Shown in pieces: positions 1 through 64,000 of a DNA stretch of 64,000 nt. The position numbers and the translations under genes were made by a program. The number at the start of each line of letters is the position of its first letter. Position 1 is the first letter of the stretch. The DNA comes from a virus, in the IMG/VR virus record IMGVR_UViG_3300035698_008372, positions 32,001 through 96,000 of that record. One strand, given 5' to 3'. Below the pieces are notes generated by a model. The model saw only the letters and a list, made by a program, of their open reading frames with translations. It had not been told where the DNA came from and did not search any database.

Positions 1-46
1 GCTCGTATGAAGTGGGTATTGATCCCTACGCACGGAACTTGTAATC

Positions 47-487
47 ATGACAAATAATTATATGGTATCGGGTAGTGTGGGGGGTTTCTACGGCGGGTCT
101 GTTCCATCTGGGTGGGTGCAAATGCAATACGATGTGCCGAAACCATTCACAGAATGGGAATCTAAAATTGGAAAATCTAACAATTGGTGAAATGGTGTAA
201 ATGCAATCCCAGAATTTAAATCCAAGATACCAAGAAAAAACCCGTGGCTGGATATGTGGTATCCAAAGGTAACCATCGCGATGGTTGGTTTGCCGGCTGT
301 AAGGAATGCATTTCCTCAACAAATAGCTCAACAAATAGTCAGTGTTCAACCTATGGGAACCCCAAAAGGGGTGACATACTATATGGATGAAATTTATGAA
401 AAAAATAAATATAAACGGGCGTGGAATAAATTCAAACGATTATGCCAATTTGGGACAACCAAACTATTTATTGGAAAGCAAAAATAA
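47..487 (+). CDS. Small protein carrying a major-capsid (gp23)-like segment; one in-frame TGA at 188
   Basis: ATG 47 is in frame with ORF 254..487 across TGA 188-190; LPAVRNAFPQQIAQQIVSVQPMGTPKGVTYYMD resembles the T4-type MCP motif. Confidence 0.55.
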
Positions 488-527
488 CGGTTGACTTTGT
501 CATAAATATCTTGTATCTTCAAGTATG
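481..527 (+). promoter_or_regulatory. Early sigma70-type promoter (repeat family, copy 1)
   Basis: AAAATAACGG-TTGACT-17 nt-TATCTT. Confidence 0.85.
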
Positions 528-544
528 AAAAGAAAAGGAATATT

Positions 545-751
545 ATGGATTTATTAGACAAAATTATAGCTTATGAACAAGGTGAACTTGGGAGTGACGC
601 AACGATTGATTTATTTTCGGAACTGGTAATAAGTGGCCAAGCATGGTCATTACAGGGTCATTATGGCCGAACCGCTTCCCAATTGGTTACTGAAGGTTTC
701 TTAGCTGAAACTGGTGAGGTTTTAAGATATTTCGACAGTGAGGTGGCATAA
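545..751 (+). CDS. Small early phage protein
   Basis: ORF with AAGGA SD directly after early promoter. Confidence 0.75.
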   Translation: MDLLDKIIAYEQGELGSDATIDLFSELVISGQAWSLQGHYGRTASQLVTEGFLAETGEVLRYFDSEVA

Positions 752-906
752 TGTGGTATCGCATCAAATACCGTGTCGCGATGGCATGGATTAACGCAAT
801 TCTATTAGGAGATTTAATAATGGAAAAATTACAATGGGTAAAGTTTTACACAATTCAATCAACCGTATATGTACTATACGGGTTAAATTCGGTAATTAGA
901 GTATAA

Positions 907-1104
907 TTGATGAATAAATATATTAATAAGTATTTTGAATGGGTCACGTCGTTTAGTACGGGGCAACGATTTATGATATTTGTATCATTATTTGCTCTGG
1001 CCATAGTAGTTAATGTAAACGGAGCGGTGTGGCTGGGGTATCCTATGCTTTTTCTAGCTGGAAACTTTTTTCCATCGTCACTATTATTTAAAGGAAAAAG
1101 ATAA
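907..1104 (+). CDS. Small membrane protein
   Basis: Two hydrophobic segments. Confidence 0.55.
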   Translation: MMNKYINKYFEWVTSFSTGQRFMIFVSLFALAIVVNVNGAVWLGYPMLFLAGNFFPSSLLFKGKR

Positions 1105-1105
1105 A

Positions 1106-1336
1106 ATGCGTTCCGTCATTTTAAAGAGTAAAGAATCAATTATAGTGGGTGACCACATCTATCAAATGGATGAACAGGGTGAACCCAACAGGGATATTGA
1201 ACCGATCCACATTGAATTGGCGGCATGTAGTGATGACTATTTAAAGTCATTGTCACAAATGGAATTATTGGCGTTCGCTAATTATTTCAGTGAATATAGA
1301 GAAGTTTACTTCGGAGGGTACACATTCAATGCTTAA
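1106..1336 (+). CDS. Hypothetical protein
   Basis: ORF with SD in operon. Confidence 0.6.
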   Translation: MRSVILKSKESIIVGDHIYQMDEQGEPNRDIEPIHIELAACSDDYLKSLSQMELLAFANYFSEYREVYFGGYTFNA

Positions 1337-1640
1337 TACGGAAGAAGCATATAAGACAGTAATTGACATTTTGATATCATATTCCGATACTCAGAAACTT
1401 GAGTTGTTCCACTATATCGCCAAGAACTACCCCGATTCTATGGCCGATTCGGCAATGGAAATGTATGGTGGTATAGTTTCTGGTGAAAAGGTTTCCGCGG
1501 AAATTATTGAATATCTAAGGCAGAATAAAAAAATTAACGCTATTAAGGTGTACCGATCAACGTCTGGTATGGGGTTAAAGGAATCTAAGGATTTTATTGA
1601 CGAGGTTGATAGGGACTTACGCAGAAGAGGAATAATTTAA
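1329..1640 (+). CDS. Protein with ribosomal L7/L12 C-terminal-like domain
   Basis: KKINAIKVYRSTSGMGLKESKDFID matches the L7/L12 CTD pattern. Confidence 0.7.
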   Translation: MLNTEEAYKTVIDILISYSDTQKLELFHYIAKNYPDSMADSAMEMYGGIVSGEKVSAEIIEYLRQNKKINAIKVYRSTSGMGLKESKDFIDEVDRDLRRRGII

Positions 1641-1957
1641 TGCCAGTAATGGATAAAAATGAGTTGCCAAAAAGACAGCGATTGCAGATTGATTTGGACG
1701 GTCCCGATGGTAACGCTTTTGTTATATTAGGTTACACCAAATCCCTTTGCAAATCGGTTGGGTACAATGAACAACAGGCAAAGAAAATTTCAGCTGAAAT
1801 GAAGGAATCCGATTATGATCACTTATTATTGGTATTCTTGAAATATTTCGACGCTTATGTGGATATATGGACTTCCAATGCAGACCTACTCAAAACATTG
1901 AATGATCATGTGAAACACAAAATGTTTGCAGACGATATATTGGAACATGAAGATTGA
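1640..1957 (+). CDS. Conserved phage hypothetical protein (ends in TGA)
   Basis: IDLDGPDGNAFVILG motif typical of small phage proteins. Confidence 0.7.
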   Translation: MPVMDKNELPKRQRLQIDLDGPDGNAFVILGYTKSLCKSVGYNEQQAKKISAEMKESDYDHLLLVFLKYFDAYVDIWTSNADLLKTLNDHVKHKMFADDILEHED

Positions 1958-1977
1958 TCATATTCCGAATGAAAATA

Positions 1978-2002
1978 AAAAAGGCTCGTGAGAGCTTTTT
2001 TT
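1978..2002 (+). terminator. Intrinsic terminator
   Basis: GGCTC-gtga-GAGCT hairpin followed by T-run. Confidence 0.7.
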
Positions 2003-2087
2003 GTGCCCAAAATTAATTTTGTTGATACTTAATTATAAGGGAATTACATGACTTAGTACCACATTTGCCGAATAAAGGAGAAATGTT

Positions 2088-2723
2088 ATGGCTAAGAAAA
2101 AAGCAAGTGGAGTTACAGAAATTATAATCGTATTGGATCGTTCAGGTTCAATGGGTGGTATTCGACTGGATACTATTGAAGGATTTAACAAATTTTTAGA
2201 AGATCAAAGGAAATTGGGTATCAATGGCAGAATGACATTGGCACAATTTGACGATAATTATCAGCTCGATTATGAGGGTGTGGATATCAATGATGTTAAA
2301 TATTTAGATGAATATACATACGAGCCACGGGGTATGACTGCATTATTTGATGCAGTTGGTAAAACCATTAATGACACCAAAAAAAGACTAAAAACGAATC
2401 CAGTAGATAATGTCGTATTTGTGGTGATAACAGATGGTCACGAAAACGCGAGCCAAGAGTTCAATCAAGAATCAGCATTCAAGATGATTACGGAATGTAA
2501 AGATGATAATGGCTGGGAATTTGTATTTTTAGGTGCGAATCAAGACGCTATTCAATCTGGTGGGCACATCGGCGTTAGGGCAGCAACTTCGGCCACATTT
2601 GATACATCGAATATACGCGCCGCGTATGATTCCCTTTCAAGTAATGTCAGGTCGTATAGATCAACGGGTGTTTCTGGAAGTTTGGATTGGTCGCAGGCTC
2701 AAAGGAAATCATTGGTAGAGTAG
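2088..2723 (+). CDS. von Willebrand factor A domain protein
   Basis: MIDAS motifs DRSGSM, GMTAL, ITDGHEN. Confidence 0.9.
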   Translation: MAKKKASGVTEIIIVLDRSGSMGGIRLDTIEGFNKFLEDQRKLGINGRMTLAQFDDNYQLDYEGVDINDVKYLDEYTYEPRGMTALFDAVGKTINDTKKRLKTNPVDNVVFVVITDGHENASQEFNQESAFKMITECKDDNGWEFVFLGANQDAIQSGGHIGVRAATSATFDTSNIRAAYDSLSSNVRSYRSTGVSGSLDWSQAQRKSLVE

Positions 2724-2726
2724 CGG

Positions 2727-2969
2727 TTAGAAACCGTACTTGTTCCATATTTCATTGGAACGCTCGAATGTCAATCGGATATGTTCTTCGGACAAGGGGT
2801 ATCCAGAATTAAATACCGCTATAGATGCGACTGAATGGGATATATGTGCCTCCAGCCCATTCAGTTGATCTTCGGTTAGTTTATCCCTGTCCAAAGCTTT
2901 CAATTTTTCATGCAGTGTTTTTAATTTTTCTATTACTTCACTCATTTCGGCCTTTCTGGTGTTATTCAT
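2727..2969 (-). CDS. Hypothetical early protein, leaderless
   Basis: ATG lies 5 nt after the -10 box of a minus-strand early promoter. Confidence 0.7.
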   Translation of the reverse strand: MNNTRKAEMSEVIEKLKTLHEKLKALDRDKLTEDQLNGLEAHISHSVASIAVFNSGYPLSEEHIRLTFERSNEIWNKYGF

Positions 2970-3005
2970 ACCACAAGATACAAGATAAATATGACAAAGT
3001 CAACA
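2970..3005 (-). promoter_or_regulatory. Early promoter copy (minus strand)
   Basis: Reverse complement TTGACTTTGTCATATTTATCTTGTATCTT. Confidence 0.8.
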
Positions 3006-3070
3006 CTTTTTTCGCGTAAAATTACCTTTTTGATATTTATATGTGAATAAACTTATTTAGGAGAAACATA

Positions 3071-3640
3071 GTGAGCTATACTTTTTATAGAGACAAAGAA
3101 TCCATTTTTGAGTGTGACGTTAAGGTAGATGGAGCAAGTCTTAGTGATACATCGGCACGATTAATTTTGACATTTGAAAATGGCCTTACAACATTGTATG
3201 AGGGTACAGTTAAAATATCAGGGGATTGCGAGATTAAAATTCCGGCTATTAAGGAAAAATTAACTGAATCTGAAGTGGGCGCCGCGACATTGGAAGTCAT
3301 AGCAGAATCCACAGTTTTCAAACCGTGGACATCGGATTTTACATTAAAGCGGAGCAAAATTGTCACAGTCGAAGTTGCCGACAAAAAGAAGACTCCTTCA
3401 AAACCAAAATTATCGGTTGAAGTAAAGCGGCCGGGACAACACAAAGATGAAATAATATTGGAAAAAATCCAAGAAATGTTGGCGTCAACAAAGAAAACCC
3501 AATTAAGAGAATTGGTCAGAGAATTTAAGGGTATAGATATGTCCAGAGATGCCCAAAAGTGGTTAAAGCGTGTATTGCCTAATGACAAAACACATACGTC
3601 ATCATTGATTGGTAAACTATACGATTCACTAAGTAAATAG
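3071..3640 (+). CDS. Hypothetical (probably virion) protein
   Basis: AGGAG SD; first gene of neck operon after GATATTTATAT motif. Confidence 0.7.
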   Translation: MSYTFYRDKESIFECDVKVDGASLSDTSARLILTFENGLTTLYEGTVKISGDCEIKIPAIKEKLTESEVGAATLEVIAESTVFKPWTSDFTLKRSKIVTVEVADKKKTPSKPKLSVEVKRPGQHKDEIILEKIQEMLASTKKTQLRELVREFKGIDMSRDAQKWLKRVLPNDKTHTSSLIGKLYDSLSK

Positions 3641-3651
3641 GAGAATATATA

Positions 3652-4818
3652 ATGGCCGATTTATTACCAATAGCAATATGACCTGGTAGTGGTTCTGCGG
3701 TAAGCGGTTCAACTCCATACGGATTTTACGATGGGGATACATCTTTTCAATCGGATGCACCCAAGTTCGCCAATTGGTCGGCTAGAACAATGGGATATCC
3801 TATTGTGGAAATTGAGATGCAGGATATTAACTTTTATGCGGCATTTGAAGATTCAGTAAATGAATATTCATCCCATGTGAATCAAATCAATATTAGGGAC
3901 AATCTGTTACATTTACAGGGTCAACCAACAAGTTCAAATATTAGTCAAAATGTGGTGACTCCCACATTGAGTAGGACTGTATTTCTATCACAGCAGTATG
4001 GTTCTGAAACAGGGGCAGGTGGGTTTGTCGATTGGAAAATGGGGCATATCACAGCGACTCCACTTACAAATGAATATGATTTAAATGTGTTATATGCTGA
4101 CGTATCAGAAAGTGGTGCGGCTATTGAGGTCAAGAGGGTATTTCATGATGGAACACCCGCTATCACGCGTTATTTTGACCCCTACGCTGGAACAGGTGCC
4201 GGATCGTATAACATGATGGATAACTTTGGTTGGGGAAATATGACCCCAGCCGTTCAATTTATGATGATGCCCATTTATGCGGATTTATTGAGAATTCAGG
4301 CTATCGAATTTAACGATCAAATCAGAAAAAGTGCATATCACTTTGAGATAAGAAATAACAAATTGAAACTATTTCCAATACCAACTCAATATTTTGAGGT
4401 ATGGTTTGAATATATAGTAAGGGCTGACAGGGATGGTGCACTGGTAGCACCTTATGGTGAAACCACCACTGGTAAAATATCCGATTACTCCAATATACCA
4501 TATAACAACATGACATACGCTTCAATCAATTCGGTTGGTAGACAATGGATACGCAAGTATGCTCTTGCTAGTGCAAGGGAAATATTGGGTGATATCCGAA
4601 GCAAATTTGGGTCAATCCCAATTCCAAATTCAGAAGTTCAGTTGGATGGTGAAACCATGCGAGCAGAGGCAATTGCCGAAAAAGAGCGGCTTGTTACTGA
4701 GTTAAGGGAAACATTGGAGGCAATTAGTAGGAAAGCACTAATGGAAGCTGATAAAGAAGAAGCAGAAAATTTACAGGATAAACTAAACAAGATTCCGATT
4801 CACATTTACATAGGATAA
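3652..4818 (+). CDS. Neck/head-tail adaptor protein (T4 gp13-like); in-frame TGA at 3679 read as Trp
   Basis: SD AGGAG before ATG 3652; I[W]PGSGS...TPYGFYD; LGYPIVEIE- and WIRKYALA-type motifs. Confidence 0.85.
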
Positions 4819-4822
4819 TATT

Positions 4823-5308
4823 ATGACAGGTAGATTTATGACAGGTCGGGATTTGAAACTCTTTGATCGGATCAATAAAGAATTAATAGGTGATTTAGGC
4901 CAAGCAAAACCCGGTTGGATAAATCAGACTGCCATATTATATAAGGTATCCGTAAGCGATACCAAAGTGGATATGTACGGAGAAAGCTCGGATGGTAAAG
5001 TATGGAAATCGGGGGTAGAATTTGCATGTCTCATTGACGCCGAAGATTTCGATTGGAGTAATGAAGCATACGGTACTGATGAGGGGCAAAATGTGTCATT
5101 CTATCTAATGAGGGATGCACTGGTACAGGCCAGCATTGTACCACAACAGGGCGATATATTTGAATGGAATTTCGGATATTTTGAGATAAACGGGATCAAT
5201 GAAAATCAACTTATATATGGGGATGTAGAAAACAATTGGTCGGCTGGATATTCTTGTCATAGGATAAGAAAATCCAATGTGAACATCGAAAGAGTTAGGA
5301 GCAATTAA
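4823..5308 (+). CDS. Head closure/neck protein (gp14-like)
   Basis: Position after neck gene; DMYGES and GDIFEW motifs. Confidence 0.65.
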   Translation: MTGRFMTGRDLKLFDRINKELIGDLGQAKPGWINQTAILYKVSVSDTKVDMYGESSDGKVWKSGVEFACLIDAEDFDWSNEAYGTDEGQNVSFYLMRDALVQASIVPQQGDIFEWNFGYFEINGINENQLIYGDVENNWSAGYSCHRIRKSNVNIERVRSN

Positions 5309-5793
5309 TGAAAAAATCAGAATTAAGACAGATGATAAGAGAAGAAATTCAGAAATTAACTGAAGGGCAAGTAAAAATTTGGAAATCTCCTCAAGGTGTG
5401 CTAAGACGAAATAAAGATTGGTCATACTCTGTTTTCAAATCTATGGATGATATGGACGCAAATAAAGCGGTTTTGTCAAATGTTAGCATGGACGACTTGG
5501 CTTCATGGGGAGCTAAAAACAAGAAACAATTTAAGGCTATGGGATTGAGTGGGTTCACCGAATCTATAACCGAAGAAGTCAAAGAACCACCATTGATAAC
5601 CAAAATTCGGTGGATTGTGGACAATAAGCAATTCAAAAAAATTAACGGACAAGTGGTTGATGCTTTCACCGCACAACACGTAATTCAGGTGTACGATGCG
5701 CTTGGTGATAAAAACAAAGAGCAATTTGGCAAGATGAAATTAGAACCTATGGTTAACCTTACATGGAAACTATTTAAAAAGGTAGGAAAATAG
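5308..5793 (+). CDS. Probable internal head protein with MKKSELRQxIREEIQKL leader
   Basis: N-terminal leader shared with next ORF. Confidence 0.55.
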   Translation: MKKSELRQMIREEIQKLTEGQVKIWKSPQGVLRRNKDWSYSVFKSMDDMDANKAVLSNVSMDDLASWGAKNKKQFKAMGLSGFTESITEEVKEPPLITKIRWIVDNKQFKKINGQVVDAFTAQHVIQVYDALGDKNKEQFGKMKLEPMVNLTWKLFKKVGK

Positions 5794-5794
5794 T

Positions 5795-6025
5795 ATGAAA
5801 AAATCAGAATTAAGACAAATAATTAGAGAAGAAATTCAGAAATTGGATGAAAAGGCTTTTGACAAACCCAAATATATTCGACACATCAATGTGCCCCCTA
5901 ATAATATCAATGTGATATTATACAATGATAGAATCCAAATCGTCGGCGGCCACACTGGTTATGAAGAATATATTATGATTGACGAATTGCCCGATCTTAT
6001 AAAAGCACTTAAAAAAATAAAATAG
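5795..6025 (+). CDS. Small protein with the same MKKSELRQ leader
   Basis: Near-identical first 17 codons to 5308 ORF. Confidence 0.55.
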   Translation: MKKSELRQIIREEIQKLDEKAFDKPKYIRHINVPPNNINVILYNDRIQIVGGHTGYEEYIMIDELPDLIKALKKIK

Positions 6026-6034
6026 GAATAAAAC

Positions 6035-6829
6035 ATGGCAACTCGGACAAAACCACAACCTCGGTCTGAAAGACAAACTAAAGGTCGGGTAGTAAATAGG
6101 GCAGAACAAACAACTCGTAAAGGTGATACAAGTCCAAATGTATCTATAGGGTTAATGGATATTGATGCCGCAATTATGTACTACTTTCAGGAAGTGATAA
6201 AACCAACAGTTGTTGATAACGGAGAACAAGTTAATGTTCCAGTTATATACGCCAACCCCGAAAGGTGGAAAGCGGCACAAGTTGACGGTTTTATGAGGGA
6301 CAACAAACGCCAAATTATTATTCCAGCTATAGCATTCCGCAGAACTGGGGTTGAAAAAGACGACTCAATGCCGGTGGATAAACTGGATGCCAACGACCCA
6401 AAACTACATTACACATTTGAAAAGAAATATACACAAAAGAACAGATACAGTAATTTTTCTGTATTACAGGGTGCCCTACCGCAACGAGAATACTACAATG
6501 TAGTTATGCCAGATTATGTTACATTAAACTATGAATGCACATTGTGGACAACTTATACAGAACAGATGAATACACTTGTTGAAAAGATAAACTATACTGA
6601 TGGAGCTTATTGGGGTGAACCAAGCAAGTTTAAGTTTCGTACAGAATTGAGTGGTTTTGATGACGCAAGTGAATATGACGACGGGGAACGCAAAATTAAA
6701 ATGGGTTTTACACTCACAGTTAAAGGTTATTTGATACCAGAATCGTTCAATGATTATATAACTACAATCAGAACATATTCACCCAAAACAATCAATATGG
6801 GTGTATCTTTTAAGGAAAATATAACTTAA
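6035..6829 (+). CDS. Tail terminator / sheath stabiliser (gp15-like)
   Basis: VPVIYANPERW and PDYVTLNY motifs; position before sheath. Confidence 0.75.
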   Translation: MATRTKPQPRSERQTKGRVVNRAEQTTRKGDTSPNVSIGLMDIDAAIMYYFQEVIKPTVVDNGEQVNVPVIYANPERWKAAQVDGFMRDNKRQIIIPAIAFRRTGVEKDDSMPVDKLDANDPKLHYTFEKKYTQKNRYSNFSVLQGALPQREYYNVVMPDYVTLNYECTLWTTYTEQMNTLVEKINYTDGAYWGEPSKFKFRTELSGFDDASEYDDGERKIKMGFTLTVKGYLIPESFNDYITTIRTYSPKTINMGVSFKENIT

Positions 6830-6931
6830 ACTAAAAAAAATTAACAAAACAGCGAGTTTTGGTAATACTGCTTGATATATATTATTAAAGCAGTAATAAA
6901 AACAGTTACTAAATAAACAAGGAGAAAAGTT

Positions 6932-7225
6932 ATGACTGAAGTAGATGCAAAGATTAAATTTTCAGAAGAGGAAATGGAATCATTAAAGGGATTAAGTTCT
7001 GGATACCAAGCGATCCAGTTTGAGTTTGGACAATTACGAATTAGGAAGATGGCGCTTAAAGCTGAATTGGATGGAGTTGAACTTCGTGGTGACGAACTAG
7101 AAAACGAATATCGCAAACAACAAGAAACCGAACAAACTCTAGTTAAAGAATTAACAGACAAGTACGGCCCAGGTACTCTTAATCCAGAGACGGGCGAATT
7201 TATGCCCACACCAACAGAAGGATAA
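6932..7225 (+). CDS. Coiled-coil hypothetical protein
   Basis: KYGPGTLNPETGEF C-terminus common in such phages. Confidence 0.7.
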   Translation: MTEVDAKIKFSEEEMESLKGLSSGYQAIQFEFGQLRIRKMALKAELDGVELRGDELENEYRKQQETEQTLVKELTDKYGPGTLNPETGEFMPTPTEG

Positions 7226-7251
7226 TATCCTTATAAATTAGGAGAATACAA

Positions 7252-9630
7252 ATGGCCGAAAGAATAGTTTCCCCCGGTGTTTTCACCAACGAAACTGATC
7301 TATCGTTTCTTCCACAAGGAATTTCCGAAATCGGTGCCGCAATTGTTGGGCCTACAGTAAAAGGGCCAGCATTTGTACCAACCGTTATTCGAAGTTTCCA
7401 GCAGTTTGAGGAAGTTTTCGGTACGACTGATAATCGTTATTATACACCGTATGCAGTAGAACAATATTTAAGAAGCGCGGGGTCAGTGACCATCGTTCGC
7501 GTTCTTGGATTAGGAGGATATAGTTCAGATTATGTCGCTCTTCAAATATCAAGTTCCGATGGAACTAAAACAGTGGCAGTCATTGCACCATCTCGTGGTG
7601 GATTGAATGGACTGGGAGATTTATCCGCAAGTACAATTACTGGCGACTGATCTTCAGCTACACTAACATTGTCTGGATCGGATACAACCGTAGCGTCATA
7701 CGCGATTTCATTCAATACCGGCAGTGCAAATTACATTGAAAATGTGATAAGCTCTAGTCCACAGGTTCAAACTTCTGGACAAACCACATTGGCCGGATAT
7801 CTTTACAAAAATTACAAAACATATCAATCTAGTCAGGGTCTTGATTCTAACGCTTCCGCTTCAGTGGCAAGTGGTACTATGAATTTTGCTTTTGATGCGA
7901 CATCTGCAACTGCAGTTGATAATTTAGCTGGGTACACCCCATCTATCCAATCACAGTTAATCAATGGGTCGAGATACAATCTATTTCAGATTTATACTCG
8001 TTCTCATGGGACAGATGTTAATAGTAAATATGTTGTAGTAATTGCAAATGTGAAATCCGCCGCGACTGTTCCGGGTAGCAATTTCGGATCATTTTCATTA
8101 CAAGTTCGCAAGATTGATCAAGTGGCTTGGAAACAAAAGAATGAGACAGTAGTGGAATCGTGGGATGATCTAAATTTCAATCCTACAAGCACTAATTACT
8201 TCGCACGTGTCATTGGTGACAGGTATGCGGATATTGATAACAATGGTAAATTGACATATAACGGTGACTGGCCTAACAAGTCCAATCACATTTATATTAG
8301 AAATTACTCAGCTATTGCCGATGGTTCGGTTCCTGTAACAGTAGTCCCAATGGGATTTGCAGCTGCAAGTGTAACTGATCCAACTACAACAGCTGTACCA
8401 GTGGCGTCATATTTAACCGCACAGGTGAATCCAGATACCAATGTATTTAACTCATCATATTACTATGGTTGGGATAATTCAAAGGATGATAATCGCCAAT
8501 ATCTAGCGCCAGTGCCAAATTCAGCAGGCGTTGGTAACAACGTATCAATGAGTTTAGAAGATATGACTGGTGATGATGCAGCTAGTACCACTGGAAATAC
8601 ATACGCGAGTTCAAGTCAATATATTACATTGACAAATTCAAACATCAAACAGCGTCAATTTGGAGTTCCATTCCAAGGAGCGTTCGATGGTGATAATCCG
8701 GCAAATCCAAAATCGGTCGGTGTGAATATTTCTTCCGCCAACACGATGGGATTCAATCTCACTGATAGTACGACAAGTGGGTCAGTTGCTTACAAAAAGG
8801 CTATTAACGCCGTAAGTAATCCAGATGAATTTGATATCAATATGTTGGTAACTCCAGGTATTATCCACAAGTGGCATAGTATAATTACAAACCATGCCAT
8901 TGACAAAATGGAAGCTAGGGGTGATGCATTTTATGTATTGGACTCGGCTGATATTGATGACGGTATTGATGATGTAACTGATACTATTAGTGCATTAGAT
9001 ACAAATTATGCGGCAACATATTACCCTTGGGTTAAAATTGCCGATAGAAACACTTCACTTCCAGTATGGGTTCCACCAGGAATCGTATTACCGGGTGTAA
9101 TTGCTTATACTGATAGGGTATCCCACGAATGGTTTGCACCAGCAGGTCTAAATCGTGGTGGTCTTACTACAGTTCTTGAAGCAAAAACACGCTTGACACA
9201 TGATGAACGTGATACCCTTTATGAAAATAGAGTTAATCCAATCGCTTCATTCCCAGCACAGGGCGTGGTGGTCTGGGGTCAAAAGACCCTTCAGGCATTA
9301 CCTTCTGCATTGGATCGTGTTAATGTGAGGCGTCTATTAATTAAACTGAAGAAATATATTGCTTCAACATCAAGATACTTGGTATTCGAACAGAACAATT
9401 CTGCAACAAGAACGAGATTTCTAAATATGGTTAATCCATTCTTAGAATCCGTACAGCAGAACAGTGGTTTGACTGCATTTCAAGTTGTGATGGACGAGAC
9501 GAATAATACTCCAGATGTGATTGATAGGAACAAGCTGGTTGGCCAGATTTTTATCCAACCGACTCGGACTGCAGAATTTATAGTCCTTGATTTTATTGTT
9601 GTTCCAACGGGTGCAACTTTTCCTTCATAA
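7252..9630 (+). CDS. Contractile tail sheath protein (gp18-like); in-frame TGA at 7648
   Basis: SPGVF N-terminus, WFAPAGLNRG, VRRLL, QPTRTAEFI; ORFs 7252 and 7669 in the same frame. Confidence 0.95.
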
Positions 9631-9650
9631 AATAACAGTAAAATAAACCT

Positions 9651-9678
9651 AAAAAGCCCTCGATTTATCGGGGGTTTT
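9651..9678 (+). terminator. Intrinsic terminator after sheath
   Basis: GCCCTCGA-ttta-TCGGGGGT + TTT. Confidence 0.7.
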
Positions 9679-9745
9679 GTGTATCTGGTTTATAATTATT
9701 ATTAGTAATTGGTGGTATGGGTTGGTAATAAATAAAGGAATGATA

Positions 9746-11374
9746 ATGGGTAGAAATATGGATAGTTCAAAGTGGGAAATTAGAAAATGCAAAATGTGCA
9801 GTAATGAATTTAAAGTGTATAAAATACAGAAAAAGACGATGTGTTCATCAGATTGCCGTAAAAAATGGAATTTATTGCCTAAAAATATAGAACATAAACG
9901 AAAAAAATCTATTGAATCGCAAATGGAAAAATATGGAAAATTATTTTACCAGACTGAAGAATTTCAACAAAAAACGAAAAAAATCAAGTTGGAAAAGTAT
10001 GGTGATGAAAATTATGTAAATGTGGAAAAAGGTAAAAAAACCAAGTTGGAAAAGTATGGTGATGAAAATTACAATAACAGGGATAAGTTTAAAGATACGA
10101 TGATTGAAATATTCGGTGGAATAGGCCTACAAAGGCCCGATGTATTGGGGGCGGCTAAGAGGGGTATGGTTGAAAAATATGGAGTGGAATATGCATTTCA
10201 AAGTGATGATATTAAAAACAAAATAAAACGAACTAATATTGGCAAGTTTGGTAAAGAAACATATTGGGGCTCCAATGTTTATAATCAAGAAATGTATAAT
10301 AAGAAAATGGAATCGTTAATTCCGATATTGGAAGAAATGAATTTGATAATGTTATCTGATTATGGTGGTAGTAAAAAAATCGTTGATGGTCATGCCAAGC
10401 ATATTAAATATGATTTTAAATGTTTAACATGTGACATGACATTCAATTACACTACAGCCAATGGCATTGTTCCAAAATGCCCGAAATGCTATGGAACCGA
10501 TGGAGGGACGTCATTCATGGAAAGGGAATTTCAAAAATATATAAGAGAATTATTACCAAATATTGAAATATATGAAAATGATAGGACTTTATTAAATGGC
10601 AAAGAATTGGATGTGTATATTCCGACTAAAAACTTGGCATTTGAATTCGATGGTTTATACTGGCATTCTGAAACCAAAAAGGATAAAAATTATCATTTAA
10701 ATAAGACTGAAAAATGTGAGAAAAATGGTGTTAGACTTATTCATATTTTTGAAGACGAATGGGTATATAAGAATGATATAGTAAAAAATAGAATTAAGCA
10801 TATAGTTGGGATTATGGATAAAAAAATATATGCTAGAAATACCAAAATTAAGGAAATTTCTGCTAAAGAAAAGGGGAAATTTCTAAATCAATTTCATGTT
10901 CAAGGCTCTGGAAAATCTAGTATTAAATTGGGAGCTTTTCATAATGATGAACTAGTCGCGGTCATGACATTTGGAAATAATAGAATTGCTCTTGGGAATA
11001 AAAACAAAGAAGGTGAATATGAATTAATCCGATTTGCTTCTAAATATTCAATAACTGGTGGCGCCAGCAAATTGCTTTCATATTTTACCAAAAATTATAA
11101 TCCGTCCAAAATTATAAGTTATTCAGATAGAAGATGGAACACTGGATTGGTGTATGAGCGAATGGGATTTAAAAAAATATCAAATGGGACACCTGGATAT
11201 TGGTATGTGAAAAATGGCCAAAGATTTCATAGATATAATTTTAGAAAGTCACTATTATCGGAAAAATTAAAGAAATTCAATGATAGTTTAACGGAATGGG
11301 AAAATATGCAATTAAATGGCTTTGATCGAATATGGGATTGTGGCAATTTTAAGTATGAAATGAATTTAAAATAA
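9746..11374 (+). CDS. Homing-endonuclease-like protein: EKYG repeats + Zn finger + PD-(D/E)XK nuclease + C-terminal Mom/GNAT-like domain
   Basis: ELDVYIP..AFEFDGLYWHS; ELIRFAS..GGASKLL..ISYSDRRW..GLVY. Confidence 0.7.
   Translation: MGRNMDSSKWEIRKCKMCSNEFKVYKIQKKTMCSSDCRKKWNLLPKNIEHKRKKSIESQMEKYGKLFYQTEEFQQKTKKIKLEKYGDENYVNVEKGKKTKLEKYGDENYNNRDKFKDTMIEIFGGIGLQRPDVLGAAKRGMVEKYGVEYAFQSDDIKNKIKRTNIGKFGKETYWGSNVYNQEMYNKKMESLIPILEEMNLIMLSDYGGSKKIVDGHAKHIKYDFKCLTCDMTFNYTTANGIVPKCPKCYGTDGGTSFMEREFQKYIRELLPNIEIYENDRTLLNGKELDVYIPTKNLAFEFDGLYWHSETKKDKNYHLNKTEKCEKNGVRLIHIFEDEWVYKNDIVKNRIKHIVGIMDKKIYARNTKIKEISAKEKGKFLNQFHVQGSGKSSIKLGAFHNDELVAVMTFGNNRIALGNKNKEGEYELIRFASKYSITGGASKLLSYFTKNYNPSKIISYSDRRWNTGLVYERMGFKKISNGTPGYWYVKNGQRFHRYNFRKSLLSEKLKKFNDSLTEWENMQLNGFDRIWDCGNFKYEMNLK
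9985..10071 (+). repeat. Intragenic 30-nt direct repeat (KLEKYGDENY x2, 57-nt period)
   Basis: caagttggaaaagtatggtgatgaaaatta at 9985 and 10042. Confidence 0.85.
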
Positions 11375-11377
11375 ATA

Positions 11378-11420
11378 AAAATAACGCTTGACTTTGTCAT
11401 TATTATCTTGTATCTTCAAG
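11378..11420 (+). promoter_or_regulatory. Early promoter copy
   Basis: TTGACT 11388, TATCTT 11411. Confidence 0.85.
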
Positions 11421-11442
11421 TACGAAAAGAAAAGGAATATAC

Positions 11443-13365
11443 ATGAATCAAAGTGAACGCAGAACACAATTAGTTATATGGAGCGATAGTTATTATAATC
11501 AAAATATCTCAATCGTTCCCGACCATATATTTGACGAAGCACAGGCTTCGTATTTTAAAGATTTTAACGACCCCGAATTACTTTCTACAATTGGTTCTCC
11601 AGTTGTAAAATCGTCCGCTTGGGAAAAAGCAACTCACAAAATTCCAATGGGTTCACTCAGTAAAGTATCAACCGAATCGGAATTTTTAAAATGGTATTCT
11701 ACAGTAACTGGACAAGTTGTTCTGTCCGAAAAGCTCGATGGAATTTCAATTGATTTGGAATATCAAGAAGGTATTTTTATCCGTGGCATCACCAGAGGTG
11801 ATGGTATTGTGGGTGAAGATATCACAGTCAATGTTAAACAGATGAAGGGATTTATTCCCCAATTGATTAACAATGATACGGTATCAGTTCGTGGTGAGAT
11901 TGTTATACTTGAAAACGATTTTGATAAAATTGTTGAACTTCAAAAATTACGTGGTGACGATCCAATCAAAAATCCTCGAAATGGGGCAGGCGGAAAAGCC
12001 CGTGACCGTGAAGGAATTTACGCTGGATATCTGACAATCAAATGTTATGATACGTCAAATACCGGACCCAAAGATGTGGAATTTAATTGGTTGGAAAGCC
12101 AAGGATTTAAGACTCCAAACTGGGGAGTATATTTTAATAGTGGCACTATTCTAGCCGTATATAATGTGTATGAAGAGGACACTCGTGCAAGTCTAGATTA
12201 TGAAATTGATGGACTTGTATTGGAAATTAACGACCCCAAAATTCGTGAAGAATTGGGATACAAAGACGGGCGTCCAAAGTTTGCAAAGGCATTCAAGTTC
12301 GCGAGTCTAAAAGCCAAAACTCAGATTGAAGGTATTGAATGGTCACTCGGCAAGAGTGGAACCATTACCCCAGTTGCATTGTTGAAGCCCGTTCACATGG
12401 GCGGTGTGACTGTACAACGTGCAAGTCTGGCTAATCTAGCTCGTTTCGAAGAAATGGGATTGCACATTCATGATGAGGTTGTTGTGTCTAGGCGGGGTGA
12501 TGTGATTCCATATATTGAATCCATTTCTAGACCTATGAGGGGTGACAAATTCAAAGCACCCGAGCGCTGTCCAACCTGTGACAAACTCGTTATCAAAGAT
12601 GACAAGTTCCTTAGATGTATCAACCCAACATGTTCGGGAGCAATCATCGGTGGAATTATCAAATGGATTAACAAATCCGATATGTCTGGTGATGGACTTG
12701 GGGGATCAACCATTGAAAAATTAGTTGATTTGGGATTTGTGAACACTCCGGCAGACTTATACAAATTGTCGGTAAATGACTTTCTAACATTACCAGGATT
12801 CGCTACACGATCGGCAAACAAAATGCACGACATTATTCAGAGCCACAAAACGATTTCATTAGCTGATTTCGTGGGTGGGTTGAACTTGGGACACTTTGGT
12901 TCATCATTGACTAAATTATTGATAGATGCGGGATATGATTCACTTGAAAAGCTACAAAATTTAGCAGTATGGGATATCATGGGAGTCCCAGGATTCGGCA
13001 AATCACGGGCACAAGATTTTGTTTCAAGCCTATCGAATAAAAAGAGTGTGGTCGATGATTTACTATTATATGTGTCTATAGAGAAGGATGCACCAAAAAT
13101 GGTTGCAGATTCAAATGGATTAAACGGAATGAGCTTTTGTTTCACAGGTGCTATCCACAAAATCGGTGAAGATGGAAAACGCCTGACTCGTAAAGATATG
13201 GAAAAATTGGTATTGATGAACGGAGGAGATACTTCCAATGTCAAGAAAGGACTTACATATCTTGTACAGGCCGACCCCGATAGTGTGAGTTCCAAAACAA
13301 TCAAAGCTTCAAAATTCGGAGTTGAAATTCTGAGTGAATCTAAATTTTTCGAAATGATTGATTAA
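11443..13365 (+). CDS. ligA: NAD-dependent DNA ligase
   Basis: EKLDG, VRGE, NPRN, IDGLV, OB fold, C4 Zn finger, HhH, BRCT. Confidence 0.95.
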   Translation: MNQSERRTQLVIWSDSYYNQNISIVPDHIFDEAQASYFKDFNDPELLSTIGSPVVKSSAWEKATHKIPMGSLSKVSTESEFLKWYSTVTGQVVLSEKLDGISIDLEYQEGIFIRGITRGDGIVGEDITVNVKQMKGFIPQLINNDTVSVRGEIVILENDFDKIVELQKLRGDDPIKNPRNGAGGKARDREGIYAGYLTIKCYDTSNTGPKDVEFNWLESQGFKTPNWGVYFNSGTILAVYNVYEEDTRASLDYEIDGLVLEINDPKIREELGYKDGRPKFAKAFKFASLKAKTQIEGIEWSLGKSGTITPVALLKPVHMGGVTVQRASLANLARFEEMGLHIHDEVVVSRRGDVIPYIESISRPMRGDKFKAPERCPTCDKLVIKDDKFLRCINPTCSGAIIGGIIKWINKSDMSGDGLGGSTIEKLVDLGFVNTPADLYKLSVNDFLTLPGFATRSANKMHDIIQSHKTISLADFVGGLNLGHFGSSLTKLLIDAGYDSLEKLQNLAVWDIMGVPGFGKSRAQDFVSSLSNKKSVVDDLLLYVSIEKDAPKMVADSNGLNGMSFCFTGAIHKIGEDGKRLTRKDMEKLVLMNGGDTSNVKKGLTYLVQADPDSVSSKTIKASKFGVEILSESKFFEMID

Positions 13366-13388
13366 GATTTTCAAACAACACCCTACAG

Positions 13389-13413
13389 AGCCCCATTTAT
13401 TGGGGCTTTTTTT
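13389..13413 (+). terminator. Intrinsic terminator
   Basis: AGCCCCA-tttat-TGGGGCT + T-run. Confidence 0.8.
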
Positions 13414-13423
13414 GCGAAAAGCG

Positions 13424-13470
13424 AAAATAACGGTTGACTTTGTCGTTTTTATCTTGTATCTTCAGGTATG
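13424..13470 (+). promoter_or_regulatory. Early promoter copy
   Basis: TTGACT 13434, TATCTT 13457. Confidence 0.85.
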
Positions 13471-13956
13471 ATAAGAAAAGGAAACAAAATGTATTCAGTT
13501 AAAAATGTAAAAACATTTCCAGGTCATGATGACGGATTGGGAATGAATTGTAATTTGTATAAGAACAACAAAAAGGTGGCCACAGTTCACGATGACGCGT
13601 GGGGAGGGGCATTTCATTTCAATTGGGTCAATAACACCGAATCGGATATTTTGGATAACTATTTAGAAACATTTCCAAAATATTTCTTTATTGATGAAAT
13701 GCATACTCATACCCAAGATACATTTGTAGACAAATTGGTCATGAATGTATTGATCGGGAAAGAGGCCAAAGTGGCATTGAGAAAACGATTTATCCTTATT
13801 ACGGATGAGGGAAACTTCTTACAATTTAAGAAAAATGGTTGTACCCTTGAATCGTTTGGAACGTATATCGACGAATCAAAGCAGTATAATGGTGAAGTTG
13901 CAAACCTAATGGATTTCGATAAGTTTTTAGAATTATATAAGGAATATATCAAATGA
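13468..13956 (+). CDS. Early hypothetical protein (SD-led start 13489; TGA stop in ATGA overlap)
   Basis: ORF after promoter. Confidence 0.75.
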   Translation: MIRKGNKMYSVKNVKTFPGHDDGLGMNCNLYKNNKKVATVHDDAWGGAFHFNWVNNTESDILDNYLETFPKYFFIDEMHTHTQDTFVDKLVMNVLIGKEAKVALRKRFILITDEGNFLQFKKNGCTLESFGTYIDESKQYNGEVANLMDFDKFLELYKEYIK

Positions 13957-14219
13957 GAAATGTAAAATTTACTCAAAAAGAATGGGTTGAATTGTACCCA
14001 TTATATACACATGGCATTAAGGCTACTGGAGATTGGGTAGAAGGTATTCAGTACATTGAAGAAATGTTGACTGATAGACAATACAATTTCCTAATGGGGT
14101 TCGCTATGTGGATTGTAGCTGGCGGGGTTGAAGATTTTTATGGTCAGGAAATGGAAGTACGTGCCTTTGGTAGTGGTAACTATATCCAACGATTTCAAGA
14201 ATACAAGAGTGGGGTATAA
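13953..14219 (+). CDS. Early hypothetical protein
   Basis: ATGA-coupled ORF. Confidence 0.65.
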   Translation: MRNVKFTQKEWVELYPLYTHGIKATGDWVEGIQYIEEMLTDRQYNFLMGFAMWIVAGGVEDFYGQEMEVRAFGSGNYIQRFQEYKSGV

Positions 14220-14220
14220 T

Positions 14221-14529
14221 ATGTCGGTACATAGTGATAGACTTGCACAATTTCTGGATGTATCATACAGTGGTCGTAAACTTTTGAAACACCATAATTT
14301 GGATGAATATGGTACGTGGCATGTTAGAGGTGAAGACCCCAATTGCGATATGGGTGGTCCTCATCACATGCCCGATCTTGGGTATTTTAAGGGGACACTT
14401 GAAGAAGTCATAAATCGTGCTGTCGACCTTCCGCGATTTTGGTCATGGGGAGGTGGTGGTGATATTTCAAAAGTGGTTGATAATGTAGTAACCACACTTT
14501 CGGAGCCGGCCGATGAAATGGAACAATAG
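14221..14529 (+). CDS. Early hypothetical protein
   Basis: GEDPNCDMGGPHH motif seen in phage proteins. Confidence 0.65.
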   Translation: MSVHSDRLAQFLDVSYSGRKLLKHHNLDEYGTWHVRGEDPNCDMGGPHHMPDLGYFKGTLEEVINRAVDLPRFWSWGGGGDISKVVDNVVTTLSEPADEMEQ

Positions 14530-14558
14530 GATTAAGTTGAAAATAAACGTCAAAGTTG

Positions 14559-14605
14559 AAAATAACGCTTGACTTCGTCATTATTTCGTCGTATATTCAG
14601 GTATG
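14559..14605 (+). promoter_or_regulatory. Early promoter copy (variant)
   Basis: TTGACT 14569, TATATT 14592. Confidence 0.75.
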
Positions 14606-14788
14606 AAAGAAAAGGATAACCAAATGAGCAAGACTTTAAAAGATTTACAGGCAGAGAAAAGACAATTATTAGTAAAATTCGATAGAATCTGCAGTATGCA
14701 TTCGGGAGCGGATCATAGGGTTCAGAATATGTTGGTATTAATCAGAGAAAATAAAAGGGCAATCGCCAAAATGGGGGAAACCAAATAA
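14603..14788 (+). CDS. Small early protein
   Basis: ORF after promoter; SD-led start 14624. Confidence 0.6.
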   Translation: MKEKDNQMSKTLKDLQAEKRQLLVKFDRICSMHSGADHRVQNMLVLIRENKRAIAKMGETK

Positions 14789-14925
14789 TGACTATAGGCA
14801 AAGGAATCGCGTTTGGGTCACTATTTTTCTCGGTGGCACTGATTTGCATATTCGCACCGGCCGCGAGCTTCATCGCAATAGTTCTGGGGGTTATTGGGTC
14901 CATGTCAATCGCTGAGGCCGATTAA
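14788..14925 (+). CDS. 45-aa membrane peptide
   Basis: TAATG-coupled, two hydrophobic stretches. Confidence 0.5.
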   Translation: MTIGKGIAFGSLFFSVALICIFAPAASFIAIVLGVIGSMSIAEAD

Positions 14926-15009
14926 TGCCCGAGTTGCTTGTAATAATGGGTGAAGCGATTCTGCTATTCTTATTTTTGGAATAATGATTTATAAACGAGT
15001 ACAAAGATA

Positions 15010-15110
15010 AAATTTTAGGGGGGCGTTGGTTACTCACCTACCACAGCCGGCGTCACCCCGCACCATTACAAAAACCCCCTCCTTTCTTATCACCTCTGGG
15101 GGTTTTTTCT
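15010..15110 (+). ncRNA. Candidate two-hairpin small RNA with anti-SD loops, ending in a terminator
   Basis: GC-rich hairpins 15018-15059 and 15070-15107; loop TCCTTTCTTATCACCTCT. Confidence 0.5.
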
Positions 15111-15122
15111 TTGCCGCATTGC

Positions 15123-15169
15123 AAAATAACGGTTGACTTTGTCAGTATAATCTTGTATCTTCAGGTATG
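15123..15169 (+). promoter_or_regulatory. Early promoter copy
   Basis: TTGACT 15133, TATCTT 15156. Confidence 0.85.
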
Positions 15170-15379
15170 ATAAGAAAAGGAAAACAAATGACAAATTTAC
15201 CATACACTTTTGATTTATTTTGGGATATCAAAGATACCGAAACACTTACAAGAGAGCTCAATTGGGCTATTGAAAAAGTTGGTGATATGATTGAGGCAAT
15301 GGAAGGTCATAAAATTGAAATGGCCCCTGACACCATCGAAAAATTGGACAAATTAAAAAAAATATTGGAGATCAAATAA
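15167..15379 (+). CDS. Small early protein
   Basis: ORF after promoter; SD-led start 15188. Confidence 0.65.
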   Translation: MIRKGKQMTNLPYTFDLFWDIKDTETLTRELNWAIEKVGDMIEAMEGHKIEMAPDTIEKLDKLKKILEIK

Positions 15380-15585
15380 TGAGTGAGCGAGAATTCGTTT
15401 TAAGAGACGAAACAGGTGATAGGGATACTATTCTATTGATAACCCCAGATACTTGGACATTGAAAGTCGTTCAAGATTACATCAGTGGGTCAGATTATAG
15501 TGTATATGAATTTTCATATTGGTCTACTAAAATGGTCAATGATAATACATTGATTATGACAATTGAAGATTGGGAAAATAGGTAA
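15379..15585 (+). CDS. Small early protein
   Basis: Coupled ORF with GGAG SD. Confidence 0.6.
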   Translation: MSEREFVLRDETGDRDTILLITPDTWTLKVVQDYISGSDYSVYEFSYWSTKMVNDNTLIMTIEDWENR

Positions 15586-15586
15586 A

Positions 15587-15895
15587 ATGAAATATCTAGT
15601 ACGACCCCGTGATTTCCACATATACGAATTGGATGAATCCAATGGATGTTATAGATCGTATTCATGTAGAAGTGTAACATATTCAGATGGTACACGACCA
15701 AATGCCCAATCACATTTTACATTTGAAAATTTAACGGAAAATTATGATTTTATCAGTATTGATAATTCGGAACTTCCGGCCTATGAAGAAAAGCATCAAT
15801 TGTATTTGGACTATACATCATGGGCAACAAGATCAGATGGTCATGGTGGTTCAAAGGGTGGCACAATGGGAGAATATTTAAGGCGGAGAAAATGA
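15587..15895 (+). CDS. Early hypothetical protein (TGA stop)
   Basis: ORF in early operon. Confidence 0.6.
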   Translation: MKYLVRPRDFHIYELDESNGCYRSYSCRSVTYSDGTRPNAQSHFTFENLTENYDFISIDNSELPAYEEKHQLYLDYTSWATRSDGHGGSKGGTMGEYLRRRK

Positions 15896-16032
15896 GAAAA
15901 AAATAAAAGCGTCAATCCTATTTTCGTTTATAATGGTGTTACTGCTCCAATATGTCACTAGTGGATTGTTATGGCTATGTTGGGGAGCGGCCCTATTTTT
16001 GGGCCAATTGATGATTTGGGAAGAATTATAAA

Positions 16033-16230
16033 ATGAATACTGTAAAGACTGCAAACGGCATTAGGGAAATCGTACCGGTATATTGTGAATGGACTGGAAA
16101 ACAATTGTGTTGGGCAACCGTACCCGAATGTCCAATAATGGAAGGTGCAACACCGGCGTATCTTAGTTTTAAAGTTGTTGATACCGACGGTAAGGTATTA
16201 ATGGATTTATCGGATTGTCATACATTCTAA
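16033..16230 (+). CDS. Small hypothetical protein
   Basis: ORF before terminator. Confidence 0.5.
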   Translation: MNTVKTANGIREIVPVYCEWTGKQLCWATVPECPIMEGATPAYLSFKVVDTDGKVLMDLSDCHTF

Positions 16231-16252
16231 AGCGTTTCATCTAACTACACTT

Positions 16253-16279
16253 AGGGCTCTCTATTGAGGGCCTTTTTTG
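16253..16279 (+). terminator. Intrinsic terminator
   Basis: AGGGCTCTC..GAGGGCCT + T-run. Confidence 0.75.
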
Positions 16280-16401
16280 TGTCCAATAATAAAACTACTA
16301 AAAAACTCATAGGAAAAAAAACATGAAAACGGGCCGTTTTTTAAGTTTATGATATTTATATACGAATAAAGATATTTTAAATTTAAACAAGGAGAATACA
16401 G

Positions 16402-16893
16402 ATGGCCGATTTGATTGATGCTTCTGAGATTTTTTTCACCCCATTCGAACCAAAGGTTAAAAACAGATATATAATGTATATCGAAGGAATCCCTGCATAT
16501 CTTATTAAGACCGCAGCAAGACCTTCAATCACGTTTGAAGAGATTGAATTAAATCATATAAATGTAAAACGATATGTAAAGGGCAAGGGTTCATGGGAAC
16601 CTTTGGATATTACTCTTTACGATCCAGTAGTTCCATCAGCTGCACAAGCGTGCATGGAATGGGTTCGTTTAGGACATGAATCTGTGACTGGCCGTGATGG
16701 TTATTCGGATTTTTACAAAAAAGATATTACCATTAATGTACTAGGACCCGTGGGCGACAAAGTCGAGGAGTGGACGCTAAAGGGAGCGTGGATTACCAAT
16801 TTCAATGGTAATGATTTAGACTGGGCATCCGGAGCTGACGCGATGGAAATTAGTCTGAGCCTTCGCTACGATTATGCAATTTTACAATACTAG
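16402..16893 (+). CDS. Tail tube protein (gp19-like)
   Basis: FEPKVKNRY, WEPLDITLYDP, EEWTLKGAW, LRYDYA. Confidence 0.92.
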   Translation: MADLIDASEIFFTPFEPKVKNRYIMYIEGIPAYLIKTAARPSITFEEIELNHINVKRYVKGKGSWEPLDITLYDPVVPSAAQACMEWVRLGHESVTGRDGYSDFYKKDITINVLGPVGDKVEEWTLKGAWITNFNGNDLDWASGADAMEISLSLRYDYAILQY

Positions 16894-16902
16894 GAGATAC
16901 TC

Positions 16903-17091
16903 GTGGAACTAAAAAATAGAAAATTGACTGTAGCCGCGGTAGTATTTGCCGTGGCATCACTCATGCTATGGGGTGGGGCATTAACCGCTGTATTATGGGT
17001 GGAATTGGTAAAATGGATTCTAATCACATTTGCCGGTGGTAATGGATTTGAACACGCGGCTAGTGCATATAAAGCTAAAGCTGGAGAATAA
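16903..17091 (+). CDS. Small two-TM protein, holin-like
   Basis: RKL + two TM helices + GGN. Confidence 0.55.
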   Translation: MELKNRKLTVAAVVFAVASLMLWGGALTAVLWVELVKWILITFAGGNGFEHAASAYKAKAGE

Positions 17092-17099
17092 CAACATTA

Positions 17100-17134
17100 T
17101 GGGCACTCGATATCTAATTTGGGTGCCCTTTTTA
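17100..17134 (+). terminator. Intrinsic terminator
   Basis: GGGCAC...GTGCCC + T-run. Confidence 0.7.
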
Positions 17135-17199
17135 AAATAATTTAATAAAGGTTTTTAACCAAAAACAAAAACAACGTAAGAAAACAAAGAGGAGTTATT

Positions 17200-17976
17200 A
17201 TGAGCGAAGAAATGAAATTTCCGAGTGAAATTGTTTCATTGCCGTCCAAGGGATTTTTCTATCCAGAAGATAGTCCATTGGCCAAAGGTGAATTAGAGAT
17301 GCGGTATATGACCGCTAAGGATGAAGATATTCTAACATCCCAAAATTTAATAAGAAGGGGGGTGGTTATCGACAAGTTATTAAAGTCCTTAGTAGTTGAC
17401 AAATCTATTAATTTAGATTCAATGCTTATTGGAGACAAAAATGCATTGATGGTAGCGGCCCGCGTATTAGGATATGGTAAAGATTACGGCTTTGAAGTAG
17501 ACTGCCCAGCCTGTACCGAACACAATAAGGATAATGTGGATTTAACCCAATTATCCGAAAAATCCGTCAGTTTTGATGGTCTTGAAAAGGGAGTAAATGA
17601 ATTCTCTTGAACACTTCCAAATTCCAAAGTTGAAGTAAAATTTAAATTGCTCACCCAAAAGGATGAACGTGAAATCGACGAGGAATTGAAGGGTCTTAAG
17701 AAAATCTCAAAGGGCTCTGGAGCCGATAGTGATATCACCACACGCCTGAAAAAGGTGTTACTTGAAGTTAATGGAAAATCCGAAAGGTCTTATATTAATG
17801 CATTTGTGGATACCAGCTTCCTAGCAGTGGATTCACTACCATTCAGAGAGCATCTAAAGAGTATTACTCCAGATGTGGATATGACATATTACTTTGAATG
17901 CTCATCCTGTTCACATGCAGAGGAGGTATCCGTCCCAATGACGGTTCAGTTTTTTTGGCCTTCCTCCAGAGTATAG
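17200..17976 (+). CDS. Baseplate hub assembly / tail assembly chaperone (gp26-like); in-frame TGA at 17608
   Basis: LPSKG, MTAKDEDIL, two CxxC, FFWP end; ORFs 17200 and 17647 in frame. Confidence 0.85.
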
Positions 17977-18181
17977 GGTAACCGTACACGAGGAAATATA
18001 CACACTTTGTTATCATGGAAACGGCGGGTTCAATCATACCGAGGTATATCACATGCCAGTATGGCTCCGCCGTTTCTATATCAAAATGATACAAAAATCC
18101 CTTAAAGAAGAACAGGATGCATACGATGCATCCCAAGGTAAAAATAAGGGAATGGCCCGCGGTCCACAACTGAAAACTTAG
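17951..18181 (+). CDS. Frameshift-dependent C-terminal extension of the chaperone
   Basis: Start-less frame FFGLPPEYR...MPVWLRRFYI entered at a T7 run. Confidence 0.65.
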   Translation, partial: FFGLPPEYRVTVHEEIYTLCYHGNGGFNHTEVYHMPVWLRRFYIKMIQKSLKEEQDAYDASQGKNKGMARGPQLKT

Positions 18182-18235
18182 GAATTTGATATTTATATGC
18201 GGACAATCACATAAACAAAATCACGGAGATGCAAA

Positions 18236-18463
18236 ATGGGAATAATGGATATGCTAGATGATTTCTTATCTTTTTTACTTAGAAATGATAAGAAAGGCGC
18301 ACAAAAATATATAGAAAATCATCCAGAAATAAAAAAACATAAAAAGGAATTGAAGAAGGCTATAAAAGATGCCAATGACGCGTGGGACAAGGTGGATTTT
18401 TCCCAGCTTGAAAATGTTGTTACAAAAAAAGAATTCATGTCTGAGCATTTCAAACGAAAATAA
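18236..18463 (+). CDS. Small hypothetical protein
   Basis: GGAG SD; precedes tape measure. Confidence 0.65.
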   Translation: MGIMDMLDDFLSFLLRNDKKGAQKYIENHPEIKKHKKELKKAIKDANDAWDKVDFSQLENVVTKKEFMSEHFKRK

Positions 18464-18483
18464 ATTAATTAGGATCAACTAAA

Positions 18484-21018
18484 ATGGCTAAACAAAAACC
18501 AATCCAAGTCACATCCAAGGAACGCACGGACCTTTTAAAGAAAGAGATTGCCATAAATGACAGGTTGATTGATCAAGCCGAAGAAAAAGTAAAACAAGGT
18601 GTAATTCTCAAAGATACTGAAGAGAAAACATTATTACAGTTAAAAAATCAGAATAAGGAAAAAAAGAAACAACTACGAGCTTCCAAATCCCAGGTTGATA
18701 TTGCTAGTGACCTTTCAAAACGGATGCGGAATCTATCGGAATCTGGACAAGAGGTTGCACGAAATTCGTTAAATTGGTCGGCTACTTTAAAAACCATAAA
18801 ATTGACAACCGACAAAACTTCCGATTCGGCCGAACTGTTAAACGATTTGTCCAAACAACATGCCCAGCTGGGGCTAACCGTACTTGAAAATCAAGAAAAC
18901 CTAAATTCCAAAGAGCACGAATCGGTGGATTTATCATCGCATTTAAACGATTTGTATGCTGCTAGAAAACAAGTAAAGAATGATATCAGTCTGGATGATG
19001 AAAAAGCTAGAAAACAATATATAAATATAATCGACGCTGAAATCAAAACGGCCGTAGTCCTTGAAAAGCAGGCTAAAATGAAAGATTTGATTATTGATAA
19101 AACTGACGAATTAAATGGTAAAATCAGTGATATGCAAAAAAAATGGGATGATGTCAAAGCCAAAGTAGTGTCTATAGTTAAAAACCCAATCACGGCACTC
19201 AAGGTGGGAATTCTGGCTATTGGTGTTGGATTGGTGGCCATGGGTAAGAAAATGTTTGAATTTGGAAATGAGACTGGATTTTCTTATACACAATTATCCG
19301 AATTCGGACCAGCAGTGATGTTCGCTAAAGATGAAATGAATGCCCTGTTAACTGAAACTGGATCATTGAATGGTGTAACCTATGACACATTAATTGATAT
19401 GAAATTGTTGTCACTTCAATATGGAGTCTCCGCAGAATCTGCAGCAAAATTATCCACTCAAATAATGGCCGTATCTGGTTTAACCAGAGAGGCGGCGTTG
19501 GATAGTCTTAAAATGGTGGGTAGTCTGGCACGAGCCGAAGGTGTTGCTCCAGCGGCAGTGATGGAAGACATAGCCGAAAATTCGGAATTTTTTGCTAGTT
19601 TTGCAAAGGCTGGTGGTGATAACTTGACAATGGCCGCTATCGAAGCTAGAAAATTGGGTATTAATTTGGGGACAGTGTCAAAAATATCCGATGGGTTATT
19701 GGACTTCGAAAGCTCGATAGAAAAATCAATGGAAGCTTCAGTATTATTGGGTAGGAATATCAATTTGGATAGGGCCCGTGGCTTGGCAATTAACGGTAAT
19801 GTGGTTGAAATGCAGAGAGAAGTATTATCCCTAGTGGGGAGCCAATCACAATTTGAAAGCATGAATGTTATTCAACGCAGGGCACTCGCTGACGCGATAG
19901 GTGTTGGTGTGGATGAACTATCTAAAATGATAGTGAACCAAGAAAATCTTAATAAAAGAACTGATAAACAGATTGCGTCAGATGAAGCTCGTGCCGATAT
20001 GATTGAAAGTCTTAAAAAGGCTATAATGGCACTGAATGTGGCGATACAACCTTTTGTCACATCATTGGGTGAGAAAGTGATTCCATATTTGGAATGGATG
20101 GTTGAAAATTTGGGAACACTTGTTAAATGGACTGGGACATTTGTAGCTCTATGGGCCGCTAAAAAGTTAGCAACTGGTATATGGAATGCCGGTGCTGGAA
20201 TTTTAAGCATGATGAAAAATGTGAAAACATTGTCGGCCTTGGGACTGAGCAAGGGTATTACAGCGATTAAAAATATGGGTAGTGGTGGATTATCCAAAGA
20301 CAATGGTGGCCGATTGAGAGATGCTAAGGGCAGATTCGCAAAAGCACCAAAACCAAAAGGCAAGGGTGGACTTGGATTTGTAGAAAAAATGAACCCCAAG
20401 AAAATGTTGGCTGGAGCTGCAGCGATGTTAATAATATCCGCGGCATTATTTGTAACTGCTAAAGCATTGATAGAATTTAATAAAGTGGATTGGCCCAGCT
20501 TGGGTAAAGCCGCGTTAGCATTGGGTGGATTGGTACTGGCCGTTTTGGCATTGGGGGCTATAATGACTAGTGGAGTTGGAACTGTAGCTATATTGGCCGG
20601 AGCTGCCGCGATGGCAATAATGGCCGGAGGATTATTGGTATTGGGATTGGCCATCCAATCAATAGCAACTGGGTTCGCAATGTTGGAACCTACATTGGCA
20701 AAATTGGCACCAATGACCGCATCAATTTTAAGTCTGGGAGGAGCTCTTGGAGAATTAGGCTGGGGTATGACAAAACTGGCAGGCGGTGCATTATTACTTA
20801 CTCCATTCCTACCAGTGTTGGGCAAATTGACTGGACTCACCACAGGTGGAAATGTGAATGTGTCTGGAGACGGAAATATGGTATCACAATCGACTGACAT
20901 GAAAGAAACAAATGGATTATTAACTAAACTGGTGGATGTTAATTCTAGGTTACTACAACAGAATGAATTATTAATGGGTAAGCTTACAAATAAGGTTGCC
21001 GACTTGGGAGTAGCATAA
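18484..21018 (+). CDS. Tape measure protein
   Basis: Long helical Ala/Gly-rich protein with TM segments after chaperone; LLDFESSI motif. Confidence 0.85.
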   Translation: MAKQKPIQVTSKERTDLLKKEIAINDRLIDQAEEKVKQGVILKDTEEKTLLQLKNQNKEKKKQLRASKSQVDIASDLSKRMRNLSESGQEVARNSLNWSATLKTIKLTTDKTSDSAELLNDLSKQHAQLGLTVLENQENLNSKEHESVDLSSHLNDLYAARKQVKNDISLDDEKARKQYINIIDAEIKTAVVLEKQAKMKDLIIDKTDELNGKISDMQKKWDDVKAKVVSIVKNPITALKVGILAIGVGLVAMGKKMFEFGNETGFSYTQLSEFGPAVMFAKDEMNALLTETGSLNGVTYDTLIDMKLLSLQYGVSAESAAKLSTQIMAVSGLTREAALDSLKMVGSLARAEGVAPAAVMEDIAENSEFFASFAKAGGDNLTMAAIEARKLGINLGTVSKISDGLLDFESSIEKSMEASVLLGRNINLDRARGLAINGNVVEMQREVLSLVGSQSQFESMNVIQRRALADAIGVGVDELSKMIVNQENLNKRTDKQIASDEARADMIESLKKAIMALNVAIQPFVTSLGEKVIPYLEWMVENLGTLVKWTGTFVALWAAKKLATGIWNAGAGILSMMKNVKTLSALGLSKGITAIKNMGSGGLSKDNGGRLRDAKGRFAKAPKPKGKGGLGFVEKMNPKKMLAGAAAMLIISAALFVTAKALIEFNKVDWPSLGKAALALGGLVLAVLALGAIMTSGVGTVAILAGAAAMAIMAGGLLVLGLAIQSIATGFAMLEPTLAKLAPMTASILSLGGALGELGWGMTKLAGGALLLTPFLPVLGKLTGLTTGGNVNVSGDGNMVSQSTDMKETNGLLTKLVDVNSRLLQQNELLMGKLTNKVADLGVA

Positions 21019-23891
21019 TGGGTATATTAGATTTAACAAGTGACCTATCAAAAAATGCGGGGATTAATTTGAGTGTCCACGGTGAAAGGCATGGGGGGAC
21101 TGAACCCGGTGGTTTGCCAGTACACCCCGATGGACATTCTATATTGGATAACTCGGCCGGCGACAATTTAAGTGAGCACGGTGGCCGTCATGGTGGCACT
21201 TCAAATGAAACACCATCACGACCATCGCATTCCCCTAATCATTCTTCATTGGACAATGGGGTTGGCAATTCAAGTAATGCACAAACATTTGATGATGGGC
21301 ATGGATATACTGTTACTGGAAATAAATATTGGACAAGACCAAATGCCAGTGCATTGGCACAGATGTTAGAATCGGTGGGTGGTACATATACTCCTACTGG
21401 AGAAGGTGTACAAACTGGACCAGTAAATTATTTTAGTGGTATAAGTGGTGAGTGGGGTGCCGGAACGTCACCTCTTGGATTCACATTTGGATTCACTGAT
21501 AAGAATTCGTCTGAGTTGACACGCGGTACTGAACAGGTAATAACATTGCCAACATCCTATCCCAAAACAAGATCAGTATTCAATCACTACACTATTCCAG
21601 CCTTTGAGAGCTCTATTTATTACGACGCTGATACAGATATGGCCGCTCCATCACACAATCCAGGTACTATCATCACACGGCAAATGGGTAGAACTACTCC
21701 ACCTCCAGGATTATCGGCAACACACGCGGCTATTAACACATCATTTCCAGAGGGCCAACCTACATTTCATATTTCAAAACAACATGGCTTTACTGGGGAA
21801 TATGGGGTGCAAGATAGAGAATCTGGAACATACATATTAAATACTCCAGAAACTGTTCCGTCCGCCCCATTATTATTTGCAGGACTTTTTGGATTAAATA
21901 AGGGGAGTAGGTTTTCAGACTTGGCAGACCCCGCACAATTGAAATACCCATCTGCTGATATATTTGGAACATCGTATTCAGAAATGACTTCATTGGGCTC
22001 CAATATAACAATTCCTGAGACATCATTGGATAAATTTCAACAATATACTGGAGAGGACACGTTTACTAATTATTTTGCAAGAAGATCACGATATGACAAA
22101 ACTACATTTGACACCCTATCCATAGGGAATTATTCATCAGAATTTCAACTTGGTAAGGCCAAAGAAAATTCGCCAGAGTTTGATAACGAGGGGTTCAAAA
22201 AATCGCTGGCGTATGCTGGAAAAAATAGAGAAGGGGATGGCCAACTTGGATGGGAAACTTCAATCTCCACAATTACAAAGGGACCCAAATCCAATCTGGC
22301 CAAATTGCACAAAGATGGTACGGATAATGTGGATAGTCTTGAAGATTATTATGGTCGGGGATTCAAAAAGGATAACAACCTTGCATATAGAAATGACAAT
22401 GTGATTGGATTCGATCAACCCTATTTCCTTAAAGAAATTGGGGATAGATGGGGAATAGATGCCATGGGCGATACCGATATCGGTGTTGTTAGGGGTGGTT
22501 TGAACACCGCTATAGCAAGAACTATTGCCGATGAAATAAGAATTGCAAAATTTATTCTTACTCCAAAGGGAATTGTGTTTGCATTAAAACAGGCTGTATT
22601 TCAGAGATTTAATACGAGAGCCGAAACTAGATTGTGGAATCCGATTTCACTATTTACTTCAGTGATTCCGGCTATACATGGCCAACGGCATGTGGATCAA
22701 ACTAGACCACAATTTGCACCAACCGCTCCAGCGGATATTTTAAAAGACCCCGCAAAATGATTTAAACAAAAAGCGGAAGGTGTGTTGAATACAGGACCCG
22801 CCCAAGATTCTGGTATTGATACGGCTAAAACGTCATTGGAACATTATTTTGCAAAAGAGAGGGCTATATTGGATTATGAAGTTAATCCTTTGGCGGCCGA
22901 AATTGATAAATTTCTAGGTATTCCAAGTGAAATGAGCCGTGAAATTGATAGGGTTCGCCAAATATCCACTGGTGAAAAGAGCAAGACTCAGTTCGGCCCT
23001 TTTGCTGGAAATTGGAAAGGGGACCCACTCAATCAAGTTGTTGCAGATGTTGGTGACCCTGGAGCACATGGGGAACTTAAAGAAATTGAAAATCTGGGGT
23101 ATATCAAATCAAATCTGGGTGATAACAATATAGTAACTTCAAACTTGGACAGGGTCAACGCATTGCCTTATGGACTTGTTGGTGGTTTGGAACCCGGATC
23201 AGAGGGCACCAATGGATTGGGGAAAGTTACGGATTTCATTCCATTTAAATTCAAAGATGCTGTTAATAATAAATGAATTATTTTCAGAGCTATATTGTCA
23301 GGGATATCCGATAGTGTATCTCCAGAATGGTCAGAAGAGCGGTATATTGGCCGACCAGATAAGGTTTATACATATACTGGAGTGGATAGGGAAATTAGCT
23401 TCAATTTTAATATATATCCAAAGACAAAACAGGAACTGCCTATCTTGTGGGAAAAAATGAATTATTTAGTTGGGATGTGTTATCCTAGCTGGAAAACATT
23501 CACTAATACTAATTCACAACGTATGATATCACCATTTGCCGAATTAACAATAGGCAATTTATGGAAGAATGCTCCTGGATTTCTAACTAGTTTGTCTATT
23601 ACAGTGGAAGATAATACCACATGGGAAATGGATGAGCATTTTCAATTGCCCAAGCATTTGAGTGTTAGTGTTGGGTATAAATACATTGGGAAATATAATC
23701 CCGATCAACTTGGCAAACATTATGAATTGGATTGGTTGGATTTACAACACCAAAAAGATAATATCAATGGAGACCCAGATAAAGGAATTGCTCCAAAAGC
23801 AGCATTCGGTGGTTATCCTGATAGAAATACGGATGCATTGGATTTGAGGGGTTTATTTGATGCTCTAGGTCAAGCTGGTAATGGCGATTAA
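21018..23891 (+). CDS. Large baseplate/tube-initiator protein (957 aa); in-frame TGA at 22758 and 23274
   Basis: Three in-frame ORFs; K[W]IIFRA..ISDS..PEW..YIGRPDKVYTY motif. Confidence 0.8.
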
Positions 23892-23907
23892 TTGGGAGAA
23901 TTAAAAA

Positions 23908-24207
23908 ATGGGTAGATATTCATATACAGGTATAAAAAATAGTAGTACTGGGGCCCGAGCGTTCAAGACTACATTATACCCAAAAATAGATATATTAGAT
24001 AGTGACATTTTTACAATTTCAAAAAAGGGTGATCGTCTTGATATGTTGGCATATAAATATTATGGTGACACATCGTTATGGTGGATTATAGCACTTGCAA
24101 ATGATATTGATGACGCAACATTTGTTTTGAAATCGTCCATTGAATTGAGAATACCCACAGATACCAGTAAAATAATATCCGATATGGAAAGTCTAAATAA
24201 AGAGTAA
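23908..24207 (+). CDS. LysM-like baseplate wedge protein (gp53-like)
   Basis: GDRLDMLAYKYYGDTSLWWIIALAN..LRIP. Confidence 0.85.
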   Translation: MGRYSYTGIKNSSTGARAFKTTLYPKIDILDSDIFTISKKGDRLDMLAYKYYGDTSLWWIIALANDIDDATFVLKSSIELRIPTDTSKIISDMESLNKE

Positions 24208-24212
24208 TAATA

Positions 24213-26759
24213 ATGATTAATTTACAACCAATACACGAGAAAATTCGTCGGGAATTGCATAAGAGGGAAAAACTCTTAAACAGGGATGGCATCCTATTTG
24301 AAGGTCCCCAAACCGATGGTACTGGTAAAAAGAAAGCTGACGCCAACAACATTTTTGCCAAATCTACTTGGATCAGAATGATGTCTCCCGGTTTAAAATA
24401 TGACAAAGAATTGTCTCCAGAGGAAAATAAAAAGCTGGGTAACACCAAGGATGTTGTTTCTATAGGCGGTGGATTATTAAAAGAAGATGGCTCCATGTAT
24501 TTTGGATATGATGATATGTATAATTCTCCTAGAAATACTGGAGAAAATTCCTATAGACCTGTTCCAGGAATAAAAAATATTAGTGTTGAATATAAGGATG
24601 CGATGGTGGCATTAAGGCGTGCCACCATAACTTGAAAAGTATGGTCTTTTGAGGACTTGGAAAAGCTTCAATCATTTTTTATGAAATCCGGCAAATCGGT
24701 TATTTTGGAATGGGGGTATTCTTATGAGAAAAATGATATCAATTTGATGGATATTAAAGACTTGAATTATAAAACTATATATAAGCGATTTATTGAAAAG
24801 GCGTTCAATTCTGGAGGAACTTATGATGGAATGATGGGCGTTATTACAACTTGGGAATGGTCTGTTGCCGATGACGGGTCTATAGATTGCACCACTAATA
24901 TATCCAGTATGGGTCTGGATATATTAAAACAGCAAACTACTCCAGTCGACGATATTAACATATCCCAAACCACAAAATCTTCAGCGTCAAGTACCGAAGA
25001 TCAGAAACAAACAGTCCCCACAATGACATTTAATAAATTTTTGGAAGATATTCATGATAAATTAACTTTTCAAATAGCCGACGCATCCCAATCAGGCAAT
25101 CCAATATCAAATGTGGCTTTTCTGGATGGCAAATTGTATATGTCATGGGGATGAATTGAAGATAATATATTAAGTAGGTATTTGGGCAAAGTTAATGGTA
25201 AGGGTGAAATTTTAAATTCTATAAGAAGTATTGAACCAGTTTTGGATGATGCCGGCAATCATCTTGGGTTGAATCAAATTAAAGATTTGGAATCAAAATA
25301 TAGCGGATTGGAATTAGCCAAAGTGCAAAAAATAAAAAGTGGATTAAATAACGAAAACGGACCACCCGCATATATTTCAAGTGAAATGTCAAATCACACA
25401 TCATTGTTATCTCCAAATTATAGCTTTTTTATATTACCTGGGCAATTTAAAAAAACTGATAGGGATTTATTTGATTCAAATGCACGACCTGTTCATCCAA
25501 TATTGGTAGCATTTGATAAGGAAAAATCGAAATTTTCCAAATTCGAATCCCGCAAAGGTGTGGGATCACAGAGTAGTAATGTTACATACGGGTACATGAG
25601 AAATATAGTATTTAATTGGAACTATTTGGTGGAAAATGTATGGAAGGATTCCGATAATATAAAAACTGCTATGGATAGGTTGTTTCAACACATGAATGAA
25701 AATGTGGGAATCTGAGATTTAAAAATCATAGCTTCTCCAGATAACCCATCCCAGTTGAAAATAGTTGATATGAATACTGTGAAATATAATATTTCGGATT
25801 TGCTTAAAAAGGATAATAGTAGTAAATTATCGTCGGATTGGAATGATGCCCTTGGCCTGTTATTTAAATTCAATACATTGTCCAAAGATAGTATAGTATC
25901 TGGTCACAGTTTAACGTGTAAAATTCCAGACGCAATGGCCATGGCGACGATGTACTCAAATTCCACAACTACTATATCTCCGGCCACCGCAGGCGGATCA
26001 AAGGCTATCGCGATAGGGTCGTCTGATAATGATGTAAAAGATGGAATAATGGATAATATTTCACCGGGATATATATGGGATAAATTCGGGAATTCTACGG
26101 GAATGACCAATGACGATATCAATTTAACCGGTGGGTTTACAATAGATGTAACGCCCCAATCTGATTCATCTCAAGGAATTACAACGAATACTCCGGCAGA
26201 AATAAAATCCGCTACCATATCTTCAATGAAATTTAATGCCGATCAATATTTGGCATTTAAAGATGGGGATATTGGAACCGATGGGACAATATATAATACA
26301 TACGGGGATTCGATTGGAAAAATGAGGAATCCAAAAACTTTATTTTATCTGGATATTATGAAATATCTAATAGGTCATGACCCCAAATATTCCACAATGT
26401 ACAATCAGGCTCCCCTAATTCCGATTGAAATTTCATTGACAATGGATGGTATTTCTGGGATATTTCCCGGTAATTGTTTTCAAAATGATTACATGCCCAA
26501 ACAGTACAATGAAATTTCAGTATTCCAAGTATTTACATCAACTCAAGAATTGGATAGTTCTGGGTGAAAAACCACCATAGGCGGGAAGCTTAGAGTGGAC
26601 ATGTCAAAACTCGCCCCAGATTATGTGGAAGCTTCTATAAAAGAAATGGAACAAAAAATACAAGATGATCTGGCACTGGCCGAAAAACAAGAAAAGGTCC
26701 GACTGGCCGAAGCTGAACGAGAGTTCATTGAAGGTCAAAATAATGCAGGTAATTTATAA
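24213..26759 (+). CDS. Baseplate hub-like protein (848 aa); in-frame TGA at 24633, 25152, 25713, 26565
   Basis: Four in-frame ORFs; RPVPGI, LEWG, YDGMMG, LTMDGISGI, SG[W]KTTI. Confidence 0.8.
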
Positions 26760-27343
26760 TGAAAACTATTAATGAAATAAAAGAAAAATTGAATATGAAA
26801 TTGACAGGGTTCACCACATCAACCAATGAATTTACTTATGAAAATGGTACATGGGTCAGACCCGATATTTCATATTCCATATACTACACTAAGGATAAGG
26901 AAGAGCACTACATTTCAGAAACGGTTATTCCTGAGAAAATGATTAGGGTTAAGGGGAGCTCCGCATTTGCACAATATAGTGAGTCCAAAAATGGAAATAT
27001 GGAATCCACTAAATTCGTAAATTCGTATATGCCAAAAGTTAAAAAACCCGATATTAAGAGGGGGTACATGATTAGATACTTTGTGCAACCAAAAAACCAA
27101 CCTCACGTGGATTTAACCGAAATCAATAAATCTGGGTTCAATGGTGATTTAACCTACTATAAGAAACGCAAAATAAATTGGAAAATTGTTGGTGCAAAGA
27201 ACACTGTAATAGGGGAAAATAAACGAGCTCTAAAATACCTGAATAAACAATATCCAGATACATTTATCAGTATGGGCCCACTAGAATTTTGACAGGGGAC
27301 TTCAAGTAAAAAGGAAGAAATCGAAAAAAAACTGGGGCTTTAG
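26759..27343 (+). CDS. Baseplate-region hypothetical protein; TGA at 27290 probably read through
   Basis: GYMIRYFVQ motif; PLEF[W]QG..TAG 27341. Confidence 0.65.
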
Positions 27344-27378
27344 GAAATACGCTGATACTTATAATAAAGGTTGCGTAA

Positions 27379-28668
27379 ATGGTTATAGAAACAATATCAC
27401 AATTAGAATATTTTATGGCACAATGGGGTTCCCATGAGTGGATCGTCGTGCCTATATTATCCGATACAAAACAACACCCTTTGCAGAATCAACTATGTAC
27501 TTTGTATATTAAAATAGTTGGTGACAACGAGGACGCTATCCTGGCGTTCGATCATACGGAATCATTGAACCTCCCCTATGAGGCTTTGGCCACATTGGAA
27601 ACTGGTCAGCGTAAATATGTATATGATAAAAAGGAATTGAACCACATCTATAAATTCGAGAATGTGGTGGATGTCAATGTGGCATATTATTTGACTACTA
27701 ACAAACCTTTGCTTGTGGATAAAATTACCACTCCAGCACATCAGTTTTTTCACGTAAGGCATTACAGAAAATCCAATCTCAATTCAATAATCCCAATCCT
27801 GAAGCACTTGGAATATTGCCGGAAATTGGCGGCCGAGCTGGAGCTGTGGACATTCATCCCAATCAATGAATTGTATAATGATGAATACATAGAAAATATG
27901 GGGTACATAGAAACCGCGGGGCTCAGGACTACGGATAGCATGGCATACTCAAATTACAATATGTTTACCAGTACAGGTCGACCATCCAATGCTTGGGGTG
28001 GTACTAATTATGCGGCACTAAATAAGTCTGATGAGACTAGAAAAAAATATGTTAGTAGGCATGGTAAAAATGGATATTTGATTGAATTCGACTTCAGCGG
28101 GAATCACTTGTATATTATTGCCGATTTGATAGGGTTTAAATTTCCAGAATCACCCCACGCGTATTTGGGTAAAATATACTATGGCGCCACCGACCTAACC
28201 CCAGAGCAATATAAAGAGGGCAAGGGTATCACATTTCAATTATTGTATGGTGGAATTGACAAAGAGTTCGAAAAAATCGACTTTTTTAAACAAGTTAATA
28301 TGTATATATGGAAGCTGTGGGCAGAGTACAAGATGGGCAATGTAGTGTCACCTGTGAGCGGAAAAACGATATATAAGAATAATCTAAAAAACATGAATCC
28401 GCAAAAGTTATTCAATTATATGTTACAATTGTTGGAGTTCGAAGATGTTCACAAATACTTGAATCAAATTAAAATTTTGTTGGATAGATCGAAAACTAGG
28501 ATTATACTTTACACTTATGATTCACTACTTTTCGATTTTAATGCGACTGACGGTAAGGAATTACTGATTGACATTAAAAATGTGCTGGAAAGCTACGGGA
28601 AATTGGTTACGACAGATATGGGTGTAAATTATTTTGAAATGAAAAACATAGATAATTATTTTGTGTAA
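27379..28668 (+). CDS. Compact family A DNA polymerase-like protein
   Basis: TGRPSN, motif A EFDFSGNH, motif B KGITFQLLYG, motif C YTYDSLLFD. Confidence 0.8.
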   Translation: MVIETISQLEYFMAQWGSHEWIVVPILSDTKQHPLQNQLCTLYIKIVGDNEDAILAFDHTESLNLPYEALATLETGQRKYVYDKKELNHIYKFENVVDVNVAYYLTTNKPLLVDKITTPAHQFFHVRHYRKSNLNSIIPILKHLEYCRKLAAELELWTFIPINELYNDEYIENMGYIETAGLRTTDSMAYSNYNMFTSTGRPSNAWGGTNYAALNKSDETRKKYVSRHGKNGYLIEFDFSGNHLYIIADLIGFKFPESPHAYLGKIYYGATDLTPEQYKEGKGITFQLLYGGIDKEFEKIDFFKQVNMYIWKLWAEYKMGNVVSPVSGKTIYKNNLKNMNPQKLFNYMLQLLEFEDVHKYLNQIKILLDRSKTRIILYTYDSLLFDFNATDGKELLIDIKNVLESYGKLVTTDMGVNYFEMKNIDNYFV

Positions 28669-28701
28669 TATTTATAGACGAACAAAAATGGAGAAAATAT
28701 A

Positions 28702-30822
28702 ATGAGTTTTGACTACAATCCAGAAGAATATTTAGATGCTTTGGTAAATGAATGGGCATACAGAGTAAATAATGGGACACCGAATCCACATGATTTCGGC
28801 CACCAGATGGCACTGCGGGACATTTTAACAGAGTGGGATTGGAATATGCCTACAATTAATGAATTTATTACCAACCTTAAAAATACGACACCCGCCAATG
28901 AAGCGATTGGTAAAGTGTATATTCAAGATAAAGAAGCACCAGCGGGTGCTCAAGTTAAGACTGGTCCTAAAGGTGGTAAATATTACAGGGGGAACACCGA
29001 AACTGGGGAACCTGATAATTCCGATGAAGAGGGAGAATCCGAAGACAATTCCGAATCAAAACCAGAAGAATCGGATAGCTTGATAACTGGTGACCCATCC
29101 GAGGGGGATAATCAAGTTAAATTGGATGCATTCGAATATGGGTATGGTGATTTTGAAAAGGAAACTGGTTCCAAACCAGCTCCTGGTGGAGCGGGATCAA
29201 TGTTCAATGAAATTGTATCTGGTGAGGGCGTACACATGTTATCCAAAAATTCGTCTATGAAAACTGATGAACTGGCCATGGAAATGTATAAGAAATATCA
29301 TGGGACAAAATTGTCTAAAGAACAGAAAAAGACTCCGATGCCCGCTAGCCAGATACCACAACCATTGAGGGATAAAAAAGATCAGGCGTCCAAAGCTGTC
29401 AGGGAAGCTAAGAAAAGTGGAGATAAAAAGGTGATGAAAGCTGCTATAGAAGAATTCGCCGCCGCTGAACAGAATATTGGGTACTATACAAAATGTTTGG
29501 TATCGGCTCGATCTGCCAAGAAAAAATACACAAATACCATATCTAGAGTAGCCAATTTACAAAAAGAGGGGGCGTTTGGAAAATCCAAACGAGTTGACAC
29601 ATTTTATGGAGCAAACCAATCATTGGCTGCACAGGTGGCGAGTGTGGAAAATGCCAGAAGTGTATTGTTGCCAAGTGGGCAGAAAGTTTCAAAAGACGAT
29701 GCCATTGTCTTTGTCAAAGCTGGTGGTGGTGGTGCAAATCCATCTGATACGGCCACCTTTGTTTCGGATGAAAAAGGAAATTTATTAATACAATTCCATT
29801 CGGATAAAACATCGACTGGTGATATTCAAGATAATTCAACATTAGCAAAAGAAGGTGATAATTACAAAGATGCCATTGATGCACAGGGTGGATTATCCAG
29901 AGAAGAAAAGGATAATTCCAAAAAAATCGTGGATGAATACTCCACCAAAATGGATGAGGTTGAAAAGAATTACAATAATCAGGCCGTTCCAATTGCACAA
30001 AGATTGGAAGAATTGCCATTTAAAGATCAAATGTCCATTATCAACAACGATAAGGGGTCATTGGGTAAAAATATAGAAGCGGCATTGTTTGGAAAAACTG
30101 GATTGAAACCCCAATATAAAAAACTTGTACCAGCTGGAGTTGATCCTAAAAAATTATCAATGGAACTGAAATACAAAATGATTAGAAAATTGGTAGCCAG
30201 CGGTGCTGGAAAGCCTAGTGATGTTAAAGCCATTAATAAAGTTGGTCTTGGATTACAAAAAAAGAACCCTGATATCGAGGGGATTGATGTTAAAAAGAAC
30301 CTATCGGTCCAGCGTAAATTGGCTGTTAAATTGCAGAGAGATAGGATCAACGCGTTAAATGAAACAGTTGCCGAAGTCGACGGGGTAGATGTACCATTGG
30401 GCAGATTAATGGAAGCTGAAGAAACGATTAGGGGATTCCACTTGAAATTATTGGATTACCCGCCTAAGAAATATGAAGAGGGTAACCCTGGAAGTATGGT
30501 AGGGGATAGCTTGGATATCAATATGGGTGGAACAGTGGTTAATGGTGATGTATTGAGGCAAGCATTGGGAGTACAAAATACTACAGAATTCAAGAAACAA
30601 TTCAGACTTGAAGAGACTGATGAATTGACTAAAGATGCCAATAATAATATCACTGGGAAAGTCGTATTTGTATATGCTGTCAAAGCTGGTGGTGAAAAAA
30701 TACAAATAGGGTACAAAACCTATAGATCAAAATCTGGTGCCACAGGCAAAACATCCAATACTATGCAGTATAGTAAGGAAATGCAAAAACGATTTAAAGA
30801 AATATCGGATAAGGAAAAATAA
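28702..30822 (+). CDS. Large hypothetical protein, possibly internal virion/ejection protein
   Basis: EWAYRV..G.P N-terminus, GPKGGKYY motif, Lys/Gly-rich. Confidence 0.6.
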   Translation: MSFDYNPEEYLDALVNEWAYRVNNGTPNPHDFGHQMALRDILTEWDWNMPTINEFITNLKNTTPANEAIGKVYIQDKEAPAGAQVKTGPKGGKYYRGNTETGEPDNSDEEGESEDNSESKPEESDSLITGDPSEGDNQVKLDAFEYGYGDFEKETGSKPAPGGAGSMFNEIVSGEGVHMLSKNSSMKTDELAMEMYKKYHGTKLSKEQKKTPMPASQIPQPLRDKKDQASKAVREAKKSGDKKVMKAAIEEFAAAEQNIGYYTKCLVSARSAKKKYTNTISRVANLQKEGAFGKSKRVDTFYGANQSLAAQVASVENARSVLLPSGQKVSKDDAIVFVKAGGGGANPSDTATFVSDEKGNLLIQFHSDKTSTGDIQDNSTLAKEGDNYKDAIDAQGGLSREEKDNSKKIVDEYSTKMDEVEKNYNNQAVPIAQRLEELPFKDQMSIINNDKGSLGKNIEAALFGKTGLKPQYKKLVPAGVDPKKLSMELKYKMIRKLVASGAGKPSDVKAINKVGLGLQKKNPDIEGIDVKKNLSVQRKLAVKLQRDRINALNETVAEVDGVDVPLGRLMEAEETIRGFHLKLLDYPPKKYEEGNPGSMVGDSLDINMGGTVVNGDVLRQALGVQNTTEFKKQFRLEETDELTKDANNNITGKVVFVYAVKAGGEKIQIGYKTYRSKSGATGKTSNTMQYSKEMQKRFKEISDKEK

Positions 30823-30823
30823 T

Positions 30824-31240
30824 ATGAGAACGCAGCTGTTATGTACTTTCTCGAAAAGGAACCAACTACACGATACATTGGATTTGATAATTGATTATCA
30901 CGATATACTATTTAATAAGGTGTATGTATTTCAGAATGAAGATAATTTTCATCAGCTGATATGCACGTACAATATTGAACAGGAAACGGAAAATTACCTT
31001 ACAAATAAGGATACCATTTCATTGCATAGGAAAAAGCAATCAAATACACTATACACTATTAACGCTCTAAATGAAATAATCAGGCGTAAAAATAATGGGG
31101 TACTGGATAAGCAATTTCCTATTGATTGAGATGAATTCAGAAATAATCTGTTATTAACAAACTCATCGGGGTTTGTCAAAATACCCACTCGGATATACAC
31201 CATCATAAATGTAACCGAATGGGAATCTAAAGAAAATTAA
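30824..31240 (+). CDS. Conserved phage hypothetical protein; in-frame TGA at 31127
   Basis: TQLLCTF, HRKKQSNTLYTINALN, PID[W]DEFRNNLLLT. Confidence 0.8.
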
Positions 31241-31285
31241 AGAAAAAGCTTGACTTTGTCAGTATAATCTTGTATCTTGAGGCAA
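31240..31285 (+). promoter_or_regulatory. Early promoter copy
   Basis: TTGACT 31250, TATCTT 31273. Confidence 0.8.
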
Positions 31286-31304
31286 CAAAAAAAAGGAGTT
31301 ACAA

Positions 31305-31598
31305 ATGAGACGTTTTATTACAATTTTACTATTATTGGCCGTACTAGTAATGACAATCGGGTGTGCAAACCCAAAAACAATTGATGGAATCACCTATGAT
31401 ACTTATGGGCTGGCAAATAAAGATCAGGTGATGAATCCAGACATCGAATACAAAATCGTATTTGGCAATGTGGTCTGGTCCATTATCCTATCCGAAACAA
31501 TTATTGTTCCGGTTTATATGGTAGGGTGGTCAATGTGGGAACCAGTCGGCAAGAAAGACCCCAACGCTGTTAAGGGTCAGATCGGTTATAAACATTAA
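31305..31598 (+). CDS. Lipoprotein
   Basis: Signal peptide with lipobox TIGC. Confidence 0.75.
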   Translation: MRRFITILLLLAVLVMTIGCANPKTIDGITYDTYGLANKDQVMNPDIEYKIVFGNVVWSIILSETIIVPVYMVGWSMWEPVGKKDPNAVKGQIGYKH

Positions 31599-31609
31599 AT
31601 ATAATTCAA

Positions 31610-31635
31610 AGAGCCCCCTTATGGGGGCTTTTTTT
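31610..31635 (+). terminator. Intrinsic terminator
   Basis: AGCCCCC-ttat-GGGGGCT + T-run. Confidence 0.85.
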
Positions 31636-31646
31636 ATGCCCAAAAT

Positions 31647-31693
31647 GAAATAACAGTTGACTTTGTCGTTTTTATCTTGTATCTTGTGATATG
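31647..31693 (+). promoter_or_regulatory. Early promoter copy
   Basis: TTGACT 31657, TATCTT 31680. Confidence 0.85.
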
Positions 31694-31711
31694 GAAAGAG
31701 AATGAACAAAT

Positions 31712-32570
31712 ATGACTGAAGAACATACAATGTTTGAATTAGCTTCCGATATTAAGGATAAGCTATCAGACGTTATCAACCCCGACGATCTAACTGATGT
31801 TATAGAAGTGGTTAGGCAATCTGAAAATGGTGCATATCATTCTGGGTTGGGGACTGTCACAATTAAAAAGTCACGCAAACGGATTAATGTTTACGTGTCA
31901 TTTACTGGTAATACTGGTTCACGTAGGGACAGCGTGAGTACATCGGTTGACACGATATTGGGTGTCAATGATTCGTTGCATAAGTTGAAATACCATAACG
32001 ATGTAATCAAATATGAAACCAAAGGTCATTGGGATTATTTATACGAAATTGAAATATTGGTAACAAAATAATGGCCAGCGATTTAAAAAATGAAATTGCC
32101 CTCGCTGTTGGTAAAGAAAAAGGTCGAATTCTTCATAGTGATTATGTTAAAGAATTGAACAAAAGGCTGGAATTGATATCAAAGGGGACATTGGCACATA
32201 AGGTGTGGGCAGCTATGTGGATGGATAATAAATTGCGAACCAATATGAAAAAAGATTTGAGCACCGAATATTACGATGGTACAGTGGATATGTGCAATAT
32301 GATTTTAAGAGAATTTGACGAAGTATTTTTAGAAGAGGAATTCGTCACACAAGAGGAAGAATAATGAAATTAAAAGATTTACAGCCATACGATAGTTTGA
32401 CATTTAGAAATAATAGAGTATATTTGACGTATGCCGGTTCTATTTGGGATACGCATAACGAAGATTTTACGTCAAAAAAGAACAGAAAATTTGACATTGT
32501 TAGGGTTGAACGAAACGGGGAAATCCTATTCGAAGATGAGGAATATAAAAGGTTACACAATGTTACTTAG
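31712..32570 (+). other. Three coupled small early ORFs (31712-32071, 32071-32364, 32364-32570)
   Basis: TAATG overlaps after promoter; no recognisable motifs. Confidence 0.6.
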
Positions 32571-33504
32571 TAGAAAAGAATTTGGGATGCAAGTATTTGA
32601 GCGGGATATATCACTGTGCGTTATGTGTGGTGAAGAAGCCGTTGATGCACATCATATCATGGATAGAAAATTGTTCAAAGATGGTGGATATTACTTAGAC
32701 AATGGGGCATCATTATGCTCCAAGCATCACATTGACGCTGAAAATGGAACTATTACACCCGCTGAATTGCGTGAAATTATTGGTATCAAAACGGCAGTTC
32801 TACCCAATGGAACCTATGACCCAAGAGTAGATTATGATAAGTGGGGCAATACACAAAAATATTTCAAGTACCCACGCACATATCATTTCCCTTGGTCAGA
32901 GGGGCTACAGAATGATGATAAGATGATGCAGAATCCCAATCAATTTGTTGGTAAAGAAGTAGTGGTCACTATCAAAATGGATGGTGAAAATACTACAATG
33001 TATAATGATTATATTCATGCTCGGTCATTGGATAGTCGGCATCACGCTAGCCGCAATTATGTTAAGGGAATCCATGGGTCGATTAAATACAGAATTCCAG
33101 CGGGTTGGCGAATATGTGGTGAGAATTTGTACGCGGAACATGCGATAAAATACAAAAATTTGGACAATTATTTTCAGGTGTTTTCTATATGGCAGGCCGA
33201 TAATATTTGTTTGTCGTGGAAAGCAGCCCAACATTACGCGGTGGACGCCGGACTAATGCCGGTTAGCACCATATATGAAGGTATATATGACGAAGCTTTA
33301 ATTCGTGAATTGGGTGATGAAATAATGGTAAATGGGTTCAATGGTGATCCAGTTGAAGGTTATGTTGTTAGACTGGCCGACCGATTCCATTACGATGATT
33401 TTGCCGATTCTATGGGAAAATGTGTACGAGCGGGACATGTTGGTGCAACTGATGATCATTGGATGAGCCAATGGAATGAATCAATGGTAAATAAATTAGG
33501 TTAA
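32560..33504 (+). CDS. HNH domain fused to an RNA ligase (Rnl2-like nucleotidyltransferase)
   Basis: CxxC..DAHHI..N..LCxxHH; KYPRTYH, KMDGEN, ICGEN, EGYVVR. Confidence 0.85.
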   Translation: MLLSRKEFGMQVFERDISLCVMCGEEAVDAHHIMDRKLFKDGGYYLDNGASLCSKHHIDAENGTITPAELREIIGIKTAVLPNGTYDPRVDYDKWGNTQKYFKYPRTYHFPWSEGLQNDDKMMQNPNQFVGKEVVVTIKMDGENTTMYNDYIHARSLDSRHHASRNYVKGIHGSIKYRIPAGWRICGENLYAEHAIKYKNLDNYFQVFSIWQADNICLSWKAAQHYAVDAGLMPVSTIYEGIYDEALIRELGDEIMVNGFNGDPVEGYVVRLADRFHYDDFADSMGKCVRAGHVGATDDHWMSQWNESMVNKLG

Positions 33505-33508
33505 TTGC

Positions 33509-33555
33509 AAAATAACGGTTGACTTTGTCATTTTTATCTTGTATCTTCTAGTATG
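33509..33555 (+). promoter_or_regulatory. Early promoter copy
   Basis: TTGACT 33519, TATCTT 33542. Confidence 0.85.
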
Positions 33556-33813
33556 ATAAGAGAGGAACACATGACAAAAGAAGAATTAGAAATTTTAGAG
33601 GATGTCTTTAGGACACCTTATTCCCGTTTAGTGGAAATGGATGACTTTGTTAAATTTCCAAAGGGTGCCACCATATTTTTAAGTGGCATGGTTCACTGTC
33701 CATATACATTGACATTAACACCCAAAAGGGTTTTTGTTGACATGAAAATGGACAATTTTCAAAAAATGCAATTCGATAAAATATTACCAACTTTTAATTG
33801 GAAAATGATTTAA
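33553..33813 (+). CDS. Small early protein
   Basis: ORF after promoter; SD-led start 33571. Confidence 0.65.
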   Translation: MIREEHMTKEELEILEDVFRTPYSRLVEMDDFVKFPKGATIFLSGMVHCPYTLTLTPKRVFVDMKMDNFQKMQFDKILPTFNWKMI

Positions 33814-34527
33814 ATGGCAAATGTAGAACGACAAGACTTTGATAAGTTACAGGAATTTTTGAATACCAATCTGGTGTATCTGTTTAGGAACAGCAGATAT
33901 ATTTCGATTAAGATTGAAAGGGTTCACGACCATTCAATTACTATACTCGGAAACAACATCACCAGCCAATCTGGTCTAACCAACCAAATGCGTATTAGGA
34001 TTACAAGAGATTATGTTGATTCTAATATATCTCCTGGTAGATTTGCATATAACCCAAGTGGAATGTATCTGGGTCACAAAGAGGGTCGGGAACGAAAATT
34101 GGGTAAATTCAAGAAAATTCTACAAGTATCCAATGATCACATGAAAACTTATGAAAATGGGGTTCGTGAAAAACTGGCAGATTTTAATAGGGAAGCTGAT
34201 CATAACACTCTAATGGAGAATGAATTTTCCCGTCATTTTGAGGTTGCCACTTCGGGAGCTCGTGGAGGGAAATTGATCAGTAGGAATTATCAGTATGAAC
34301 CAAAACGCTGGGGCAGACCCAGTGATGAAGTTGAACAATTACCATTGGTTTCATTCAGAAAAAATGAAGATGAAACATATACAATTAATAGGGATTCGGG
34401 ATTCTTTGTGAATCCAGAAGAATTCCAATTCAACGCCCGACATCTCAAGGAATTGGGTGAATTTTTAGAACGAGTCCTTTTTGATAAGGAACACATGACA
34501 GAATTATTGGAGGAAGATGATGATTGA
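33814..34527 (+). CDS. Early hypothetical protein (TGA stop overlapping next start)
   Basis: 237-aa ORF. Confidence 0.7.
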   Translation: MANVERQDFDKLQEFLNTNLVYLFRNSRYISIKIERVHDHSITILGNNITSQSGLTNQMRIRITRDYVDSNISPGRFAYNPSGMYLGHKEGRERKLGKFKKILQVSNDHMKTYENGVREKLADFNREADHNTLMENEFSRHFEVATSGARGGKLISRNYQYEPKRWGRPSDEVEQLPLVSFRKNEDETYTINRDSGFFVNPEEFQFNARHLKELGEFLERVLFDKEHMTELLEEDDD

Positions 34528-35038
34528 GGGAGCACGGAAATACGCGATACTTAGGCACAACAAAGCCAACCAGACCTATGATGGTAAACCATACGAAACT
34601 CATCTGAGTGAAGTTGTAAACGTGGTTGAAGAATATAAACATTTAATTCGGGGATTCCACGAACGGTACGAACATCTGATTTCGGCCGCATGGAACCACG
34701 ACGTAATTGAAGATACCGATACCAGTTATGGTGACTTGGAAAAGGAAATTGGAACCACTGTTGCCGATTTGGTGTATAGAGTCACCAACGAATTGGGCAA
34801 AAACAGAATCGAAAGGGGAATGAAAACATACCCCAAAACACGAGAGAGTGATGCCGCAATATTCCTGAAATTATCGGATAGGATTGCGAACACCAGACGT
34901 TCCAAGCGGAACGGCCATAGAATGTTTAAGGCATACATTAAAGAGTACCCAACATTCAGATACGCTTTGAAAAAGGGTCATCTGTTTGATGAGATGTGGG
35001 CACATCTTGACGAACTATATGGATACGAGGAATCTTAA
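34517..35038 (+). CDS. HD-domain (p)ppGpp hydrolase-like protein (SpoT/Mesh1 type)
   Basis: H..Q..G.PY..H, AAWNHDVIEDT, LKLSDRIAN. Confidence 0.85.
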   Translation: MMIEGARKYAILRHNKANQTYDGKPYETHLSEVVNVVEEYKHLIRGFHERYEHLISAAWNHDVIEDTDTSYGDLEKEIGTTVADLVYRVTNELGKNRIERGMKTYPKTRESDAAIFLKLSDRIANTRRSKRNGHRMFKAYIKEYPTFRYALKKGHLFDEMWAHLDELYGYEES

Positions 35039-35039
35039 A

Positions 35040-36363
35040 ATGGAACCTATTGAAGTGGAAGTGATGTACCACGAGCCACCAATTTATAAGTATATCCCCA
35101 AGACTACAGAACGGCTGCAAGACGAAACGTGGTATCCTGAATTTCATGAATTTTGTGAATGGGCCGCATTTGAAGATTGGTGGAATTATAAGATACTGCC
35201 CGACACGGACGAAATCAGAGAATTGTATTTGATGTTCTATGAAGATTTGAATGATGAAAAATTTGATGGTGATATGGACAGATTGCAATCGTATTGTGAA
35301 TATGAATTACTTGCTATTCCGGGTCTAATTGAAGTTTATAAAGAATTTGGGAATGGATAATGAGAAAAATTAGTAAAATGATTTGTGAACAATGTGGATC
35401 AAATGATGTAAATTTTATAATCGAACATCCAGATTATGATGGATTAATTGAAGTGGATAAAAACGGGAATTTATTTGATTCGGGGCAAATTTTGCATCGC
35501 TCCATAGATGATCTTAACCTAAATAGTTTCGAATTCATTGATGGGGAATGTTTGGATTGTGGGGATTTTAACACTGTTATGGTGTACTTTGAAGACGGTG
35601 TGTTTGAAAAGGATGAAAAGGCTTTTATGCATTTTACCGAATTGGGCACATCCACTAGAACGGAAACAAAATTAACTAAAATTGAAGACATCAATGTTGG
35701 GGACATTTATTTTAATGTCGGGGATACAATCAATGGCGATTTTTCAATTCAACTCATCCAGGTGGAAAAGAAAGCGGTTAGAAGTTTTACTGGTCGGAGA
35801 TATCTATTTTTCTCCAAATTTGCCGAATTGGGGGCGATGAAATATGAAAATGATCAAGTTCGGAGTAAATGTTTTAAAGATGAATTGTGGTTACCGGCTA
35901 CCAATGAACATCTAATGGCGTTTGAAATGTTGGAATTATTGGCATTTCCAAATGGTGAAGTAACATTTGAATCGGCCAAATTGAAAATTCAATCAGCTGG
36001 AGTTGACTATGAAGGATTATTTGGATAATGAGAAAAATCCCCGAAATATTGAAAAAGAAGAGAATTCATTCGTCAAATCATTATGGTCAATATAGGGATA
36101 TTCACGTTCTAGGTGGTGTATGGAAATGGTGTAAGCGTGGCAGTACGATTATGATTGTATCTCCAGCTTGGAAGAAATACACTATTTCTGAATCAGATTT
36201 CACTGGTATATCACACGAAGAACTAAGCCGAGGGGCATACAAGGGGTACTACGTTGGCATAGATCCCGCTCAGGTTAAACGATACATAATGAATACTATT
36301 TGGGGCACTGAGTATCCCCAGAAAATTAATATAAAATATGAAAAAGATAAGGAATGGGAATAA
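35040..36363 (+). other. Three early hypothetical ORFs (35040-35360 acidic, 35360-36028 Zn-binding, 36028-36363)
   Basis: Coupled ORFs; CxxC pairs in the second. Confidence 0.6.
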
Positions 36364-36406
36364 TAAAGCTTGACTTTCTCATAAATATCTTGTATATTAT
36401 AGTATG
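36360..36406 (+). promoter_or_regulatory. Early promoter copy
   Basis: TTGACT 36370, TATATT 36393. Confidence 0.75.
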
Positions 36407-37098
36407 AATAAGAATGACATTATTGGAGAATTGCTTAGAATATTAATTCAGGCCACTATTGAATATGTGGATTCGGTTGAAAAGGAGCTATTTGATTTCG
36501 AAGATAGTAACGATTTACTGTCGGATACCATAACTGATATGGAAGAAGAAAATGAAGATTTACGTGAACAACTGAATGAAGTTTTACATGAATTGGAAAT
36601 ACGGGACATGGATATGAGAAATATATTGGATGATGACAATGAATAAAAAGGACATAATTGCGCGATTAAAAGATTTGAGCCGATTCGATATGGCAGCTGA
36701 AATTGATCCCTACAGTGATCGCATCGGCGGATATTCAACATGGGTTGAAAAAGACCGTTATGAGTTTGGGGATTATGTGGAATGGGATGATATTGCCATT
36801 CTCATAAAAGAGCTGGAAAATGATACAATTTTGGAGTATGACAATGAAACCGATTAATATATTAAATGAACCAATAAAAGTGTATCATGCAAATTTACTG
36901 GAATCTGATGACAATTCAATGTATAGGCGTGAATGCCCATTTTGTGAAATTGGGTTATTTATGGTAAGGCGTGATAATGAAACATTTGTATTGGAAGATA
37001 CTGATAATTGTATTTCATGTGGACAACAGGTGATTTACATGGATATTGACAAAATGAGAGCTAAAGAAAATTTCGAAGAATTAAAGGATGTGGAATAA
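36404..37098 (+). other. Three small early ORFs (36404-36646 acidic coiled coil, 36639-36857, 36844-37098 Zn ribbon)
   Basis: Coupled ORFs after promoter. Confidence 0.6.
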
Positions 37099-38040
37099 AT
37101 GAAAACATTAATTATTGTTAGGGGAGTACCAGGTTGTGGTAAGTCCACCTATGCAAAGGAATTGGTTCGAAAGGACCCACAGAATTGGCTTCGCGTTAAC
37201 CGAGACGATTTCAGGACGATGGCAAATGCCGGAGTATATTCTGAAGTATTTGAAATGGTTATCCAAGATACAGTTATGGCGATGGCTCGTAAGGCCCTAC
37301 AAAAAGGGTTGAATGTGGTTACTGATGACACCAACTTAAAAGGTAAAACCGTATCACAATGGCACAGACTTGCACAGAGTGTGGGTGATGTTGAAGTGAT
37401 AGAAAAATATATTGATGTGGAGCTGAAAACTGCGTTACATCGTAACGCTACTCGACCGTCTGAAGATCAGGTGCCAGAGGGAGTGGTTAAGAAATTTTTC
37501 ACCAAATACATCAACAAGAATCTTAAAGTGACTCCAAAATCATATTGCCCACCAGTGGATAATCCAATGTTCACCAATATTCAGGATCAGAGTTTGCCAC
37601 AAGCAATCGTATGTGACTTGGATGGGACATTGGCAAAGATGGTTGCTAGGGGCCCATACGATTGGGACAAGGTGGATACTGATGCAGTGAATAGCCCAGT
37701 ACGCCACGTATTGGATACATACGGATATTCGAACATGATGCTCAATGAAGATGACGAAGACGAACACGTTGAAATCATTCTATTCTCGGCACGCGATGGT
37801 TCTTCCCGTGATTTGACTGAATCTTGGCTGCGTACACATAACATCCATTATAACCAGTTGATTATGCGTGAAGCGGGTGATATGCGTAAAGACAGTACGG
37901 TTAAAAAAGAAATGTATGAACAATTTCTTGAGGACAAGTATAATATCCTATTTGTTCTAGATGACAGAGATTCCGTGGTCGAATTATGGCGAAACGAAAT
38001 TGGGGTTCCGTGTTTTCAGGTCGACTACGGTAATTTTTAG
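37099..38040 (+). CDS. pseT: Polynucleotide 5'-kinase/3'-phosphatase
   Basis: GVPGCGKST, NRDDFR, HAD DLDGTL, LDDR. Confidence 0.95.
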   Translation: MKTLIIVRGVPGCGKSTYAKELVRKDPQNWLRVNRDDFRTMANAGVYSEVFEMVIQDTVMAMARKALQKGLNVVTDDTNLKGKTVSQWHRLAQSVGDVEVIEKYIDVELKTALHRNATRPSEDQVPEGVVKKFFTKYINKNLKVTPKSYCPPVDNPMFTNIQDQSLPQAIVCDLDGTLAKMVARGPYDWDKVDTDAVNSPVRHVLDTYGYSNMMLNEDDEDEHVEIILFSARDGSSRDLTESWLRTHNIHYNQLIMREAGDMRKDSTVKKEMYEQFLEDKYNILFVLDDRDSVVELWRNEIGVPCFQVDYGNF

Positions 38041-38055
38041 CAGAAAGGTTAAGAA

Positions 38056-38262
38056 ATGAAAATTAATACGGAACACATGAGAAAATTAATGGAAGCGTAT
38101 AATATCGCCGCGAAGGGTGATGATCCATATAAACATTATGCGGCCGTAGTTACACTGCGAAAAGAAATTCAGGGGTTTGAACGGACTCTTGAAATCTATG
38201 AGAAACACATCCATGCAAATATGTTTGCACAGTTGGAAAAAGACTTGCTCAAAGGAAATTAA
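38056..38262 (+). CDS. Small hypothetical protein
   Basis: ORF with SD. Confidence 0.55.
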   Translation: MKINTEHMRKLMEAYNIAAKGDDPYKHYAAVVTLRKEIQGFERTLEIYEKHIHANMFAQLEKDLLKGN

Positions 38263-38275
38263 TTTCAAAAAAGCG

Positions 38276-38322
38276 AAAATAACGGTTGACTTTGTCGTTT
38301 TTATCTTGTATCTTGAGGTATG
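38276..38322 (+). promoter_or_regulatory. Early promoter copy
   Basis: TTGACT 38286, TATCTT 38309. Confidence 0.85.
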
Positions 38323-39454
38323 ATAAGAGAGGACAATCAAATGCATAAAAGTGAAAGAGTCGAATTATTGACTAACGCCCAAGACTTAATTAATGAGGCC
38401 ATCGGCCTAATTGAAGAGGCAGTAAGCGGTACAGAAAACGATATGTCTGCACAGGCATATATTATAGCACACTTGAATAACTGGGCAAATGGTGGAAACC
38501 CATGCGACGAGACAATCCCAGTATTAATTGAAGAAATTGAGGAAAATTAAGATGAGTAAATATTGGTGGGACTTTGAGGGTCCAGATACGGTTATAGTTG
38601 AGAGTGAAAATTCAAATGTACCATTGGCCGAATTTGAATACGATTATATGGGTGGTGATGGAGAAATAATGACACATCCAGACGGCACACAATCTCGTCA
38701 GGGGTGTGCATCGGCCGCAATCGAGTTGGCAGAACAATTTATTAACGATTTAGAAGGACAGAATTAAAATGACATTGCAAGAATTTATTGACGACAACAG
38801 AGCTGAACTCGACTCGGGCATCCGAGCGGCTATAGGTCAACCAAATTTTGATCTTGACGACGACGAACGTGAGTTGTGGATTATGAATGACGAAGGCCTT
38901 TACAACTGGGCTCTATCAGAAGGTGTAGAGGAAATCTAAGATGTCAACCAATCAACTCAAAAAAATGGTGGAAGTCGATTTCGAAAGACATGCTTGTGAT
39001 TTTTGCAATCATTATGTTGAATATGGACCCAACCACGACCATTTCAATTCCAGCGGAGAAACTTTGATATGGGGCGAATCTCAACCGATTTTTATTGACA
39101 AGTGTGCTATTTGTGAAAATGATTTTTGCAACGATCACAAAGGAGTTGAATATTCCGAAGATGGTTCAATTTGCCACAAATGTGCCGAAACATACCAATT
39201 CGATATCAGTGGGGTGTCATTTATTAATATCAAAACTGGTGAAAAAGCCGGAAGCTTCAACCTATAGGGGTGGAATTATGGAAATCACACTGACTCCAGA
39301 AAATGTAAATGACTACCATCTGAATTATCGGAATGGTGTATTACATGCAAATATAATGAGACTGGTTGAAGCTGGAAAATCGGTCGATATTGAAGTGGAA
39401 ATTCAGACCAATGCCCAATTCTTGGTAGTTAATTATGGGGGCAATATTAACTAA
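38320..39454 (+). other. Five small early ORFs (38341-38550, 38552-38767, 38769-38939, 38941-39267, 39278-39454), mostly acidic; one Cys/His-rich
   Basis: Tightly packed ORFs with SD sites. Confidence 0.6.
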
Positions 39455-39486
39455 AATAATTAAAAAAATAGTAAGATTTTTTTTCA

Positions 39487-39514
39487 AAACACCCAAAATA
39501 AAAGGGTGTTTTTC
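39487..39514 (+). terminator. Intrinsic terminator
   Basis: AAAACACCC..GGGTGTTTTT. Confidence 0.7.
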
Positions 39515-39623
39515 TTTGCCTGCTTACTATATATTAATGTGAAAAGAAACACAGGTTGTATGAATTAAATATAACTAATTAAACATTAACGAATGAGCAT
39601 TTAAACACTTAGGAGAAACAAAA

Positions 39624-40388
39624 ATGGCCGATATTAATGCATTAAAAAAACGTCTAGAACAGCTAGAATCAACAAATCACCGTGTAAACAACCTCTGGAA
39701 ACCATCTTCCGGAAAAACCCAAATCAGACTCGTACCTTATAAAATGGATCATGATAATCCATTCATTGAGTTACTTTTTCATTATGACTTAGGTGGCAAG
39801 AACTACTTGTCTCCACTGTCATTTCAGAGACCCGATCCAATCGAGGAATTCTCTAAGAAGCTGCGGGCTTCAGGAGATTCAGAAGGTTGGAAACTGTCTA
39901 AGAAACTTAGTGCTAAGATGAGAACTTATGTTCCAATCGTGGTACGTGGTGAAGAAGATCAGGGTGTAAAATTCTGGGGTTTTGGAAAAACAGTTTACCA
40001 AGAACTGCTCGGATTCATGTCTGACCCAGACTACGGTGACATTACCGACCCAACAAGTGGTCGTGATGTAGTCGTGGAATTCAAAACCGCGGAAGAAGTC
40101 GGTGCGAGTTTTCCAAAAACTAACATTCGCGTTAAGCCAAATGTTACACCATTAACCGCCAATAAGGCACAACTGGATAACTTCTTGGAAAATCAAAAAG
40201 ATGTCCGCGAAATTTATCAGGAACTTTCTTATGATGATTTGGCAGAGGCTCTCAATGATTACCTTAGCCCAGATGCAGAGGAAGAATCTGATACAGCCGG
40301 AGACGGTATGACAAAATCTCAAATGCAGGAACATGTTGAAACTGCTTCCATTGATAATTTCGATGACATTTTTAACAAGAAAAACTAA
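39624..40388 (+). CDS. Single-stranded DNA-binding protein (gp32-like)
   Basis: WKP..IRLVP, GVKFWGFGKTVY, DITDP..GRD, acidic tail. Confidence 0.9.
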   Translation: MADINALKKRLEQLESTNHRVNNLWKPSSGKTQIRLVPYKMDHDNPFIELLFHYDLGGKNYLSPLSFQRPDPIEEFSKKLRASGDSEGWKLSKKLSAKMRTYVPIVVRGEEDQGVKFWGFGKTVYQELLGFMSDPDYGDITDPTSGRDVVVEFKTAEEVGASFPKTNIRVKPNVTPLTANKAQLDNFLENQKDVREIYQELSYDDLAEALNDYLSPDAEEESDTAGDGMTKSQMQEHVETASIDNFDDIFNKKN

Positions 40389-40445
40389 ATAATAAACGAT
40401 ACGGGGAGACTTCACAGTCTCCCCATATTATTTTAGGAGACGCAA

Positions 40446-41564
40446 ATGAGAGATAGAGACGAATTAGCCTCAATGATCGCGGATTCGATTAACAAATCAT
40501 CCGCCGAAAAATCCGCTTTCTTTTTAGATAGCGAAGAATCACCCACAGATGTAACGGATTGAATTTCCACTGGATCATCAGAACTAGATTTAGCGATATC
40601 AAATATGCCCAACGGGGGAATACCCGTGGGTAGAATCACTGAATTTAATGGATTGGAAGGTACTGGCAAAAGTCTTGTCGGTGCTCACATCTTGGCTAAC
40701 GCCCAGCGTAAAGGTGGGGTGGCCATATACATTGATACTGAAACTTCAGTTAGCCCACAATTTTTGACAGCCATTGGAGTGGATGTTAAGAACATGATTT
40801 ATGATCATGTGGAAACAGTTGAAGAGATTTTTGAACACATTGAAAATATTGTGACAAAGGTTAGGGAACAAGATAAGGGCAGACTGGTTACAATTCTTGT
40901 GGACAGTATAGCCGCAGCCAGTACAAAGGTTGAAATGGAAGCCGATTTTGATAAGGATGGTTGGGCAACAAGCAAAGCCATTATTATCTCAAAGGCTATG
41001 AGAAAAATCACACAAATGATTGGTAAACAACGTGTCGCATTGGTTTTCACAAATCAATTGAGGCAGAAGTTGGGTGCAATGTTTGGTGACCAATGGACTA
41101 CTTCTGGTGGAAAGGCATTGCCATTCCATGCATCAGTTAGAGTTAGATTAAAGAACGCTGGCCGAATAAAGGTTGGTACTGGTACAAAAGAACAGGTCGT
41201 TGGAATGAAAATTAAAGCACAGGTAATCAAGAATAGAATGGGTCCGCCTCTGAGGCAGGCCGAATTCAACCTAAGTTTCGCTTCTGGAATTGATGACATT
41301 GGGAGCTGGATAAGAATTTTATCCGCTCATAAGATTGTCAAACAGGCCGGAGCTTGGTACACCATCGAGTACGAGGATAAAGAAATAAAATTTCAGGCAA
41401 AGAAATTTGAAGAGGTTTTAGAGAAAAATCCCAAATTGGAAAAATATCTATACGATCAAATATGTGAAAAAACCATATTGAAATACAGAAATTCTCCAGA
41501 CGAGCCGGTGGTATTGGATGCCGAAGTGGAAGAAATTGAAGAGATGTTGGAAGACGACAGTTAA
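40446..41564 (+). CDS. recA: RecA/UvsX recombinase; in-frame TGA at 40560
   Basis: SD AGGAG at ATG 40446; D[W]ISTGS; GLEGTGKS; DSIAA; NQLR; SGGKALPF. Confidence 0.93.
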
Positions 41565-41665
41565 TCTTCATCGGACTTGGGGCATTTTTGCTTTTTAGGT
41601 TGTTACTCCAAAATACATACATAAATATTAGAAGTTAAGAATGCCCCTTTTTTAGAAAGGTGTAA

Positions 41666-42739
41666 ATGAACAATAAAACATTACAACGGATACTGGATCA
41701 AGTTCAGAAGGAACATGACAATGCAGATGATCTGGAATATAATAGCAACGTGTTGATAGTCGATGGACTAAATACATTTATCAGGGCCTTTTCGGCCGTA
41801 CCCATGACAAATACAAATGGGGCTCATGTCGGTGGAATCATCGGATTTTTGAGGTCTATAGCATATACTGTCAAAACATTAAATCCCACTCGGCTGATAA
41901 TCACATTTGATGGCAAGGGTGGTTCGGTGCGCCGTAGAGAATTGTATCCAGAATACAAAGGAAAACGGAAAGTATCAAAATTAAATAGAGCGGATGCATT
42001 CAGTACCGCTGAGGACGAACATCAGTCGATGATGGAGCAGTTGAAAAAGACTGTTGATTATTTGGGGACACTTCCGTTATCACTGATTACGGTGGAGAAT
42101 ATTGAGGCTGATGACACAATGGCATATATTGCCAAGCAGGTTTTGACTGATAGTAAAATCACATTAATGAGCACTGACAAAGATTTTCTACAACTTGTAA
42201 ATGATAGAATATCGGTGTGGTCACCTACCAAAAAAATACTCTATACTCCAGAGGTAATCAGGGCTGAATATCAAATACCACCAAATAATTTCCTAGCATA
42301 TAGGATTATGGAAGGTGATGTATCTGATAATATTCCAGGTGTCGGTGGAGCCAAAATCAAAACAATCATAAAGAGATTCCCAGATGTATTGGATGATTCA
42401 AAGAAATTGAATGTTGATGATTTGATAGAATATGCTAAGGGTCAAGACACCAAATTGAAAGTGTATGACAATGTTATTAATAACAAAGAGCTATTGGAAT
42501 TGAATTGGAAATTGATGCAACTGGATGAGGTGGTTATTAGTAATACCGCCAAATTTCATATACTGAGTGTGGTCGATAGGGATCAACAAACCAAGTTTAA
42601 TAAATTACAATTTGAGAAAATGTTTATTAGAGACCAACTGCACCAATCCATACCCAATCTGGAAACATGGTTAAACCAGTCCTTTTTAACATTGGACAAA
42701 TTCGTGCGAGAACATAATGGGAAGAAAAAAGAAGTATAA
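41666..42739 (+). CDS. 5'-3' exonuclease / RNase H (FEN-like)
   Basis: VDGLN, YKGKR, EADD, STDKD, GDVSDNIPGV. Confidence 0.92.
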   Translation: MNNKTLQRILDQVQKEHDNADDLEYNSNVLIVDGLNTFIRAFSAVPMTNTNGAHVGGIIGFLRSIAYTVKTLNPTRLIITFDGKGGSVRRRELYPEYKGKRKVSKLNRADAFSTAEDEHQSMMEQLKKTVDYLGTLPLSLITVENIEADDTMAYIAKQVLTDSKITLMSTDKDFLQLVNDRISVWSPTKKILYTPEVIRAEYQIPPNNFLAYRIMEGDVSDNIPGVGGAKIKTIIKRFPDVLDDSKKLNVDDLIEYAKGQDTKLKVYDNVINNKELLELNWKLMQLDEVVISNTAKFHILSVVDRDQQTKFNKLQFEKMFIRDQLHQSIPNLETWLNQSFLTLDKFVREHNGKKKEV

Positions 42740-42896
42740 TACAGTAGAAGAACGTAAAGAGGCACAGAGGAAATGGCAAGCCGATCATTACGAACGCAAT
42801 AAAAAGGAAATATTGAAGAGGGCTAGAGATGCCTATCGCAAGAAAAAGATTGAAAAAGCCAAGCGCGAACGAATGAAAAAATTGTATGATGAATAG
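42717..42896 (+). CDS. Small basic protein
   Basis: MGRKKKY..EERKEAQRKWQ..HYERNK. Confidence 0.65.
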   Translation: MGRKKKYNTVEERKEAQRKWQADHYERNKKEILKRARDAYRKKKIEKAKRERMKKLYDE

Positions 42897-42958
42897 GAAA
42901 AATAAATCAATATGTTACAAAATATATCAGCGTTTTTCGCCATATATACGATATCTAT

Positions 42959-43156
42959 ATGTACGGAAAAGCTTGATTAATTAAAGGGTTGGGATATTGG
43001 GTTGACTTTTATAGCCCATCAAAAAATATAGTGATCGAATACTATGAAAAAAAACATCTAAAACAAATAAAACGGGATGTGAGAAGAAAAATGGAAATTA
43101 TAAGTTATATGGATTGTGAATTTATAGAAATTAGAGAATGGGAAAATGGTAGATAG
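42959..43156 (+). pseudogene. Truncated PD-(D/E)XK homing-endonuclease remnant
   Basis: GYWVDFYSPSKNIVIEYYEKKH..CEFIEIRE parallels the C-terminus of the 53243 endonuclease. Confidence 0.55.
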
Positions 43157-44537
43157 TGAAAAACTAACCCCATTTGGGAGTTCGTTTCAAACCAAAGTGA
43201 TATCGTCACTTCTGGCTGACACCAAGTATTTTCAGACAATAGGGGATATCTTGGAACCAGTCATGTTTGATAGTGACGCTAATCAATGGTTAGTGGCCAC
43301 CATCAGTGAGTATTTTATGGAGTACAAAACGACTCCAACACTCGATGTACTTAAAATCAAAATAAATGAAATACAGAATGACATCCTACAGACATCAGTA
43401 ATTGCTAAGCTCAAAGAGGCATGGCAAAATATGGATTCTACTGATCTAGAATTTGTCAAAGGGGAATCATTGGAATTTTGTAAAAATCAAATATTGAAAA
43501 ACGCAATTATTCAATCGGTTGATTTATTACAAGAAAAGAAATACGATTCGATTAAGGGGCTGATTGATAATGCCCTAAAAGCTGGATCGGAACGAGATAT
43601 AGGCCACGATTATATTGTGGGTTTGGAGGAGAGATTGACAAAAAGCACTAGAAGTACGATAGAAACCCCTTGGGAATCCGTCACTGAATTGATGGACGGG
43701 GGAGCTGGTAAGGGTGAATTAATAGTGGTGGTAGCACCCGCTGGTATTGGAAAAACGTGGGTATTACAGACAGTTGGGGCACATGGGGTTAAAATTGGTT
43801 TGACAGTAGTTCACTATACATTGGAATTAAATCAGAATTATGTTGGTTTGAGATATGATACTATTATGAGTGGGGTTCCAACCGCAAACATTAAGTATCA
43901 TCAAGAGGATGTAAAAAAGGTAATTGATGCATTACCGGGGAAAATGATAATTAAGTATTGGCCAACCAGATCGGCATCGGTACAAACGATTGCGGCTCAC
44001 TTAAAACAAATGGAAATTCAGAATATTATACCCGACCTAATTGTGGTTGATTATGCCGATATTCTGAGAGATTCATCTGGAGCCGTAGAAAAACGATTCC
44101 AGCTGAGTAATATTTATGAGGACTTGAGAGGTCTGGCCGGTGAATTCAGTTTACCAGTATGGACGGCATCTCAAGCGAATCGTAGTGCATTGGAAGAGGA
44201 AATTATTGATGCTTCCAAAGTTGCAGAGGATTATTCTAAGATAATGACAGCTGACTTTGTAATGTCTATTAGTCGTCAAGTATCTGATAAGATAGCGAAT
44301 ACGGCTAGATGTCACATTATCAAAAACAGATTTGGTCAGGATGGTATTACCTTGCCGATGAATATGAATACGAATATAGGTAAAATAGAAATCTTTGAGG
44401 GTCAAAGTTTTAGTGGAAAAGAACAACAGAAAAAGATGAATAACGGTGATGAGTATGTCCGCAAGGAATTGAAGAACCGATTCAAAGATTTGATGGTGGA
44501 TAATAAGGCCGAGAAAAAGGTCGATGGATATGAATAG
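43146..44537 (+). CDS. Replicative helicase (gp41/DnaB-like)
   Basis: APAGIGKT, YTLE, VVDYAD, WTASQANR, KNRFG. Confidence 0.93.
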   Translation: MVDSEKLTPFGSSFQTKVISSLLADTKYFQTIGDILEPVMFDSDANQWLVATISEYFMEYKTTPTLDVLKIKINEIQNDILQTSVIAKLKEAWQNMDSTDLEFVKGESLEFCKNQILKNAIIQSVDLLQEKKYDSIKGLIDNALKAGSERDIGHDYIVGLEERLTKSTRSTIETPWESVTELMDGGAGKGELIVVVAPAGIGKTWVLQTVGAHGVKIGLTVVHYTLELNQNYVGLRYDTIMSGVPTANIKYHQEDVKKVIDALPGKMIIKYWPTRSASVQTIAAHLKQMEIQNIIPDLIVVDYADILRDSSGAVEKRFQLSNIYEDLRGLAGEFSLPVWTASQANRSALEEEIIDASKVAEDYSKIMTADFVMSISRQVSDKIANTARCHIIKNRFGQDGITLPMNMNTNIGKIEIFEGQSFSGKEQQKKMNNGDEYVRKELKNRFKDLMVDNKAEKKVDGYE

Positions 44538-44547
44538 GAGAGAATAA

Positions 44548-45645
44548 ATGGTAACTTTTAAATTATCGGATAAATTTATAGATGGGTTCAAGCGCAAGCG
44601 GGCACCCTTCGGTTTCAATGGGTTAGGGGCCCTAGTATATATGAGGACATATTCCAGAATAAAGGAAGATGGTTCAAATGAACAATGGTGGGAAACAGTA
44701 CAGCGTGTAGTTGAAGGTACATATAGCATGCAGAAAAACTGGATAGACGAACAAGGTCTTGGATGGAACCCATGGCAGGCACAGAGGTCTGCACAGGAAA
44801 TGTATGAGCGTATTTTTGAAATGAAATTTCTACCACCCGGACGGGGTCTGTGGGCAATGGGCACTGCTATCACTGAAGAAAAGGGATTGTATGCGGCATT
44901 GAATAACTGTGCATTCGTATCCACCGAAAATTTGAAAGACGATTTGGCCAAACCATTCACGTTTCTAATGGACGCTTCCATGTTGGGAGTCGGTGTTGGA
45001 TTTGATACAAAGGGGGCAGGGCAACTTATTGTCAAAGGCCCTAATGTGGATAGACCACCAGAAAAGTTTGTAATCCCAGATTCCCGTGAGGGTTGGGTTG
45101 ATGCCATGAAATTATTGATCGAGAGCTATTTTCTTGGTACTTCACCTATGGATTATGATTATGATACAATCAGGCCAGAGGGAGCACCAATAAAGGGGTT
45201 CGGCGGCACTTCAAGTGGGTACAAACCACTTAAAGCTGCTATGGATGAAATATCCAAAACACTAGATAAAAATGTTGGGGCACCTATTACAATAACCACA
45301 ATAGTTGATATTATGAATCATATTGGTAAATGTGTGGTGGCCGGAAATGTCAGACGCTGTTTACCAAATCACTATGAAGTTCAAACGGAAAATGGTTTCA
45401 AATGTATGAGTGAACTTACATCGGGAGATATGATAAATACAGCAGGAGGTTTGCGAGAGGTTAATGATGTCATAGATAGCGGAAAACAGAAAGTGTTGAA
45501 AATTAAAACGATGAACAATACTGAATATGAAGCTACTGAAAAACATACATTATTGGTATATAATCAGAAACTAGGCTTTAAGTGGAAAATGGTAAAGGAT
45601 ATTGATTCGGAGTTAGATTTTTTAGTTAAACCCAAAAATAAATAA
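44548..45645 (+). CDS. nrdJ: Class II ribonucleotide reductase part 1 + split intein N-half (from Cys at 45358)
   Basis: RTYSR, PPGRGLW, NNCAF, VAGNVRR|CLP...ATEKH. Confidence 0.9.
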   Translation: MVTFKLSDKFIDGFKRKRAPFGFNGLGALVYMRTYSRIKEDGSNEQWWETVQRVVEGTYSMQKNWIDEQGLGWNPWQAQRSAQEMYERIFEMKFLPPGRGLWAMGTAITEEKGLYAALNNCAFVSTENLKDDLAKPFTFLMDASMLGVGVGFDTKGAGQLIVKGPNVDRPPEKFVIPDSREGWVDAMKLLIESYFLGTSPMDYDYDTIRPEGAPIKGFGGTSSGYKPLKAAMDEISKTLDKNVGAPITITTIVDIMNHIGKCVVAGNVRRCLPNHYEVQTENGFKCMSELTSGDMINTAGGLREVNDVIDSGKQKVLKIKTMNNTEYEATEKHTLLVYNQKLGFKWKMVKDIDSELDFLVKPKNK

Positions 45646-45711
45646 AATATGAAGCGGTTAAGAATAATGGATACCGATTTAAATTAGATGTATATTAATA
45701 GGAGAATGATT

Positions 45712-46458
45712 ATGTATGGGATAGAAGATTTCAATTTGGAAGATTTCAATTTAATTTCGATTATGGAAATAGTCGATGAAAATAAATATGTTCAAACGAT
45801 GGACATAGAGGTTGCGGACAAGCATCATTTCTTTGTACGAAATCCTGAATACTCGGATGAATGTATTGTATCACACAATACAGCCGAAATTGTATTTGGT
45901 GATCCTGAGAATCAGGAATATTTGGACTTAAAGGATTACGACGTGAATCCATATAGGGAAGAATTTGGGTGGACATCGAACAATTCTATATTTGCCGAAT
46001 TGGGCATGGATTATACTGATGCTTGTAAACGTGTTGTGAAAAATGGTGAACCGGGATTTGCATGGCTTGAGAATATGCAGGGTTACTCACGTATGAAGAG
46101 CGGTAAAGACTACAAAGATAGACGTGTAAAAGGTGGAAATCCATGTGTTGTTGGTGATTCAATTATTACTACTGATAGAGGTAGACTTAGAATGGATGAA
46201 TTAGTTGAACGTGTAAATTCAGGTGAAACCATAAAAGTTATGTCTTTTAATGAACAAACATTAACAACTGAATTTAATGTTATTACAAAAGCGTGGATGA
46301 GTAAAAAGGATGCTACTGTATTGACATTGGAAATTGAGGAAAATGACCAAATGTTTAAATTGACATGTACCCCCGACCATAAAATATATACAACTAATCG
46401 AGGATATGTTGAGGCTAATGATTTAACTGGGGAGGATGATATAAAAATAATTACATAA
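45712..46458 (+). CDS. nrdJ: NrdJ part 2: intein-1 C-half + 88-aa extein + intein-2 N-half
   Basis: MDIEV..HHFF..VSHN|TAEIVFG..SNNS..GEPG..GGNP|CVVGDS..TPDH. Confidence 0.9.
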   Translation: MYGIEDFNLEDFNLISIMEIVDENKYVQTMDIEVADKHHFFVRNPEYSDECIVSHNTAEIVFGDPENQEYLDLKDYDVNPYREEFGWTSNNSIFAELGMDYTDACKRVVKNGEPGFAWLENMQGYSRMKSGKDYKDRRVKGGNPCVVGDSIITTDRGRLRMDELVERVNSGETIKVMSFNEQTLTTEFNVITKAWMSKKDATVLTLEIEENDQMFKLTCTPDHKIYTTNRGYVEANDLTGEDDIKIIT

Positions 46459-46526
46459 TTCGTTTGTATATGGTATTTATTTTTGATATTTATAATAAAG
46501 AAACACTCTATATAAAGGAATGAACT

Positions 46527-47582
46527 GTGAAAACATATTGTGAAAAAAAGAACGGAAAAATTAAATTTGGAGATACTAATCATATTAGTTACGTGGGTCA
46601 CTATACAAACAATAACAATAAAACATATTATTTGCGTAGCAAGATTGAATTCGTGGTGGCTAGATGATTAGATATAAAAAATCTTAAATTTTTATATGAA
46701 TGCAAAATATATATAATAAATTCAAAAAATTATAAACCCGATTTTTTCCACACTGTAAATGATAAAATCAGAACTATTATAGAAGTAAAACCAGATAAAC
46801 AAACGGCTCTGGAATATTATTCTAAATATAACGAGTATTTTAAGAATATAGGAATTCGGTATGTAGTTTTATGAGAAAAACACATACATCAATTAATACG
46901 TAAAAATAATTTACAAGATGAGGTACTAAATTGAATAGACTATAGCATCACGAATTATAAAGTTCCCGATATGAGAGGGAAAAATAATCCTAGATATGGA
47001 ATGAAAACATCAGCAACTACTAAAAAGAAGATAGGTGATAAGACCAGAGAAAGATGTAAGGATAATGAGTATATTGATAAATTGAGTACCTCTATTTCTA
47101 AGTTCTATAATACGGACATGGGACTAAAACGAAGAAATGAAATTTCAGAGTTAAGAAAACGTGAAAACGTAGAATTCTGGAAACGGAAAAATCATGATGA
47201 CCCACTTACTACTGCTATATGTAAAATATGTGGTGATTTATTTAGATATAGAGGTATTAGTGAAAGTGGTCGTGTAACTTGTAGAAAAAATGGATGTACT
47301 ACAAAATATAATAATAGTATTGGAATTCCTCGAAAACCATTATCTAAAAAATCAAGTATTAGCTCATATAAAACAAGACTGTTAAACGGTGGTAATAAAA
47401 TGAAATTAACTGAAAACTATAAAGATTGAAACGAGAAAATTAACATGTTAAAGAAAACGTATAATATTCCAATGACGTTTGGTATGAATGAAAATACCAT
47501 TGTCAAATATTTTGGAAATATAAACACCTATATAAAGGAGATAAAAAAATATGGGAAAACTAATAAGAACGATTTTACATAA
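46527..47582 (+). mobile_element. Free-standing endonuclease (TnsA-like PD-(D/E)XK + NUMOD3-like) with four in-frame TGA
   Basis: LRSKIE, YKPDFF, IEVKP, GKNNPRYG; TGA at 46665, 46872, 46932, 47427. Confidence 0.75.
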
Positions 47583-48767
47583 AACTGTGGAGGATGTATT
47601 CGATTTAACCGTCGATGCTGTCCATAATTTTATAGCCAATGGTATATTGGTACATAACTGCCTTAACTACTAAGTCTCGGGGCAGTATAAATTTCTCCTG
47701 ATTGACTTGGAAGGTGAGTATACACCGACAGGGCGCAAGGGTAAAGCCAGCGTGAGAGACTGAGCGGAGAAACTTCAAAATGAAGATGCGACAGTCCACC
47801 TTATGAATCGAAACTTCTGATACGATTTGTAAACAGCGAACAAAGTTTAGAATCCTATGAATTGTGTTGTCTAGTTGAAACATTTCCAGACAATCATACG
47901 AGCAAAGAAGATTATTTGCGAACATTGAAATATGCTTATCTTTATGCAAAGACAGTGACACTTGGAAAAACTCATTGGCCAGACACAAATAGGGTTATGC
48001 TGAGAAATCGTAGAATTGGTACATCGGTATCTGGTATTGCCCAATTCATTACCAATCGAGGTCTGGGTGTACTCAGGGATTGGTTGGAAAGTGGGTACGA
48101 TGAGATTAAGAAATGGGATGAGATGTATTCAGATTGGTTATGTATTCAGCCCAGTATAAAAATTACAAGTGTGAAACCTAGTGGGACAGTATCACTACTG
48201 GCCGGATCAACTCCAGGATTACATTATCCAGAGAGTAGGTTCTACATCAGGCGTGTACGACTGGCAAAAAGTAGTAAACTGATTACACCACTTGAAAACG
48301 CTGGATACAAAATAGAACCGGCTTATGGTTCTGAAGAAAGCACAGTTGTGGTGGAAATTCCCATTGATGAGGGTGATGGAATTAGGACAAAGAAGGACTT
48401 AACGATGTGGGAACAATTGGCCCTTGCGGCGTTTATGCAACGGCATTGGGCTGACAATGCTGTTAGTGCCACGATCACGTTTGATCCGGAAACCGAATCG
48501 GATCAACTCCCATTCGCTTTGAACTATTTTCAGTATCAATTAAAAGGCATTTCATTTCTACCTAGAGTGGAAAAGGGGGCCTATAGACAAATGCCGTATG
48601 AGGAAATCACTGAAAGTGAATATGATAATATGAAAACTAATCTAAAATATTTGAGTTTAATTCACATTGAAGGGGAAATGGCAAACCCAGAAAAATATTG
48701 TGGGAATGATACGTGTGAAATTGATGCCGAGTGGGCACAAGTTGAAGATGAACAGGATGAAAAATAA
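47551..48767 (+). CDS. nrdJ: NrdJ part 3: intein-2 C-half + catalytic Cys, interrupted by group I intron (exons 47551-47663, 47837-48767)
   Basis: VFDLTV..HNFIANGILVHN|CL/EQSLESYELCCLVE; RRIG; VKPSGTVS; C-terminal CxxxxC. Confidence 0.88.
47664..47836 (+). ncRNA. Group I intron (173 nt, no ORF)
   Basis: IGS GGGCAGT pairs with 5' exon ACTGCCT (U.G at splice site); TCG pairs with 3' exon CGA; P7 GAGACTG/CAGTCC; ends in G; splicing restores frame. Confidence 0.85.
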
Positions 48768-48817
48768 TCTAATCTCATAGTGAGATTGATATAGACAGAT
48801 AAACAAGGAGAAAGACA

Positions 48818-49258
48818 ATGTTAGTAAAGTTAAAAAGTTGGACAAGAGAGAAAGTTATTGAATGTGACAGTTACCATATTGAAAAAGTGGAGCATGGACA
48901 TAGATGACAAATAATGAGAAACGCCACACAAGGAGATGTTAATGGTCTCGTCCTTGACCAAGTAATGGAACATTGGTCAAATGGGGAAGATGTGCGGGTG
49001 TTTGTAACTGACAATGGTAAAAATGTGGAGTCATACAGATATACATGGACTAAGCCACCATGCGGTCCGCCGCAGGAAGGCTATGGTTCACGGGACATTG
49101 GGACGGTTGAGCCACGGTTTGACCACGATTTATCCAAGGACACATTGGCTTTTATAATCGGTGCAGTTGAAAAGTATGGAAATGATGCATCATATAGTGA
49201 GTCGCTTGTAGTGTATTTACAAGAGCGTCTTTTTGGTAAGGATGAAATAGCTAAATAA
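48818..49258 (+). CDS. Hypothetical protein; in-frame TGA at 48905
   Basis: AAGGAG SD before ATG 48818, in frame with ORF 48914. Confidence 0.6.
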
Positions 49259-49314
49259 AACAAAAACTGGTGGGGTGGGCTTCTCGGTCTGCCCCTAAGT
49301 AAACGGAGAAATAA

Positions 49315-49770
49315 ATGTACACATTAAAATTAAACGCATTTAGCGATGATATGATTGAACGGTATGCAAACCATACACATTATCATGAAGGAGATTCGGG
49401 GATAGATTTGTTCTTCCCAGACCCAGTAACAATACCAGCTGGAACTTTGGGTAAGAAAATCGGTCTCGGATTTTCGTGTGAAATGATATATGGGATGTCT
49501 GAAAACGTGTCATTCAATATATACCCACGATCCAGTATTTCCAAAACACCATTGAGATTGTCAAATTCGGTTGGTCTAGTGGATGCTGGTTATAGAGGTG
49601 AGATCATGGCATTATTTGATAATCACAGTGATAGGGATTACCATATTAGTGCGGGAGACAGGCTGCTACAGATCGTAGGACCCAACCTCCAGCCCATTGA
49701 TTTGGAATATGCTGAAGAATTATCTGGTTCCGATAGGGATGAAGATGGTGTTGGAAGCACGGGAAAATAG
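49315..49770 (+). CDS. dut: dUTPase
   Basis: GDSGIDL, PRSS, GLVDAGYRGE, GDRLLQ, R..GVGSTG. Confidence 0.95.
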   Translation: MYTLKLNAFSDDMIERYANHTHYHEGDSGIDLFFPDPVTIPAGTLGKKIGLGFSCEMIYGMSENVSFNIYPRSSISKTPLRLSNSVGLVDAGYRGEIMALFDNHSDRDYHISAGDRLLQIVGPNLQPIDLEYAEELSGSDRDEDGVGSTGK

Positions 49771-49816
49771 TTGAAAATAAATCGTGTCTTTGGGAAATAA
49801 AACACTATTTATATAC

Positions 49817-49889
49817 GCGGTTGAGGTGTAAGGGGATTTGCATGTCGGCTTTCCAGCCGGAGGAGTTGGTTCAAAACCTTCCAACCGCT
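49817..49889 (+). tRNA. Non-canonical tRNA-Gly-like gene (TCC; 6-nt anticodon loop, mismatched T stem)
   Basis: GCGGTTG/CAACCGC acceptor, U73, cloverleaf. Confidence 0.65.
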
Positions 49890-49900
49890 CTATTACAAAT

Positions 49901-49973
49901 GCGATTGAGGTGTTCAAGGGGAGCACGTCGGTATTCCATATCGAAGGAGTGGGTTCGAATCCTGCCGATCGCT
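49901..49973 (+). tRNA. Non-canonical tRNA-Gly(TCC)
   Basis: GCGATTG/CGATCGC, U73, loop ATTCCAT, TTCGAAT T-loop, A8. Confidence 0.8.
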
Positions 49974-49984
49974 CTATTAAAAAT

Positions 49985-50057
49985 GCGATTGAAGTGTAAC
50001 AGGTAAGCACGCCGACATACCATGTCGGAAGAGTGGGTTCGAGTCCTACTGATCGCT
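49985..50057 (+). tRNA. Non-canonical tRNA-Gly(ACC)
   Basis: GCGATTG/TGATCGC, U73, loop ATACCAT, TTCGAGT T-loop, A8. Confidence 0.75.
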
Positions 50058-50084
50058 CTATTAATGCAAGGAAAAAAATGTTAT

Positions 50085-51242
50085 ATGAACTTCTCAAGTA
50101 AATTTTTCGATATCAAACCATTTGATATAGAAGAAGAAAAACAAAATCTAATCAATAATTTGGACTTTTTACATTCTATGACAGTGGAAGAACAAACCCT
50201 GTATAAGAAATGGCAGGAGTTCAATAAGAACGAACATAAGATCAGGGGGAAAGCCCACCTGTTTGATGTGTTTGAAAAAAGGTTATGGGCACCAACCGAT
50301 ATCTATGATGAGGATTTAACCATTAAGGAAATTAATGCGTTGGAGCCAGTTGTAGAATATGCAGGAAGCGATGAAGCTGCTGATTGGTCATTGTATAGGA
50401 TGTTAATTCACACAATGGATTGGTCTGCGAACCCCGGTAGAAATATGAAATTCTATGTAAAGGATGCTGTCACTCGTAAGGTGTTGGGTCTAATATCAAT
50501 GGGTTCAGATGTTACCAGTATCAAGGTCAGAGATGATTATATTGGTTGGAAAAAAGAAGATAAATTTGTAAATCACAAGTTGAATAATACGGCTATAGCC
50601 AGCACAATTGTGTCGGTTCAACCATTGGGTTATAACATGCTTGGTGGAAAATTGATAGCCGCGTTGGCAACAGTGTCAACAATTAGGGACAAGTGGGAAA
50701 AGGAATATGGTGATGTTCTAGCTGGGGTTACAACCACTTCATTATATGGCATCCATTCACAATATAACGGAATTCCACATTGGAAAACGATGGGTGAATC
50801 TGCTGGCAAGATTAGGATCAAGCCAGATGATAGTGAATATTTGAAATGGAATAAGTGGCTCAAAGAGAATTATCCAGATGAGTTTGAAAAAGCCATTACT
50901 GGAACGGGTCCCAAACAGAATGTATTAAGCAAGGTATTCAGCCATTTGAAAATTAGAGGTTATGAGCATGGATTTCATAGAGGTGTCTATTTTGCGTCAA
51001 TCTATGATAATACAGTGCCATTCTTAAAGGGTGAAATTGAACAATCTGAGCTCAAAATGAAACTGAAATATGAACAGGATTATGAATATATCGACAGGTG
51101 GTGGAAAAAGAAAGCCATAAGACGATATCAGAACATGATTGCACAGGATAGGATTAAACCAGAGAAATTATTCTATGGTGATATCGTGGGTGTATCTTGG
51201 GAAGAATGCCAAGAAATGTATTTAAAAGAAGTGGGGAGATAA
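50085..51242 (+). CDS. DUF4338/DruA-like protein (probable GNAT/Mom-related fold)
   Basis: NPGRNMKF, QPLGYNMLGGKLIA, TTTSLYG..SQYN motifs. Confidence 0.65.
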   Translation: MNFSSKFFDIKPFDIEEEKQNLINNLDFLHSMTVEEQTLYKKWQEFNKNEHKIRGKAHLFDVFEKRLWAPTDIYDEDLTIKEINALEPVVEYAGSDEAADWSLYRMLIHTMDWSANPGRNMKFYVKDAVTRKVLGLISMGSDVTSIKVRDDYIGWKKEDKFVNHKLNNTAIASTIVSVQPLGYNMLGGKLIAALATVSTIRDKWEKEYGDVLAGVTTTSLYGIHSQYNGIPHWKTMGESAGKIRIKPDDSEYLKWNKWLKENYPDEFEKAITGTGPKQNVLSKVFSHLKIRGYEHGFHRGVYFASIYDNTVPFLKGEIEQSELKMKLKYEQDYEYIDRWWKKKAIRRYQNMIAQDRIKPEKLFYGDIVGVSWEECQEMYLKEVGR

Positions 51243-51415
51243 TGAGTAAAACACTAGTTGAGAAGATCGAAGAATTGGGTACTGATTGGAGCAAGGTGAA
51301 TACCGCTTTGCATCACTTATGGTCAAAAAATGTCGGAACTGATAATTATGACAAAGAAGAATGGAAATTGTTAGAAAAATATATATATAAAATTATATTG
51401 AAAGACAGGGGATAA
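51242..51415 (+). CDS. Small hypothetical protein
   Basis: Coupled ORF. Confidence 0.55.
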   Translation: MSKTLVEKIEELGTDWSKVNTALHHLWSKNVGTDNYDKEEWKLLEKYIYKIILKDRG

Positions 51416-51419
51416 GCTT

Positions 51420-53180
51420 ATTTATAAGTCAATTTATTTCGAAGCGGAAAAACAGAAGATTCATTTGTGGGATGATGACCGCGGCTATTTCACAATACCA
51501 TATAGACGTTATGGGTATATAAAAGATAGGGGCGGCACATATACTTCATTATATGGGGACAGGCTTAAGAAAATCCACAAGTGGGGCAAAGATTCCACTG
51601 GATTATTTGAGAGTGATGTACACCCTGAAACAAGAACATTAATTGATCTGTACACCAATGACGATGAACCATCAAAAGGTAACAAAACGATTATTATTGA
51701 TATTGAAGTCGAGGTCACAGATGGATTCCCAACTGCTACTTTGGCCGAGAATAAGGTTACGGCTATATCAATTTACGATTTTACGGATAAGAAATATTAT
51801 GGTTTGGTATTGGAAAATGGCAAGGGTATTATCAAGCCATCCACAACTCCAGAGCTTGACATTGAAGTGTTTGATATGGAAGTTGATTTGTTGAATAGAT
51901 TCATGCAGATATACCTACGCATAAAACCAACTATTATTACTGGTTGGAATGTGGATAGATTTGATGTAACATACCTATACAATAGAATGGCCGATCAGCT
52001 GGATGAAGATGTAGCCAATTGCTTGTCTCCAATCGGTGTGGTACATTGGAGTGATTTCAGGGGTAGCTACAGAATCGCTGGGGTTGCAACAATGGATTAC
52101 TTACAGTTGTATAAGAAATTTACATTTACGCAACAGGCTTCATACAGATTGGATGCGATTGCTGATTTCGAATTGGGTGAACGCAAAATTGAATATGATG
52201 GTACACTAAACGAATTATATGAAAATGACATTGAAAAATTTGTCCAATACAACATCCATGATGTTCGACTAATTGAGATGTTGGACAAGAAATTGAATTT
52301 TATAGAAATCGCTCGTGGTATTTGTCACTTGGGGCATGTTCCGTATGAAGATATTTACTATGACAGTAGATACCTAGAGGCTGCTATTCTTGTTTATCTG
52401 AAAAAATTGAACATCATCGCTCCGAATAAGCCCGAGCGTGAGGGTTGGAAGGATGAAATTGGCTTTGAGGGTGCTCACGTTCAAAAGCCCAAGAAGGGTC
52501 GTCATAATTGGGTATATGATTTGGATTTAACATCAATGTATCCAAGCATCATTATGTCGTTGAACATTTCTCCAGAGACAAAAATAGGTAAAATAGATGG
52601 GTGGGATTCCAATAAATTTGTGAAAAAAACCCCAAAAACCTATACTGTCAAATATGGTACAACCGCACTCCAATCCATGGATCAGGATGAACTACAGGTA
52701 TTTTTTGATACCAATCATGTGTCGGTATCGGCCAATGGGATATTGTACAAAACTGATAGGGATGGCCTAATCGCGTCACTCCTGAAAAAGTGGTTCGACG
52801 AACGTGTTGAATTCAGAAAATTGGCTAAGAAGTTTGCCGACGCGGGTGATAACGAGAAATATGATTATTTCAATAGACGACAACATATCCAGAAGATTCT
52901 CCTTAACTCACTTTTTGGGGCACTCGGTTTGCAGGGTTGGAGATTCCATGACGTAGACAACGCCCTTGCAGTTACATCGACGGGGGTAGAATTAATTCGA
53001 TTTTCCAAAACCATTGCAAACCATTATTACAATACTGAGCTTGGTAAAGAAATTGAACTTGAAATGGAAGATGGGTCTATCAGAAAATTATATGAAAATT
53101 GGCCAATCCATGTAAAAAGGGGTGGTAAAAAAGTTCAAATTTTAGCCAAAAATCTCAAAATAAATGATGATATTCTCTAA
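51420..53180 (+). CDS. Family B DNA polymerase, N-terminal subunit (probable ATT start), ending in a partial Hint-like tail
   Basis: Exo DIEVE, GWN..FD, YNIHD; DLTSMYPS; KILLNSLFG. Confidence 0.9.
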   Translation: MYKSIYFEAEKQKIHLWDDDRGYFTIPYRRYGYIKDRGGTYTSLYGDRLKKIHKWGKDSTGLFESDVHPETRTLIDLYTNDDEPSKGNKTIIIDIEVEVTDGFPTATLAENKVTAISIYDFTDKKYYGLVLENGKGIIKPSTTPELDIEVFDMEVDLLNRFMQIYLRIKPTIITGWNVDRFDVTYLYNRMADQLDEDVANCLSPIGVVHWSDFRGSYRIAGVATMDYLQLYKKFTFTQQASYRLDAIADFELGERKIEYDGTLNELYENDIEKFVQYNIHDVRLIEMLDKKLNFIEIARGICHLGHVPYEDIYYDSRYLEAAILVYLKKLNIIAPNKPEREGWKDEIGFEGAHVQKPKKGRHNWVYDLDLTSMYPSIIMSLNISPETKIGKIDGWDSNKFVKKTPKTYTVKYGTTALQSMDQDELQVFFDTNHVSVSANGILYKTDRDGLIASLLKKWFDERVEFRKLAKKFADAGDNEKYDYFNRRQHIQKILLNSLFGALGLQGWRFHDVDNALAVTSTGVELIRFSKTIANHYYNTELGKEIELEMEDGSIRKLYENWPIHVKRGGKKVQILAKNLKINDDIL

Positions 53181-53242
53181 GTTTATACTATTTATATACA
53201 GACACAATGTATCAATGTATAAAATATAAATTGGAGAGTAAG

Positions 53243-54082
53243 ATGAAAAAGGGGTCAGCGAGAACATTACAATATTGATTGGATAAAGGGTATAAAGGGG
53301 AAGAAGCAGAAAAAATGCGTATGAGCAGAATTCCAGGTACTATAGAATATTTTACTATATTTAAGGGGCTCCCATTGAATGAGGCCGAAATTGCGAAAGA
53401 AAATTATAACAAAAGGTCCGTTCCGACATTGGAAAATATGATACGCAAGTATGGGGAAACTGAAGGTGAAATTAGGTGGGGTGCATATCGTGAAAAACAG
53501 GCAAAATCCAATACATTTGAATATAAGCGTGATAAGTATGGTTGGACATTGGAACAATTCGATGCTTATAACAAATCAAGGGGATTGTCTGGTAAAGACA
53601 ATGGCAATTATGGGTCGAGCTATTATGAAGCTTGGGTTAAAAAGTATGGAAAAATAAAGGCCGATGAAATGAATAATGCTTTAGGTGAATTGAAAGCCAA
53701 AGGGGGGAAATCTCAAAAAGGTGTACCCAAATCATTTGTGGCTAGAAAAAATATGAGTATAGCTGCAAAGAAAAGGATAATGGATCAGGGTACTTACATT
53801 TCATATAATCCAAATTCAATTCCGATAATTGAAAAATATGGAAAAGAAAATGGATATAAATTTCAACATGCTGAAAATGGCGGCGAATATTTGGTTAGGG
53901 AAGTTTACTATTGGGTAGATGGGTATGATCATGAAAATAATGTGGTGGTTGAATATGATGAAAAATACCATGAAATGCAAACGGAAAAAGATAAAATTAG
54001 GCAACAACATATAATGGATGTGTTGGGGTGCAAATTTATAAGAATTAAAGAATCTGGAGAAATTAAGATTTATGAAAATTAA
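53243..54082 (+). mobile_element. Free-standing homing endonuclease between PolB halves; in-frame TGA at 53276
   Basis: QY[W]LDKGY; KYG repeats; QHAENGGEY..YWVDGYD..VEYDE. Confidence 0.8.
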
Positions 54083-54993
54083 AAATATAAGGGAATCAAA
54101 AGGTGTCGATGTGGATCATGTTATCTACATCGACACGTAGTGCGGATTCACTATTTATTTCGTCAACCGCGATGGTGAGCAAACGATATGGAAACAAGAA
54201 ATTCAGTGATGTCATGCTGTCACAGTACATCTTGACAATAGCTGGTGACACCCAAAAATTCATAAATAACTCGTATGACTATTTTGCCAAGAAATTCTGT
54301 AATCTTCCCGGTGCACACCGGTTTGAGATTAAACAGGAATTGATTGCAAAGTCAGCTGTATTTGTCAATGCTAAGAAAAATTATGGGTTGCGTGTTATCA
54401 ATGACAATGGTGTGAAAGTGGATAAAAATGTGTACAAAGGCTTGGCCGTAGTTCGCAGTGATTTCCCACAATCATACAGAAAATTGTTAGGTGAGGTGCT
54501 AGGTGATGTTCTAGCGGATGTTCCAAAAGATAAGATCGACGATCGTATTATTGAATACAAAAACAACATGAGATACTTGAATGTCGAAGATATCGCCAAA
54601 CCAACTGGGGTTAAGAATATCAAAAAATATTTGGTTCCACCTGGAGCGGGTGGGGGATTTTCTACTTGGAAGTCTCGTTGTCCTATCCATGTCAAATCAT
54701 CTATCATATACAATGATTTGATTAAGCATTTTGACAAACAAAAGAAGTACGCATTGATAGGGGCCGGCGACAAGGTCAAATGGGTGTACTTAAAGAAAAA
54801 TAATTTAGGATTAGAAAGTGTGGCTTATACAGGTCACGAAGACCCAAAGGAAATTATGGATTTCATATATAATTTTGTGGATAGGGATAAGATGTACGAT
54901 AGTATATTTTTGAACAAAATCACATCAATATATTCTGCCATGGACTGGTCGTTGCCCATAGATAAAAAGTTCTCGATGGACAGATTTTTTTAA
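54072..54993 (+). CDS. PolB C-terminal subunit; YIDT/DSLF motif interrupted by 7 nt (54138-54144)
   Basis: GGAG SD at 54056; YIDT*...DSLF; KKNY, KGL, C-terminal clamp-type MDRFF. Confidence 0.8.
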
Positions 54994-55044
54994 TCGTTTG
55001 GGCACATTAATGTATATGTATATATAAAGAAACAAGGAGTTACA

Positions 55045-55764
55045 ATGGAAAAAGGAAAATTAGTACGGTTTATTCAAAAATATCATTTGAATGGCAACGT
55101 ACAATCGGTTTCAATGAATAGTGACGGTGAGACGTTAAAGGCGGAGTTTGTAACTTCGGACAGAGGGTTGCTCGGAACTATTAAAATGAAGAATTGGGGA
55201 TTTGAAAAATCCAAAATTGGTATCTTGGATACTGAGAAGTTCTTAAAATTATTGGCAGTATTGGATAATGATGTTAAATTGTCATTGTTAAAAGCTGGCG
55301 ATACGGCAATCACATTAAAGGTCGCGGACAATAGTTCTACAGTCAATCTGATGTTATCAGACTTGTCGGTAATTCCAGCTGTACCGCCTTTGAAGTATGT
55401 GCCGCCAATGAATCTCAAGTTGAACTTGGATTCAAATTTCATTAAGAAGTTTATCGCTGGTAAGGGTGCTCTATCCGATGTGGATAATTTCACAGTGGTC
55501 ACAGATAACGATTCTGTTAATTTGGTGATCGGTTATGCATCAATTAATACGGACAGGGTTATTGTTCCAGTTGATACTGAAGTATTCGAAAAGATTGACA
55601 AGGTATCATTCAACGCAAATATCTTCAAAGATATCCTGCAATGTAACCGTGAATGTAAAAGTGGAGTAATGGAAATCAGCTCAGAGGGTCTTTCAAAACT
55701 GACCTTTAATGTTGATGACTATGAAGTTGTGTATTTCTTAGCCGCATCTGAAAACGTAGGATAA
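55045..55764 (+). CDS. Sliding clamp (gp45-like)
   Basis: Size, beta-rich pattern, position between polymerase and clamp loader. Confidence 0.75.
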   Translation: MEKGKLVRFIQKYHLNGNVQSVSMNSDGETLKAEFVTSDRGLLGTIKMKNWGFEKSKIGILDTEKFLKLLAVLDNDVKLSLLKAGDTAITLKVADNSSTVNLMLSDLSVIPAVPPLKYVPPMNLKLNLDSNFIKKFIAGKGALSDVDNFTVVTDNDSVNLVIGYASINTDRVIVPVDTEVFEKIDKVSFNANIFKDILQCNRECKSGVMEISSEGLSKLTFNVDDYEVVYFLAASENVG

Positions 55765-55770
55765 ACAACA

Positions 55771-56697
55771 ATGGTTAGAAAAACATCTCATTCGATATGG
55801 TGTGAATTATATCGACCAACATCAATGGAAACATTCGTAGGAAATGATCATCTCAAGGATAAAATTGATATGTACATTGAAACCAATGATCCGCCCCACC
55901 TGTTATTTCATGGTAAGGCGGGCACTGGTAAAACTACATTGGCCAAGGTCATACATAATAGTATAGACTGTGACCACTTGTACATCAATGCTTCAGACAA
56001 AGGTGGTGTGGATTACATTAGGACTGATATCATTCCATTTGCCAGTAGTGTTGGATTTAGGGAGTTGAAATTGGTTATCCTCGATGAGGCCGACTTTTTG
56101 ACTCCACAATTCCAAGCATCACTACGCAACGCTATGGAAACGTACGCGATGAATACTCGGTTCATATTGACTTGCAATTACCCCGAACGGATAATCGAAC
56201 CAATACAGAGCCGGTGCCAAATGTTTGAAGTTTATCCTCCAAGCAAAAAGGAAATCGCCGTACATGTCAGTGCAATATTGGCAAAAGAGGGTGTGAACCA
56301 TACCGCGAGTGACATCGGATTGATTGTCAATAGTAAATATCCAGACATTAGAAGTATTATCAATACATTGCAGAAACAATCAATTAATGGTGAGCTGAGA
56401 TTGGACAAGCGTTCGGTTGTGGAAAGTGACTATAAATTGAAGATATTGGATGTACTGAAAAAGCAGGATAAGAAAAACTCATTTGCTAGTATTAGACAAA
56501 TGGTGGCGGACAATTCAATCAGAGATTTCGCTGAGATTTATTCAATGTTATTTTCTGAGGTGGATGATTACGCTAAGGGTCATATCGCTCAAACGATATT
56601 GATTCTGGCCAGATACCAATTGAGTGATTCTCAAAGTGTCGATAAAGAAATAAATTTTATGGCATGCGTAATAGAATTGTTAGATTGTATTAAGTAA
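55771..56697 (+). CDS. Clamp loader ATPase (gp44/RFC-like)
   Basis: YRP, GKAGTGKT, INASD, LDEAD, SRC, DIRS. Confidence 0.95.
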   Translation: MVRKTSHSIWCELYRPTSMETFVGNDHLKDKIDMYIETNDPPHLLFHGKAGTGKTTLAKVIHNSIDCDHLYINASDKGGVDYIRTDIIPFASSVGFRELKLVILDEADFLTPQFQASLRNAMETYAMNTRFILTCNYPERIIEPIQSRCQMFEVYPPSKKEIAVHVSAILAKEGVNHTASDIGLIVNSKYPDIRSIINTLQKQSINGELRLDKRSVVESDYKLKILDVLKKQDKKNSFASIRQMVADNSIRDFAEIYSMLFSEVDDYAKGHIAQTILILARYQLSDSQSVDKEINFMACVIELLDCIK

Positions 56698-57501
56698 ATG
56701 GAAGAACAATTTGTAGACACGTCGAGGGTAGAACTTAGGATTATTACTACCGCTATAGCAAAAAGGATGATTGTAAAATACCATTACAGTCACGCATGGC
56801 CCGCATCAACTCAAGCTCCATTAGGGGTATTCTATAAGACAGGCAAGAAACATAAGTTTCTTGATGAGGATGATGAAAAATTGATTGGTTGTATTGTCTA
56901 TGGCAATCCAGTTGGTCGTAGAGCGGCCGCATCTATAGTGGATAGTGATGAGATTAACGCTCATGAAAGTGTTTATGAATTGACAAGGTTATTCATCCAT
57001 GATGGATACGGCAAGAATATTGAGAGTTATGTTATAGGTCAATCGTTCAAATGGTTGAAAGAGAATAGGCCTAAAATCAAAATGTTGATCAGTTATGCCG
57101 ACCCAGCACAGGGTCATGTTGGAGGAATCTATAAGGCCACCAACTGGGGATACCAAAGTGCGGATGATATGAAGTTGATGTTCAATTACCCAATTTCATT
57201 AACAAACGATCCTTATGATTGGATTCATAGCCGTACTGTATTTTCAAGGTACGGAGTGACTCCATATCCAACGGATGATGCAGTAGCCAAAATGAAGAAA
57301 GCGGTGGGCCAGACATTCTGGATGAAACGAGAATGTGTGAAGCATCGCTATATTCAATTCTTAGTGGACAAGAGGGAAAAACGGAAATTGATAAAATTGC
57401 TGAAGCACCCATTTCGAGACTATCCTACAACGGCCGACGACGATAGTGAAATTATTGAAGTGATAGTTGACGGGAGTGGAAAATTTGGGAAGTTCATGTA
57501 A
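56698..57501 (+). CDS. Mom-like GNAT DNA-modification protein, paralogue 1
   Basis: HYSH, LIGCIVYG, ELTRL, KNIES, ISYADPAQGHVGGIYKATNW. Confidence 0.8.
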   Translation: MEEQFVDTSRVELRIITTAIAKRMIVKYHYSHAWPASTQAPLGVFYKTGKKHKFLDEDDEKLIGCIVYGNPVGRRAAASIVDSDEINAHESVYELTRLFIHDGYGKNIESYVIGQSFKWLKENRPKIKMLISYADPAQGHVGGIYKATNWGYQSADDMKLMFNYPISLTNDPYDWIHSRTVFSRYGVTPYPTDDAVAKMKKAVGQTFWMKRECVKHRYIQFLVDKREKRKLIKLLKHPFRDYPTTADDDSEIIEVIVDGSGKFGKFM

Positions 57502-58268
57502 TGGAGAAATATACAGACATATCTAGAGTAAGTGTTCGACCAATAGATCGGACTACTGCTAAAGGTATCATTGAAAAATACCATTATAGTCATTTGATTC
57601 CAGCTACTTTACAGCTGTCATTGGGTGTATTTTATGAATCTGATGACACAGGTAAATTTTTTGATGACAATGAAAAATTGATAGGGTGCATAATGTATGG
57701 GCATCCATCTGGCAGAATGGTAGTGGATTCCATAACCGAAGGTGATTTGCTCGATCGGGAAAATATAATGGAACTTTTGAGGTTGTTTATCCATGATGGT
57801 TATGGCAAGAATATTGAGAGTTATGTAATCGGACAATCGTTCAAATGGCTCAAAATCAACAGACCAAAAGTAAAGGTGTTAATCAGCTTTTCCGACCCAG
57901 CAGAAGGTCATTTGGGTATCATATACCAATCGACCAACTGGTTGTTTCAAATGATTCCATCATCTGGTAAGTGGCAATTTTCAATGGAAAAAAACCCGTA
58001 TCATTGGGTACACCCCAGAACAATATTTGGAAGATATGGATTTTGTGGTGTGGAAGATATGAAAAAGTCATTTGATAAGAACTTCTATGCCAAGCGCCTG
58101 ACAAACAAATTTCGATATTTGTACATACTGACCAATAAATCGGAAGCTAGGAAAATCAAGAAAAATCTAATCCACGAACTACTGCCATACCCAAAGTCAA
58201 TTGATTATATGGAAGAAATAGTGGAAGTCGAAGTGAGCGGAAATTCGAAGCTCGGAAAGTTCATATAA
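57501..58268 (+). CDS. Mom-like GNAT protein, paralogue 2
   Basis: Same motifs; ISFSDPAEGHLGIIYQSTNW. Confidence 0.8.
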   Translation: MEKYTDISRVSVRPIDRTTAKGIIEKYHYSHLIPATLQLSLGVFYESDDTGKFFDDNEKLIGCIMYGHPSGRMVVDSITEGDLLDRENIMELLRLFIHDGYGKNIESYVIGQSFKWLKINRPKVKVLISFSDPAEGHLGIIYQSTNWLFQMIPSSGKWQFSMEKNPYHWVHPRTIFGRYGFCGVEDMKKSFDKNFYAKRLTNKFRYLYILTNKSEARKIKKNLIHELLPYPKSIDYMEEIVEVEVSGNSKLGKFI

Positions 58269-59035
58269 TGGAAAAATATACGGATACTTCTAGGGTCACT
58301 ATAAGGCCGATAGACAAAAAGACTGGTATTAATATGATTAAAAAATACCATTACACTCACAAAGCACCTGGTACTACTCAGGATGTGTTGGGTGTGTTTT
58401 ATAAGGGTGAAGAAGCCAACAAGTTTTTCGATGATGATGAAGTATTGATCGGGTGCATGTTATATGGTCATCCAGTTGGTAGGTGGACAATAAAATCCAT
58501 TATCGAAGATGAAAATATCAAATCCTATAATGTGTATGAATTACTGAGGTTATTTGTACACGATGGGTATGGCAAGAATATCGAAAGCTTTGTCATAGGT
58601 CAATCATTTAAGTGGCTGAAAGAGAACCGACCAGAGGTGAAAATATTGGTGAGTTATGCCGATCCTGAAGCCGGTCATGTGGGCATCATATACCAATCAA
58701 CTAACTGGATGTTCCAGATTCCAGAACCAGGTGGAGCAATGATGACTTCACTAACCAAAGACCCGTATGTATGGGTTCACCCAAGGTCAATGCACGCAAA
58801 GTTTGGTGCTTGTGGGGTGGATGGTCTCAAAGAGGCATTGGACAAACCATTCTACATGAAAAAATCACCTCCAAAATTTAGATATGTATATCTATTGACG
58901 GACAAAAGGGAGAGCAAGATATTGAAATCGAAATTCGTATATCAACAATCTCCATATCCAAAAGAGCACGATTATGTTGAAAAAGTTATTGAAATGGTGC
59001 CCAATGAAGAGAAAAAATTTAGTAAATTTATTTAA
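58268..59035 (+). CDS. Mom-like GNAT protein, paralogue 3
   Basis: Same motifs; VSYADPEAGHVGIIYQSTNW. Confidence 0.8.
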   Translation: MEKYTDTSRVTIRPIDKKTGINMIKKYHYTHKAPGTTQDVLGVFYKGEEANKFFDDDEVLIGCMLYGHPVGRWTIKSIIEDENIKSYNVYELLRLFVHDGYGKNIESFVIGQSFKWLKENRPEVKILVSYADPEAGHVGIIYQSTNWMFQIPEPGGAMMTSLTKDPYVWVHPRSMHAKFGACGVDGLKEALDKPFYMKKSPPKFRYVYLLTDKRESKILKSKFVYQQSPYPKEHDYVEKVIEMVPNEEKKFSKFI

Positions 59036-59067
59036 ATGGTATATATTTATACCTGAAAGGAAATGTT

Positions 59068-59331
59068 ATGAGTCAATTAAATCCAAGAAAACCATTACCA
59101 AAATCACCACCAAAACTAGACCTAGCGAAGGCAGAAACCATCGTATGTGAACAAGAGGGGTGTGGTAATATGTTATTTCTTCAGTCATTCGTGATGAAAA
59201 GAGTATCGGCCATTTTGAGCCCAAGCGGTAAAGAAGAATTACTACAAATTCCAGTTATGAGTTGCGGAGCATGTGGTGGGGTCAATAAGGAATTCATGGC
59301 CGCATTCGGAGAACCCGACAGCGATGGTTAA
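59068..59331 (+). CDS. Small Zn-ribbon protein
   Basis: CxxxxC...CxxC. Confidence 0.7.
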   Translation: MSQLNPRKPLPKSPPKLDLAKAETIVCEQEGCGNMLFLQSFVMKRVSAILSPSGKEELLQIPVMSCGACGGVNKEFMAAFGEPDSDG

Positions 59332-59773
59332 TACCAAGATCAAAAAGGCCAAAACCTTATTTGAACATGTAAACCATGTCAATGAAAAACAAACCAAAAA
59401 TTACTGGGAAACCTTATCTGAAGCCGATAAGAAAAATTGGTCCAATTATATGATCCACAGGTTTTTGTCGATGGAACCAGCATTTATTGAGATAGTGAAT
59501 GAGGTTCAAAAATATAATCTCACTCCGGATATGGTGTATAAATTCTACATAGATGTTCTGCCAAAGGGTAAGCGGTGGTTGAAATATGTAAAAAAAACGG
59601 CCAAACAGAAATTCGAGAGTGGATTGGTGGAATTGTTTGCAAAGCATTTTGAGGCTAGTATTCTTGAATCGACTGAATACATTGAATTATTGAGCCGATC
59701 TGAAATTGAAGAGATTTTGGACAAATATGGTCTGGATGCAAAAACAAAACGAAAATATCTGAAAGGAATTTAG
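59324..59773 (+). CDS. Clamp loader small subunit-like (gp62-like)
   Basis: LFEH..YMIHRFLSM..LPKGKRWLKY. Confidence 0.65.
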   Translation: MVNTKIKKAKTLFEHVNHVNEKQTKNYWETLSEADKKNWSNYMIHRFLSMEPAFIEIVNEVQKYNLTPDMVYKFYIDVLPKGKRWLKYVKKTAKQKFESGLVELFAKHFEASILESTEYIELLSRSEIEEILDKYGLDAKTKRKYLKGI

Positions 59774-59774
59774 A

Positions 59775-59954
59775 ATGTCATTACACAAGAGATGGTTAAT
59801 AGAAGAAATCCAGAAATACTGGAATGTAACACAAGAGGAAGCATTAAGGTATGCAGATACATACGATGCGACTGAGCAAGGTAGAGTTGAATTGAAAGCC
59901 ATATTGATCAAATGTGGAGTTTCCAGAGAAAAATTAAGAGAATTGAGATTATAG
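59775..59954 (+). CDS. Small hypothetical protein
   Basis: 59-aa ORF with AAGGA SD. Confidence 0.5.
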   Translation: MSLHKRWLIEEIQKYWNVTQEEALRYADTYDATEQGRVELKAILIKCGVSREKLRELRL

Positions 59955-59962
59955 GAGCTAGT

Positions 59963-60580
59963 ATGGAAGAAAATGTAGATTTAGAAGAGGGTGTAAAAGA
60001 ACCCGGAGAAATAGAAGAAGTATCGGTGGCGTTTGATTTGGGGTCATTCCAATTGGATAATGGTATTGATTTGATCAATAACGCTCTCCATTTTGTGGGA
60101 GAATTCAATTCAGAATCAATCGCTGATATTATTAATAGGATGACATTTATGTATAATGTCAACTCCGAGAGGGATATCAATTTAATGGTGACTTCTCAAG
60201 GTGGTGATGTGTACGCATTATTCGGCCTGCTCGATTTTATACATGGCCTAAAGGTAAAGGTAAATGTGTATGTAATTGGTAGTGCATTGTCTTCAGGGGG
60301 TATCCTGCTTGCATGTACGACGGGTGAACGAGTGGTCGGCCCACATTCAGTGGTTTTATTCCATGATGGTGAAATATCAATGGGTGGCAAATTGGATGAT
60401 GTAAAGGGTCAAAGTAAGCACATGGAAATGTTAGCCGATAAAATTCTCGATATGTTGGAAGAAAAAACTTCAATGAATCGCAAGTTTTGGCTTGACAATA
60501 CCAAAAATGACTTGTATCTTGAAGCTGACGATTGTGTAACTTATGGGATAGCTGATAGAATTGGAGGAATGCATGACTAA
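59963..60580 (+). CDS. ClpP-like protease
   Basis: TSQGGDV, ALSSG, LFHD, DLYL, YGIAD. Confidence 0.85.
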   Translation: MEENVDLEEGVKEPGEIEEVSVAFDLGSFQLDNGIDLINNALHFVGEFNSESIADIINRMTFMYNVNSERDINLMVTSQGGDVYALFGLLDFIHGLKVKVNVYVIGSALSSGGILLACTTGERVVGPHSVVLFHDGEISMGGKLDDVKGQSKHMEMLADKILDMLEEKTSMNRKFWLDNTKNDLYLEADDCVTYGIADRIGGMHD

Positions 60581-61454
60581 TCACGTTTCCAATTCACAGG
60601 TAGTGAAGTATTCAAAATGCCCATTACATTGGAAATTGGAGTATATTGATGAGATAGGGGACTATGAAACGAATATCTACTTGATATTTGGTACATCCGC
60701 TCATACTGTTATACAATCGTATATCAAGACATTGTATAACGAAAGTGTTAAGAAAGCCAATGAAATGGATTTGGATCAAATGCTCATAGATGAAATGAAA
60801 TCGGAGTATGCTAAGGCACAGGAAAAGGGCGATCCGAATCCTTGTACCAAAGCAGAGATGATTGAATTTTATTATGATGGTATCAAAATATTCAGATATT
60901 TGATAGCACATCAGAAGGAATATTTCCCTAAGAGAAACCACAAATTACTCGGAATAGAAACTGGGTTGGGTGTGGAATATGGCCCAGTAGAATTCGCTGG
61001 GTATCTGGATGTGGTTATTCTGAATGATACCACTAAAAAGATCAAGATAATTGACTTGAAAACGTCTACCAATGGGTGGAACAAGTGGCAGAAAATGGAC
61101 AAATCCAAATCCAATCAACTGTTATTCTATAAGAAATTCTATGGAGAAAAGTTTAATATCCAGATGAATGACATTATGGTGGAATTTTTGATACTCAAGC
61201 GCAAGTTATATGAGAATATGGATTTCCCACAAAAGCGAATACAAAGGTTTGTGCCCGCAAGTGGTACACCTTCTATAAACAAAGCGATGAATGATTTGGA
61301 AACCTTTGTAAATGAGGCTTTCACTGAAACAGGAGAAAAGAATACGGAACGGAAATATCCGGCAAGGTCTGGCAAAAACAATAGAAATTGTACATACTGC
61401 CCCTTCAAAGATCATCCAAAGTATTGTGATCCAAAAGATAGGATAAGGGGTTAA
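60573..61454 (+). CDS. PD-(D/E)XK exonuclease (RecB/Cas4-like)
   Basis: CP..W, FGTSAH, GYLD, IIDLKT, QLLFY, CTYCPF..C. Confidence 0.85.
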   Translation: MTNHVSNSQVVKYSKCPLHWKLEYIDEIGDYETNIYLIFGTSAHTVIQSYIKTLYNESVKKANEMDLDQMLIDEMKSEYAKAQEKGDPNPCTKAEMIEFYYDGIKIFRYLIAHQKEYFPKRNHKLLGIETGLGVEYGPVEFAGYLDVVILNDTTKKIKIIDLKTSTNGWNKWQKMDKSKSNQLLFYKKFYGEKFNIQMNDIMVEFLILKRKLYENMDFPQKRIQRFVPASGTPSINKAMNDLETFVNEAFTETGEKNTERKYPARSGKNNRNCTYCPFKDHPKYCDPKDRIRG

Positions 61455-61456
61455 TT

Positions 61457-61900
61457 ATGACCATACTTTTAAGAATATTATTAACGGATATGCTGGATAA
61501 TCCAATGGAGAACATAGTTCTGCACAGAATTGAGAAGGCCACAAAAGAACTGAAAACTGGTTTTGCGGTTGAATTTTGGTATATCAAGGGGGAAGTGGGA
61601 GTTCCCAGAGTACAGAAATTTATTGATAAAATTTCAACGATGTTCCACTGCCAAATGTCGGTAAAAATGGTAGAATCTGATGCAGACCAACCACATGGAT
61701 TTGTACTCCCGCCACATGAAAAGCATGTGTGGTTCAATGTCACTCCAATGAGGTACAAGAATTTGCACATAAGTTATAGGTTTGAATATGTGTACGATGG
61801 AATAGAAGATATGGGTAACGCTGTATCCGATTTTATCAAAACAGTTAAATTCTATGAAAAACCAAAACAAGATAATAGACGACAAAAAAGGAACGATTAA
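61457..61900 (+). CDS. Hypothetical protein
   Basis: ORF in operon. Confidence 0.6.
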   Translation: MTILLRILLTDMLDNPMENIVLHRIEKATKELKTGFAVEFWYIKGEVGVPRVQKFIDKISTMFHCQMSVKMVESDADQPHGFVLPPHEKHVWFNVTPMRYKNLHISYRFEYVYDGIEDMGNAVSDFIKTVKFYEKPKQDNRRQKRND

Positions 61901-62307
61901 TGAATGTGAAAATCGGTATTGTGGGCAGTCGCAAATATGCCAATAATAGGAAAATGAAGGATATCATATTCAAGCTGAAAGAACGGTTTGGTGACGATGT
62001 TGAAATAGTAAGTGGTGAACAGAAGCAAGGTGCCGATGGAATGGCTAAGAAAATAGCATTGGAAATGGGCATGAAATATGTGTCATTCCCGCCAAAGCAT
62101 TATCCTTACAATAGTTATTGTATTATGGAATCATCCGATTATGGCAAGCCATACAGGGTGTGGTATTATAATGAACGGAATACTCAAATAGCCGAATATT
62201 CCGATTATGTGTTCGCATTCATTCCAGAGGGTGTGGATTCTAGGGGCACAATGGACACCGTAAAAAAAGCTCGTAAATTGGAAAAAAAAGTCGTCATTTT
62301 TAACTAG
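61900..62307 (+). CDS. SLOG/DprA-like nucleotide-binding protein
   Basis: IVGSR, VSG..GAD, RN..IA, SRGT. Confidence 0.8.
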   Translation: MNVKIGIVGSRKYANNRKMKDIIFKLKERFGDDVEIVSGEQKQGADGMAKKIALEMGMKYVSFPPKHYPYNSYCIMESSDYGKPYRVWYYNERNTQIAEYSDYVFAFIPEGVDSRGTMDTVKKARKLEKKVVIFN

Positions 62308-62341
62308 TTCATTGATATATATAAATATACAGGAGATAGAA

Positions 62342-62539
62342 ATGGATAAAGACAACACAAAATTAACAACGGTAAAGCTGATCGACGATTGATATAGGCA
62401 GTTCAAATTGCATGCTATCAATGACGATTTCACTTTGCAAAAACTTGTAAATCGAACCATACATAGATATGTAAATGACGATGTATATAGAAATGATATG
62501 TTAAATTATGATATGCCATTGAGTGGCAGTAAATATTAA
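62342..62539 (+). CDS. Small ribbon-helix-helix-like protein; in-frame TGA at 62390
   Basis: AGGAG SD; KLTTVK..FK..FTLQKLVNR. Confidence 0.65.
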
Positions 62540-62552
62540 TCGGAGGTTATAA

Positions 62553-64000
62553 ATGGCTGACAAAGTTATAAAGAATTGAAATGTCGGAGACATAAGAAAC
62601 GGGACAGAGGTTTTAGCACCAGAACAGAGAAAAACACTATTAATATTATCGGATGATCTGAGAATGTCGTCTGGGGTAGGGACAATGACTAGAGAAATAA
62701 CTATGGGTATTTGCCATAGATTTAATATCGTTCAAGTTGGTGGAGCTATAAACCATCCAGATAAAAATAAAGTGATTGATTTAAATCAAAGCTTTCAAGA
62801 CGGAACGGGTGTCCCAGAGGCACATTGCAAGGTGTATCCAGTTGATGGATATGGAAATTCGGATGTCGTTAGACAAATAATGAATACTGACAAACCCGAT
62901 GCCATACTACACTTCACAGACCCTAGATTTTGGGGTTGGTTGTATCAAATGGAACATGAGATTCGTCAGAATATTCCAATTTTTTACTACGCTTTGTGGG
63001 ATGATTTGCCAGTACCAATGTACAATAAAAGATTTTATGAATCATGTGACTTGATTATGTCAATTTCAAAACAATCACATTACATCCATAGATCGGCATT
63101 AATGGAAACTGACACCAAAATAATTGACATGACCATAAATGAGGTACTAAATGAATATCCAGACGGAAACAATATGGAGACCAGAGTTAGTTATGTTCCG
63201 CATGGTATCAATGAAAATGAATTCTATCCCATAGAAGAGGGTCATCCGGAATGGGATGATATGAGGAAATTTAGGAGTGAAGTCACTACAGGGACTCTTG
63301 GAAATATCGAATTTATATTCCTATACAATAGTAGAAATATTAGAAGAAAAATGACAACCGATTTGATATATGCATTTAAAGTATTTTGTGACGCTCTGCC
63401 CCAAGGTGAAGCCGACAAATGCTTATTGTTATTACATACACAGCCGGTTGACGAAAACGGAACGGATTTGCCAGCTGTAATCAGTGAATTGGTCGATAAC
63501 TATAATATCGTTTTTTCACATCAAAAATTAGATACTAAGCACATGAACTACCTATATAATATATCGGATGTCACTGCACTAATTTCTTCAAATGAAGGAT
63601 TTGGATTGGGCACAGCTGAATCATTAATGGCGGGTACTCCAATTCTGGTTAATACCACTGGAGGACTTCAAGATCAAGTTGGGTTCAAAAGAGAAGATGG
63701 TGAATATGTCGGAGTAGAAGATTATAGAGATGGTTGGGGTTCCAATCATGATGGTCGATATACTGAGCACGCGGAATGGTGTAAACCAGTCTGGCCTGTT
63801 AGTAGGGCTATAGTGGGTTCGGTTCCAACTCCATATATTGCAGACGACCGATGTGATTGGCAAGATGTGGCAATCAGAATGTTGGAATGGTATGGCACAC
63901 CAATAGACGACCGCAAAGCTTCTGGGAAGTCTGGTCGTGAGTGGTTACTTTCAGAAAAGACGGGGATGTCTGCTTCAGAAATGGCTCGACGATTTGTGGT
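62553..64000 (+). CDS. GT4-family glycosyltransferase (runs off window); in-frame TGA at 62577
   Basis: GGAGG SD; LSDDLRMSSGV, TDPRFW, SRNIRRK, SNEGFGL..ES. Confidence 0.85.

Follow-up and report, generated by a model that had tools for sequence, protein, structure and literature searches.

Homologue alignments indicate that TGA is read as Trp in the 64,000-nt stretch of viral DNA analysed here (hereafter the window), which belongs to a 140-kb contig of an aquatic, distantly T4-like myovirus of about 190 kb whose closest isolate is Microcystis phage Mel-JY01. The most probable explanation is that this phage is adopting TGA as a second Trp codon by means of its own tRNA(UCA), in a standard-code host and with dependence of its late genes on that tRNA. 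This is a new example of a recoding known from gut phages; the principle is not new.

All 21 codons listed by a prior sequence-only reading of the window are in-frame TGAs, and they fall in 14 plus-strand ORFs that are open under code 4 (Table 1). Calling genes with code 11 splits these 14 genes into pieces, and recoded genes are likewise split in the public ENA and JGI gene calls. The peptides quoted by that reading were found as well (D[TGA]ISTG, I[TGA]PGS, K[TGA]IIFRA, WG[TGA]IEDN and Y[TGA]LDKG). The frames are interrupted by TGA alone, never by TAA or TAG, and Pfam/PHROG domains and homologue alignments span the TGAs of the sheath, baseplate hub, RecA/UvsX, head-tail adaptor, 957-aa and 848-aa proteins. 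A gene caller returned about 16 additional in-frame TGAs in the window, among which 13954 is a real stop, 34525 and 1955/1970 probably are too, and 15551, 15557, 16009 and 16012 lie within weak small ORFs. At 13/13 window sites checked (8 of the 21 listed and 5 further, being those covered by the fetched loci) TGA is present in every one of 4-8 independent ENA, JGI and Logan assemblies, which are 99.97-100% identical. A blastn search of the window against a phage collection returned no matches.

As had been noted, TGG is the dominant Trp codon (721 TGG vs 76 internal TGA genome-wide, with 16 TGAs lying ≤14 codons from an ORF end) and the TGAs have no shared 3′ context that we could find. TGA makes up just 9.5% of Trp codons and occurs in all 10-kb segments. 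Its over-representation within 25-40 codons of the gene start is suggestive only, as start-codon choices may inflate it.

The proposal that these codons stand for Trp held, with W aligned at the majority of testable sites and TGG/TGA exchange in sister phages. Of 24 TGA sites that could be tested, 16 have W as the majority homologue residue, 4 have F and 1 has Y; the log-likelihood is 49 for W vs 16 for Y, and the residue profile equals that at 226 TGG sites. Relatives have W at the terminase TGA sites in 44/49, 44/49 and 47/47 cases. Sister phages (83-93% aa identity) have TGAs in common with this phage at some sites and carry TGA at positions where this phage has TGG. Code 25 (TGA = Gly) was rejected, G being found in homologues at no TGA site.

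Table 1. Features of the window, with the candidate tRNA(UCA) from a longer assembly of the same phage
Feature	Coordinates	Strand	TGA	Details and homologue residues at the TGA
Small gene	47..487	+	188 (codon 48/146)	No homologues covering site
Head-tail adaptor/neck gene	3652..4818	+	3679 (codon 10)	PHROG 211; homologues have W, alignment extends upstream of site
Tail sheath gene	7252..9630	+	7648 (codon 133)	Pfam/PHROG sheath match over entire ORF; 81 relatives: W 40, F 16, Y 10; TGA in 2 sister phages
Gene with genuine TGA stop	13489..13956	+	13954-13956 (stop)	ATGA overlap with next gene (13953-14219); backup TAA 3 codons later
T4-type baseplate hub gene	17200..17976	+	17608 (codon 137)	PF12322 match 28-253 across TGA; relatives: F 42, Y 7
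957-aa virion (tail/baseplate) gene	21018..23891	+	22758, 23274	At 23274: W 3, Y 3, F 1, H 1; TGA likewise in 6 other assemblies
848-aa virion gene	24213..26759	+	24633, 25152, 25713, 26565	W commonest at three sites, ties with H at 25152 (2-3 alignable relatives); TGA likewise in 6 other assemblies
194-aa gene	26759..27343	+	27290 (codon 178)	No homologues covering site
138-aa gene	30824..31240	+	31127	W in 55/55 relatives; TGA in 8 assemblies
RecA/UvsX recombinase	40446..41564	+	40560 (codon 39)	PF00154 match 13-283 across TGA; relatives: F 68, W 6, H 1; TGA in 6 sister phages
Contrast block	41666..61454	+		TGG-only Trp in replication-type and Mom-like genes
Free-standing endonuclease between ribonucleotide reductase (RNR) pieces	46470..47582	+	46521, 46665, 46872, 46932, 47427	Five TGAs, zero TAA/TAG
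146-aa gene	48818..49258	+	48905
Three tandem tRNA-Gly-like genes	49817..50058	+		Aberrant loop, UCC, ACC
Endonuclease-like gene between two PolB pieces	53243..54082	+	53276
65-aa gene	62342..62539	+	62390
Glycosyltransferase, extends past window end	62553..64000	+	62577 (codon 9)	PHROG 2170; Mel-JY01 homologue, aligned across site, has N
Candidate suppressor tRNA(UCA)	L106:428-520			Anticodon loop CUUCAAA; cloverleaf z -3.6

Gene-class bias and a proposed late-gene dependence

The sequence-only reading had also claimed that the recoding is specific to gene classes, a claim that stands as a bias and fails as a strict rule. Virion and packaging genes hold 24 TGA vs 128 TGG (15.8% of Trp codons) and replication genes 1 TGA vs 92 TGG (1.1%), a strong difference (OR 17, p=1e-4); sugar-modification genes and small unknown genes, however, use TGA for about 8-9% of their Trp codons, so that the class rule can be no more than a bias. 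TGAs cluster in genes for the virion, packaging, probable lysis and mobile endonucleases, the essential terminase, portal and sheath genes among them, and replication genes have almost none, RecA/UvsX being the sole replication/repair gene to carry one. The TGG-only genes of the contrast block encode an exonuclease, the DnaB helicase, the RNR pieces, the PolB pieces, the clamp loader and three Mom-like proteins, and the TGAs inside the block are confined to two endonucleases and small ORFs. The region upstream of the contig has 19 TGA vs 46 TGG, with zero TGA in its PhoH and CCA-adding enzyme genes. The T4 late-promoter motif TATAAATA was not enriched (12 on the plus strand vs 18 on the minus strand) and yielded no early/late classes.

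In the model that we favour, a phage-encoded tRNA(UCA), matured by the phage's own TGA-free CCA-adding enzyme and charged by the host TrpRS, would decode UGA. Genes required before the suppressor has accumulated would have to avoid TGA and later ones could carry it, so that full-length products of TGA-bearing genes would be made only once tRNA(UCA) is present. A published account of gut phages with alternative genetic codes already proposes late-gene gating of this kind (bioRxiv 10.1101/2021.08.26.457843). The dependence on tRNA(UCA) could be either a selected gate or a tolerated by-product.

A real recoding with no selected gate is the strongest competitor, although we consider it the less probable account: TGG→TGA changes would accumulate by neutral drift once a suppressor makes TGA harmless, and early and replication genes would lack TGA simply because their translation precedes the accumulation of the tRNA. 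The low TGA share and its spread across all 10-kb segments fit such drift, as do the TGAs in sugar-modification, small unknown and selfish endonuclease genes, the failure to find a context signal around TGA, and the rarity of TGA stops (8.5%) in standard-code relatives, which agrees with a path through a detoxified rare codon (bioRxiv 10.1101/2021.08.26.457843). Drift is harder to reconcile with the strength of the virion vs replication difference, with the several TGAs found early in confirmed genes, within 10-40 codons of the start, where translation would abort cheaply, and with the TGA sites common to sister phages.

TGA as a stop and the code of the host

Some small genes still end in TGA, several of them with an ATGA stop-start overlap and a backup TAA or TAG 1-7 codons on. 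TGA is over-represented among the final 5 codons (11/92 vs 16/721 for TGG, p=6e-5). The ATG of six ATGA overlaps opens ORFs of 34-137 codons, and that of 24 internal ATGAs opens a short frame only (≤21 codons in all but two). Sense and stop TGAs could not be told apart by the base that follows. Since TGA still ends some genes, the recoding, which is sparse, is probably at an early stage.

The overlaps and backup stops in small genes argue for a standard-code host, and we infer such a host indirectly from the TGA stops, the standard-code relatives and the phage-borne tRNA(UCA). It is improbable that the host is instead a code-4 bacterium in which TGA means Trp, with the phage following its host's code. 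A code-4 host would fit the failure to find a suppressor tRNA in the 140-kb contig, but it sits poorly with a TGA share that is both low and very uneven, with TGA enrichment at gene ends next to ATGA overlaps and nearby backup stops, and with a candidate tRNA(UCA) of the phage's own. Moreover, in-frame TGA is lacking in about 190 relatives (57-78% aa identity), and Microcystis, the host of the nearest isolate, uses the standard code.

A candidate suppressor tRNA(UCA)

The window holds no tRNA(UCA), as the sequence-only reading had stated, and neither does the 140-kb contig, which is only about 71% complete; the search beyond the window that it had called for located a candidate about 15 kb upstream of the contig, in longer assemblies of the same phage. 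The candidate is identical in 4 assemblies, and where the locus listed in Table 1 (L106) overlaps the contig, the two are 99.98% identical. Its acceptor matches that of E. coli trpT at 6/7 pairs plus G73, and it shares A1-U72, G73, an AGGGG/CCCCU acceptor and a CU-NCA-AA anticodon loop with bacterial tRNA-Trp, these bases being established identity elements. It has a long variable arm of 6 bp, not a class I short loop, and degenerate D- and T-loops, the latter being canonical in five related tRNAs.

Five unrelated, heavily TGA-recoded phages carry a tRNA of the same build, with compensatory changes in 13/24 pairs; in one of these phages TGA is aligned with W at 4/5 sites. None of the sister-clade contigs extends over the tRNA region. 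Exact and degenerate searches of IMG/VR did not find the candidate, a scan of JGI metagenome contigs returned the same phage only, and the lone bacterial-genome match (Sphingobium) was rejected as a chance match within a coding region. A homologue search with one ORF of locus L254 gave two near-identical proteins only, and related-locus searches with the 848-aa protein and with the M15 peptidase gave no matches. The three Gly-like tRNAs, the only tRNAs found on the contig, were rejected as UGA readers given their anticodons (UCC, ACC) and the fact that Gly is never aligned with TGA.

All 13 phage tRNA(UCA) assayed in a published study inserted Trp (13/13; PMC12636597). Nevertheless, a long variable arm and G73 also count among the identity elements of SerRS (PMC7609411), and Trp charging of the candidate is therefore not assured. 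Genes with 4-6 TGAs would need efficient suppression, yet our search for RF1 or an RF2 inhibitor, which the earlier reading had suggested, and for TrpRS found none, and the contig holds no RF-1 family gene. Tentatively, the UGA decoders may constitute an undescribed phage tRNA family, mislabelled by software as tRNA-SeC, in which the acceptor stem of tRNA-Trp and G73 occur together with a long variable arm of class II type and a conserved arm loop (UCCAAA/C), its members inserting Trp as opal suppressors in several unrelated lineages with recoded TGA; the present phage would then be an early-stage case, with TGA as stop in early genes and as Trp in late ones.

We regard it as very unlikely that TGA is decoded as selenocysteine or serine by a SeC-like tRNA(UCA), even though ARAGORN (which misses the candidate at default settings) and Rfam class it with tRNA-Sec, and the SerRS elements point the same way (PMC7609411, PMC5389517). 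Its score against Rfam tRNA-Sec (RF01852) is 32.5 bits, under the gathering threshold of 47, its acceptor stem with A1-U72 is of tRNA-Trp type, and the residues that homologues align with TGA are W, F or Y, very rarely C or S. The RNA 3′ of TGA is not more structured than that 3′ of TGG (-4.8 vs -5.9 kcal/mol), hence SECIS-like hairpins are absent. Finally, sequencing or assembly errors or decaying pseudogenes, for which nothing speaks except the broken look of the genes under code 11, are refuted by identical TGAs in 4-8 independent assemblies and in sister phages; frames that only TGA interrupts and the presence of TGA in essential terminase, portal and sheath genes also speak against them.

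Relation to known recoded systems

In this phage and in its sister clade alike, annotation under code 11 splits the genes for sheath, terminase, portal, RecA and tail. Late-gene-biased TGA→Trp recoding, known from gut phages, is extended here to a distantly T4-like lineage from an aquatic setting, and an early-stage case is useful for asking how recoding begins. The long-armed tRNA(UCA) family, if truly Trp-carrying, would represent a tRNA shape new for Trp and might serve as an orthogonal suppressor.

The closest parallels are the Agate, Jade and Sapphire clades of gut phages (Borges et al., bioRxiv 10.1101/2021.08.26.457843), which also use code 4 with in-frame TGA at Trp positions and share with our phage close relatives on the standard code, a phage-encoded suppressor tRNA(UCA) (a candidate here), low GC, few TGA stops and a proposed late-gene switch. 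Unlike them, our phage belongs to an aquatic, cyanophage-related lineage, is sparsely recoded with TGA still stopping some genes, has neither TrpRS nor RF1 that we could find, and carries a candidate suppressor tRNA with a long variable arm where theirs is usually short. Phages of code-4 hosts (Mycoplasma, Spiroplasma) likewise read TGA as Trp, but the uniform, never-stopping TGA and host-supplied tRNA expected of them do not hold here. The candidate tRNA resembles tRNA-Sec and the long-armed allo-tRNAs (Mukai et al., PMC5389517; PMC7609411) in its UCA anticodon, G73, long variable arm and SeC software label, and differs from them in a bacterial tRNA-Trp acceptor (A1-U72, AGGGG...CCCCU), in a family consensus that fits the normal 7/5 acceptor/T branch, and in a presumed target codon that stands at Trp positions; neither of those two papers describes a Trp-type long-armed member. 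As in crAss-like and Lak phages (Mgcod, bioRxiv 10.1101/2022.06.29.495998), one stop codon would have two meanings per genome, by module, although those Bacteroidota phages mostly use TAG=Gln, for which there is proteomic proof (PMC9523058), whereas here TGA=Trp follows a statistical bias rather than clean blocks.

In-frame TGA codons and the residue they encode

The parent contig, whose bases 32001-96000 make up the window, is a linear IMG/VR virus of 140,003 bp (37% GC; 71% complete according to CheckV), with nearly all of its genes on the + strand. Its virion genes include a T4-type portal, major head protein, prohead protease, large terminase, tail sheath and baseplate hub, and its replication genes RecA/UvsX, a gp32-like SSB, a DnaB-type helicase, a split PolB and a clamp loader; it also has a split ribonucleotide reductase (RNR), ThyX, a trio of Mom-like genes and a gene cluster for sugar modification. 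Microcystis phage Mel-JY01 is the nearest isolate (47-54% aa identity); among uncultured IMG/VR contigs, hundreds show higher identity (57-93%). Searches for identical proteins recovered this phage from longer ENA, JGI and Logan assemblies reaching beyond both contig ends. The JGI sample series holding it (Ga0075124/5 and Ga0222658) presumably derive from Antarctic saline lakes.

All 21 TGA codons listed for 14 genes in the sequence-only reading proved to be in frame, within ORFs that are unbroken under code 4 (TGA read as Trp) and fragmented under code 11 (TGA as stop). The protein motifs quoted there are present at the TGA sites, and the codons are spanned by domain matches and homologue alignments. 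Nor are the TGAs sequencing or assembly errors. At the 13 window sites covered by other contigs (99.97-100% identical), TGA was found in each of 4-8 independent ENA/JGI/Logan contigs, whose public gene calls are broken at the same genes.

Many genes use TGA for Trp. Once TGA was masked as X, homologues covered 24 sites, where W is the majority residue in 16 cases, F in four and Y in one. A BLOSUM-based likelihood favoured W (49) over Y (16), and the residue profile was indistinguishable from that at 226 TGG sites. Relatives have W at the three terminase sites in 44/49, 44/49 and 47/47 cases, at the portal site in 36 and at site 31127 in 55/55, and the sheath site shows W in 40, F in 16 and Y in 10. 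A sister clade (83-93% aa identity) keeps TGA at the same sites and also has TGA at positions where the window phage has TGG; in-frame TGA is absent from relatives at 57-78% identity (n~190). Gly, Cys and Ser were excluded as the residue. The RNA following TGA shows no more structure than the RNA following TGG, so SECIS-like hairpins are lacking there.

A candidate suppressor tRNA and its surroundings

As noticed from the sequence alone, the window lacks a tRNA-Trp(TCA): the contig's only tRNAs are three tandem tRNA-Gly-like genes with an 84-nt period, two with anticodons UCC and ACC and the first with an aberrant anticodon loop (6 or 8 nt long). Two of the three are present in sister-clade contigs. 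Searching the rest of the genome returned a candidate outside the contig, on L106, a longer assembly of the same phage that shares bases 1-4656 with the contig (99.98% identity). The contig begins ~15.1 kb downstream of this 93-nt tRNA-like gene, which has phoH on one side and a small-gene block on the other and is identical across four assemblies. Its anticodon loop, CUUCAAA, gives the anticodon UCA and differs from that of E. coli trpT solely by C34 to U; the acceptor stem AGGGGUG/CACCCCU with G73 shares 6/7 pairs with trpT, the seventh being a compensatory change. It is predicted to fold into a cloverleaf whose variable arm has 6 bp; the folding energy (-37.3 kcal/mol, z -3.6) is matched by 0/200 shuffles. 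Rfam placed it nearest to tRNA-Sec (32.5 bits, below the threshold of 47), and ARAGORN called it SeC(tca) at a lowered threshold only.

A pattern search of IMG/VR gave five further phage tRNAs of the same build (tRNA-Trp-type acceptor stem, G73, long variable arm), all five called SeC(tca) by ARAGORN. Among the six, compensatory changes occur in 13/24 pairs and the loop of the variable arm, UCCAA(A/C), is conserved; the T-arm is canonical in the five other than the L106 tRNA. Their contigs are unrelated to the window phage and heavily TGA-recoded, and in one of them, L252 (IMGVR_UViG_3300028833_004143), TGA outnumbers TGG. The L252 glycosyltransferase is 58% identical to its Synechococcus phage ACG-2014f homologue, with TGA opposite W at 4/5 aligned sites, so TGA recoding may extend to relatives of T4-like cyanophages. 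Known long-armed UCA tRNAs are tRNA-Sec and allo-tRNAs, with Ser, Cys or Sec as their amino acid (PMC5389517, PMC7609411). The literature searched gave no description of a Trp-type long-armed UCA tRNA, which does not in itself prove novelty.

The region downstream of the L106 tRNA has the most TGA-rich genes of all (19 TGA vs 46 TGG), among them that of an M15 peptidase, possibly the endolysin. TGA is absent from PhoH and from a CCA-adding tRNA nucleotidyltransferase. The phage tRNAs all lack an encoded CCA, as would suit a phage that brings its own CCA-adding enzyme. Downstream of this enzyme's gene, a very long ORF with six TGAs combines NUDIX and cytidylyltransferase-like domains. Beyond the contig 3' end, a divergently oriented small-gene block is almost without internal TGA. 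It includes a protein, encoded beside a GroES gene on L247, with a GGQ (RF-1) domain only and a basic tail. This may be a codon-independent peptidyl-tRNA hydrolase, and is ruled out as an RF1/RF2 substitute because the codon-reading domains are missing. The genome parts examined showed no TrpRS and no complete release factor.

Locations of features in the window, its contig and other loci
Feature	Location	Remarks
Portal gene	L085:8088-11264	contig coordinates, before the window
Weak small ORFs, putative genes	window 15506-16230	paired TGAs 15551/15557 and 16009/16012
RNR	window 44548-48767	
tRNA-Gly-like trio	window 49817-50058	
PolB	window 51465-54993	
Mom-like DNA modification paralogues	window 56698-59035	three in succession, 255-267 aa each
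ATGA stop-start site	window 13954	
ATGA stop-start sites	89137, 94470, 95682, 97267, 104805	window scale, past window end
Candidate tRNA(UCA)	L106:428-520	
CCA-adding enzyme	L106:11395-12783	462 aa
GGQ-only protein	L247:7571-7969	132 aa
Long-armed tRNA(UCA)	L251:5564-5660	
Long-armed tRNA(UCA)	L252:6885-6979	
Long-armed tRNA(UCA)	L253:8368-8465	
Long-armed tRNA(UCA)	L254:13689-13785	
Long-armed tRNA(UCA)	L255:7202-7297	

Gene class, gene ends and the origin of the recoding

TGG is indeed the dominant Trp codon, with 721 TGG vs 76 internal TGA genome-wide and 16 TGA at most 14 codons from an ORF end. TGA makes up 21% of Trp codons in free-standing endonucleases (6 TGA, 22 TGG), 15.8% in virion/packaging genes (24, 128), 8.8% in other, mostly small genes (38, 395), 7.7% in the sugar cluster (7, 84) and 1.1% in replication and nucleotide metabolism (1, 92), where the sole TGA is that of RecA. 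These shares are heterogeneous (p=5e-4; virion vs replication p=1e-4), and the proposed gene-class specificity therefore stands as a genuine bias but not as an absolute rule. In the portal gene, an intein/HNH endonuclease insertion holds 4/5 TGAs. RNR and PolB are each interrupted by a TGA-rich free-standing endonuclease gene and are themselves without TGA.

We propose that the host uses the standard code and that the phage tRNA(UCA) would be charged by host TrpRS and compete with RF2. Genes translated ahead of tRNA build-up would then have to avoid TGA, and later ones would be free to carry it. Genes with 4-6 TGA sites imply efficient suppression. That TGA-bearing genes depend on the tRNA could also have followed from drift once TGA was harmless, with no selection for a gate; we consider this possible, if somewhat short of an even chance.

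TGA still ends some genes, and the split between stop and sense follows gene class. It is over-represented in the last five codons of code-4 ORFs (11/92 vs 16/721 for TGG, p=6e-5), and TAA or TAG follows 1-7 codons after the TGA stops. Six gene-end TGAs overlap an ATG as ATGA, each ATG starting an ORF of 34-137 codons; at the 24 internal ATGAs the frame from ATG is short (<=21 codons in all but two). True TGA stops account for at most 6.5% of stops, and are rare already in standard-code relatives (8.5%), in line with the route put forward by Borges et al. A code-4 host whose code the phage shares, with TGA used uniformly, is very improbable, since TGA doubles as a stop, has a low share of Trp codons and is unevenly spread by class.

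Alternatively coded gut phages display the same pattern (bioRxiv 10.1101/2021.08.26.457843), and 13/13 phage tRNA(UCA) inserted Trp in a cell-free test (PMC12636597). The sequence-only reading, a probable phage-driven switch of TGA to Trp, largely holds in that TGA stands for Trp and is split by class, but it is not new, the pattern being published. The window phage is a further case of an already described recoding, and differs from the gut phages in its non-gut lineage, its sparse recoding and its non-canonical candidate suppressor tRNA.

Follow-up and report, generated by a model that had tools for sequence, protein, structure and literature searches.

Introduction

Among the closest described systems is the Mom protein of phage Mu. 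It takes glycine from Gly-tRNAGly and attaches it to the N6 position of adenine in double-stranded DNA; it selects for tRNAGly, and the acceptor end is probably what it recognizes (Silva et al., Nat Commun 2026, PMC13219725). Mu has a single Mom and no tRNA gene, and the host tRNAGly is used. Its mom gene ends at a YPK motif and has no tRNA-like element nearby. A precedent for tRNAs dedicated to work off the ribosome comes from Staphylococcus aureus, in which non-proteogenic tRNAGly isoacceptors serve FmhB, FemA and FemB (PMC7826273). A GNAT domain has been assigned to DUF4338, the family to which DruA of type I Druantia belongs (PMC10853773).

Here we analyzed a window of 64,000 nucleotides (positions 32,001 to 96,000 of the IMG/VR record IMGVR_UViG_3300035698_008372). 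Its Mom proteins resemble Mu Mom in matching PF25680, in retaining equivalents of R111 and S124, in their predicted co-substrate, glycyl-tRNAGly, and in the expected, restriction-protective product, N6-carbamoylmethyl-adenine. Unlike Mu, this phage has three Moms, an additional DUF4338 GNAT and three tRNA-Gly-like genes of its own. Our literature search, within the library that could be searched, found no paper on a link of tRNA-Gly to Mom or DruA-like genes.

Results

Three tandem tRNA-Gly-like genes

The initial annotation had placed three tRNA-Gly-like genes at 49817, 49901 and 49985 with an 84-nt period. The sequence itself, in which the spacing is exactly 84 nt, and TRF (period 84, 2.4 copies, 80% matches) confirm this.

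49817..49889, + strand: tRNA-Gly-like gene 1, with A8, U50.U64, U51.U63 and a 6-nt loop (UUUCCA)
49901..49973, + strand: tRNA-Gly(UCC) gene 2, with A8/U14, U50.G64, G51.U63 and a 7-nt loop (AUUCCAU)
49985..50057, + strand: tRNA-Gly(ACC) gene 3, with A8, G51.U63 and a 7-nt loop (AUACCAU)

By direct reading, all three copies have G1-C72, C2-G71, G3-C70, U73, C35, C36 and A8, with CTA in place of an encoded CCA after the 3' end. The glycine identity set, A8 and CTA had been claimed from the outset, as had the U.U and G.U pairs in the T stem, a 6-nt loop and an ACC anticodon, and each could be read in the sequence. ARAGORN recognizes copies 2 and 3, as tRNA-Gly(UCC) and tRNA-Gly(ACC) respectively. 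With the Rfam tRNA model, copy 3 reaches 47.1 bits and copy 1 reaches 31.9 bits, the latter with a single anticodon-loop position deleted; copy 2 stays under the gathering threshold at 23.8 bits. The family-specific covariance model R1 gives 65.3, 76.1 and 76.2 bits for copies 1 to 3. In minimum free energy folds, copies 2 and 3 form cloverleaves, and the loop of copy 1 closes to 4 nt. The cloverleaf is supported by sequence covariation across 17 homologues, with 97.9% of cells paired and compensatory changes at 13 pairs, a level reached in 0 of 500 shuffles. The 6-nt loop and U.U pairs of copy 1 are kept in its homologue at locus L001, which carries compensatory changes at 5-68 and 29-41.

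In the wider RNA family, pairs 1-72, 2-71 and 3-70, U73 and C35C36 are almost invariant. Pairs 4-7 and the remaining stems covary freely, and position 34 varies among U, C and A. Many members, among them Mom-linked relatives, have lost U33, R37, the D arm or the T-loop consensus and retained the GlyRS identity set. This pattern of sequence conservation fits an RNA that can be charged and does not decode.

The carrier of these genes is a large salt-lake phage. Its 140-kb record (CheckV completeness 71%) contains no tRNAs besides the three. Glycine codons in the phage are GGU (40%), GGA (29%) and GGG (18%), GGA and GGG together making up 47%, and the anticodons of copies 2 (UCC) and 3 (ACC) fit the commonest of them. 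These two copies could still decode. Two features that had been held against translation turned out to be weaker than proposed. A normal tRNA-Gly has A32-U38 or U32-A38, as the tRNA-Gly loops of E. coli and T4 do, and the A32-U38-closed loop is therefore no sign of a role outside translation. A8 is indeed present in all copies, but it is not diagnostic by itself, being found also in large tRNA arrays of Mom-less phages.

The DruA-like gene and the Mom paralogues

The tRNA-Gly-like genes adjoin a DruA-like GNAT gene rather than the Moms, and the three intact Mom paralogues lie 6.6 kb away.

50079..51242, + strand: DUF4338/DruA-family GNAT-fold protein, 387 aa (Pfam PF14236, 2.8e-22; RBS AAGGA)
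56698..57501, + strand: Mom paralogue 1, 267 aa (Pfam PF25680, 3.9e-43)
57501..58268, + strand: Mom paralogue 2, 255 aa (Pfam PF25680, 1.9e-42)
58268..59035, + strand: Mom paralogue 3, 255 aa (Pfam PF25680, 4.7e-41)

The PF14236 match confirms the DUF4338-type gene that had been proposed downstream of the tRNAs; the gap given as 27 nt is, from the RBS-supported start at 50079, about 20 nt after copy 3. The protein is assigned to PHROG 19197. Its AlphaFold2 model (pLDDT 87) has a GNAT fold, and Mu Mom (8bv8) nominally heads its PDB matches (Foldseek E 5.6e-4). Comparison with 8bv8 by VIA gave Z 9.4, rmsd 4.2 and 185 aligned residues, a score with which generic GNATs tie (Z 8.5-9.2). No significant sequence similarity between the DruA-like protein and Mom was detected (hhalign probability 1.6%). 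The neighbors of the gene in the phage replication module include a dUTPase and a DNA polymerase. The DruA of type I Druantia shares the PF14236/DUF4338 family and, judging by the model, the GNAT fold with this protein, but the window gene sits in a phage replication module without other Druantia genes. In the reading favored below, the DruA-like protein probably also draws on the glycyl carriers to modify phage DNA.

Three Mom-like GNAT paralogues had also been recognized at first sight, and PF25680 matches of e-41 to e-43 bear this out. Paralogues 1 and 2 are about 53% identical. Aligned to 8bv8, paralogue 1 retains the equivalents of R111 and S124, and the motifs that hold them, ELxRLF and NIES, are invariant across the three. 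Clamp-loader genes (55771-56697 and 59273-59773) flank the Moms. The gp44-gp62 slot, where the window phage has its three Moms, is taken by DUF4338 in cyanophages; at locus L080, Mom and DruA-like genes adjoin each other.

Linkage in other phages

The expected co-occurrence of such tRNAs with Mom and DUF4338 genes was found well beyond the lineage of the window. Among 80 related DruA-like loci, an A8-type tRNA-Gly lies 25-75 nt upstream on the same strand in 20 and is absent elsewhere in those loci; loci of one clade are kin, and such counts overstate the number of independent events. The linked loci fall in three separate places on the DruA-like tree and in at least two differing genomic neighborhoods, and the genes around them are unrelated. 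All 17 evaluable exact 19-mer matches in IMG/VR are upstream of a DruA-like gene. Two genomes (L055 and G004) have a canonical U8 tRNA-Gly(UCC) besides the linked A8 tRNA-Gly(UCC). Other tRNAs cluster near the DruA-like gene in two relatives (L012 and L045). A second marine group carries a small conserved hairpin 3' of the tRNA.

A degenerate A8-tRNA-Gly motif was scanned over 2.9 million viral contigs. It identified 37 loci: 21 by DruA-like genes, 7 by Mom, 8 in arrays of 8-41 tRNAs and 1 cut off. Every lone A8 tRNA-Gly was beside a DruA-like gene or a Mom, and the seven Mom-adjacent loci span a GC content of 29-73%. Such arrays occur in phages that lack Mom, and two of these genomes are complete. 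In two 131-kb relatives (G017 and G018), it is Mom and not the DruA-like gene that adjoins the A8 tRNA-Gly, and the only tRNA of one complete genome (G021) is its tRNA-Gly next to Mom. Cultured cases are Arthrobacter phage BarretLemon, Salinibacter phage B2_17 and Microbacterium phage Appa, the last with its tRNA-Gly on the strand opposite to Mom.

In one Mom clade, to which cultured Arthrobacter, Microbacterium and Salinibacter phages belong, a degenerate tRNA-Gly-like element is located at the 3' end of most genes. In the L193 clade, a model-detected element begins 0-20 nt past Mom for 30 of the 58 distinct Moms, and inspection revealed one in 21 of 23 model-negative Moms. In the actinophage-type clade the element, whose CCA is encoded, is embedded in the mom reading frame at the 3' end, and excision of the element would therefore take away the stop codon. 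No tRNA type other than Gly adjoined Mom in the scanned L193- and L201-type clades. Elsewhere, a cluster of Glu, Cys, Ala and Pro tRNAs adjoins the Moms of one relative (G010), and there may be one variable region that houses both tRNAs and these GNAT genes. A linked tRNA-Gly is dispensable, since at 78 marine Mom loci the surrounding 10 kb on either side contain no tRNA-Gly and the majority of DruA-like genes have none. tRNA-Gly(UCC) is also common in T4-like marine phages (cyanophages and pelagiphages).

Discussion

We favor, with some reservation, the reading that the three genes are glycyl carriers of the phage that chiefly serve GNAT-fold aminoacyl-transferases modifying phage DNA, namely the three Moms and probably the DruA-like enzyme, and not chiefly translation. 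The RNAs would be transcribed with or just ahead of the DruA-like gene and processed, with CCA added by the host enzyme. Host GlyRS would charge them, because G1-C72, C2-G71, G3-C70, U73 and C35/C36 are intact. A8, the U.U and G.U pairs at 50-64 and 51-63 and the 6-nt loop of copy 1 may keep at least part of the charged pool off EF-Tu and the ribosome. Mom-type enzymes would then move the glycyl group onto N6 of adenine in double-stranded DNA, where, as described in the literature for Mu, the adduct is expected to rearrange to N6-carbamoylmethyl-adenine and block restriction. That Gly-tRNAGly is the donor, as put forward in the initial annotation, is borne out for Mu Mom (PMC13219725). The direct basis of our reading is the anatomy of the genes, their conservation pattern and their genomic linkage; the role of the DruA-like protein in the scheme is one that we infer. 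Overall, the original interpretation is supported. Conservation of copy 1, U8/A8 redundancy and feature loss in Mom-linked relatives are sequence patterns that support a non-ribosomal role indirectly. A lone tRNA-Gly by Mom genes in many unrelated phages suggests that phages supply their own glycine carrier for DNA disguise.

The same genes could instead be ordinary phage tRNAs for the phage's own glycine codons (UCC for GGA/GGG, ACC for GGU), with copy 1 a decaying duplicate and the proximity to GNAT genes due to a shared variable region. The codon usage, the cloverleaf folds and 7-nt loops of copies 2 and 3, the A8 tRNA-Gly in arrays of Mom-less phages, the frequent tRNA-Gly(UCC) of cyanophages and pelagiphages, and the other tRNAs near DruA-like (L012, L045) or Mom genes (G010) are all in line with this. 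However, glycine alone is represented in 140 kb, the loop and U.U pairs of copy 1 are maintained in L001 with compensatory changes, which is not decay, and an A8 tRNA-Gly(UCC) beside a canonical one is redundant for decoding. Lone A8 tRNA-Gly genes adjoin Mom or DruA-like genes throughout, in phages of widely different GC content, and Mom-linked relatives without U33, R37 or the D arm cannot decode normally. We regard a purely translational role as unlikely. A replacement or decoy for host tRNA-Gly attacked by a toxin, the deviant bodies conferring resistance, would account for the unusual tRNA bodies. Candidate toxins are toxSAS enzymes, which act on the 3' end of tRNAGly by pyrophosphorylation, and GNAT toxins, which acetylate Gly-tRNAGly, a target cited as such in PMC13219725. 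FaRel2 is reported to pick tRNAGly via the acceptor stem and has been linked to antiphage immunity (bioRxiv 10.1101/2024.07.05.602228), and phage tRNAs are known to rescue from tRNA-targeting defences, such as tRNATyr for Retron-Eco7 (PMC12673091). Yet the acceptor stem read by such toxins is the most conserved part of the RNAs and still host-like, a replacement must decode and many linked relatives cannot, and the close association with Mom and DruA-like genes, the elements embedded in mom among them, is left unexplained. We regard counter-defence as very unlikely.

We also considered that the RNAs act in cis, as a processing, stability or regulatory element (for RNase P/Z, or a charging-dependent sensor) that controls the GNAT mRNA without a donor role. 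Only tens of nucleotides separate them from the GNAT gene, with which, except in Appa, they share a strand; excision of the embedded elements would cost the stop codon; the second marine group has its conserved hairpin; and Mu Mom is known to be toxic and tightly regulated (PMC3378877). But a processing signal needs neither C35, C36 and U73 nor the first three acceptor pairs, which are the GlyRS identity set, the opposite strand in Appa does not fit, and processing does not call for three tandem copies. Control in cis is also compatible with a donor role. As the sole function, it appears highly improbable.

Private glycyl carriers, as proposed here, would have counterparts among known systems. 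Like phage tRNAs that supplement codons or escape tRNA-targeting defences, the three are tRNA genes of a lytic phage, and copies 2 and 3 fit abundant codons. The window genes differ in being solitary, for one amino acid and linked to genes of aminoacyl-tRNA-dependent enzymes, and one window copy and many relatives are without decoding features. Plant RNA viruses have 3' tRNA-like structures that can be aminoacylated. The actinophage-type elements are similar in that they carry CCA and sit where the mom reading frame ends, but they occur in DNA phages, have glycine identity and are linked to a consumer of glycyl-tRNA. This mRNA-end arrangement is absent from the window itself. The S. aureus system would be alike in its extra tRNAGly genes, normal GlyRS charging and delivery of glycine off the ribosome to a GNAT-fold (Fem) transferase, and it has weak EF-Tu-type T stems and altered D/T regions as well. 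It differs in being cellular, in its acceptor, a peptidoglycan precursor and not DNA, and in a lineage reported to be restricted to staphylococci. The phage RNAs in turn deviate by A8, by mismatches in pairs 50-64 and 51-63, by 6-nt loops and, in relatives, by loss of the D arm. The second marine group and S. aureus tRNAGly share U50-A64 and A51-U63.

Results

The genes considered here are listed below.

49817..49889, + strand: tRNA-Gly-like gene, copy 1
49901..49973, + strand: tRNA-Gly-like gene, copy 2
49985..50057, + strand: tRNA-Gly-like gene, copy 3
50079..51242, + strand: DruA-like gene, encoding a DUF4338/DruA-family GNAT-fold protein of 387 aa
56698..57501, + strand: Mom paralogue 1
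57501..58268, + strand: Mom paralogue 2
58268..59035, + strand: Mom paralogue 3

The window sequence has three tRNA-like units on the + strand, with starts at 49817, 49901 and 49985 and an exact 84-nt spacing, and TRF reported a period of 84 with 2.4 copies and 80% matches. ARAGORN returned tRNA-Gly(UCC) for copy 2 and tRNA-Gly(ACC) for copy 3. With the Rfam tRNA model (RF00005, gathering threshold 29 bits), copy 3 scored 47.1 bits and copy 1 scored 31.9 bits with one anticodon-loop position deleted; copy 2, still a tRNA-Gly for ARAGORN, fell under the threshold at 23.8 bits. The cloverleaf above the gathering threshold, backed by covariation across 17 homologues, places the genes in the RF00005 family. 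The bacterial GlyRS identity set consists of G1-C72, C2-G71, G3-C70, U73, C35 and C36. Direct reading found the whole set, together with A8, in all three copies, which by their sequence are bacterial tRNA-Gly and predicted GlyRS substrates. The encoded CCA is replaced by CTA in each of them. The initial annotation had described three tRNA-like genes with these features, and it was accurate in every detail that was checked.

A canonical elongator tRNA has U8, a 7-nt anticodon loop with U33 and a purine at 37, a Watson-Crick T stem, G18G19 and a T54-Psi55-C56 loop. The three copies depart from this pattern in A8 and in their T-stem pairs (U50.U64 and U51.U63 in copy 1, U50.G64 and G51.U63 in copy 2, G51.U63 in copy 3), and copy 1 has a 6-nt loop, UUUCCA. 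Copies 2 and 3 have the expected anticodon loop, G18G19 and T loop, a mixed outcome for these two. Judged by these features, decoding by copy 1 is very unlikely, and copies 2 and 3 could have roles in both translation and modification. The three copies are the only tRNAs in the 140,003-bp IMG/VR virus record, which is linear and 71% complete (CheckV). A promoter and terminator scan around them returned nothing exceeding chance. The 24 public runs containing the window's DNA are all salt-lake DNA metagenomes, with no RNA run listed among them.

The non-proteogenic tRNAGly of staphylococci has a weak T stem (A49-U65, U50-A64, A51-U63) that lowers its affinity for EF-Tu (PMC7826273). This T stem and the staphylococcal D/T determinants define that lineage, and the window copies fall outside it: they have G49-C65, and the two pairs that follow are U.U, U.G, G.U or U-A. 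The comparison of EF-Tu affinity through these pairs is a qualitative one. The likeness is one of analogy, in logic and function, with no common descent.

The start of the DruA-like gene lies ~20 nt 3' of copy 3 and is preceded by an AAGGA ribosome-binding site. Downstream of the gene are a split family-B DNA polymerase, the clamp-loader large subunit, the three tandem Mom genes and the clamp-loader A subunit. The polymerase is in pieces, with an N-terminal part at 51465-53180 and a C-terminal part at 54103-54993 (PHROG DNA polymerase, positions 580-844); an ORF between them (53279-54082) has a weak DUF559 endonuclease-like match. Upstream of the tRNA genes are a dUTPase and an intein-split class II (B12-dependent) ribonucleotide reductase (44548-48767), which is broken by intein-like (Hint) segments and a NUMOD3 homing-endonuclease-like ORF.

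The initial annotation had stated, subject to verification, that Mom uses Gly-tRNA-Gly as its donor. This is now established, although only recently: the Mu Mom reaction was reconstituted with tRNAGly, glycine, GlyRS and ATP, Gly-tRNAAla was inactive, and R111 and S124 proved essential (Silva et al., Nat Commun 2026, PMC13219725; preprint 2023). It was suggested by that study that Mom reads mainly the acceptor end and exploits a readily available host resource; phage-encoded tRNAGly is absent from its discussion, and we found no paper on phage-encoded tRNAGly serving Mom within the searchable literature. The three Mom paralogues match the Mom family model (PF25680) with E values of e-41 to e-43 and 141-148 bits (cut-off 27.1), and all three keep the equivalents of R111 and S124. 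They are therefore members of the Mom family, for which tRNA-dependent activity is predicted. With ~50% identity among the paralogues, their duplication is old.

The DruA-like protein matches PF14236 (2.8e-22, 79.7 bits, cut-off 27), and its AF2 model (pLDDT 87) matches GNAT structures with Z 8-9.4. Model match and fold together place it in the DruA/DUF4338 family, in agreement with the previous assignment of DUF4338 as a GNAT domain (PMC10853773); the literature on DruA function held nothing informative past that assignment. Mu Mom (8bv8) is the top Foldseek match to the AF2 model (E 5.6e-4) and the top VIA-align match (Z 9.4, rmsd 4.2), with the longest alignment (185 residues) and generic acetyltransferases within one Z unit. 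A remote sequence homology to Mom found no support, with an hhalign probability of 1.6% and no Pfam Mom match at E up to 10. Since the profile comparison is non-significant and the structural top match is tied with other GNATs, we did not file the protein as a Mom, although it may work like one. Nor is this a Druantia type I system, in which DruA has DruB-DruE as neighbours in a bacterial genome: the neighbours here are dUTPase, the split DNA polymerase B, the clamp loader and Mom, in a virus record.

Several observations link DruA-like genes to Mom circumstantially. T4-like cyanophages carry a DUF4338 gene in the gp44-gp62 clamp-loader slot, the same slot that holds the three Moms in the window. 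Synechococcus phages S-SSM7 (GU071098 147240-148382) and S-SCSM2R have this homologue, which one record names ‘methylcarbamoylase mom’. A Mom gene lies directly upstream of the DruA-like gene in one viral locus (L080, 1-1927), and DruA-family genes were present in 5/5 large Mom-bearing marine contigs checked. The two are not obligatorily paired, because a 93% complete relative genome (G007) has a DruA-like gene and no Mom.

We compared 80 related DruA-like loci from viral contigs (51-90% identity). Twenty of them have a same-strand tRNA-Gly 25-75 nt upstream of the DruA-like gene, 19 with a UCC anticodon and one with ACC. All of the DruA-linked tRNA-Gly have A8; the other tRNAs of those phages (Ala, Cys, Glu, Tyr) have U8. 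A 17-RNA alignment has 97.9% of its cells paired and compensatory changes at 13 pairs, which was matched by 0 of 500 shuffles. The covariance model built from it (R1), which describes the linked A8 tRNA-Gly family, matched the DruA-like loci solely at the position upstream of the DruA-like gene, and at 78 other marine Mom loci it had no match within 10 kb. When 58 distinct DruA-like proteins were arranged in a tree, those with a linked tRNA occupied three separate places. The window's lineage has the order dUTPase, tRNAs, DruA-like, polymerase; in a second group the region contains peptide deformylase, HAD phosphatase, tRNA, DruA-like and glycosyltransferase. A search of 2.9 million viral contigs for an exact 19-mer of the second group gave 18 occurrences, and 17 of the 17 evaluable ones were directly upstream of a DruA-like gene. 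The window's close relatives (L001-L003) have two tRNA copies, the first of which is the counterpart of copy 1, with the identical 6-nt loop and U.U pairs and with compensatory changes at pairs 5-68 and 29-41. As the loop and the U.U pairs are kept while compensatory changes accumulate, copy 1 is a maintained RNA and not a decaying pseudogene.

Other features were noted around these loci. In one locus of the second marine group (L047, 9950-10000) and its relatives, a small conserved hairpin, GGCC-loop-GGCU, lies between the linked tRNA-Gly and the DruA-like start codon, with a compensatory change in L066. Another locus has two DruA-like paralogues in tandem (L023, 10001-12236). Different lineages also share a gene for a GT4/GT1-type glycosyltransferase, located a few kb 3' of the DruA-like gene (window 62664-63998; L047 12484-13821), which may be part of the same modification module. 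No adjacent tRNA-Gly was found in cultured pelagiphages and cyanophages with DUF4338. Pelagibacter phage HTVC008M has an unannotated, odd tRNA-Gly(ACC)-like gene (KC465899 91140-91210; L162:8944-9017) ~4 kb 3' of its DUF4338 gene, with U8 present, G18G19 missing and an aberrant T loop.

The association extends to Mom in other phages. A degenerate motif (GCG at 1-3, G7, A8, R9, the D-stem start, GG in the D loop, U33, CCA at 35-37 and a GGTTCRA T arm) found 37 loci: 21 marine DruA-linked, 8 in arrays of 8-41 tRNAs, 7 Mom-adjacent and 1 cut off by the locus end. The seven are lone tRNA-Gly directly beside Mom homologues, on contigs with GC contents of 29%, 34%, 58%, 63%, 70% and 73% (L201/L202, L204, L193, L196, L197 and L195); the tRNA of L204 has three Mom genes around it. 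In two 131-kb marine phages (G017 and G018), an A8 tRNA-Gly is located 32 nt upstream of Mom, with the DruA-like gene more than 20 kb away. The initial annotation had called for a search for co-occurrence of such tRNAs with Mom or DUF4338 genes across phages, and this bore it out: every solitary A8 tRNA-Gly in the scan was linked to Mom or to the DruA-like GNAT family. No Mom was found in the array-type phages, two of which are complete genomes. A8 was rejected as a specific marker of Mom linkage, because A8 tRNA-Gly is also present in the big tRNA arrays of these Mom-less phages. A rule of one tRNA per Mom was also rejected; it holds for the window (3/3) and a close relative (2/2), but distant relatives have one linked tRNA with two to three Moms.

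A search with the Mom of L193 gave 80 loci at 41-47% identity. R1 found a tRNA-Gly-like element 0-20 nt past the end of the Mom homology, on the same strand, in 30/58 distinct Moms, and inspection revealed the same element in 21/23 of the model-negative loci. ARAGORN detects few of these elements, and genome annotations miss most of them too; no other tRNA type was next to Mom in the sets scanned. Among 39 distinct Mom-linked homologues, there is hardly any variation at pairs 1-72, 2-71 and 3-70, at U73 or at C35C36. Free covariation is seen at pairs 4-7 and in the remaining stems, with 255 double-change cells and a covariation score of 0.78 versus 0.16 shuffled. U, C or A occupies position 34; members frequently lack U33 and purine 37, and the anticodon loop of two is 6 nt long. 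Many are D-armless and only 65-67 nt long, the T loop is off the UUCGA consensus, a G50.A64 mismatch is common, and CCA is often encoded. Such conservation is what one would expect of an RNA charged by GlyRS for an enzyme that reads the acceptor end, with the ribosome not required. In this clade (L273-L352), the element starts at the conserved YPK end of Mom, and the reading frame continues across it to a stop codon just beyond; the 3' end of the mom mRNA would thus hold a putative tRNA-like structure with dual coding. No such element was found at Mu mom, whose protein ends exactly at YPK, or at Mom of Enterococcus phage phiEf11.

Cultured phages have similar arrangements. In Arthrobacter phage BarretLemon (NC_031252), an unannotated element at 45950-46020 overlaps the Mom gene end (R1, 60.6 bits). 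In Microbacterium phage Appa, a tRNA-Gly(CCC) is annotated on the strand opposite to Mom, 33 nt beyond that gene, and in Salinibacter phage B2_17 a tRNA-Gly is annotated directly after a Mom-like gene. The only tRNA of a complete 54.9-kb genome (G021) is a tRNA-Gly adjacent to Mom.

Discussion

The comparative evidence favours, with reasonable probability, a reading in which copies 1-3 would be glycyl carriers that the phage supplies to GNAT transferases modifying its DNA, those of the Mom type and probably also those of the DruA type. The linked tRNA-Gly is an accessory, because most Mom and DruA-like genes are without it and presumably use host tRNAGly. Locus counts overstate the number of independent events, as the loci within a clade are related; roughly, the independent units are the three DruA-linked branches, the Mom-linked case of G017 and G018, L204, and the large actinophage-type Mom clade together with Appa and B2_17.

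That the copies are ordinary decoder tRNAs seems improbable to us, though the idea keeps some weight because their anticodons match the phage's Gly codons, A8 tRNA-Gly genes occur in arrays, tRNA-Gly(UCC) is generally frequent in marine T4-like phages, and clusters of other tRNAs can neighbour GNAT genes too. In the contig of L055 and in G004, a canonical T4-like U8 tRNA-Gly(UCC) is encoded elsewhere besides the linked A8 tRNA-Gly(UCC), which makes the linked one redundant for decoding. A counter-defence role and a cis-regulatory role are both less likely, and either would be compatible with glycyl carriers.

More tentatively, at somewhat short of even chances, the carrier reading could be generalized. 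Many phages in which Mom-type enzymes hypermodify adenine would carry their own non-decoding glycyl carrier RNA, in forms that range from near-canonical through 6-nt-loop to D-armless, CCA-encoding ones in the mom 3' end. The window would represent an expanded version, with three carriers, three Moms of possibly different sequence or donor preferences, and the DUF4338 GNAT as a second, hitherto unrecognised aminoacyl-tRNA-dependent modification enzyme.

If correct, viral tRNA genes would have a new role, the supply of a tRNA reserved for DNA modification, which would parallel the staphylococcal cell-wall tRNAs on the viral side. The ‘orphan’ single tRNA-Gly genes of phages, and the tRNA-like elements left unannotated in their genomes, would be accounted for, and DUF4338/DruA, including DruA of Druantia, would have its first testable functional lead. 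The conservation pattern separates the parts of tRNAGly that matter for GlyRS and Mom from those that matter for the ribosome only. The Arthrobacter BarretLemon/Martha group, the Microbacterium Appa group and Salinibacter B2_17 are cultured phages that allow a direct test.

Two further observations concern tRNAs and decoding. In one locus (L187, from G010), two Mom genes are immediately preceded by a tRNA-Cys/Ala/Pro cluster at 3657-3887, and a tRNA-Glu is close by. In-frame TGA codons are numerous in genes of the window (for example at 40560 and 53276) and in the whole record, and no suppressor tRNA was found among its 140 kb. Recoding of UGA as Gly (genetic code 25) was rejected, because aligned relatives almost never have Gly at these positions and UGA is unreadable by all three anticodons. 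The relatives have Trp or aromatic residues there, or also TGA, and TGA is probably decoded as Trp.

Follow-up and report, generated by a model that had tools for sequence, protein, structure and literature searches.

A homing-endonuclease cassette has divided a phage PolB gene in two within the window, by which we mean the whole stretch of 64,000 nucleotides analysed here (positions 32,001 to 96,000 of IMG/VR virus record IMGVR_UViG_3300035698_008372). The parts of the locus, in order, are as follows.

51420..53045, + strand: core of the PolB N-part, with the exonuclease, palm motif A and fingers motif B; its last residue is the Gly equivalent to RB69 G610
53046..53180, + strand: C-terminal tail of the N-piece, 44 residues (53046-53177) and the stop codon TAA (53178-53180); what is left of a split-intein N-fragment (IntN), namely its second half in truncated form
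53243..54082, + strand: free-standing homing-endonuclease gene, with a weakly DUF559/Vsr-like C-terminal domain and a match to PHROG 22677
54072..54104, + strand: first 11 codons of the leader (MKIKNIRESKG), left over from the initial strand of the C-fragment (IntC) of a split intein
54103..54136, + strand: predicted RNA hairpin with a 14-bp stem (54103-54116 pairing with 54123-54136) and a 6-nt loop
54138..54144, + strand: coding gap of 7 nt (UAG U GCG) that separates YIDT from DS within motif C
54145..54993, + strand: PolB C-part, which opens with the second Asp of motif C, takes in the thumb and closes with a C-terminal end of the clamp-binding type

The open reading frame of the N-part (51465..53180) carries the Pfam families DNA_pol_B_exo1 and DNA_pol_B and is homologous to Mel-JY01 and cyanophage gp43. 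Its start was placed mechanically at a TTG (51465); homologues begin 15 codons earlier, where the window reads ATT (51420). Homology of the C-part begins in all relatives at the residue encoded from 54145. The ratio dN/dS is 0.045-0.058 for the N-part core and 0.022 for the C-part. By alignment, the tail, the endonuclease gene and the leader together stand in for a five-residue variable loop, RB69 gp43 611-615, which directly precedes the motif C strand. Unsplit relatives in IMG/VR read straight through this point without exception (43/43), and the tail is missing from every one of them. An earlier note on this DNA, made from the letters alone, had described an N-subunit with an intein-like end, a free-standing endonuclease, a break in a variable loop before motif C and a C-subunit opening with MKIKNIRE. 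This description was upheld in part: the PolB frame does end with the exact 43 residues quoted from 53049, followed by TAA, the endonuclease does come next (ORF 53279..54082, in frame from the ATG at 53243), and the break does fall in the loop. The account of the C-subunit held only in part, as an ATG at 54072 opens MKIKNIRE but the C-subunit is not a single reading frame.

Assignment of the endonuclease relies on a weak match to DUF559 (Vsr-type; E 0.0013, 19 bits against a cut-off of 20.6 bits), and the PHROG that it matches carries no annotation. Codon 12 of the gene (53276-53278) is TGA, which reads TGG in its relative L057, and the 3' end overlaps the leader reading frame. The C-terminal domain is the same as that of the endonucleases of L057 and L072; in L049, a further split lineage, the gene has decayed to a stop-ridden remnant of about 40 codons. 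No meaningful similarity was detected to PDB sequences or to the endonuclease of L063, a locus discussed below, and an IMG/VR search recovered one weak relative only (L047). A group I intron across the insert was also considered and rejected, as an Rfam E-value scan of 52000-55500 gave noise only.

Sequence comparison bears on the origin of the two extensions. A profile built from tails only and searched against 1.84 billion proteins retrieved a canonical split-intein N-fragment, P0007, with an E-value of 3e-6. This protein is the PolA N-fragment of a fractured PolA gene and carries a canonical IntN (Cys1, TxxH), which matches the Ssp DnaE intein in the PDB (1ZD7, 3NZM; E 0.0015-0.003) and, weakly, Pfam Intein_splicing over positions 45-92. 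By BLASTP the tail aligns without gaps to P0007 residues 202-243 (48% identity, 79% positive, E 1e-11), and its extent corresponds approximately to the part of IntN between the beta3 strand and the split site. The closest sequence relative found is the PolA split intein of L063, the locus to which P0007 belongs, where the order is IntN, a TnsA-like endonuclease, and an IntC that begins MKIKKIRK and ends N|C. The leader and the N-terminus of this IntC are identical at 8 of 11 positions, both from residue 1 (E 0.001), a likeness that appears to extend over about 10 residues only.

A seven-tail profile with no inteins included placed 9HTH, a PolB split intein of a T4-like phage, second overall in the PDB as the best intein match (E 0.079); the top match, SUMO, was discarded as a spurious short motif. 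A three-sequence tail profile retrieved no intein from PDB sequences, Pfam called no Hint family on tails alone, and a tblastn search with the tail among 50,697 records of isolate phages returned nothing below E 4. The Pfam matches of the tails were confined to weak ones to DrmE_C, and a true IntN from L049 gives these too.

Predicted structures agree with the sequence matches. AlphaFold2, the training of which included inteins, modelled the tail with a pLDDT of 85 when intein rows were present in the alignment and 83 when it held tails only, and the strand patterns were identical. All low-rmsd Foldseek matches of the model are inteins (1.3-1.9 A over 40-44 columns). In an exhaustive VIA search of 48,161 chains, Hint proteins fill the top 25 places with Z-scores up to 5.5, values that are modest because the piece has only 52 residues. 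Among split inteins the matched stretches (Npu DnaE 48-95, NrdJ-1 55-105, gp41-1 39-85, Aes123 PolB1 67-115) in every case comprise the ~50 residues that lead up to the split site. Comparison with the Hint fold had been put forward in the earlier note as a check on its proposal of an intein remnant, and the tail models match Hint folds only. With the tail matching an IntN half and the leader the IntC of the same intein, the proposal is borne out; intein ancestry of both extensions, amounting to about half a Hint domain, is supported by sequence and models alike.

The organisation of the locus has precedents. In the fractured genes described by Dassa et al. (2009, PMC2677866), the halves of a split intein are separated by a free-standing homing endonuclease; a host N-part with its IntN piece is followed by an endonuclease and then by an IntC piece joined to the host C-part. 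The window has this arrangement, the PolB halves flanking the endonuclease and intein pieces lying on both inner ends, and the endonuclease family may also be shared, being Vsr-like or GIY-YIG in fractured genes and assigned in the window from the weak DUF559 match. Unlike in fractured genes, however, what survives in the window starts at about the beta3 strand and stops with the first IntC strand, none of the catalytic blocks is left, and the insertion lies in a variable loop rather than at a catalytic residue that is conserved and has a +1 nucleophile. A second precedent, from T4-like Aeromonas phages, is the cysteine-less split intein Aes123 PolB1 (PMC11923092; PDB 9HTH), which occurs in the same enzyme family, adjoining the same motif (native flanks DTD|SVY), and residues 67-115 of which superpose on the window tail model. 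In contrast to the window pieces, it is complete (120 + 39 residues) and trans-splices, and the site that it occupies, within motif C, lies some ten residues further downstream than the window break.

The loss of splicing function can be followed block by block. Block A, with its N-terminal Cys/Ser nucleophile, is absent: immediately behind the PolB Gly the tail sets in at mid-domain, and the first ~58 IntN residues have no counterpart in it. At the aligned TxxH positions, the window, L049 and L057 read Y..W and other tails read Y..N, Y..S, Y..M or D..E; T..H is kept in four true inteins of the same alignment. In the leader, the IntC-like start gives way at once to the motif C strand of PolB, with blocks F/G, the terminal (H)N and the +1 Cys/Ser/Thr absent. 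The catalytic blocks are missing in every lineage compared. Since Cys1 of block A, TxxH, and the terminal HN with its +1 nucleophile are all lacking, splicing is excluded, in agreement with the earlier description of a splicing-dead half-intein, and the polymerase would therefore be made as two chains that are never ligated.

Translation of the second chain presents a further difficulty, which the earlier note had overlooked: motif C contains a stop and a frameshift. The frame opened by MKIKNIRE closes after 22 codons, where a TAG (54138-54140) falls halfway through motif C (YIDT). With 7 bases inserted, the conserved remainder (DSLFISS...) resumes in a frame shifted by one, at 54145. The same gapped sequence was recovered in four independent assemblies and is therefore no assembly error. 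Four lineages have such gaps, of 5, 7, 7 and 10 nt, the variants reading UAGU+ACG in L057, UAGUUAA+ACG in L049 and UG+ACU, with ACU as the take-off codon, in L066. The take-off and landing codons co-vary (ACG/ACG, ACG/GCG, ACU/ACU); the landing codon of the window, GCG, is near-cognate and requires a G.U pair at the first position. An exact-pattern scan of IMG/VR for the 7-nt gap gave a single chance match, in a structural gene (L048), and a scan for a second pattern gave no match.

Immediately upstream lies the predicted hairpin (-22.2 kcal/mol, z -4.4), as stable as which none of 200 shuffled sequences folds. Its 3' arm codes for motif C and reaches into the take-off codon ACG (54135-54137), where it ends, and its 5' arm encodes VDVD of the leader, residues that seem to be dictated at least partly by hairpin complementarity. 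The hairpin is kept in three lineages, with one compensatory change from G-C to A-U, and is present in L066 too; across the four the stem measures 13-14 bp. It was not found in unsplit L003. Synonymous divergence in the leader (dS 0.08-0.18) is far below that of the flanks (1.2 or more, up to saturation). Two alternatives to a hop were rejected as a mechanism common to the lineages: +1 frameshifting, as the +1 frame meets UAA in L049, and internal initiation, as in L049 and L057 the downstream frame is TAA-closed with no start before the DS codons. The marks of translational bypassing are all present, namely take-off and landing codons that match, a stop codon in the A site and RNA structure at the flank, and the sequence points to a short ribosomal hop as the supplier of the C-polypeptide; given the stop and frameshift inside motif C, the C-piece would need one. 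Take-off would occur from ACG with UAG in the A site, and the peptidyl-tRNA-Thr would land on GCG 7 nt downstream. What probably favoured the hop in selection is that the endonuclease has its target sequence in motif C, and the gap interrupts it.

Similar features are known from the MobA element of T4 (gene 39 / mobA / gene 60), which has C- and N-terminal extensions and a 50-nt bypass (Manning and Atkins, bioRxiv 10.1101/2022.08.31.505936). There, as in the window, a cassette splits an essential gene and adds conserved tails which outlast loss of the endonuclease, and an untranslated gap lies just downstream, with a stop after take-off, a landing codon that matches the take-off codon, and a stem-loop on the 5' side. 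The gap is much shorter in the split PolB lineages (5-10 nt, against 50), the host gene is another one and the sequences are unrelated; unlike those of the window, the T4 tails have no reported intein ancestry.

While splicing has been lost, the retained segments may still join the two chains. We propose that the cassette brought in two endonuclease-proximal split-intein pieces, of which the last ~44 IntN residues became the C-terminal tail of the N-polypeptide and the first ~10 IntC residues the N-terminal leader of the C-polypeptide. In a charge zipper, the leader, which is basic, would pair in antiparallel fashion with the acidic strand that opens the tail; these two and the small globular portion of the tail would make up a half-Hint mini-domain. 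As its attachment points would lie side by side, the cut loop would be re-closed and the motif C strand positioned. A beta3/beta6 charge zipper has been described in split inteins (bioRxiv 10.1101/546465), and the charges of tail and leader match it: in all five PolB lineages the net charge lies between -3 and -5 over the first 10 residues of the tail and between +3 and +4 in the leader (+3 in the window), and the real intein shows the same opposite-charge pattern. On sequences and models we infer that tail and leader probably dock the two proteins together. Such a clasp is consistent with purifying selection on the tail (dN/dS 0.09-0.45), with retention after endonuclease decay and with the conserved opposite charges. 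It is with moderate confidence that we hold the overall reading, in which dead half-intein remnants borne by a cassette dock two PolB chains, the C-chain being supplied also by way of a hop.

The clasp in its narrow sense may nevertheless be wrong, because of what has been found for NrdA of Aeromonas phage Aeh1 (nrdA-a / mobE / nrdA-b). Cassette-derived tails are essential for the activity of this mobE-split enzyme (Crona et al. 2010, PMC3045599), and yet they are needed for higher-order assembly and activity, not for association of the halves (PMC3045599). The system resembles the window in that an essential replication-related gene is split by a free-standing endonuclease and bears oppositely charged C- and N-terminal tails; it differs in its host enzyme, in its HNH endonuclease and in that no intein homology has been shown for the tails.

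The Aeh1 halves thus lend some weight to a view of tail and leader as neutral passengers, that is, translated cassette edges which provide a stop and a start, with the halves held by the palm/thumb interface and a real but functionless intein ancestry. Further precedent is offered by the split gp43 (43A/43B) of Aeromonas phages 25 and 44RR, a T4-type PolB in two cistrons, the pieces of which co-purify and are active (Petrov et al. 2010, as summarised in PMC2988022). One such case has a free-standing endonuclease between the cistrons, the downstream one of which is further interrupted by a group I intron; the summary description on which our comparison draws reports neither intein-like tails nor a coding gap, and these polymerases work without known tails of this kind. 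The tail also evolves faster than the polymerase core (dN/dS about 0.3 vs 0.05). Nevertheless, its dN/dS against L066 (0.31-0.45 at saturated dS) is clearly below 1, the columns E-x-E-x-E, R-x-G and DD are invariant, the opposite charges are kept, and AlphaFold2 gives a confident compact fold. The extensions, absent from unsplit homologues, also survive endonuclease decay: both are intact in L049, and both are recognisable in the very divergent 484-kb phage LR756508, in which other genes occupy the gap between them. We consider neutrality unlikely, if by no means negligible.

It is less probable still that the remnants function in another capacity, the tail in activity or holoenzyme assembly and the leader mainly in translation, as nascent peptide and hairpin context of the hop. 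The Aeh1 tails, essential for activity and dispensable for heterodimer formation, would fit such roles, as would the N-terminal extension of the T4 MobA element, which acts in bypassing too (bioRxiv 10.1101/2022.08.31.505936), and the leader itself, part of which is the 5' arm of the hairpin and the synonymous sites of which are nearly frozen. LR756508, however, keeps the leader though its motif C holds a full intein rather than a gap, and the retained pieces are exactly the two segments which pair in split inteins. That the locus is a decaying pseudogene with no functional feature, as a stop and a frameshift within a catalytic motif and the finding of only one PolB in this 71%-complete metagenomic contig might suggest, is very improbable given a dN/dS of 0.02-0.06 on both halves across three lineages that all have the gap, and gap variants that keep the exact motif after the hop. 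Scarcely credible, lastly, is a still-active non-canonical split intein ligating the two PolB pieces, for although T4-like PolB carries split inteins at motif C (Aes123 PolB1) and true split inteins are present elsewhere in the same genome, only about half a Hint domain is retained here, without the Cys/Ser block, TxxH, block F/G, terminal Asn or +1 Cys/Ser/Thr.

How polypeptides from endonuclease-split essential genes are reassembled is an acknowledged open question (PMC2988022). A degenerate split-intein origin was already proposed by the authors for the Aeh1 NrdA tails (PMC3045599); that idea lacked evidence, and here the ancestry of both tails is supported by sequence and predicted fold. 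The retained part is exactly the segment pair which meets first in split inteins, and this provides a concrete, testable model in which an intein was domesticated into a non-catalytic docking module. Such a natural minimal split-intein zipper is possibly useful for protein engineering. One gene, moreover, links three remedies for the self-inflicted damage of mobile elements: tails, a ribosomal hop and, in relatives, true inteins. More tentatively, and with somewhat less conviction than we attach to docking in this polymerase, the stretch from Hint beta3 to the first IntC strand might constitute a self-contained and portable heterodimerisation module, an 'antidote' with which homing-endonuclease cassettes invade variable loops of essential replication genes without splicing, here combined with a target-shielding mini hop. 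Proposed hosts of the module are the PolB described here and the PolA-like fragments in L064 and L068-L071.

The 140-kb IMG/VR record that contains the window is approximately 71% complete, and one PolB gene was found in it. The gene lies in pieces around an endonuclease gene:

51465..53180, PolB N-part, an ORF with the PolB exonuclease and polymerase domains
53046-53177, then TAA, tail, the final 44 residues of that ORF
53279..54082 (804 nt), in frame from ATG 53243, endonuclease gene, 3' of the PolB N-part
54072, ATG of the leader, which opens MKIKNIRE and overlaps the end of the endonuclease ORF

The C-terminal part of the endonuclease gives a sub-threshold match of DUF559/Vsr type, and its ORF matches a PHROG family without annotation. 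The ORF read-out agrees with an earlier note, made from the sequence alone, that the N-part ends with this tail and that MKIKNIRE, which we find opened by ATG 54072, follows the endonuclease. Among isolates the nearest is Microcystis phage Mel-JY01; its PolB is continuous, as it is in 43/43 IMG/VR relatives, including two at ~78% nucleotide identity. A five-residue loop of the unsplit enzyme, variable in sequence and length among relatives, is replaced in the window; by alignment it corresponds to residues 611-615 of RB69 gp43, which link a palm helix to the strand of motif C (D621, D623). The earlier placement of the break, in a variable loop just before motif C, was therefore correct. At the other end of the gene, the first 15 residues of PolB, which are conserved, lie in frame 5' of the mechanically assigned TTG start (51420-51465). 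The homologues' ATG position is occupied by ATT, preceded at ~9 nt by a purine-rich stretch, and this ATT may thus serve as the PolB start.

Neither a Pfam search of the tails nor a three-sequence tail profile run against PDB sequences returned a Hint (intein fold) family or an intein, respectively, and the tail was not found in any of the isolate phage records searched. When 1.84 billion representative proteins were searched with the same profile in HMMER, nine matches were obtained at E ≤0.001, three of them to repeat proteins through a short repeated motif and regarded as spurious. The top match (E 3e-6) was P0007, a PolA N-fragment followed by a canonical N-terminal split-intein half (IntN) with a Cys start and TxxH, which matches Ssp DnaE intein structures. 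The window tail aligns without gaps to the last part of this IntN at 48% identity and 79% positives (pairwise E 1e-11). Downstream of this IntN, the P0007 locus has a TnsA-like endonuclease gene and, after it, the PolA C-fragment, whose C-terminal intein half (IntC) begins MKIKKIRK and ends Asn|Cys; 8/11 initial residues are common to the PolB leaders and that IntC, both alignments starting from residue 1. Taken together, the tail and leader alignments indicate that the two PolB extensions match the two endonuclease-facing ends of one same split intein, and the intein remnant proposed in the earlier note is upheld. A seven-tail profile lacking intein rows found in the PDB, as its best intein, 9HTH, the split intein of a T4-like phage PolB, although weakly (E 0.079) and ranked second to a spurious match to SUMO.

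The comparison with the Hint fold that the earlier note had suggested was favourable. The tail region (52 residues) was modelled twice with AlphaFold, once from an alignment including four true IntN rows (pLDDT 85) and once from tails only (pLDDT 83), and both models predict the same four-strand pattern. Low-rmsd Foldseek matches (1.3-1.9 A over 40-44 columns) were all inteins, with E-values that are poor for so small a query, and in an exhaustive comparison by VIA with 48,161 representative chains the top 25 were all Hint proteins (Z up to 5.5). In each case the aligned Hint stretch runs up to the site of the split or of endonuclease insertion (Npu DnaE 48-95; NrdJ-1 55-105; gp41-1 39-85; Aes123 PolB1 67-115).

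The remnant is, as had also been claimed, splicing-dead. The tail has no counterpart of the first ~58 residues of an IntN, among them the Cys block. When the tails are aligned with four genuine IntN halves (two from the window's ribonucleotide reductase, one from L049 and one from L063, the P0007 locus), every tail reads Y..W, Y..N, Y..S, Y..M or D..E at the TxxH positions. The IntC-like start of the leader runs directly into the PolB motif C strand, and the alignment shows neither block F/G nor a terminal Asn or +1 nucleophile. Judged from these sequences, such losses exclude splicing by the pair, which by the family's defining features is not an intein.

The earlier note overlooked an interruption in the C-subunit. 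From MKIKNIRE the frame stays open for 22 codons, up to TAG 54138 immediately 3' of YIDT, and the remaining PolB (DSLFISS onward) begins at 54145, one frame over, past seven extra bases. The gapped sequence is identical in four independent assemblies, and the same architecture occurs with different gaps in three further lineages.

Gap within motif C in four lineages
Window: take-off ACG, spacer UAGU, landing GCG, resumes GAU
L057: take-off ACG, spacer UAGU, landing ACG, resumes GAU
L049 / L050: take-off ACG, spacer UAGUUAA, landing ACG, resumes GAU
L066: take-off ACU, spacer UG, landing ACU, resumes GAU

In all four, a Thr codon precedes a stop (in L066 a UGA formed by the UG spacer and the first base of the landing codon) and the final three gap bases repeat the Thr codon, the window's GCG being near-cognate only. 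Resuming at GAU restores motif C exactly. A +1 shift in L049 meets UAA, and TAA shuts the downstream frame of L049 and L057, which has no start codon 5' of the DS codons. The one reading consistent with all four lineages is a short peptidyl-tRNA-Thr hop. Strong purifying selection acts on both PolB halves (dN/dS 0.02-0.07, dS saturated). A hairpin of 13-14 bp (-22 kcal/mol, z -4.4) ends within the take-off codon; one of its pairs shows a compensatory change from G-C to A-U, and the unsplit allele lacks the hairpin. Synonymous sites in the leader are nearly frozen (dS 0.08-0.18 vs ≥1.2, up to saturation, in the flanks).

The extensions and the endonuclease differ in their preservation. The window endonuclease is intact apart from one TGA at codon 12 (53276-53278; TGG in L057), that of L057 (minus strand) has one TGA at codon 79 (TGG in the window), and L049 retains only a stop-ridden ~40-codon remnant; tail and leader are intact in all three. 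Between the window and L057 the endonuclease shows a dN/dS of 0.13 despite the TGA at a different Trp position in each; the single TGAs could reflect recent decay or deliberate low-level read-through. The uncultured 484-kb phage LR756508 (258500-268500) likewise has a recognisable tail and leader; there, four unrelated ORFs occupy the endonuclease position between the PolB pieces and two full inteins lie in motifs B and C. Its motif C intein sits at YTD|TDS, one codon from the window's 7-nt gap site. For the tail, close lineages give dN/dS 0.09-0.36 and comparison with L066 gives 0.31-0.45 (dS 1.2-1.4); the value for the adjoining core segment is 0.19. The first ten tail residues carry a net charge of -3 to -5 and the leader +3 to +4 in 5/5 PolB lineages, as in the real intein.

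According to the structure paper on gp41-1, the IntC start (beta6) and IntN beta3 form an antiparallel 'charge zipper' that starts capture-and-collapse assembly of split inteins (bioRxiv 10.1101/546465; see also PMC11923092). In our alignments the PolB tail covers the stretch from about beta3 to the split site, and beta6 is represented by the leader. Were the first tail strand to pair antiparallel with the leader, the tail start would be set beside the leader end, exactly the geometry that the two PolB attachment points would require, since five residues bridge them in the uncut enzyme. Aeh1 NrdA, split by mobE, offers a precedent: its cassette-derived, oppositely charged tails, which its authors speculated to be degenerate split inteins, are essential for activity but dispensable for binding between the halves (PMC3045599), and the word 'clasp' should accordingly be used with caution. 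As in the PolB cassette, extensions of the T4 MobA element persist after endonuclease loss; there they are paired with a bypass protecting against the endonuclease. The arrangement may have arisen when an endonuclease flanked by parts of an intein inserted once, which is the simpler account, or through two deletions that reduced a full split intein. Tails on endonuclease-split genes were already known, their intein origin a guess; the half-Hint ancestry demonstrated for both tails in a PolB, together with the miniature hop, is new.

Several further features were noted. In the window a ribonucleotide reductase-like gene (44548-48767) is fractured by two genuine split inteins:

44548-45645, ORF ending in an IntN
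45688-46458, ORF with an IntC and a second IntN
47563-47658, IntC

The halves of the second pair are separated by an endonuclease-like ORF. Four open codons follow the last IntC (HN|C) and the homologous frame is back ~200 nt on (47862); Rfam found no intron between them. At 49901-50058, immediately 5' of a DruA-like gene, two tRNA-Gly genes with the anticodons TCC and ACC stand next to each other. Relative L049 (6483-8762) has a clamp-loader gene, uninterrupted in the window (55771-56697), that a complete split intein (Cys1, TxxH, HN|C) breaks in two; the halves are separated by a zinc-ribbon ORF and one of TnsA-like type. Tails of the same family, without TxxH, occur on short PolA-like fragments (motif A region) in the unrelated contigs L064 and L068-L071, one readable only with TAG=Q; as those of L068-L071 are frameshifted and adjoin a complete 567-residue PolA, they may be relics. 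Finally, L072 carries a PolB-type cassette: a tail fragment precedes an endonuclease of 319 residues, which has NUMOD3 repeats and shares its C-terminal domain with the window endonuclease; the leader that follows begins MKIKKIRR and has seven inserted residues ahead of the motif C strand, where the contig ends.

Follow-up and report, generated by a model that had tools for sequence, protein, structure and literature searches.

For more than 30 years, phage T4 gene 60 has been the single known example of efficient programmed bypass in bacteria and phages. The gene 60 bypass is reportedly carried by the MobA element (Huang et al., 1988; Bonocora et al., 2011). The layout of this element was described as CTE, endonuclease, NTE, homologous replacement segment and gap (Manning and Atkins, bioRxiv 10.1101/2022.08.31.505936). 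According to the same 2022 preprint, gene 60 homologues occur only in topoisomerase genes, and the cassette was called unique (bioRxiv 10.1101/2022.08.31.505936). Hopping of tRNAs at stop codons has been described for Escherichia coli (Weiss et al., 1987; O'Connor et al., 1989; Kane et al., 1992, cited in bioRxiv 10.1101/2022.08.31.505936). Short hopped sequences, the 'byp' elements, are also present in the mitochondria of Magnusiomyces capitatus (Lang et al., 2014; Nosek et al., 2015).

Dassa et al. (2009, PMC2677866) reported 'fractured genes' that contain Vsr-like endonucleases, and gp43 is known to be split in the Aeromonas phages 25 and 44RR (Petrov et al., 2010, via PMC2988022); the record of phage Aes144 is JN377900. 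In the literature searched, no description of stop-containing gaps in polB genes was found. Here we analyze such a gap within the second cistron (43B) of a split PolB and propose, based on comparative evidence only, that it is likely a programmed translational bypass ('stop-hop') site.

A split polB gene with a 7-nt gap in motif C

The window, i.e., the whole stretch of 64,000 nt that was analyzed and to which all coordinates refer, covers positions 32,001 to 96,000 of the IMG/VR record IMGVR_UViG_3300035698_008372, a virus contig of 140,003 bp with a G+C content of 37.6% and a completeness of ~71% (CheckV). Its source is an uncultured T4-like phage. The 140-kb record yielded a single PolB and no PolA; with ~71% completeness, a second polymerase is not strictly excluded. 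The phage tRNA genes in the record were all for tRNA-Gly; tRNA-Thr was absent, and no dedicated hopping tRNA was evident. The features of the locus are as follows:

51420..53180, + strand: 43A cistron, N-terminal part of PolB with exonuclease, palm motif A and fingers (Pfam DNA_pol_B_exo1 and DNA_pol_B)
53046..53180, + strand: C-terminal extension (CTE) of 43A, 44 codons KEIELEMEDGS...KINDDIL plus stop, the first part of the cassette
53279..54082, + strand: free-standing gene for a homing endonuclease of 267 aa (start TTG 53279) or 255 aa (start ATG 53315)
54072..54137, + strand: 43B leader, 22 codons, zero frame conserved with synonymous changes compared to the relatives L048 and L066
54103..54136, + strand: RNA hairpin, 12-bp core 54105-54116 / 54123-54134, loop 54117-54122
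54135-54137, + strand: proposed take-off codon ACG (Thr of YIDT), the last sense codon ahead of the in-frame stop
54138-54144, + strand: 7-nt coding gap TAGTGCG, without counterpart in 35 relatives
54138-54140, + strand: stop codon TAG (A site in the hop model)
54142-54144, + strand: proposed landing triplet GCG
54145..54993, + strand: resumed 43B coding sequence DSLFISS...MDRFF, rest of palm and thumb (tblastn)

The listed ORF of 43A starts at TTG 51465, and conserved residues are already present from ATT 51420 onward. In tblastn comparisons with PolB of Microcystis phage Mel-JY01, 43A matched residues 1-553 (43% identity, ending ..YNTELG) and the resumed part of 43B matched residues 565-845 (38% identity). 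The closest uninterrupted relative, L003, has a polB ORF of 833 aa and shares 85% aa identity in the C-terminal part. Compared to L003, the window carries two insertions, one of 1059 nt at 53046-54104 and the 7-nt gap. The 1059-nt insertion consists of the 43A tail, the endonuclease gene and the start of 43B, the ATG of which overlaps the end of the endonuclease gene out of frame. This cassette, only 30 nt upstream of the annotated coordinates, had been missed in an earlier first-pass annotation.

The CTE of 43A is missing in uninterrupted relatives, and a shortened version is kept in the cassette-bearing relatives L058, L066 and L068; its resemblance to the end of the gp43B1 N-intein of Aeromonas phage Aes144 was only weak. 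The 43B leader starts with a cassette-borne N-terminal extension (MKIKNIRESKG) followed by VDVDHVIYIDT in place of the native TDKDYVIYIDT. A start of the type M/L/V-K-I-K-x-I-R/K was found in every gap-bearing lineage and also in the gap-free L061. Since the stretch between the two parts comprises only ~110 nt in L058, we regard 43A and 43B as separate cistrons. PolB is split into 43A and 43B by the cassette, as in the published 'fractured genes' and split gp43.

The sequence at 54126-54156 is TAC ATC GAC ACG [TAGTGCG] GAT TCA CTA TTT, with the gap in brackets. From ATG 54072, the frame 5' of the gap encodes MKIKNIRESKGVDVDHVIYIDT and then ends at the TAG codon. Coding restarts at GAT 54145, and the frame 3' of the gap is open for ~282 codons, to 54993. 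Deletion of 54138-54144 restores YIDTDSLF, and uninterrupted ...IYIDTDS... was present in 35 of 35 IMG/VR relatives. As CG stands on either flank, the gap can be placed in three equivalent registers. The first-pass annotation had claimed a stop-containing 7-nt insertion, removal of which restores YIDTDSLF; this claim held, and its coordinates were confirmed.

The junction was base-for-base identical in eight further assemblies (L050-L057; ENA, JGI, Logan), which came from separate samples and different assemblers. The cluster of the downstream ORF comprised at least 23 contigs (37 index blocks), with contigs of up to 158 kb. A one-off assembly error is excluded by the eight identical junctions, and the 7-nt gap is genuine rather than an artefact. 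Reassignment of TAG as a sense codon was rejected, as the frameshift would remain.

The gap bases TAGTG are reverse-complementary to CACTA, which follows 6 nt downstream. The corresponding 5-bp pairing (54138-54153) was not conserved in L048 and L066, and an outer GAAUC/GAUUC helix in the computed fold was not conserved in relatives; both were treated as chance.

Splicing elements were looked for at the cassette. Rfam searches gave no match at E values up to 1 (52800-54400) or up to 10 (53020-53300). A group I or group II intron was rejected: the Rfam search did not reveal a ribozyme core, and the cassette borders are incompatible with the splice-site rules. A functional intein was likewise rejected, as the 43A tail had no match to Hint/intein HMMs and neither a junction Cys/Ser nor a terminal HN is present. 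The extein sequence is complete without splicing. True inteins were found at DTD|S in the relatives P0063, P0064, P0066, P0067 and Aes144, which makes the DNA encoding DTDS a known target of homing.

Gap variants, hairpin and cassette in related phages

The occurrence of the gap in diverged phages was analyzed by a protein search and by DNA scans. The protein search for short C-terminal PolB ORFs, which imposed no constraint on the DNA, retrieved genes whose N-termini represent out-of-frame ..IYIDT. Further variants were added by two DNA pattern scans. Two of the three DNA scans required ATCTACA and T[AG][AG], which limited the variation that could be seen. A scan of IMG/VR with an unrestricted gap of 1-14 nt yielded stop-first polB cases and one unrelated match, nothing else. 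The exact 7-nt junction pattern gave only one unrelated chance match in IMG/VR (L046). L081, L087, L091 and L092 were random pattern matches outside polymerase genes and were discarded. The junction of P0048 (ACG TGACT GAT) was inferred from its protein and L068.

In total, diverged phage polB genes contained 15 combinations of take-off codon and gap, all placed at one and the same codon boundary; the gaps measured 5, 6, 7 or 10 nt (given as take-off codon, gap, length):

ACG, TAGTGCG, 7 nt (window)
ACG, TAGTACG, 7 nt
ACG, TAGTTCG, 7 nt
ACG, TAGTTAAACG, 10 nt
ACT or ACG, TGACT, 5 nt
ACT, ACG or ACC, TAACT, 5 nt
ACG, TAACC, 5 nt
ACG, TAACA, 5 nt
ACC, TGACA, 5 nt
ACT, TAGCT, 5 nt
ACG, TAAATG, 6 nt (L070/L075/L079)
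ACG, TAAATA, 6 nt

The take-off codon was ACG, ACT or ACC throughout, and in all variants the gap follows after 20-31 codons of a 43B cistron whose leader is similar. Every one of the 15 variants opens with a stop codon, TAG, TGA and TAA all being used. This stop-first rule also holds for the cases from the protein search, which imposed no stop. The triplet preceding the resuming GAY is ACN (Thr) in 11 of the 15 variants, compared to a chance expectation of 1/16, and its third base is free. The non-Thr triplets at this position are GCG, GCT, TCG, ATG and ATA. From the sequence alone, GCG and GCT are inferred to keep a G.U pair with U36 of tRNA-Thr; TCG, found in L048/L049, gives a U.U mismatch at position 1, and ATA stands ahead of GAT in L089. 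In the close relative L082 (TAGTACG), the landing triplet ACG equals the take-off codon, and the window differs by one A-to-G change. In the close relatives L066/L067, take-off and landing triplets are both ACG across the 10-nt gap, and the +1 frame contains TAA. Variants with a 5-nt gap mainly have the layout ACN-stop-ACN.

The gap lengths correspond to three different frame offsets, and therefore no single frameshift direction can serve all variants, which in our view makes a frame-independent mechanism likely. The canonical Y(I/T)DTDS motif can be obtained in every variant by a hop only. Ordered gap variants were present in lineages down to ~43% aa identity. The first-pass annotation had offered a group II intron scar with the consensus GTGCG as an alternative, which failed because the TGACT, TAACT and TAAATG variants lack GTGCG.

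Immediately upstream of the gap, the RNA can form a hairpin, which in the computed fold comprises 14 bp and takes in the first two bases of the take-off codon. The stability of the window hairpin had a z-score of -3.6, and none of 200 shuffled sequences was as stable. For all lineages with enough sequence, the 66 nt preceding the take-off codon were folded. In 19 of 19 gap-bearing lineages, a stem of at least 12 bp ended at the take-off codon or no more than 2 bases from it, with energies of -12 to -25 kcal/mol. A comparable hairpin was found in none of 18 uninterrupted relatives. In the alignment of the 19 sequences, 97.3% of the cells were paired and compensatory double changes occurred in three of eight testable pairs, a covariation score not reached by any of 500 shuffles. 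The hairpin is also kept in L061/L062, in which polB is split and contains the endonuclease but no gap. The hairpin is therefore a feature of the cassette and not unique to gap bearers, and it is possible that it serves another role or is a relic.

The cassette is located 39 nt upstream of the DTDS-coding DNA. A maximum-likelihood tree calculated for the C-terminal part placed the gap bearers at scattered positions among uninterrupted polB genes. L082 and the uninterrupted L003 share 98.9% DNA identity over 4 kb on one side of the locus and 98.2% over 2.5 kb on the other. They differ by the cassette and a divergent tract of ~50 nt on each side of it, the downstream tract holding the gap. Thus, the gap travels with the cassette, like the 50-nt gap with MobA. 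The 3' end of the cassette, i.e., the C-terminus of the endonuclease, the start of 43B, the hairpin and the gap, showed 91-96% identity between the window and L082, compared to ~78% elsewhere. The cassette is mobile. In some lineages the endonuclease has been lost (L058, L068) or degraded (L066/L067), yet the gap is kept. The downstream ORF is intact with 277-292 codons in the 20 gap-bearing lineages with contig coverage, and its dN/dS between gap bearers was 0.02-0.19; some of this divergence may predate acquisition of the cassette.

The proposed hop and rival explanations

In the mechanism that we propose, ribosomes would initiate at ATG 54072 and read 22 codons, unwinding the hairpin of 12-14 bp en route. 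A pause would follow, with ACG (54135-54137) occupied by peptidyl-tRNA-Thr and the A site by the stop codon UAG. Instead of termination, a fraction of the ribosomes would slide 7 nt forward. With the P site on the take-off codon, the 3' arm of the hairpin would lie within the ribosome, and its re-pairing behind the ribosome would probably bias movement forward; such a role has likewise been proposed for the 5' stem-loop of T4 gene 60. The anticodon of tRNA-Thr would re-pair with GCG by C-G, G-C and a G.U pair involving U36. Decoding would then restart at GAT 54145 and yield the canonical motif C YIDTDSLF. The tryptic junction peptide predicted by the hop is GVDVDHVIYIDTDSLFISSTAMVSK.

The mobile unit would comprise the 43A tail, the endonuclease, the 43B leader, the hairpin and the gap. 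We infer that the gap destroys the endonuclease's own target, the highly conserved DTDS-coding DNA, in the cassette allele and thereby provides self-protection. For T4 gene 60 with MobA, the same immunity role of the 50-nt gap has been proposed. The hop itself, its efficiency, the role of the hairpin and the immunity function are all inferred from sequence alone, and translation has not been observed. The first-pass annotation had suggested a miniature hop resembling that of gene 60, in which the tRNA leaves ACG, passes UAG and lands on GCG by G.U re-pairing, and had named a search for the same insertion in related phages as a check. The search revealed the identical gap in the eight assemblies and versions of 5, 6, 7 and 10 nt in diverged phages. 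The comparative data support such a hop as the best explanation.

Some features of the locus argue against a hop. The landing triplet GCG of the window is non-cognate to tRNA-Thr, the 6-nt TAAATG resembles a classical stop-start junction, and take-off would occur with a nascent chain of just 22 residues. The U.U mismatch of TCG in L048/L049, the presence of the hairpin in the gap-free L061/L062 and the low efficiency of unprogrammed stop-hops in E. coli count against it as well.

The rival explanation that survives best, which we nevertheless consider unlikely, is termination followed by restart. In this case, a 22-residue peptide ending in YIDT and the C-terminal part would be made separately, and the enzyme would consist of 43A, the micro-peptide and the C-terminal part. 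Translation of the latter could begin anew beside the stop codon, or ribosomes could initiate further upstream in the downstream frame, at ATG 54109 or ATG 54118 of the window. In support of this model, ACG TAA ATG GAT (L070/L075/L079) is a textbook stop-start junction, the TGA gaps overlap TTG, GTG or CTG in the downstream frame, and in the window and L048 the downstream frame is open from an ATG nine codons ahead of GAT. Moreover, active two-piece split gp43 enzymes are known (PMC2988022). On the other hand, a usable start is lacking in many variants (TTA, GTA or CTA over TAA gaps; ATA in L089). The downstream frame is closed 5' of GAT by TAA in L066/L067 and by ATG-TAA in L082, and upstream initiation in the alternative frame is therefore excluded in these relatives. 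Restart also leaves the Thr triplet before GAT unexplained. Finally, the chain would be interrupted between the two catalytic aspartates and one strand of the active-site hairpin would come from a free 22-mer, which we infer to be structurally unattractive.

Programmed frameshifting is also unlikely. For the 7-nt gap, a +1 shift at ACG-UAG or a -2 shift, with ACG re-pairing on the overlapping ACA, would give a product with two to three extra residues in motif C (T-SA-D or T-RSA-D). A stop codon in the A site following a shift-prone codon is a prfB-type layout, GAC ACG permits -2 re-pairing on ACA, and the window, L048 and L082 have an open +1 frame. However, the relatives would need differing shifts, i.e., -1 or +2 for the 5-nt gaps and none for the 6-nt gaps. 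In L066/L067 frameshifting is excluded because the +1 frame carries TAA. In addition, the tRNA on ACG is unable to re-pair at +1 (CGU), and extra residues in the DTD turn were found in none of the 35 uninterrupted relatives.

Very unlikely is a removal at the nucleic acid level, in which the gap would be excised or edited from the mRNA, for example by hairpin-guided cleavage and ligation, or in which the sequenced DNA would not be the expressed template. The conserved hairpin directly adjoins the gap, and covariation cannot separate a hairpin used by the ribosome from one used in RNA processing. However, to our knowledge no system removes 5-10 nt from bacterial or phage mRNA, 52800-54400 contained no signal of a group I intron or another Rfam family, and both the stop-first rule and the Thr landing triplets would be meaningless for RNA processing.

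Still less probable is a dead gene or artefact, i.e., an inactivating lesion, a scar of endonuclease repair in a defective genome, or an error of assembly. A homing endonuclease would be expected to cut at the position of the gap, and TAGTG/CACTA fits a template-switch error, but this pairing is not conserved in L048 and L066, the junction recurs in the eight further assemblies with contigs of up to 158 kb, ordered variants extend to ~43% aa identity, the downstream ORF is intact and constrained, and PolB is the sole polymerase found. The suggestions of a collapsed assembly and of an inactivating lesion in the first-pass annotation thus failed, the former because independent assemblies agree and the latter because the downstream ORF is intact and constrained in 20 lineages.

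Comparison with gene 60 and other systems

The PolB locus shares several properties with gene 60 and MobA. In both cases, an essential replication gene is split by a free-standing endonuclease, with a tail upstream and a leader downstream, followed by a homologous replacement segment and then an untranslatable gap with a stop codon directly after the take-off codon. In relatives of both, the landing triplet matches or nearly matches the take-off codon; in the window itself, the pair ACG/GCG is unmatched yet G.U-compatible. RNA structure precedes the take-off site in both, and some relatives of each retain the gap without the endonuclease. The differences concern the host gene (the large subunit of topoisomerase II for gene 60, PolB here), the gap length (50 nt, or 20 nt in one clade, versus 5-10 nt) and the take-off codon (Gly GGA at codon 46 versus a Thr codon at codon 22). 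Gene 60 also has a take-off stem-loop in the gap and an internal Shine-Dalgarno sequence, whereas a gap of 7 nt has no room for either. No sequence homology to the gene 60 cassette was seen, without a direct comparison of the cassettes. It is likely that the PolB stop-hop, which itself remains inferred, works like that of gene 60 and lies outside the gene 60 homologous family.

Stop-codon tRNA hopping in E. coli shares with the proposed hop the movement over +5 or +6 nt across a slow A-site codon, the re-pairing on a similar triplet and the independence of frame. It differs in that the E. coli sites are synthetic or accidental, and unprogrammed stop-hops there are reportedly ~1% efficient (Weiss et al., 1987), whereas the site described here is natural and conserved, lies in an essential gene and has a conserved hairpin. 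The byp elements are many short mobile untranslated inserts that are hopped between matched codons. They differ in length (27-55 nt), in their location in yeast mitochondria and in the absence of an endonuclease cassette.

Split gp43 and the fractured genes likewise have PolB divided at the palm into cistrons that are separated by a free-standing endonuclease gene, and the 3' end of this gene overlaps the downstream cistron and supplies its start. They rely on a split intein, a group I intron or plain association of the subunits, and a stop-containing mini-gap in motif C has not been described for them.

If the proposed hop is true, it represents a second, unrelated bypass family with shorter gaps, another codon and another host gene. 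The natural series of gaps (5, 6, 7 and 10 nt), with three stop codons and cognate or near-cognate landing triplets, would make the needs of take-off, sliding and landing testable. It would also bear on annotation, as such polymerases are called truncated or split 'pseudogenes' in metagenomes. The locus shows that selfish endonuclease cassettes are able to colonize the most conserved DNA of an essential enzyme.

A bolder reading, for which the arguments are evenly balanced at present, is that a hairpin-assisted, frame-independent micro-bypass of 5-10 nt is a general portable device of homing-endonuclease cassettes. It may or may not be that such cassettes scar their own targets in catalytic motifs of essential genes without killing, T4 gene 60 being one extreme member of a widespread class. 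With no more certainty, the at least 15 working variants of PolB DTDS could define the minimal rules, namely a stop codon, a near-cognate landing triplet and a 5' hairpin.

The endonuclease of the window belongs to another family than MobA and is related to 'VSR' endonucleases of Aeromonas phages. It shared 48% identity over 67 aa (E 7e-16) with the 'putative VSR endonuclease' of the Aes144 split polB, and the matching part is the N-terminal module. A search for PDB sequences gave no match, and relatives in IMG/VR were limited to a single partial match (L047). The protein matched phrog_22677, and its residues 211-259 gave sub-threshold matches to DUF559 (19.0 bits, cut-off 20.6) and MTES_1575.

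Hairpin and gap in related split polB genes

The hairpin, an RNA stem ending at the take-off codon, is not confined to genomes carrying the stop-first gap in motif C of the downstream cistron 43B. In L061 (3247-4909) and likewise in L062, two phage loci with polB split by a related endonuclease ending in IFSYEN*, the 12-bp hairpin of the window is likewise present (-15.4 kcal/mol), the gap is absent and CIYGDTDS is intact. Either the gap was secondarily lost at this locus, or the hairpin serves some other role. A variant of the window lineage, L065 (1-120), has the identical 7-nt gap, a leader longer than that of the window (..KSIKKVSVDADSSESTKDHVIYIDT) and a longer and more stable hairpin (-23.9 kcal/mol).

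Other junctions and possible cassette origin

In-frame gaps of 6 nt were found in L070, L075 and L079 (TAAATG) and in L089 (TAAATA). Since TAAATG resembles a stop-start junction, the C-terminal part of PolB could be a separate product in the L070/L075/L079 lineage. The distant gap bearer L060 has the junction ACT TAACT GAT, and its 43A and 43B are separated by 2.6 kb (1390-4001) with four ORFs, one of them weakly Eco57I-like, in place of the Vsr-like endonuclease of the window-type cassette. Its 43B starts with GTG, preceded by a strong AAAGAGGTGA.

L094 (JN377900), 1782-4737: polB of Aeromonas phage Aes144, annotated in three pieces

Aes144 polB contains a split intein at YIDTD|S, with a VSR endonuclease separating the intein halves. 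In the window, the 43A tail, the 44-codon cassette-borne extension of the upstream cistron, bears a faint resemblance to the terminal stretch of the Aes144 N-intein (HSVMVKRDGKIIDVKPTEMKQTDRVV), a hint that the window cassette may have descended from an Aes144-like split intein.

Start of 43A and genes around polB

Translation of 43A probably starts at ATT 51420 rather than at the listed TTG 51465. The 15 residues 5′ of this TTG (IYKSIYFEAEKQKIH) are conserved with L003, the closest uninterrupted relative, and Microcystis phage Mel-JY01. L003 has ATG at the position aligned to the ATT, and AGGGGA is located about 8 nt upstream of the latter in the window. Using ARAGORN, two adjacent tRNA-Gly genes with anticodons TCC and rare ACC were identified (window 49901-50058), and no other tRNAs in the 140-kb record.

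Window 50022-51242: DruA-like gene (PF14236), directly upstream of polB
Window 56698-59035: three tandem Mom-family (PF25680) paralogues, downstream of the clamp-loader gene; family taken from the gene tables of L050-L057, assemblies with an identical junction

In the close relatives L066 (4317-6542) and L067 (5601-7880), the clamp-loader gene is a second fractured gene, adjoining polB; a TnsA-like endonuclease ORF separates its two halves, both with weak Intein_splicing matches.
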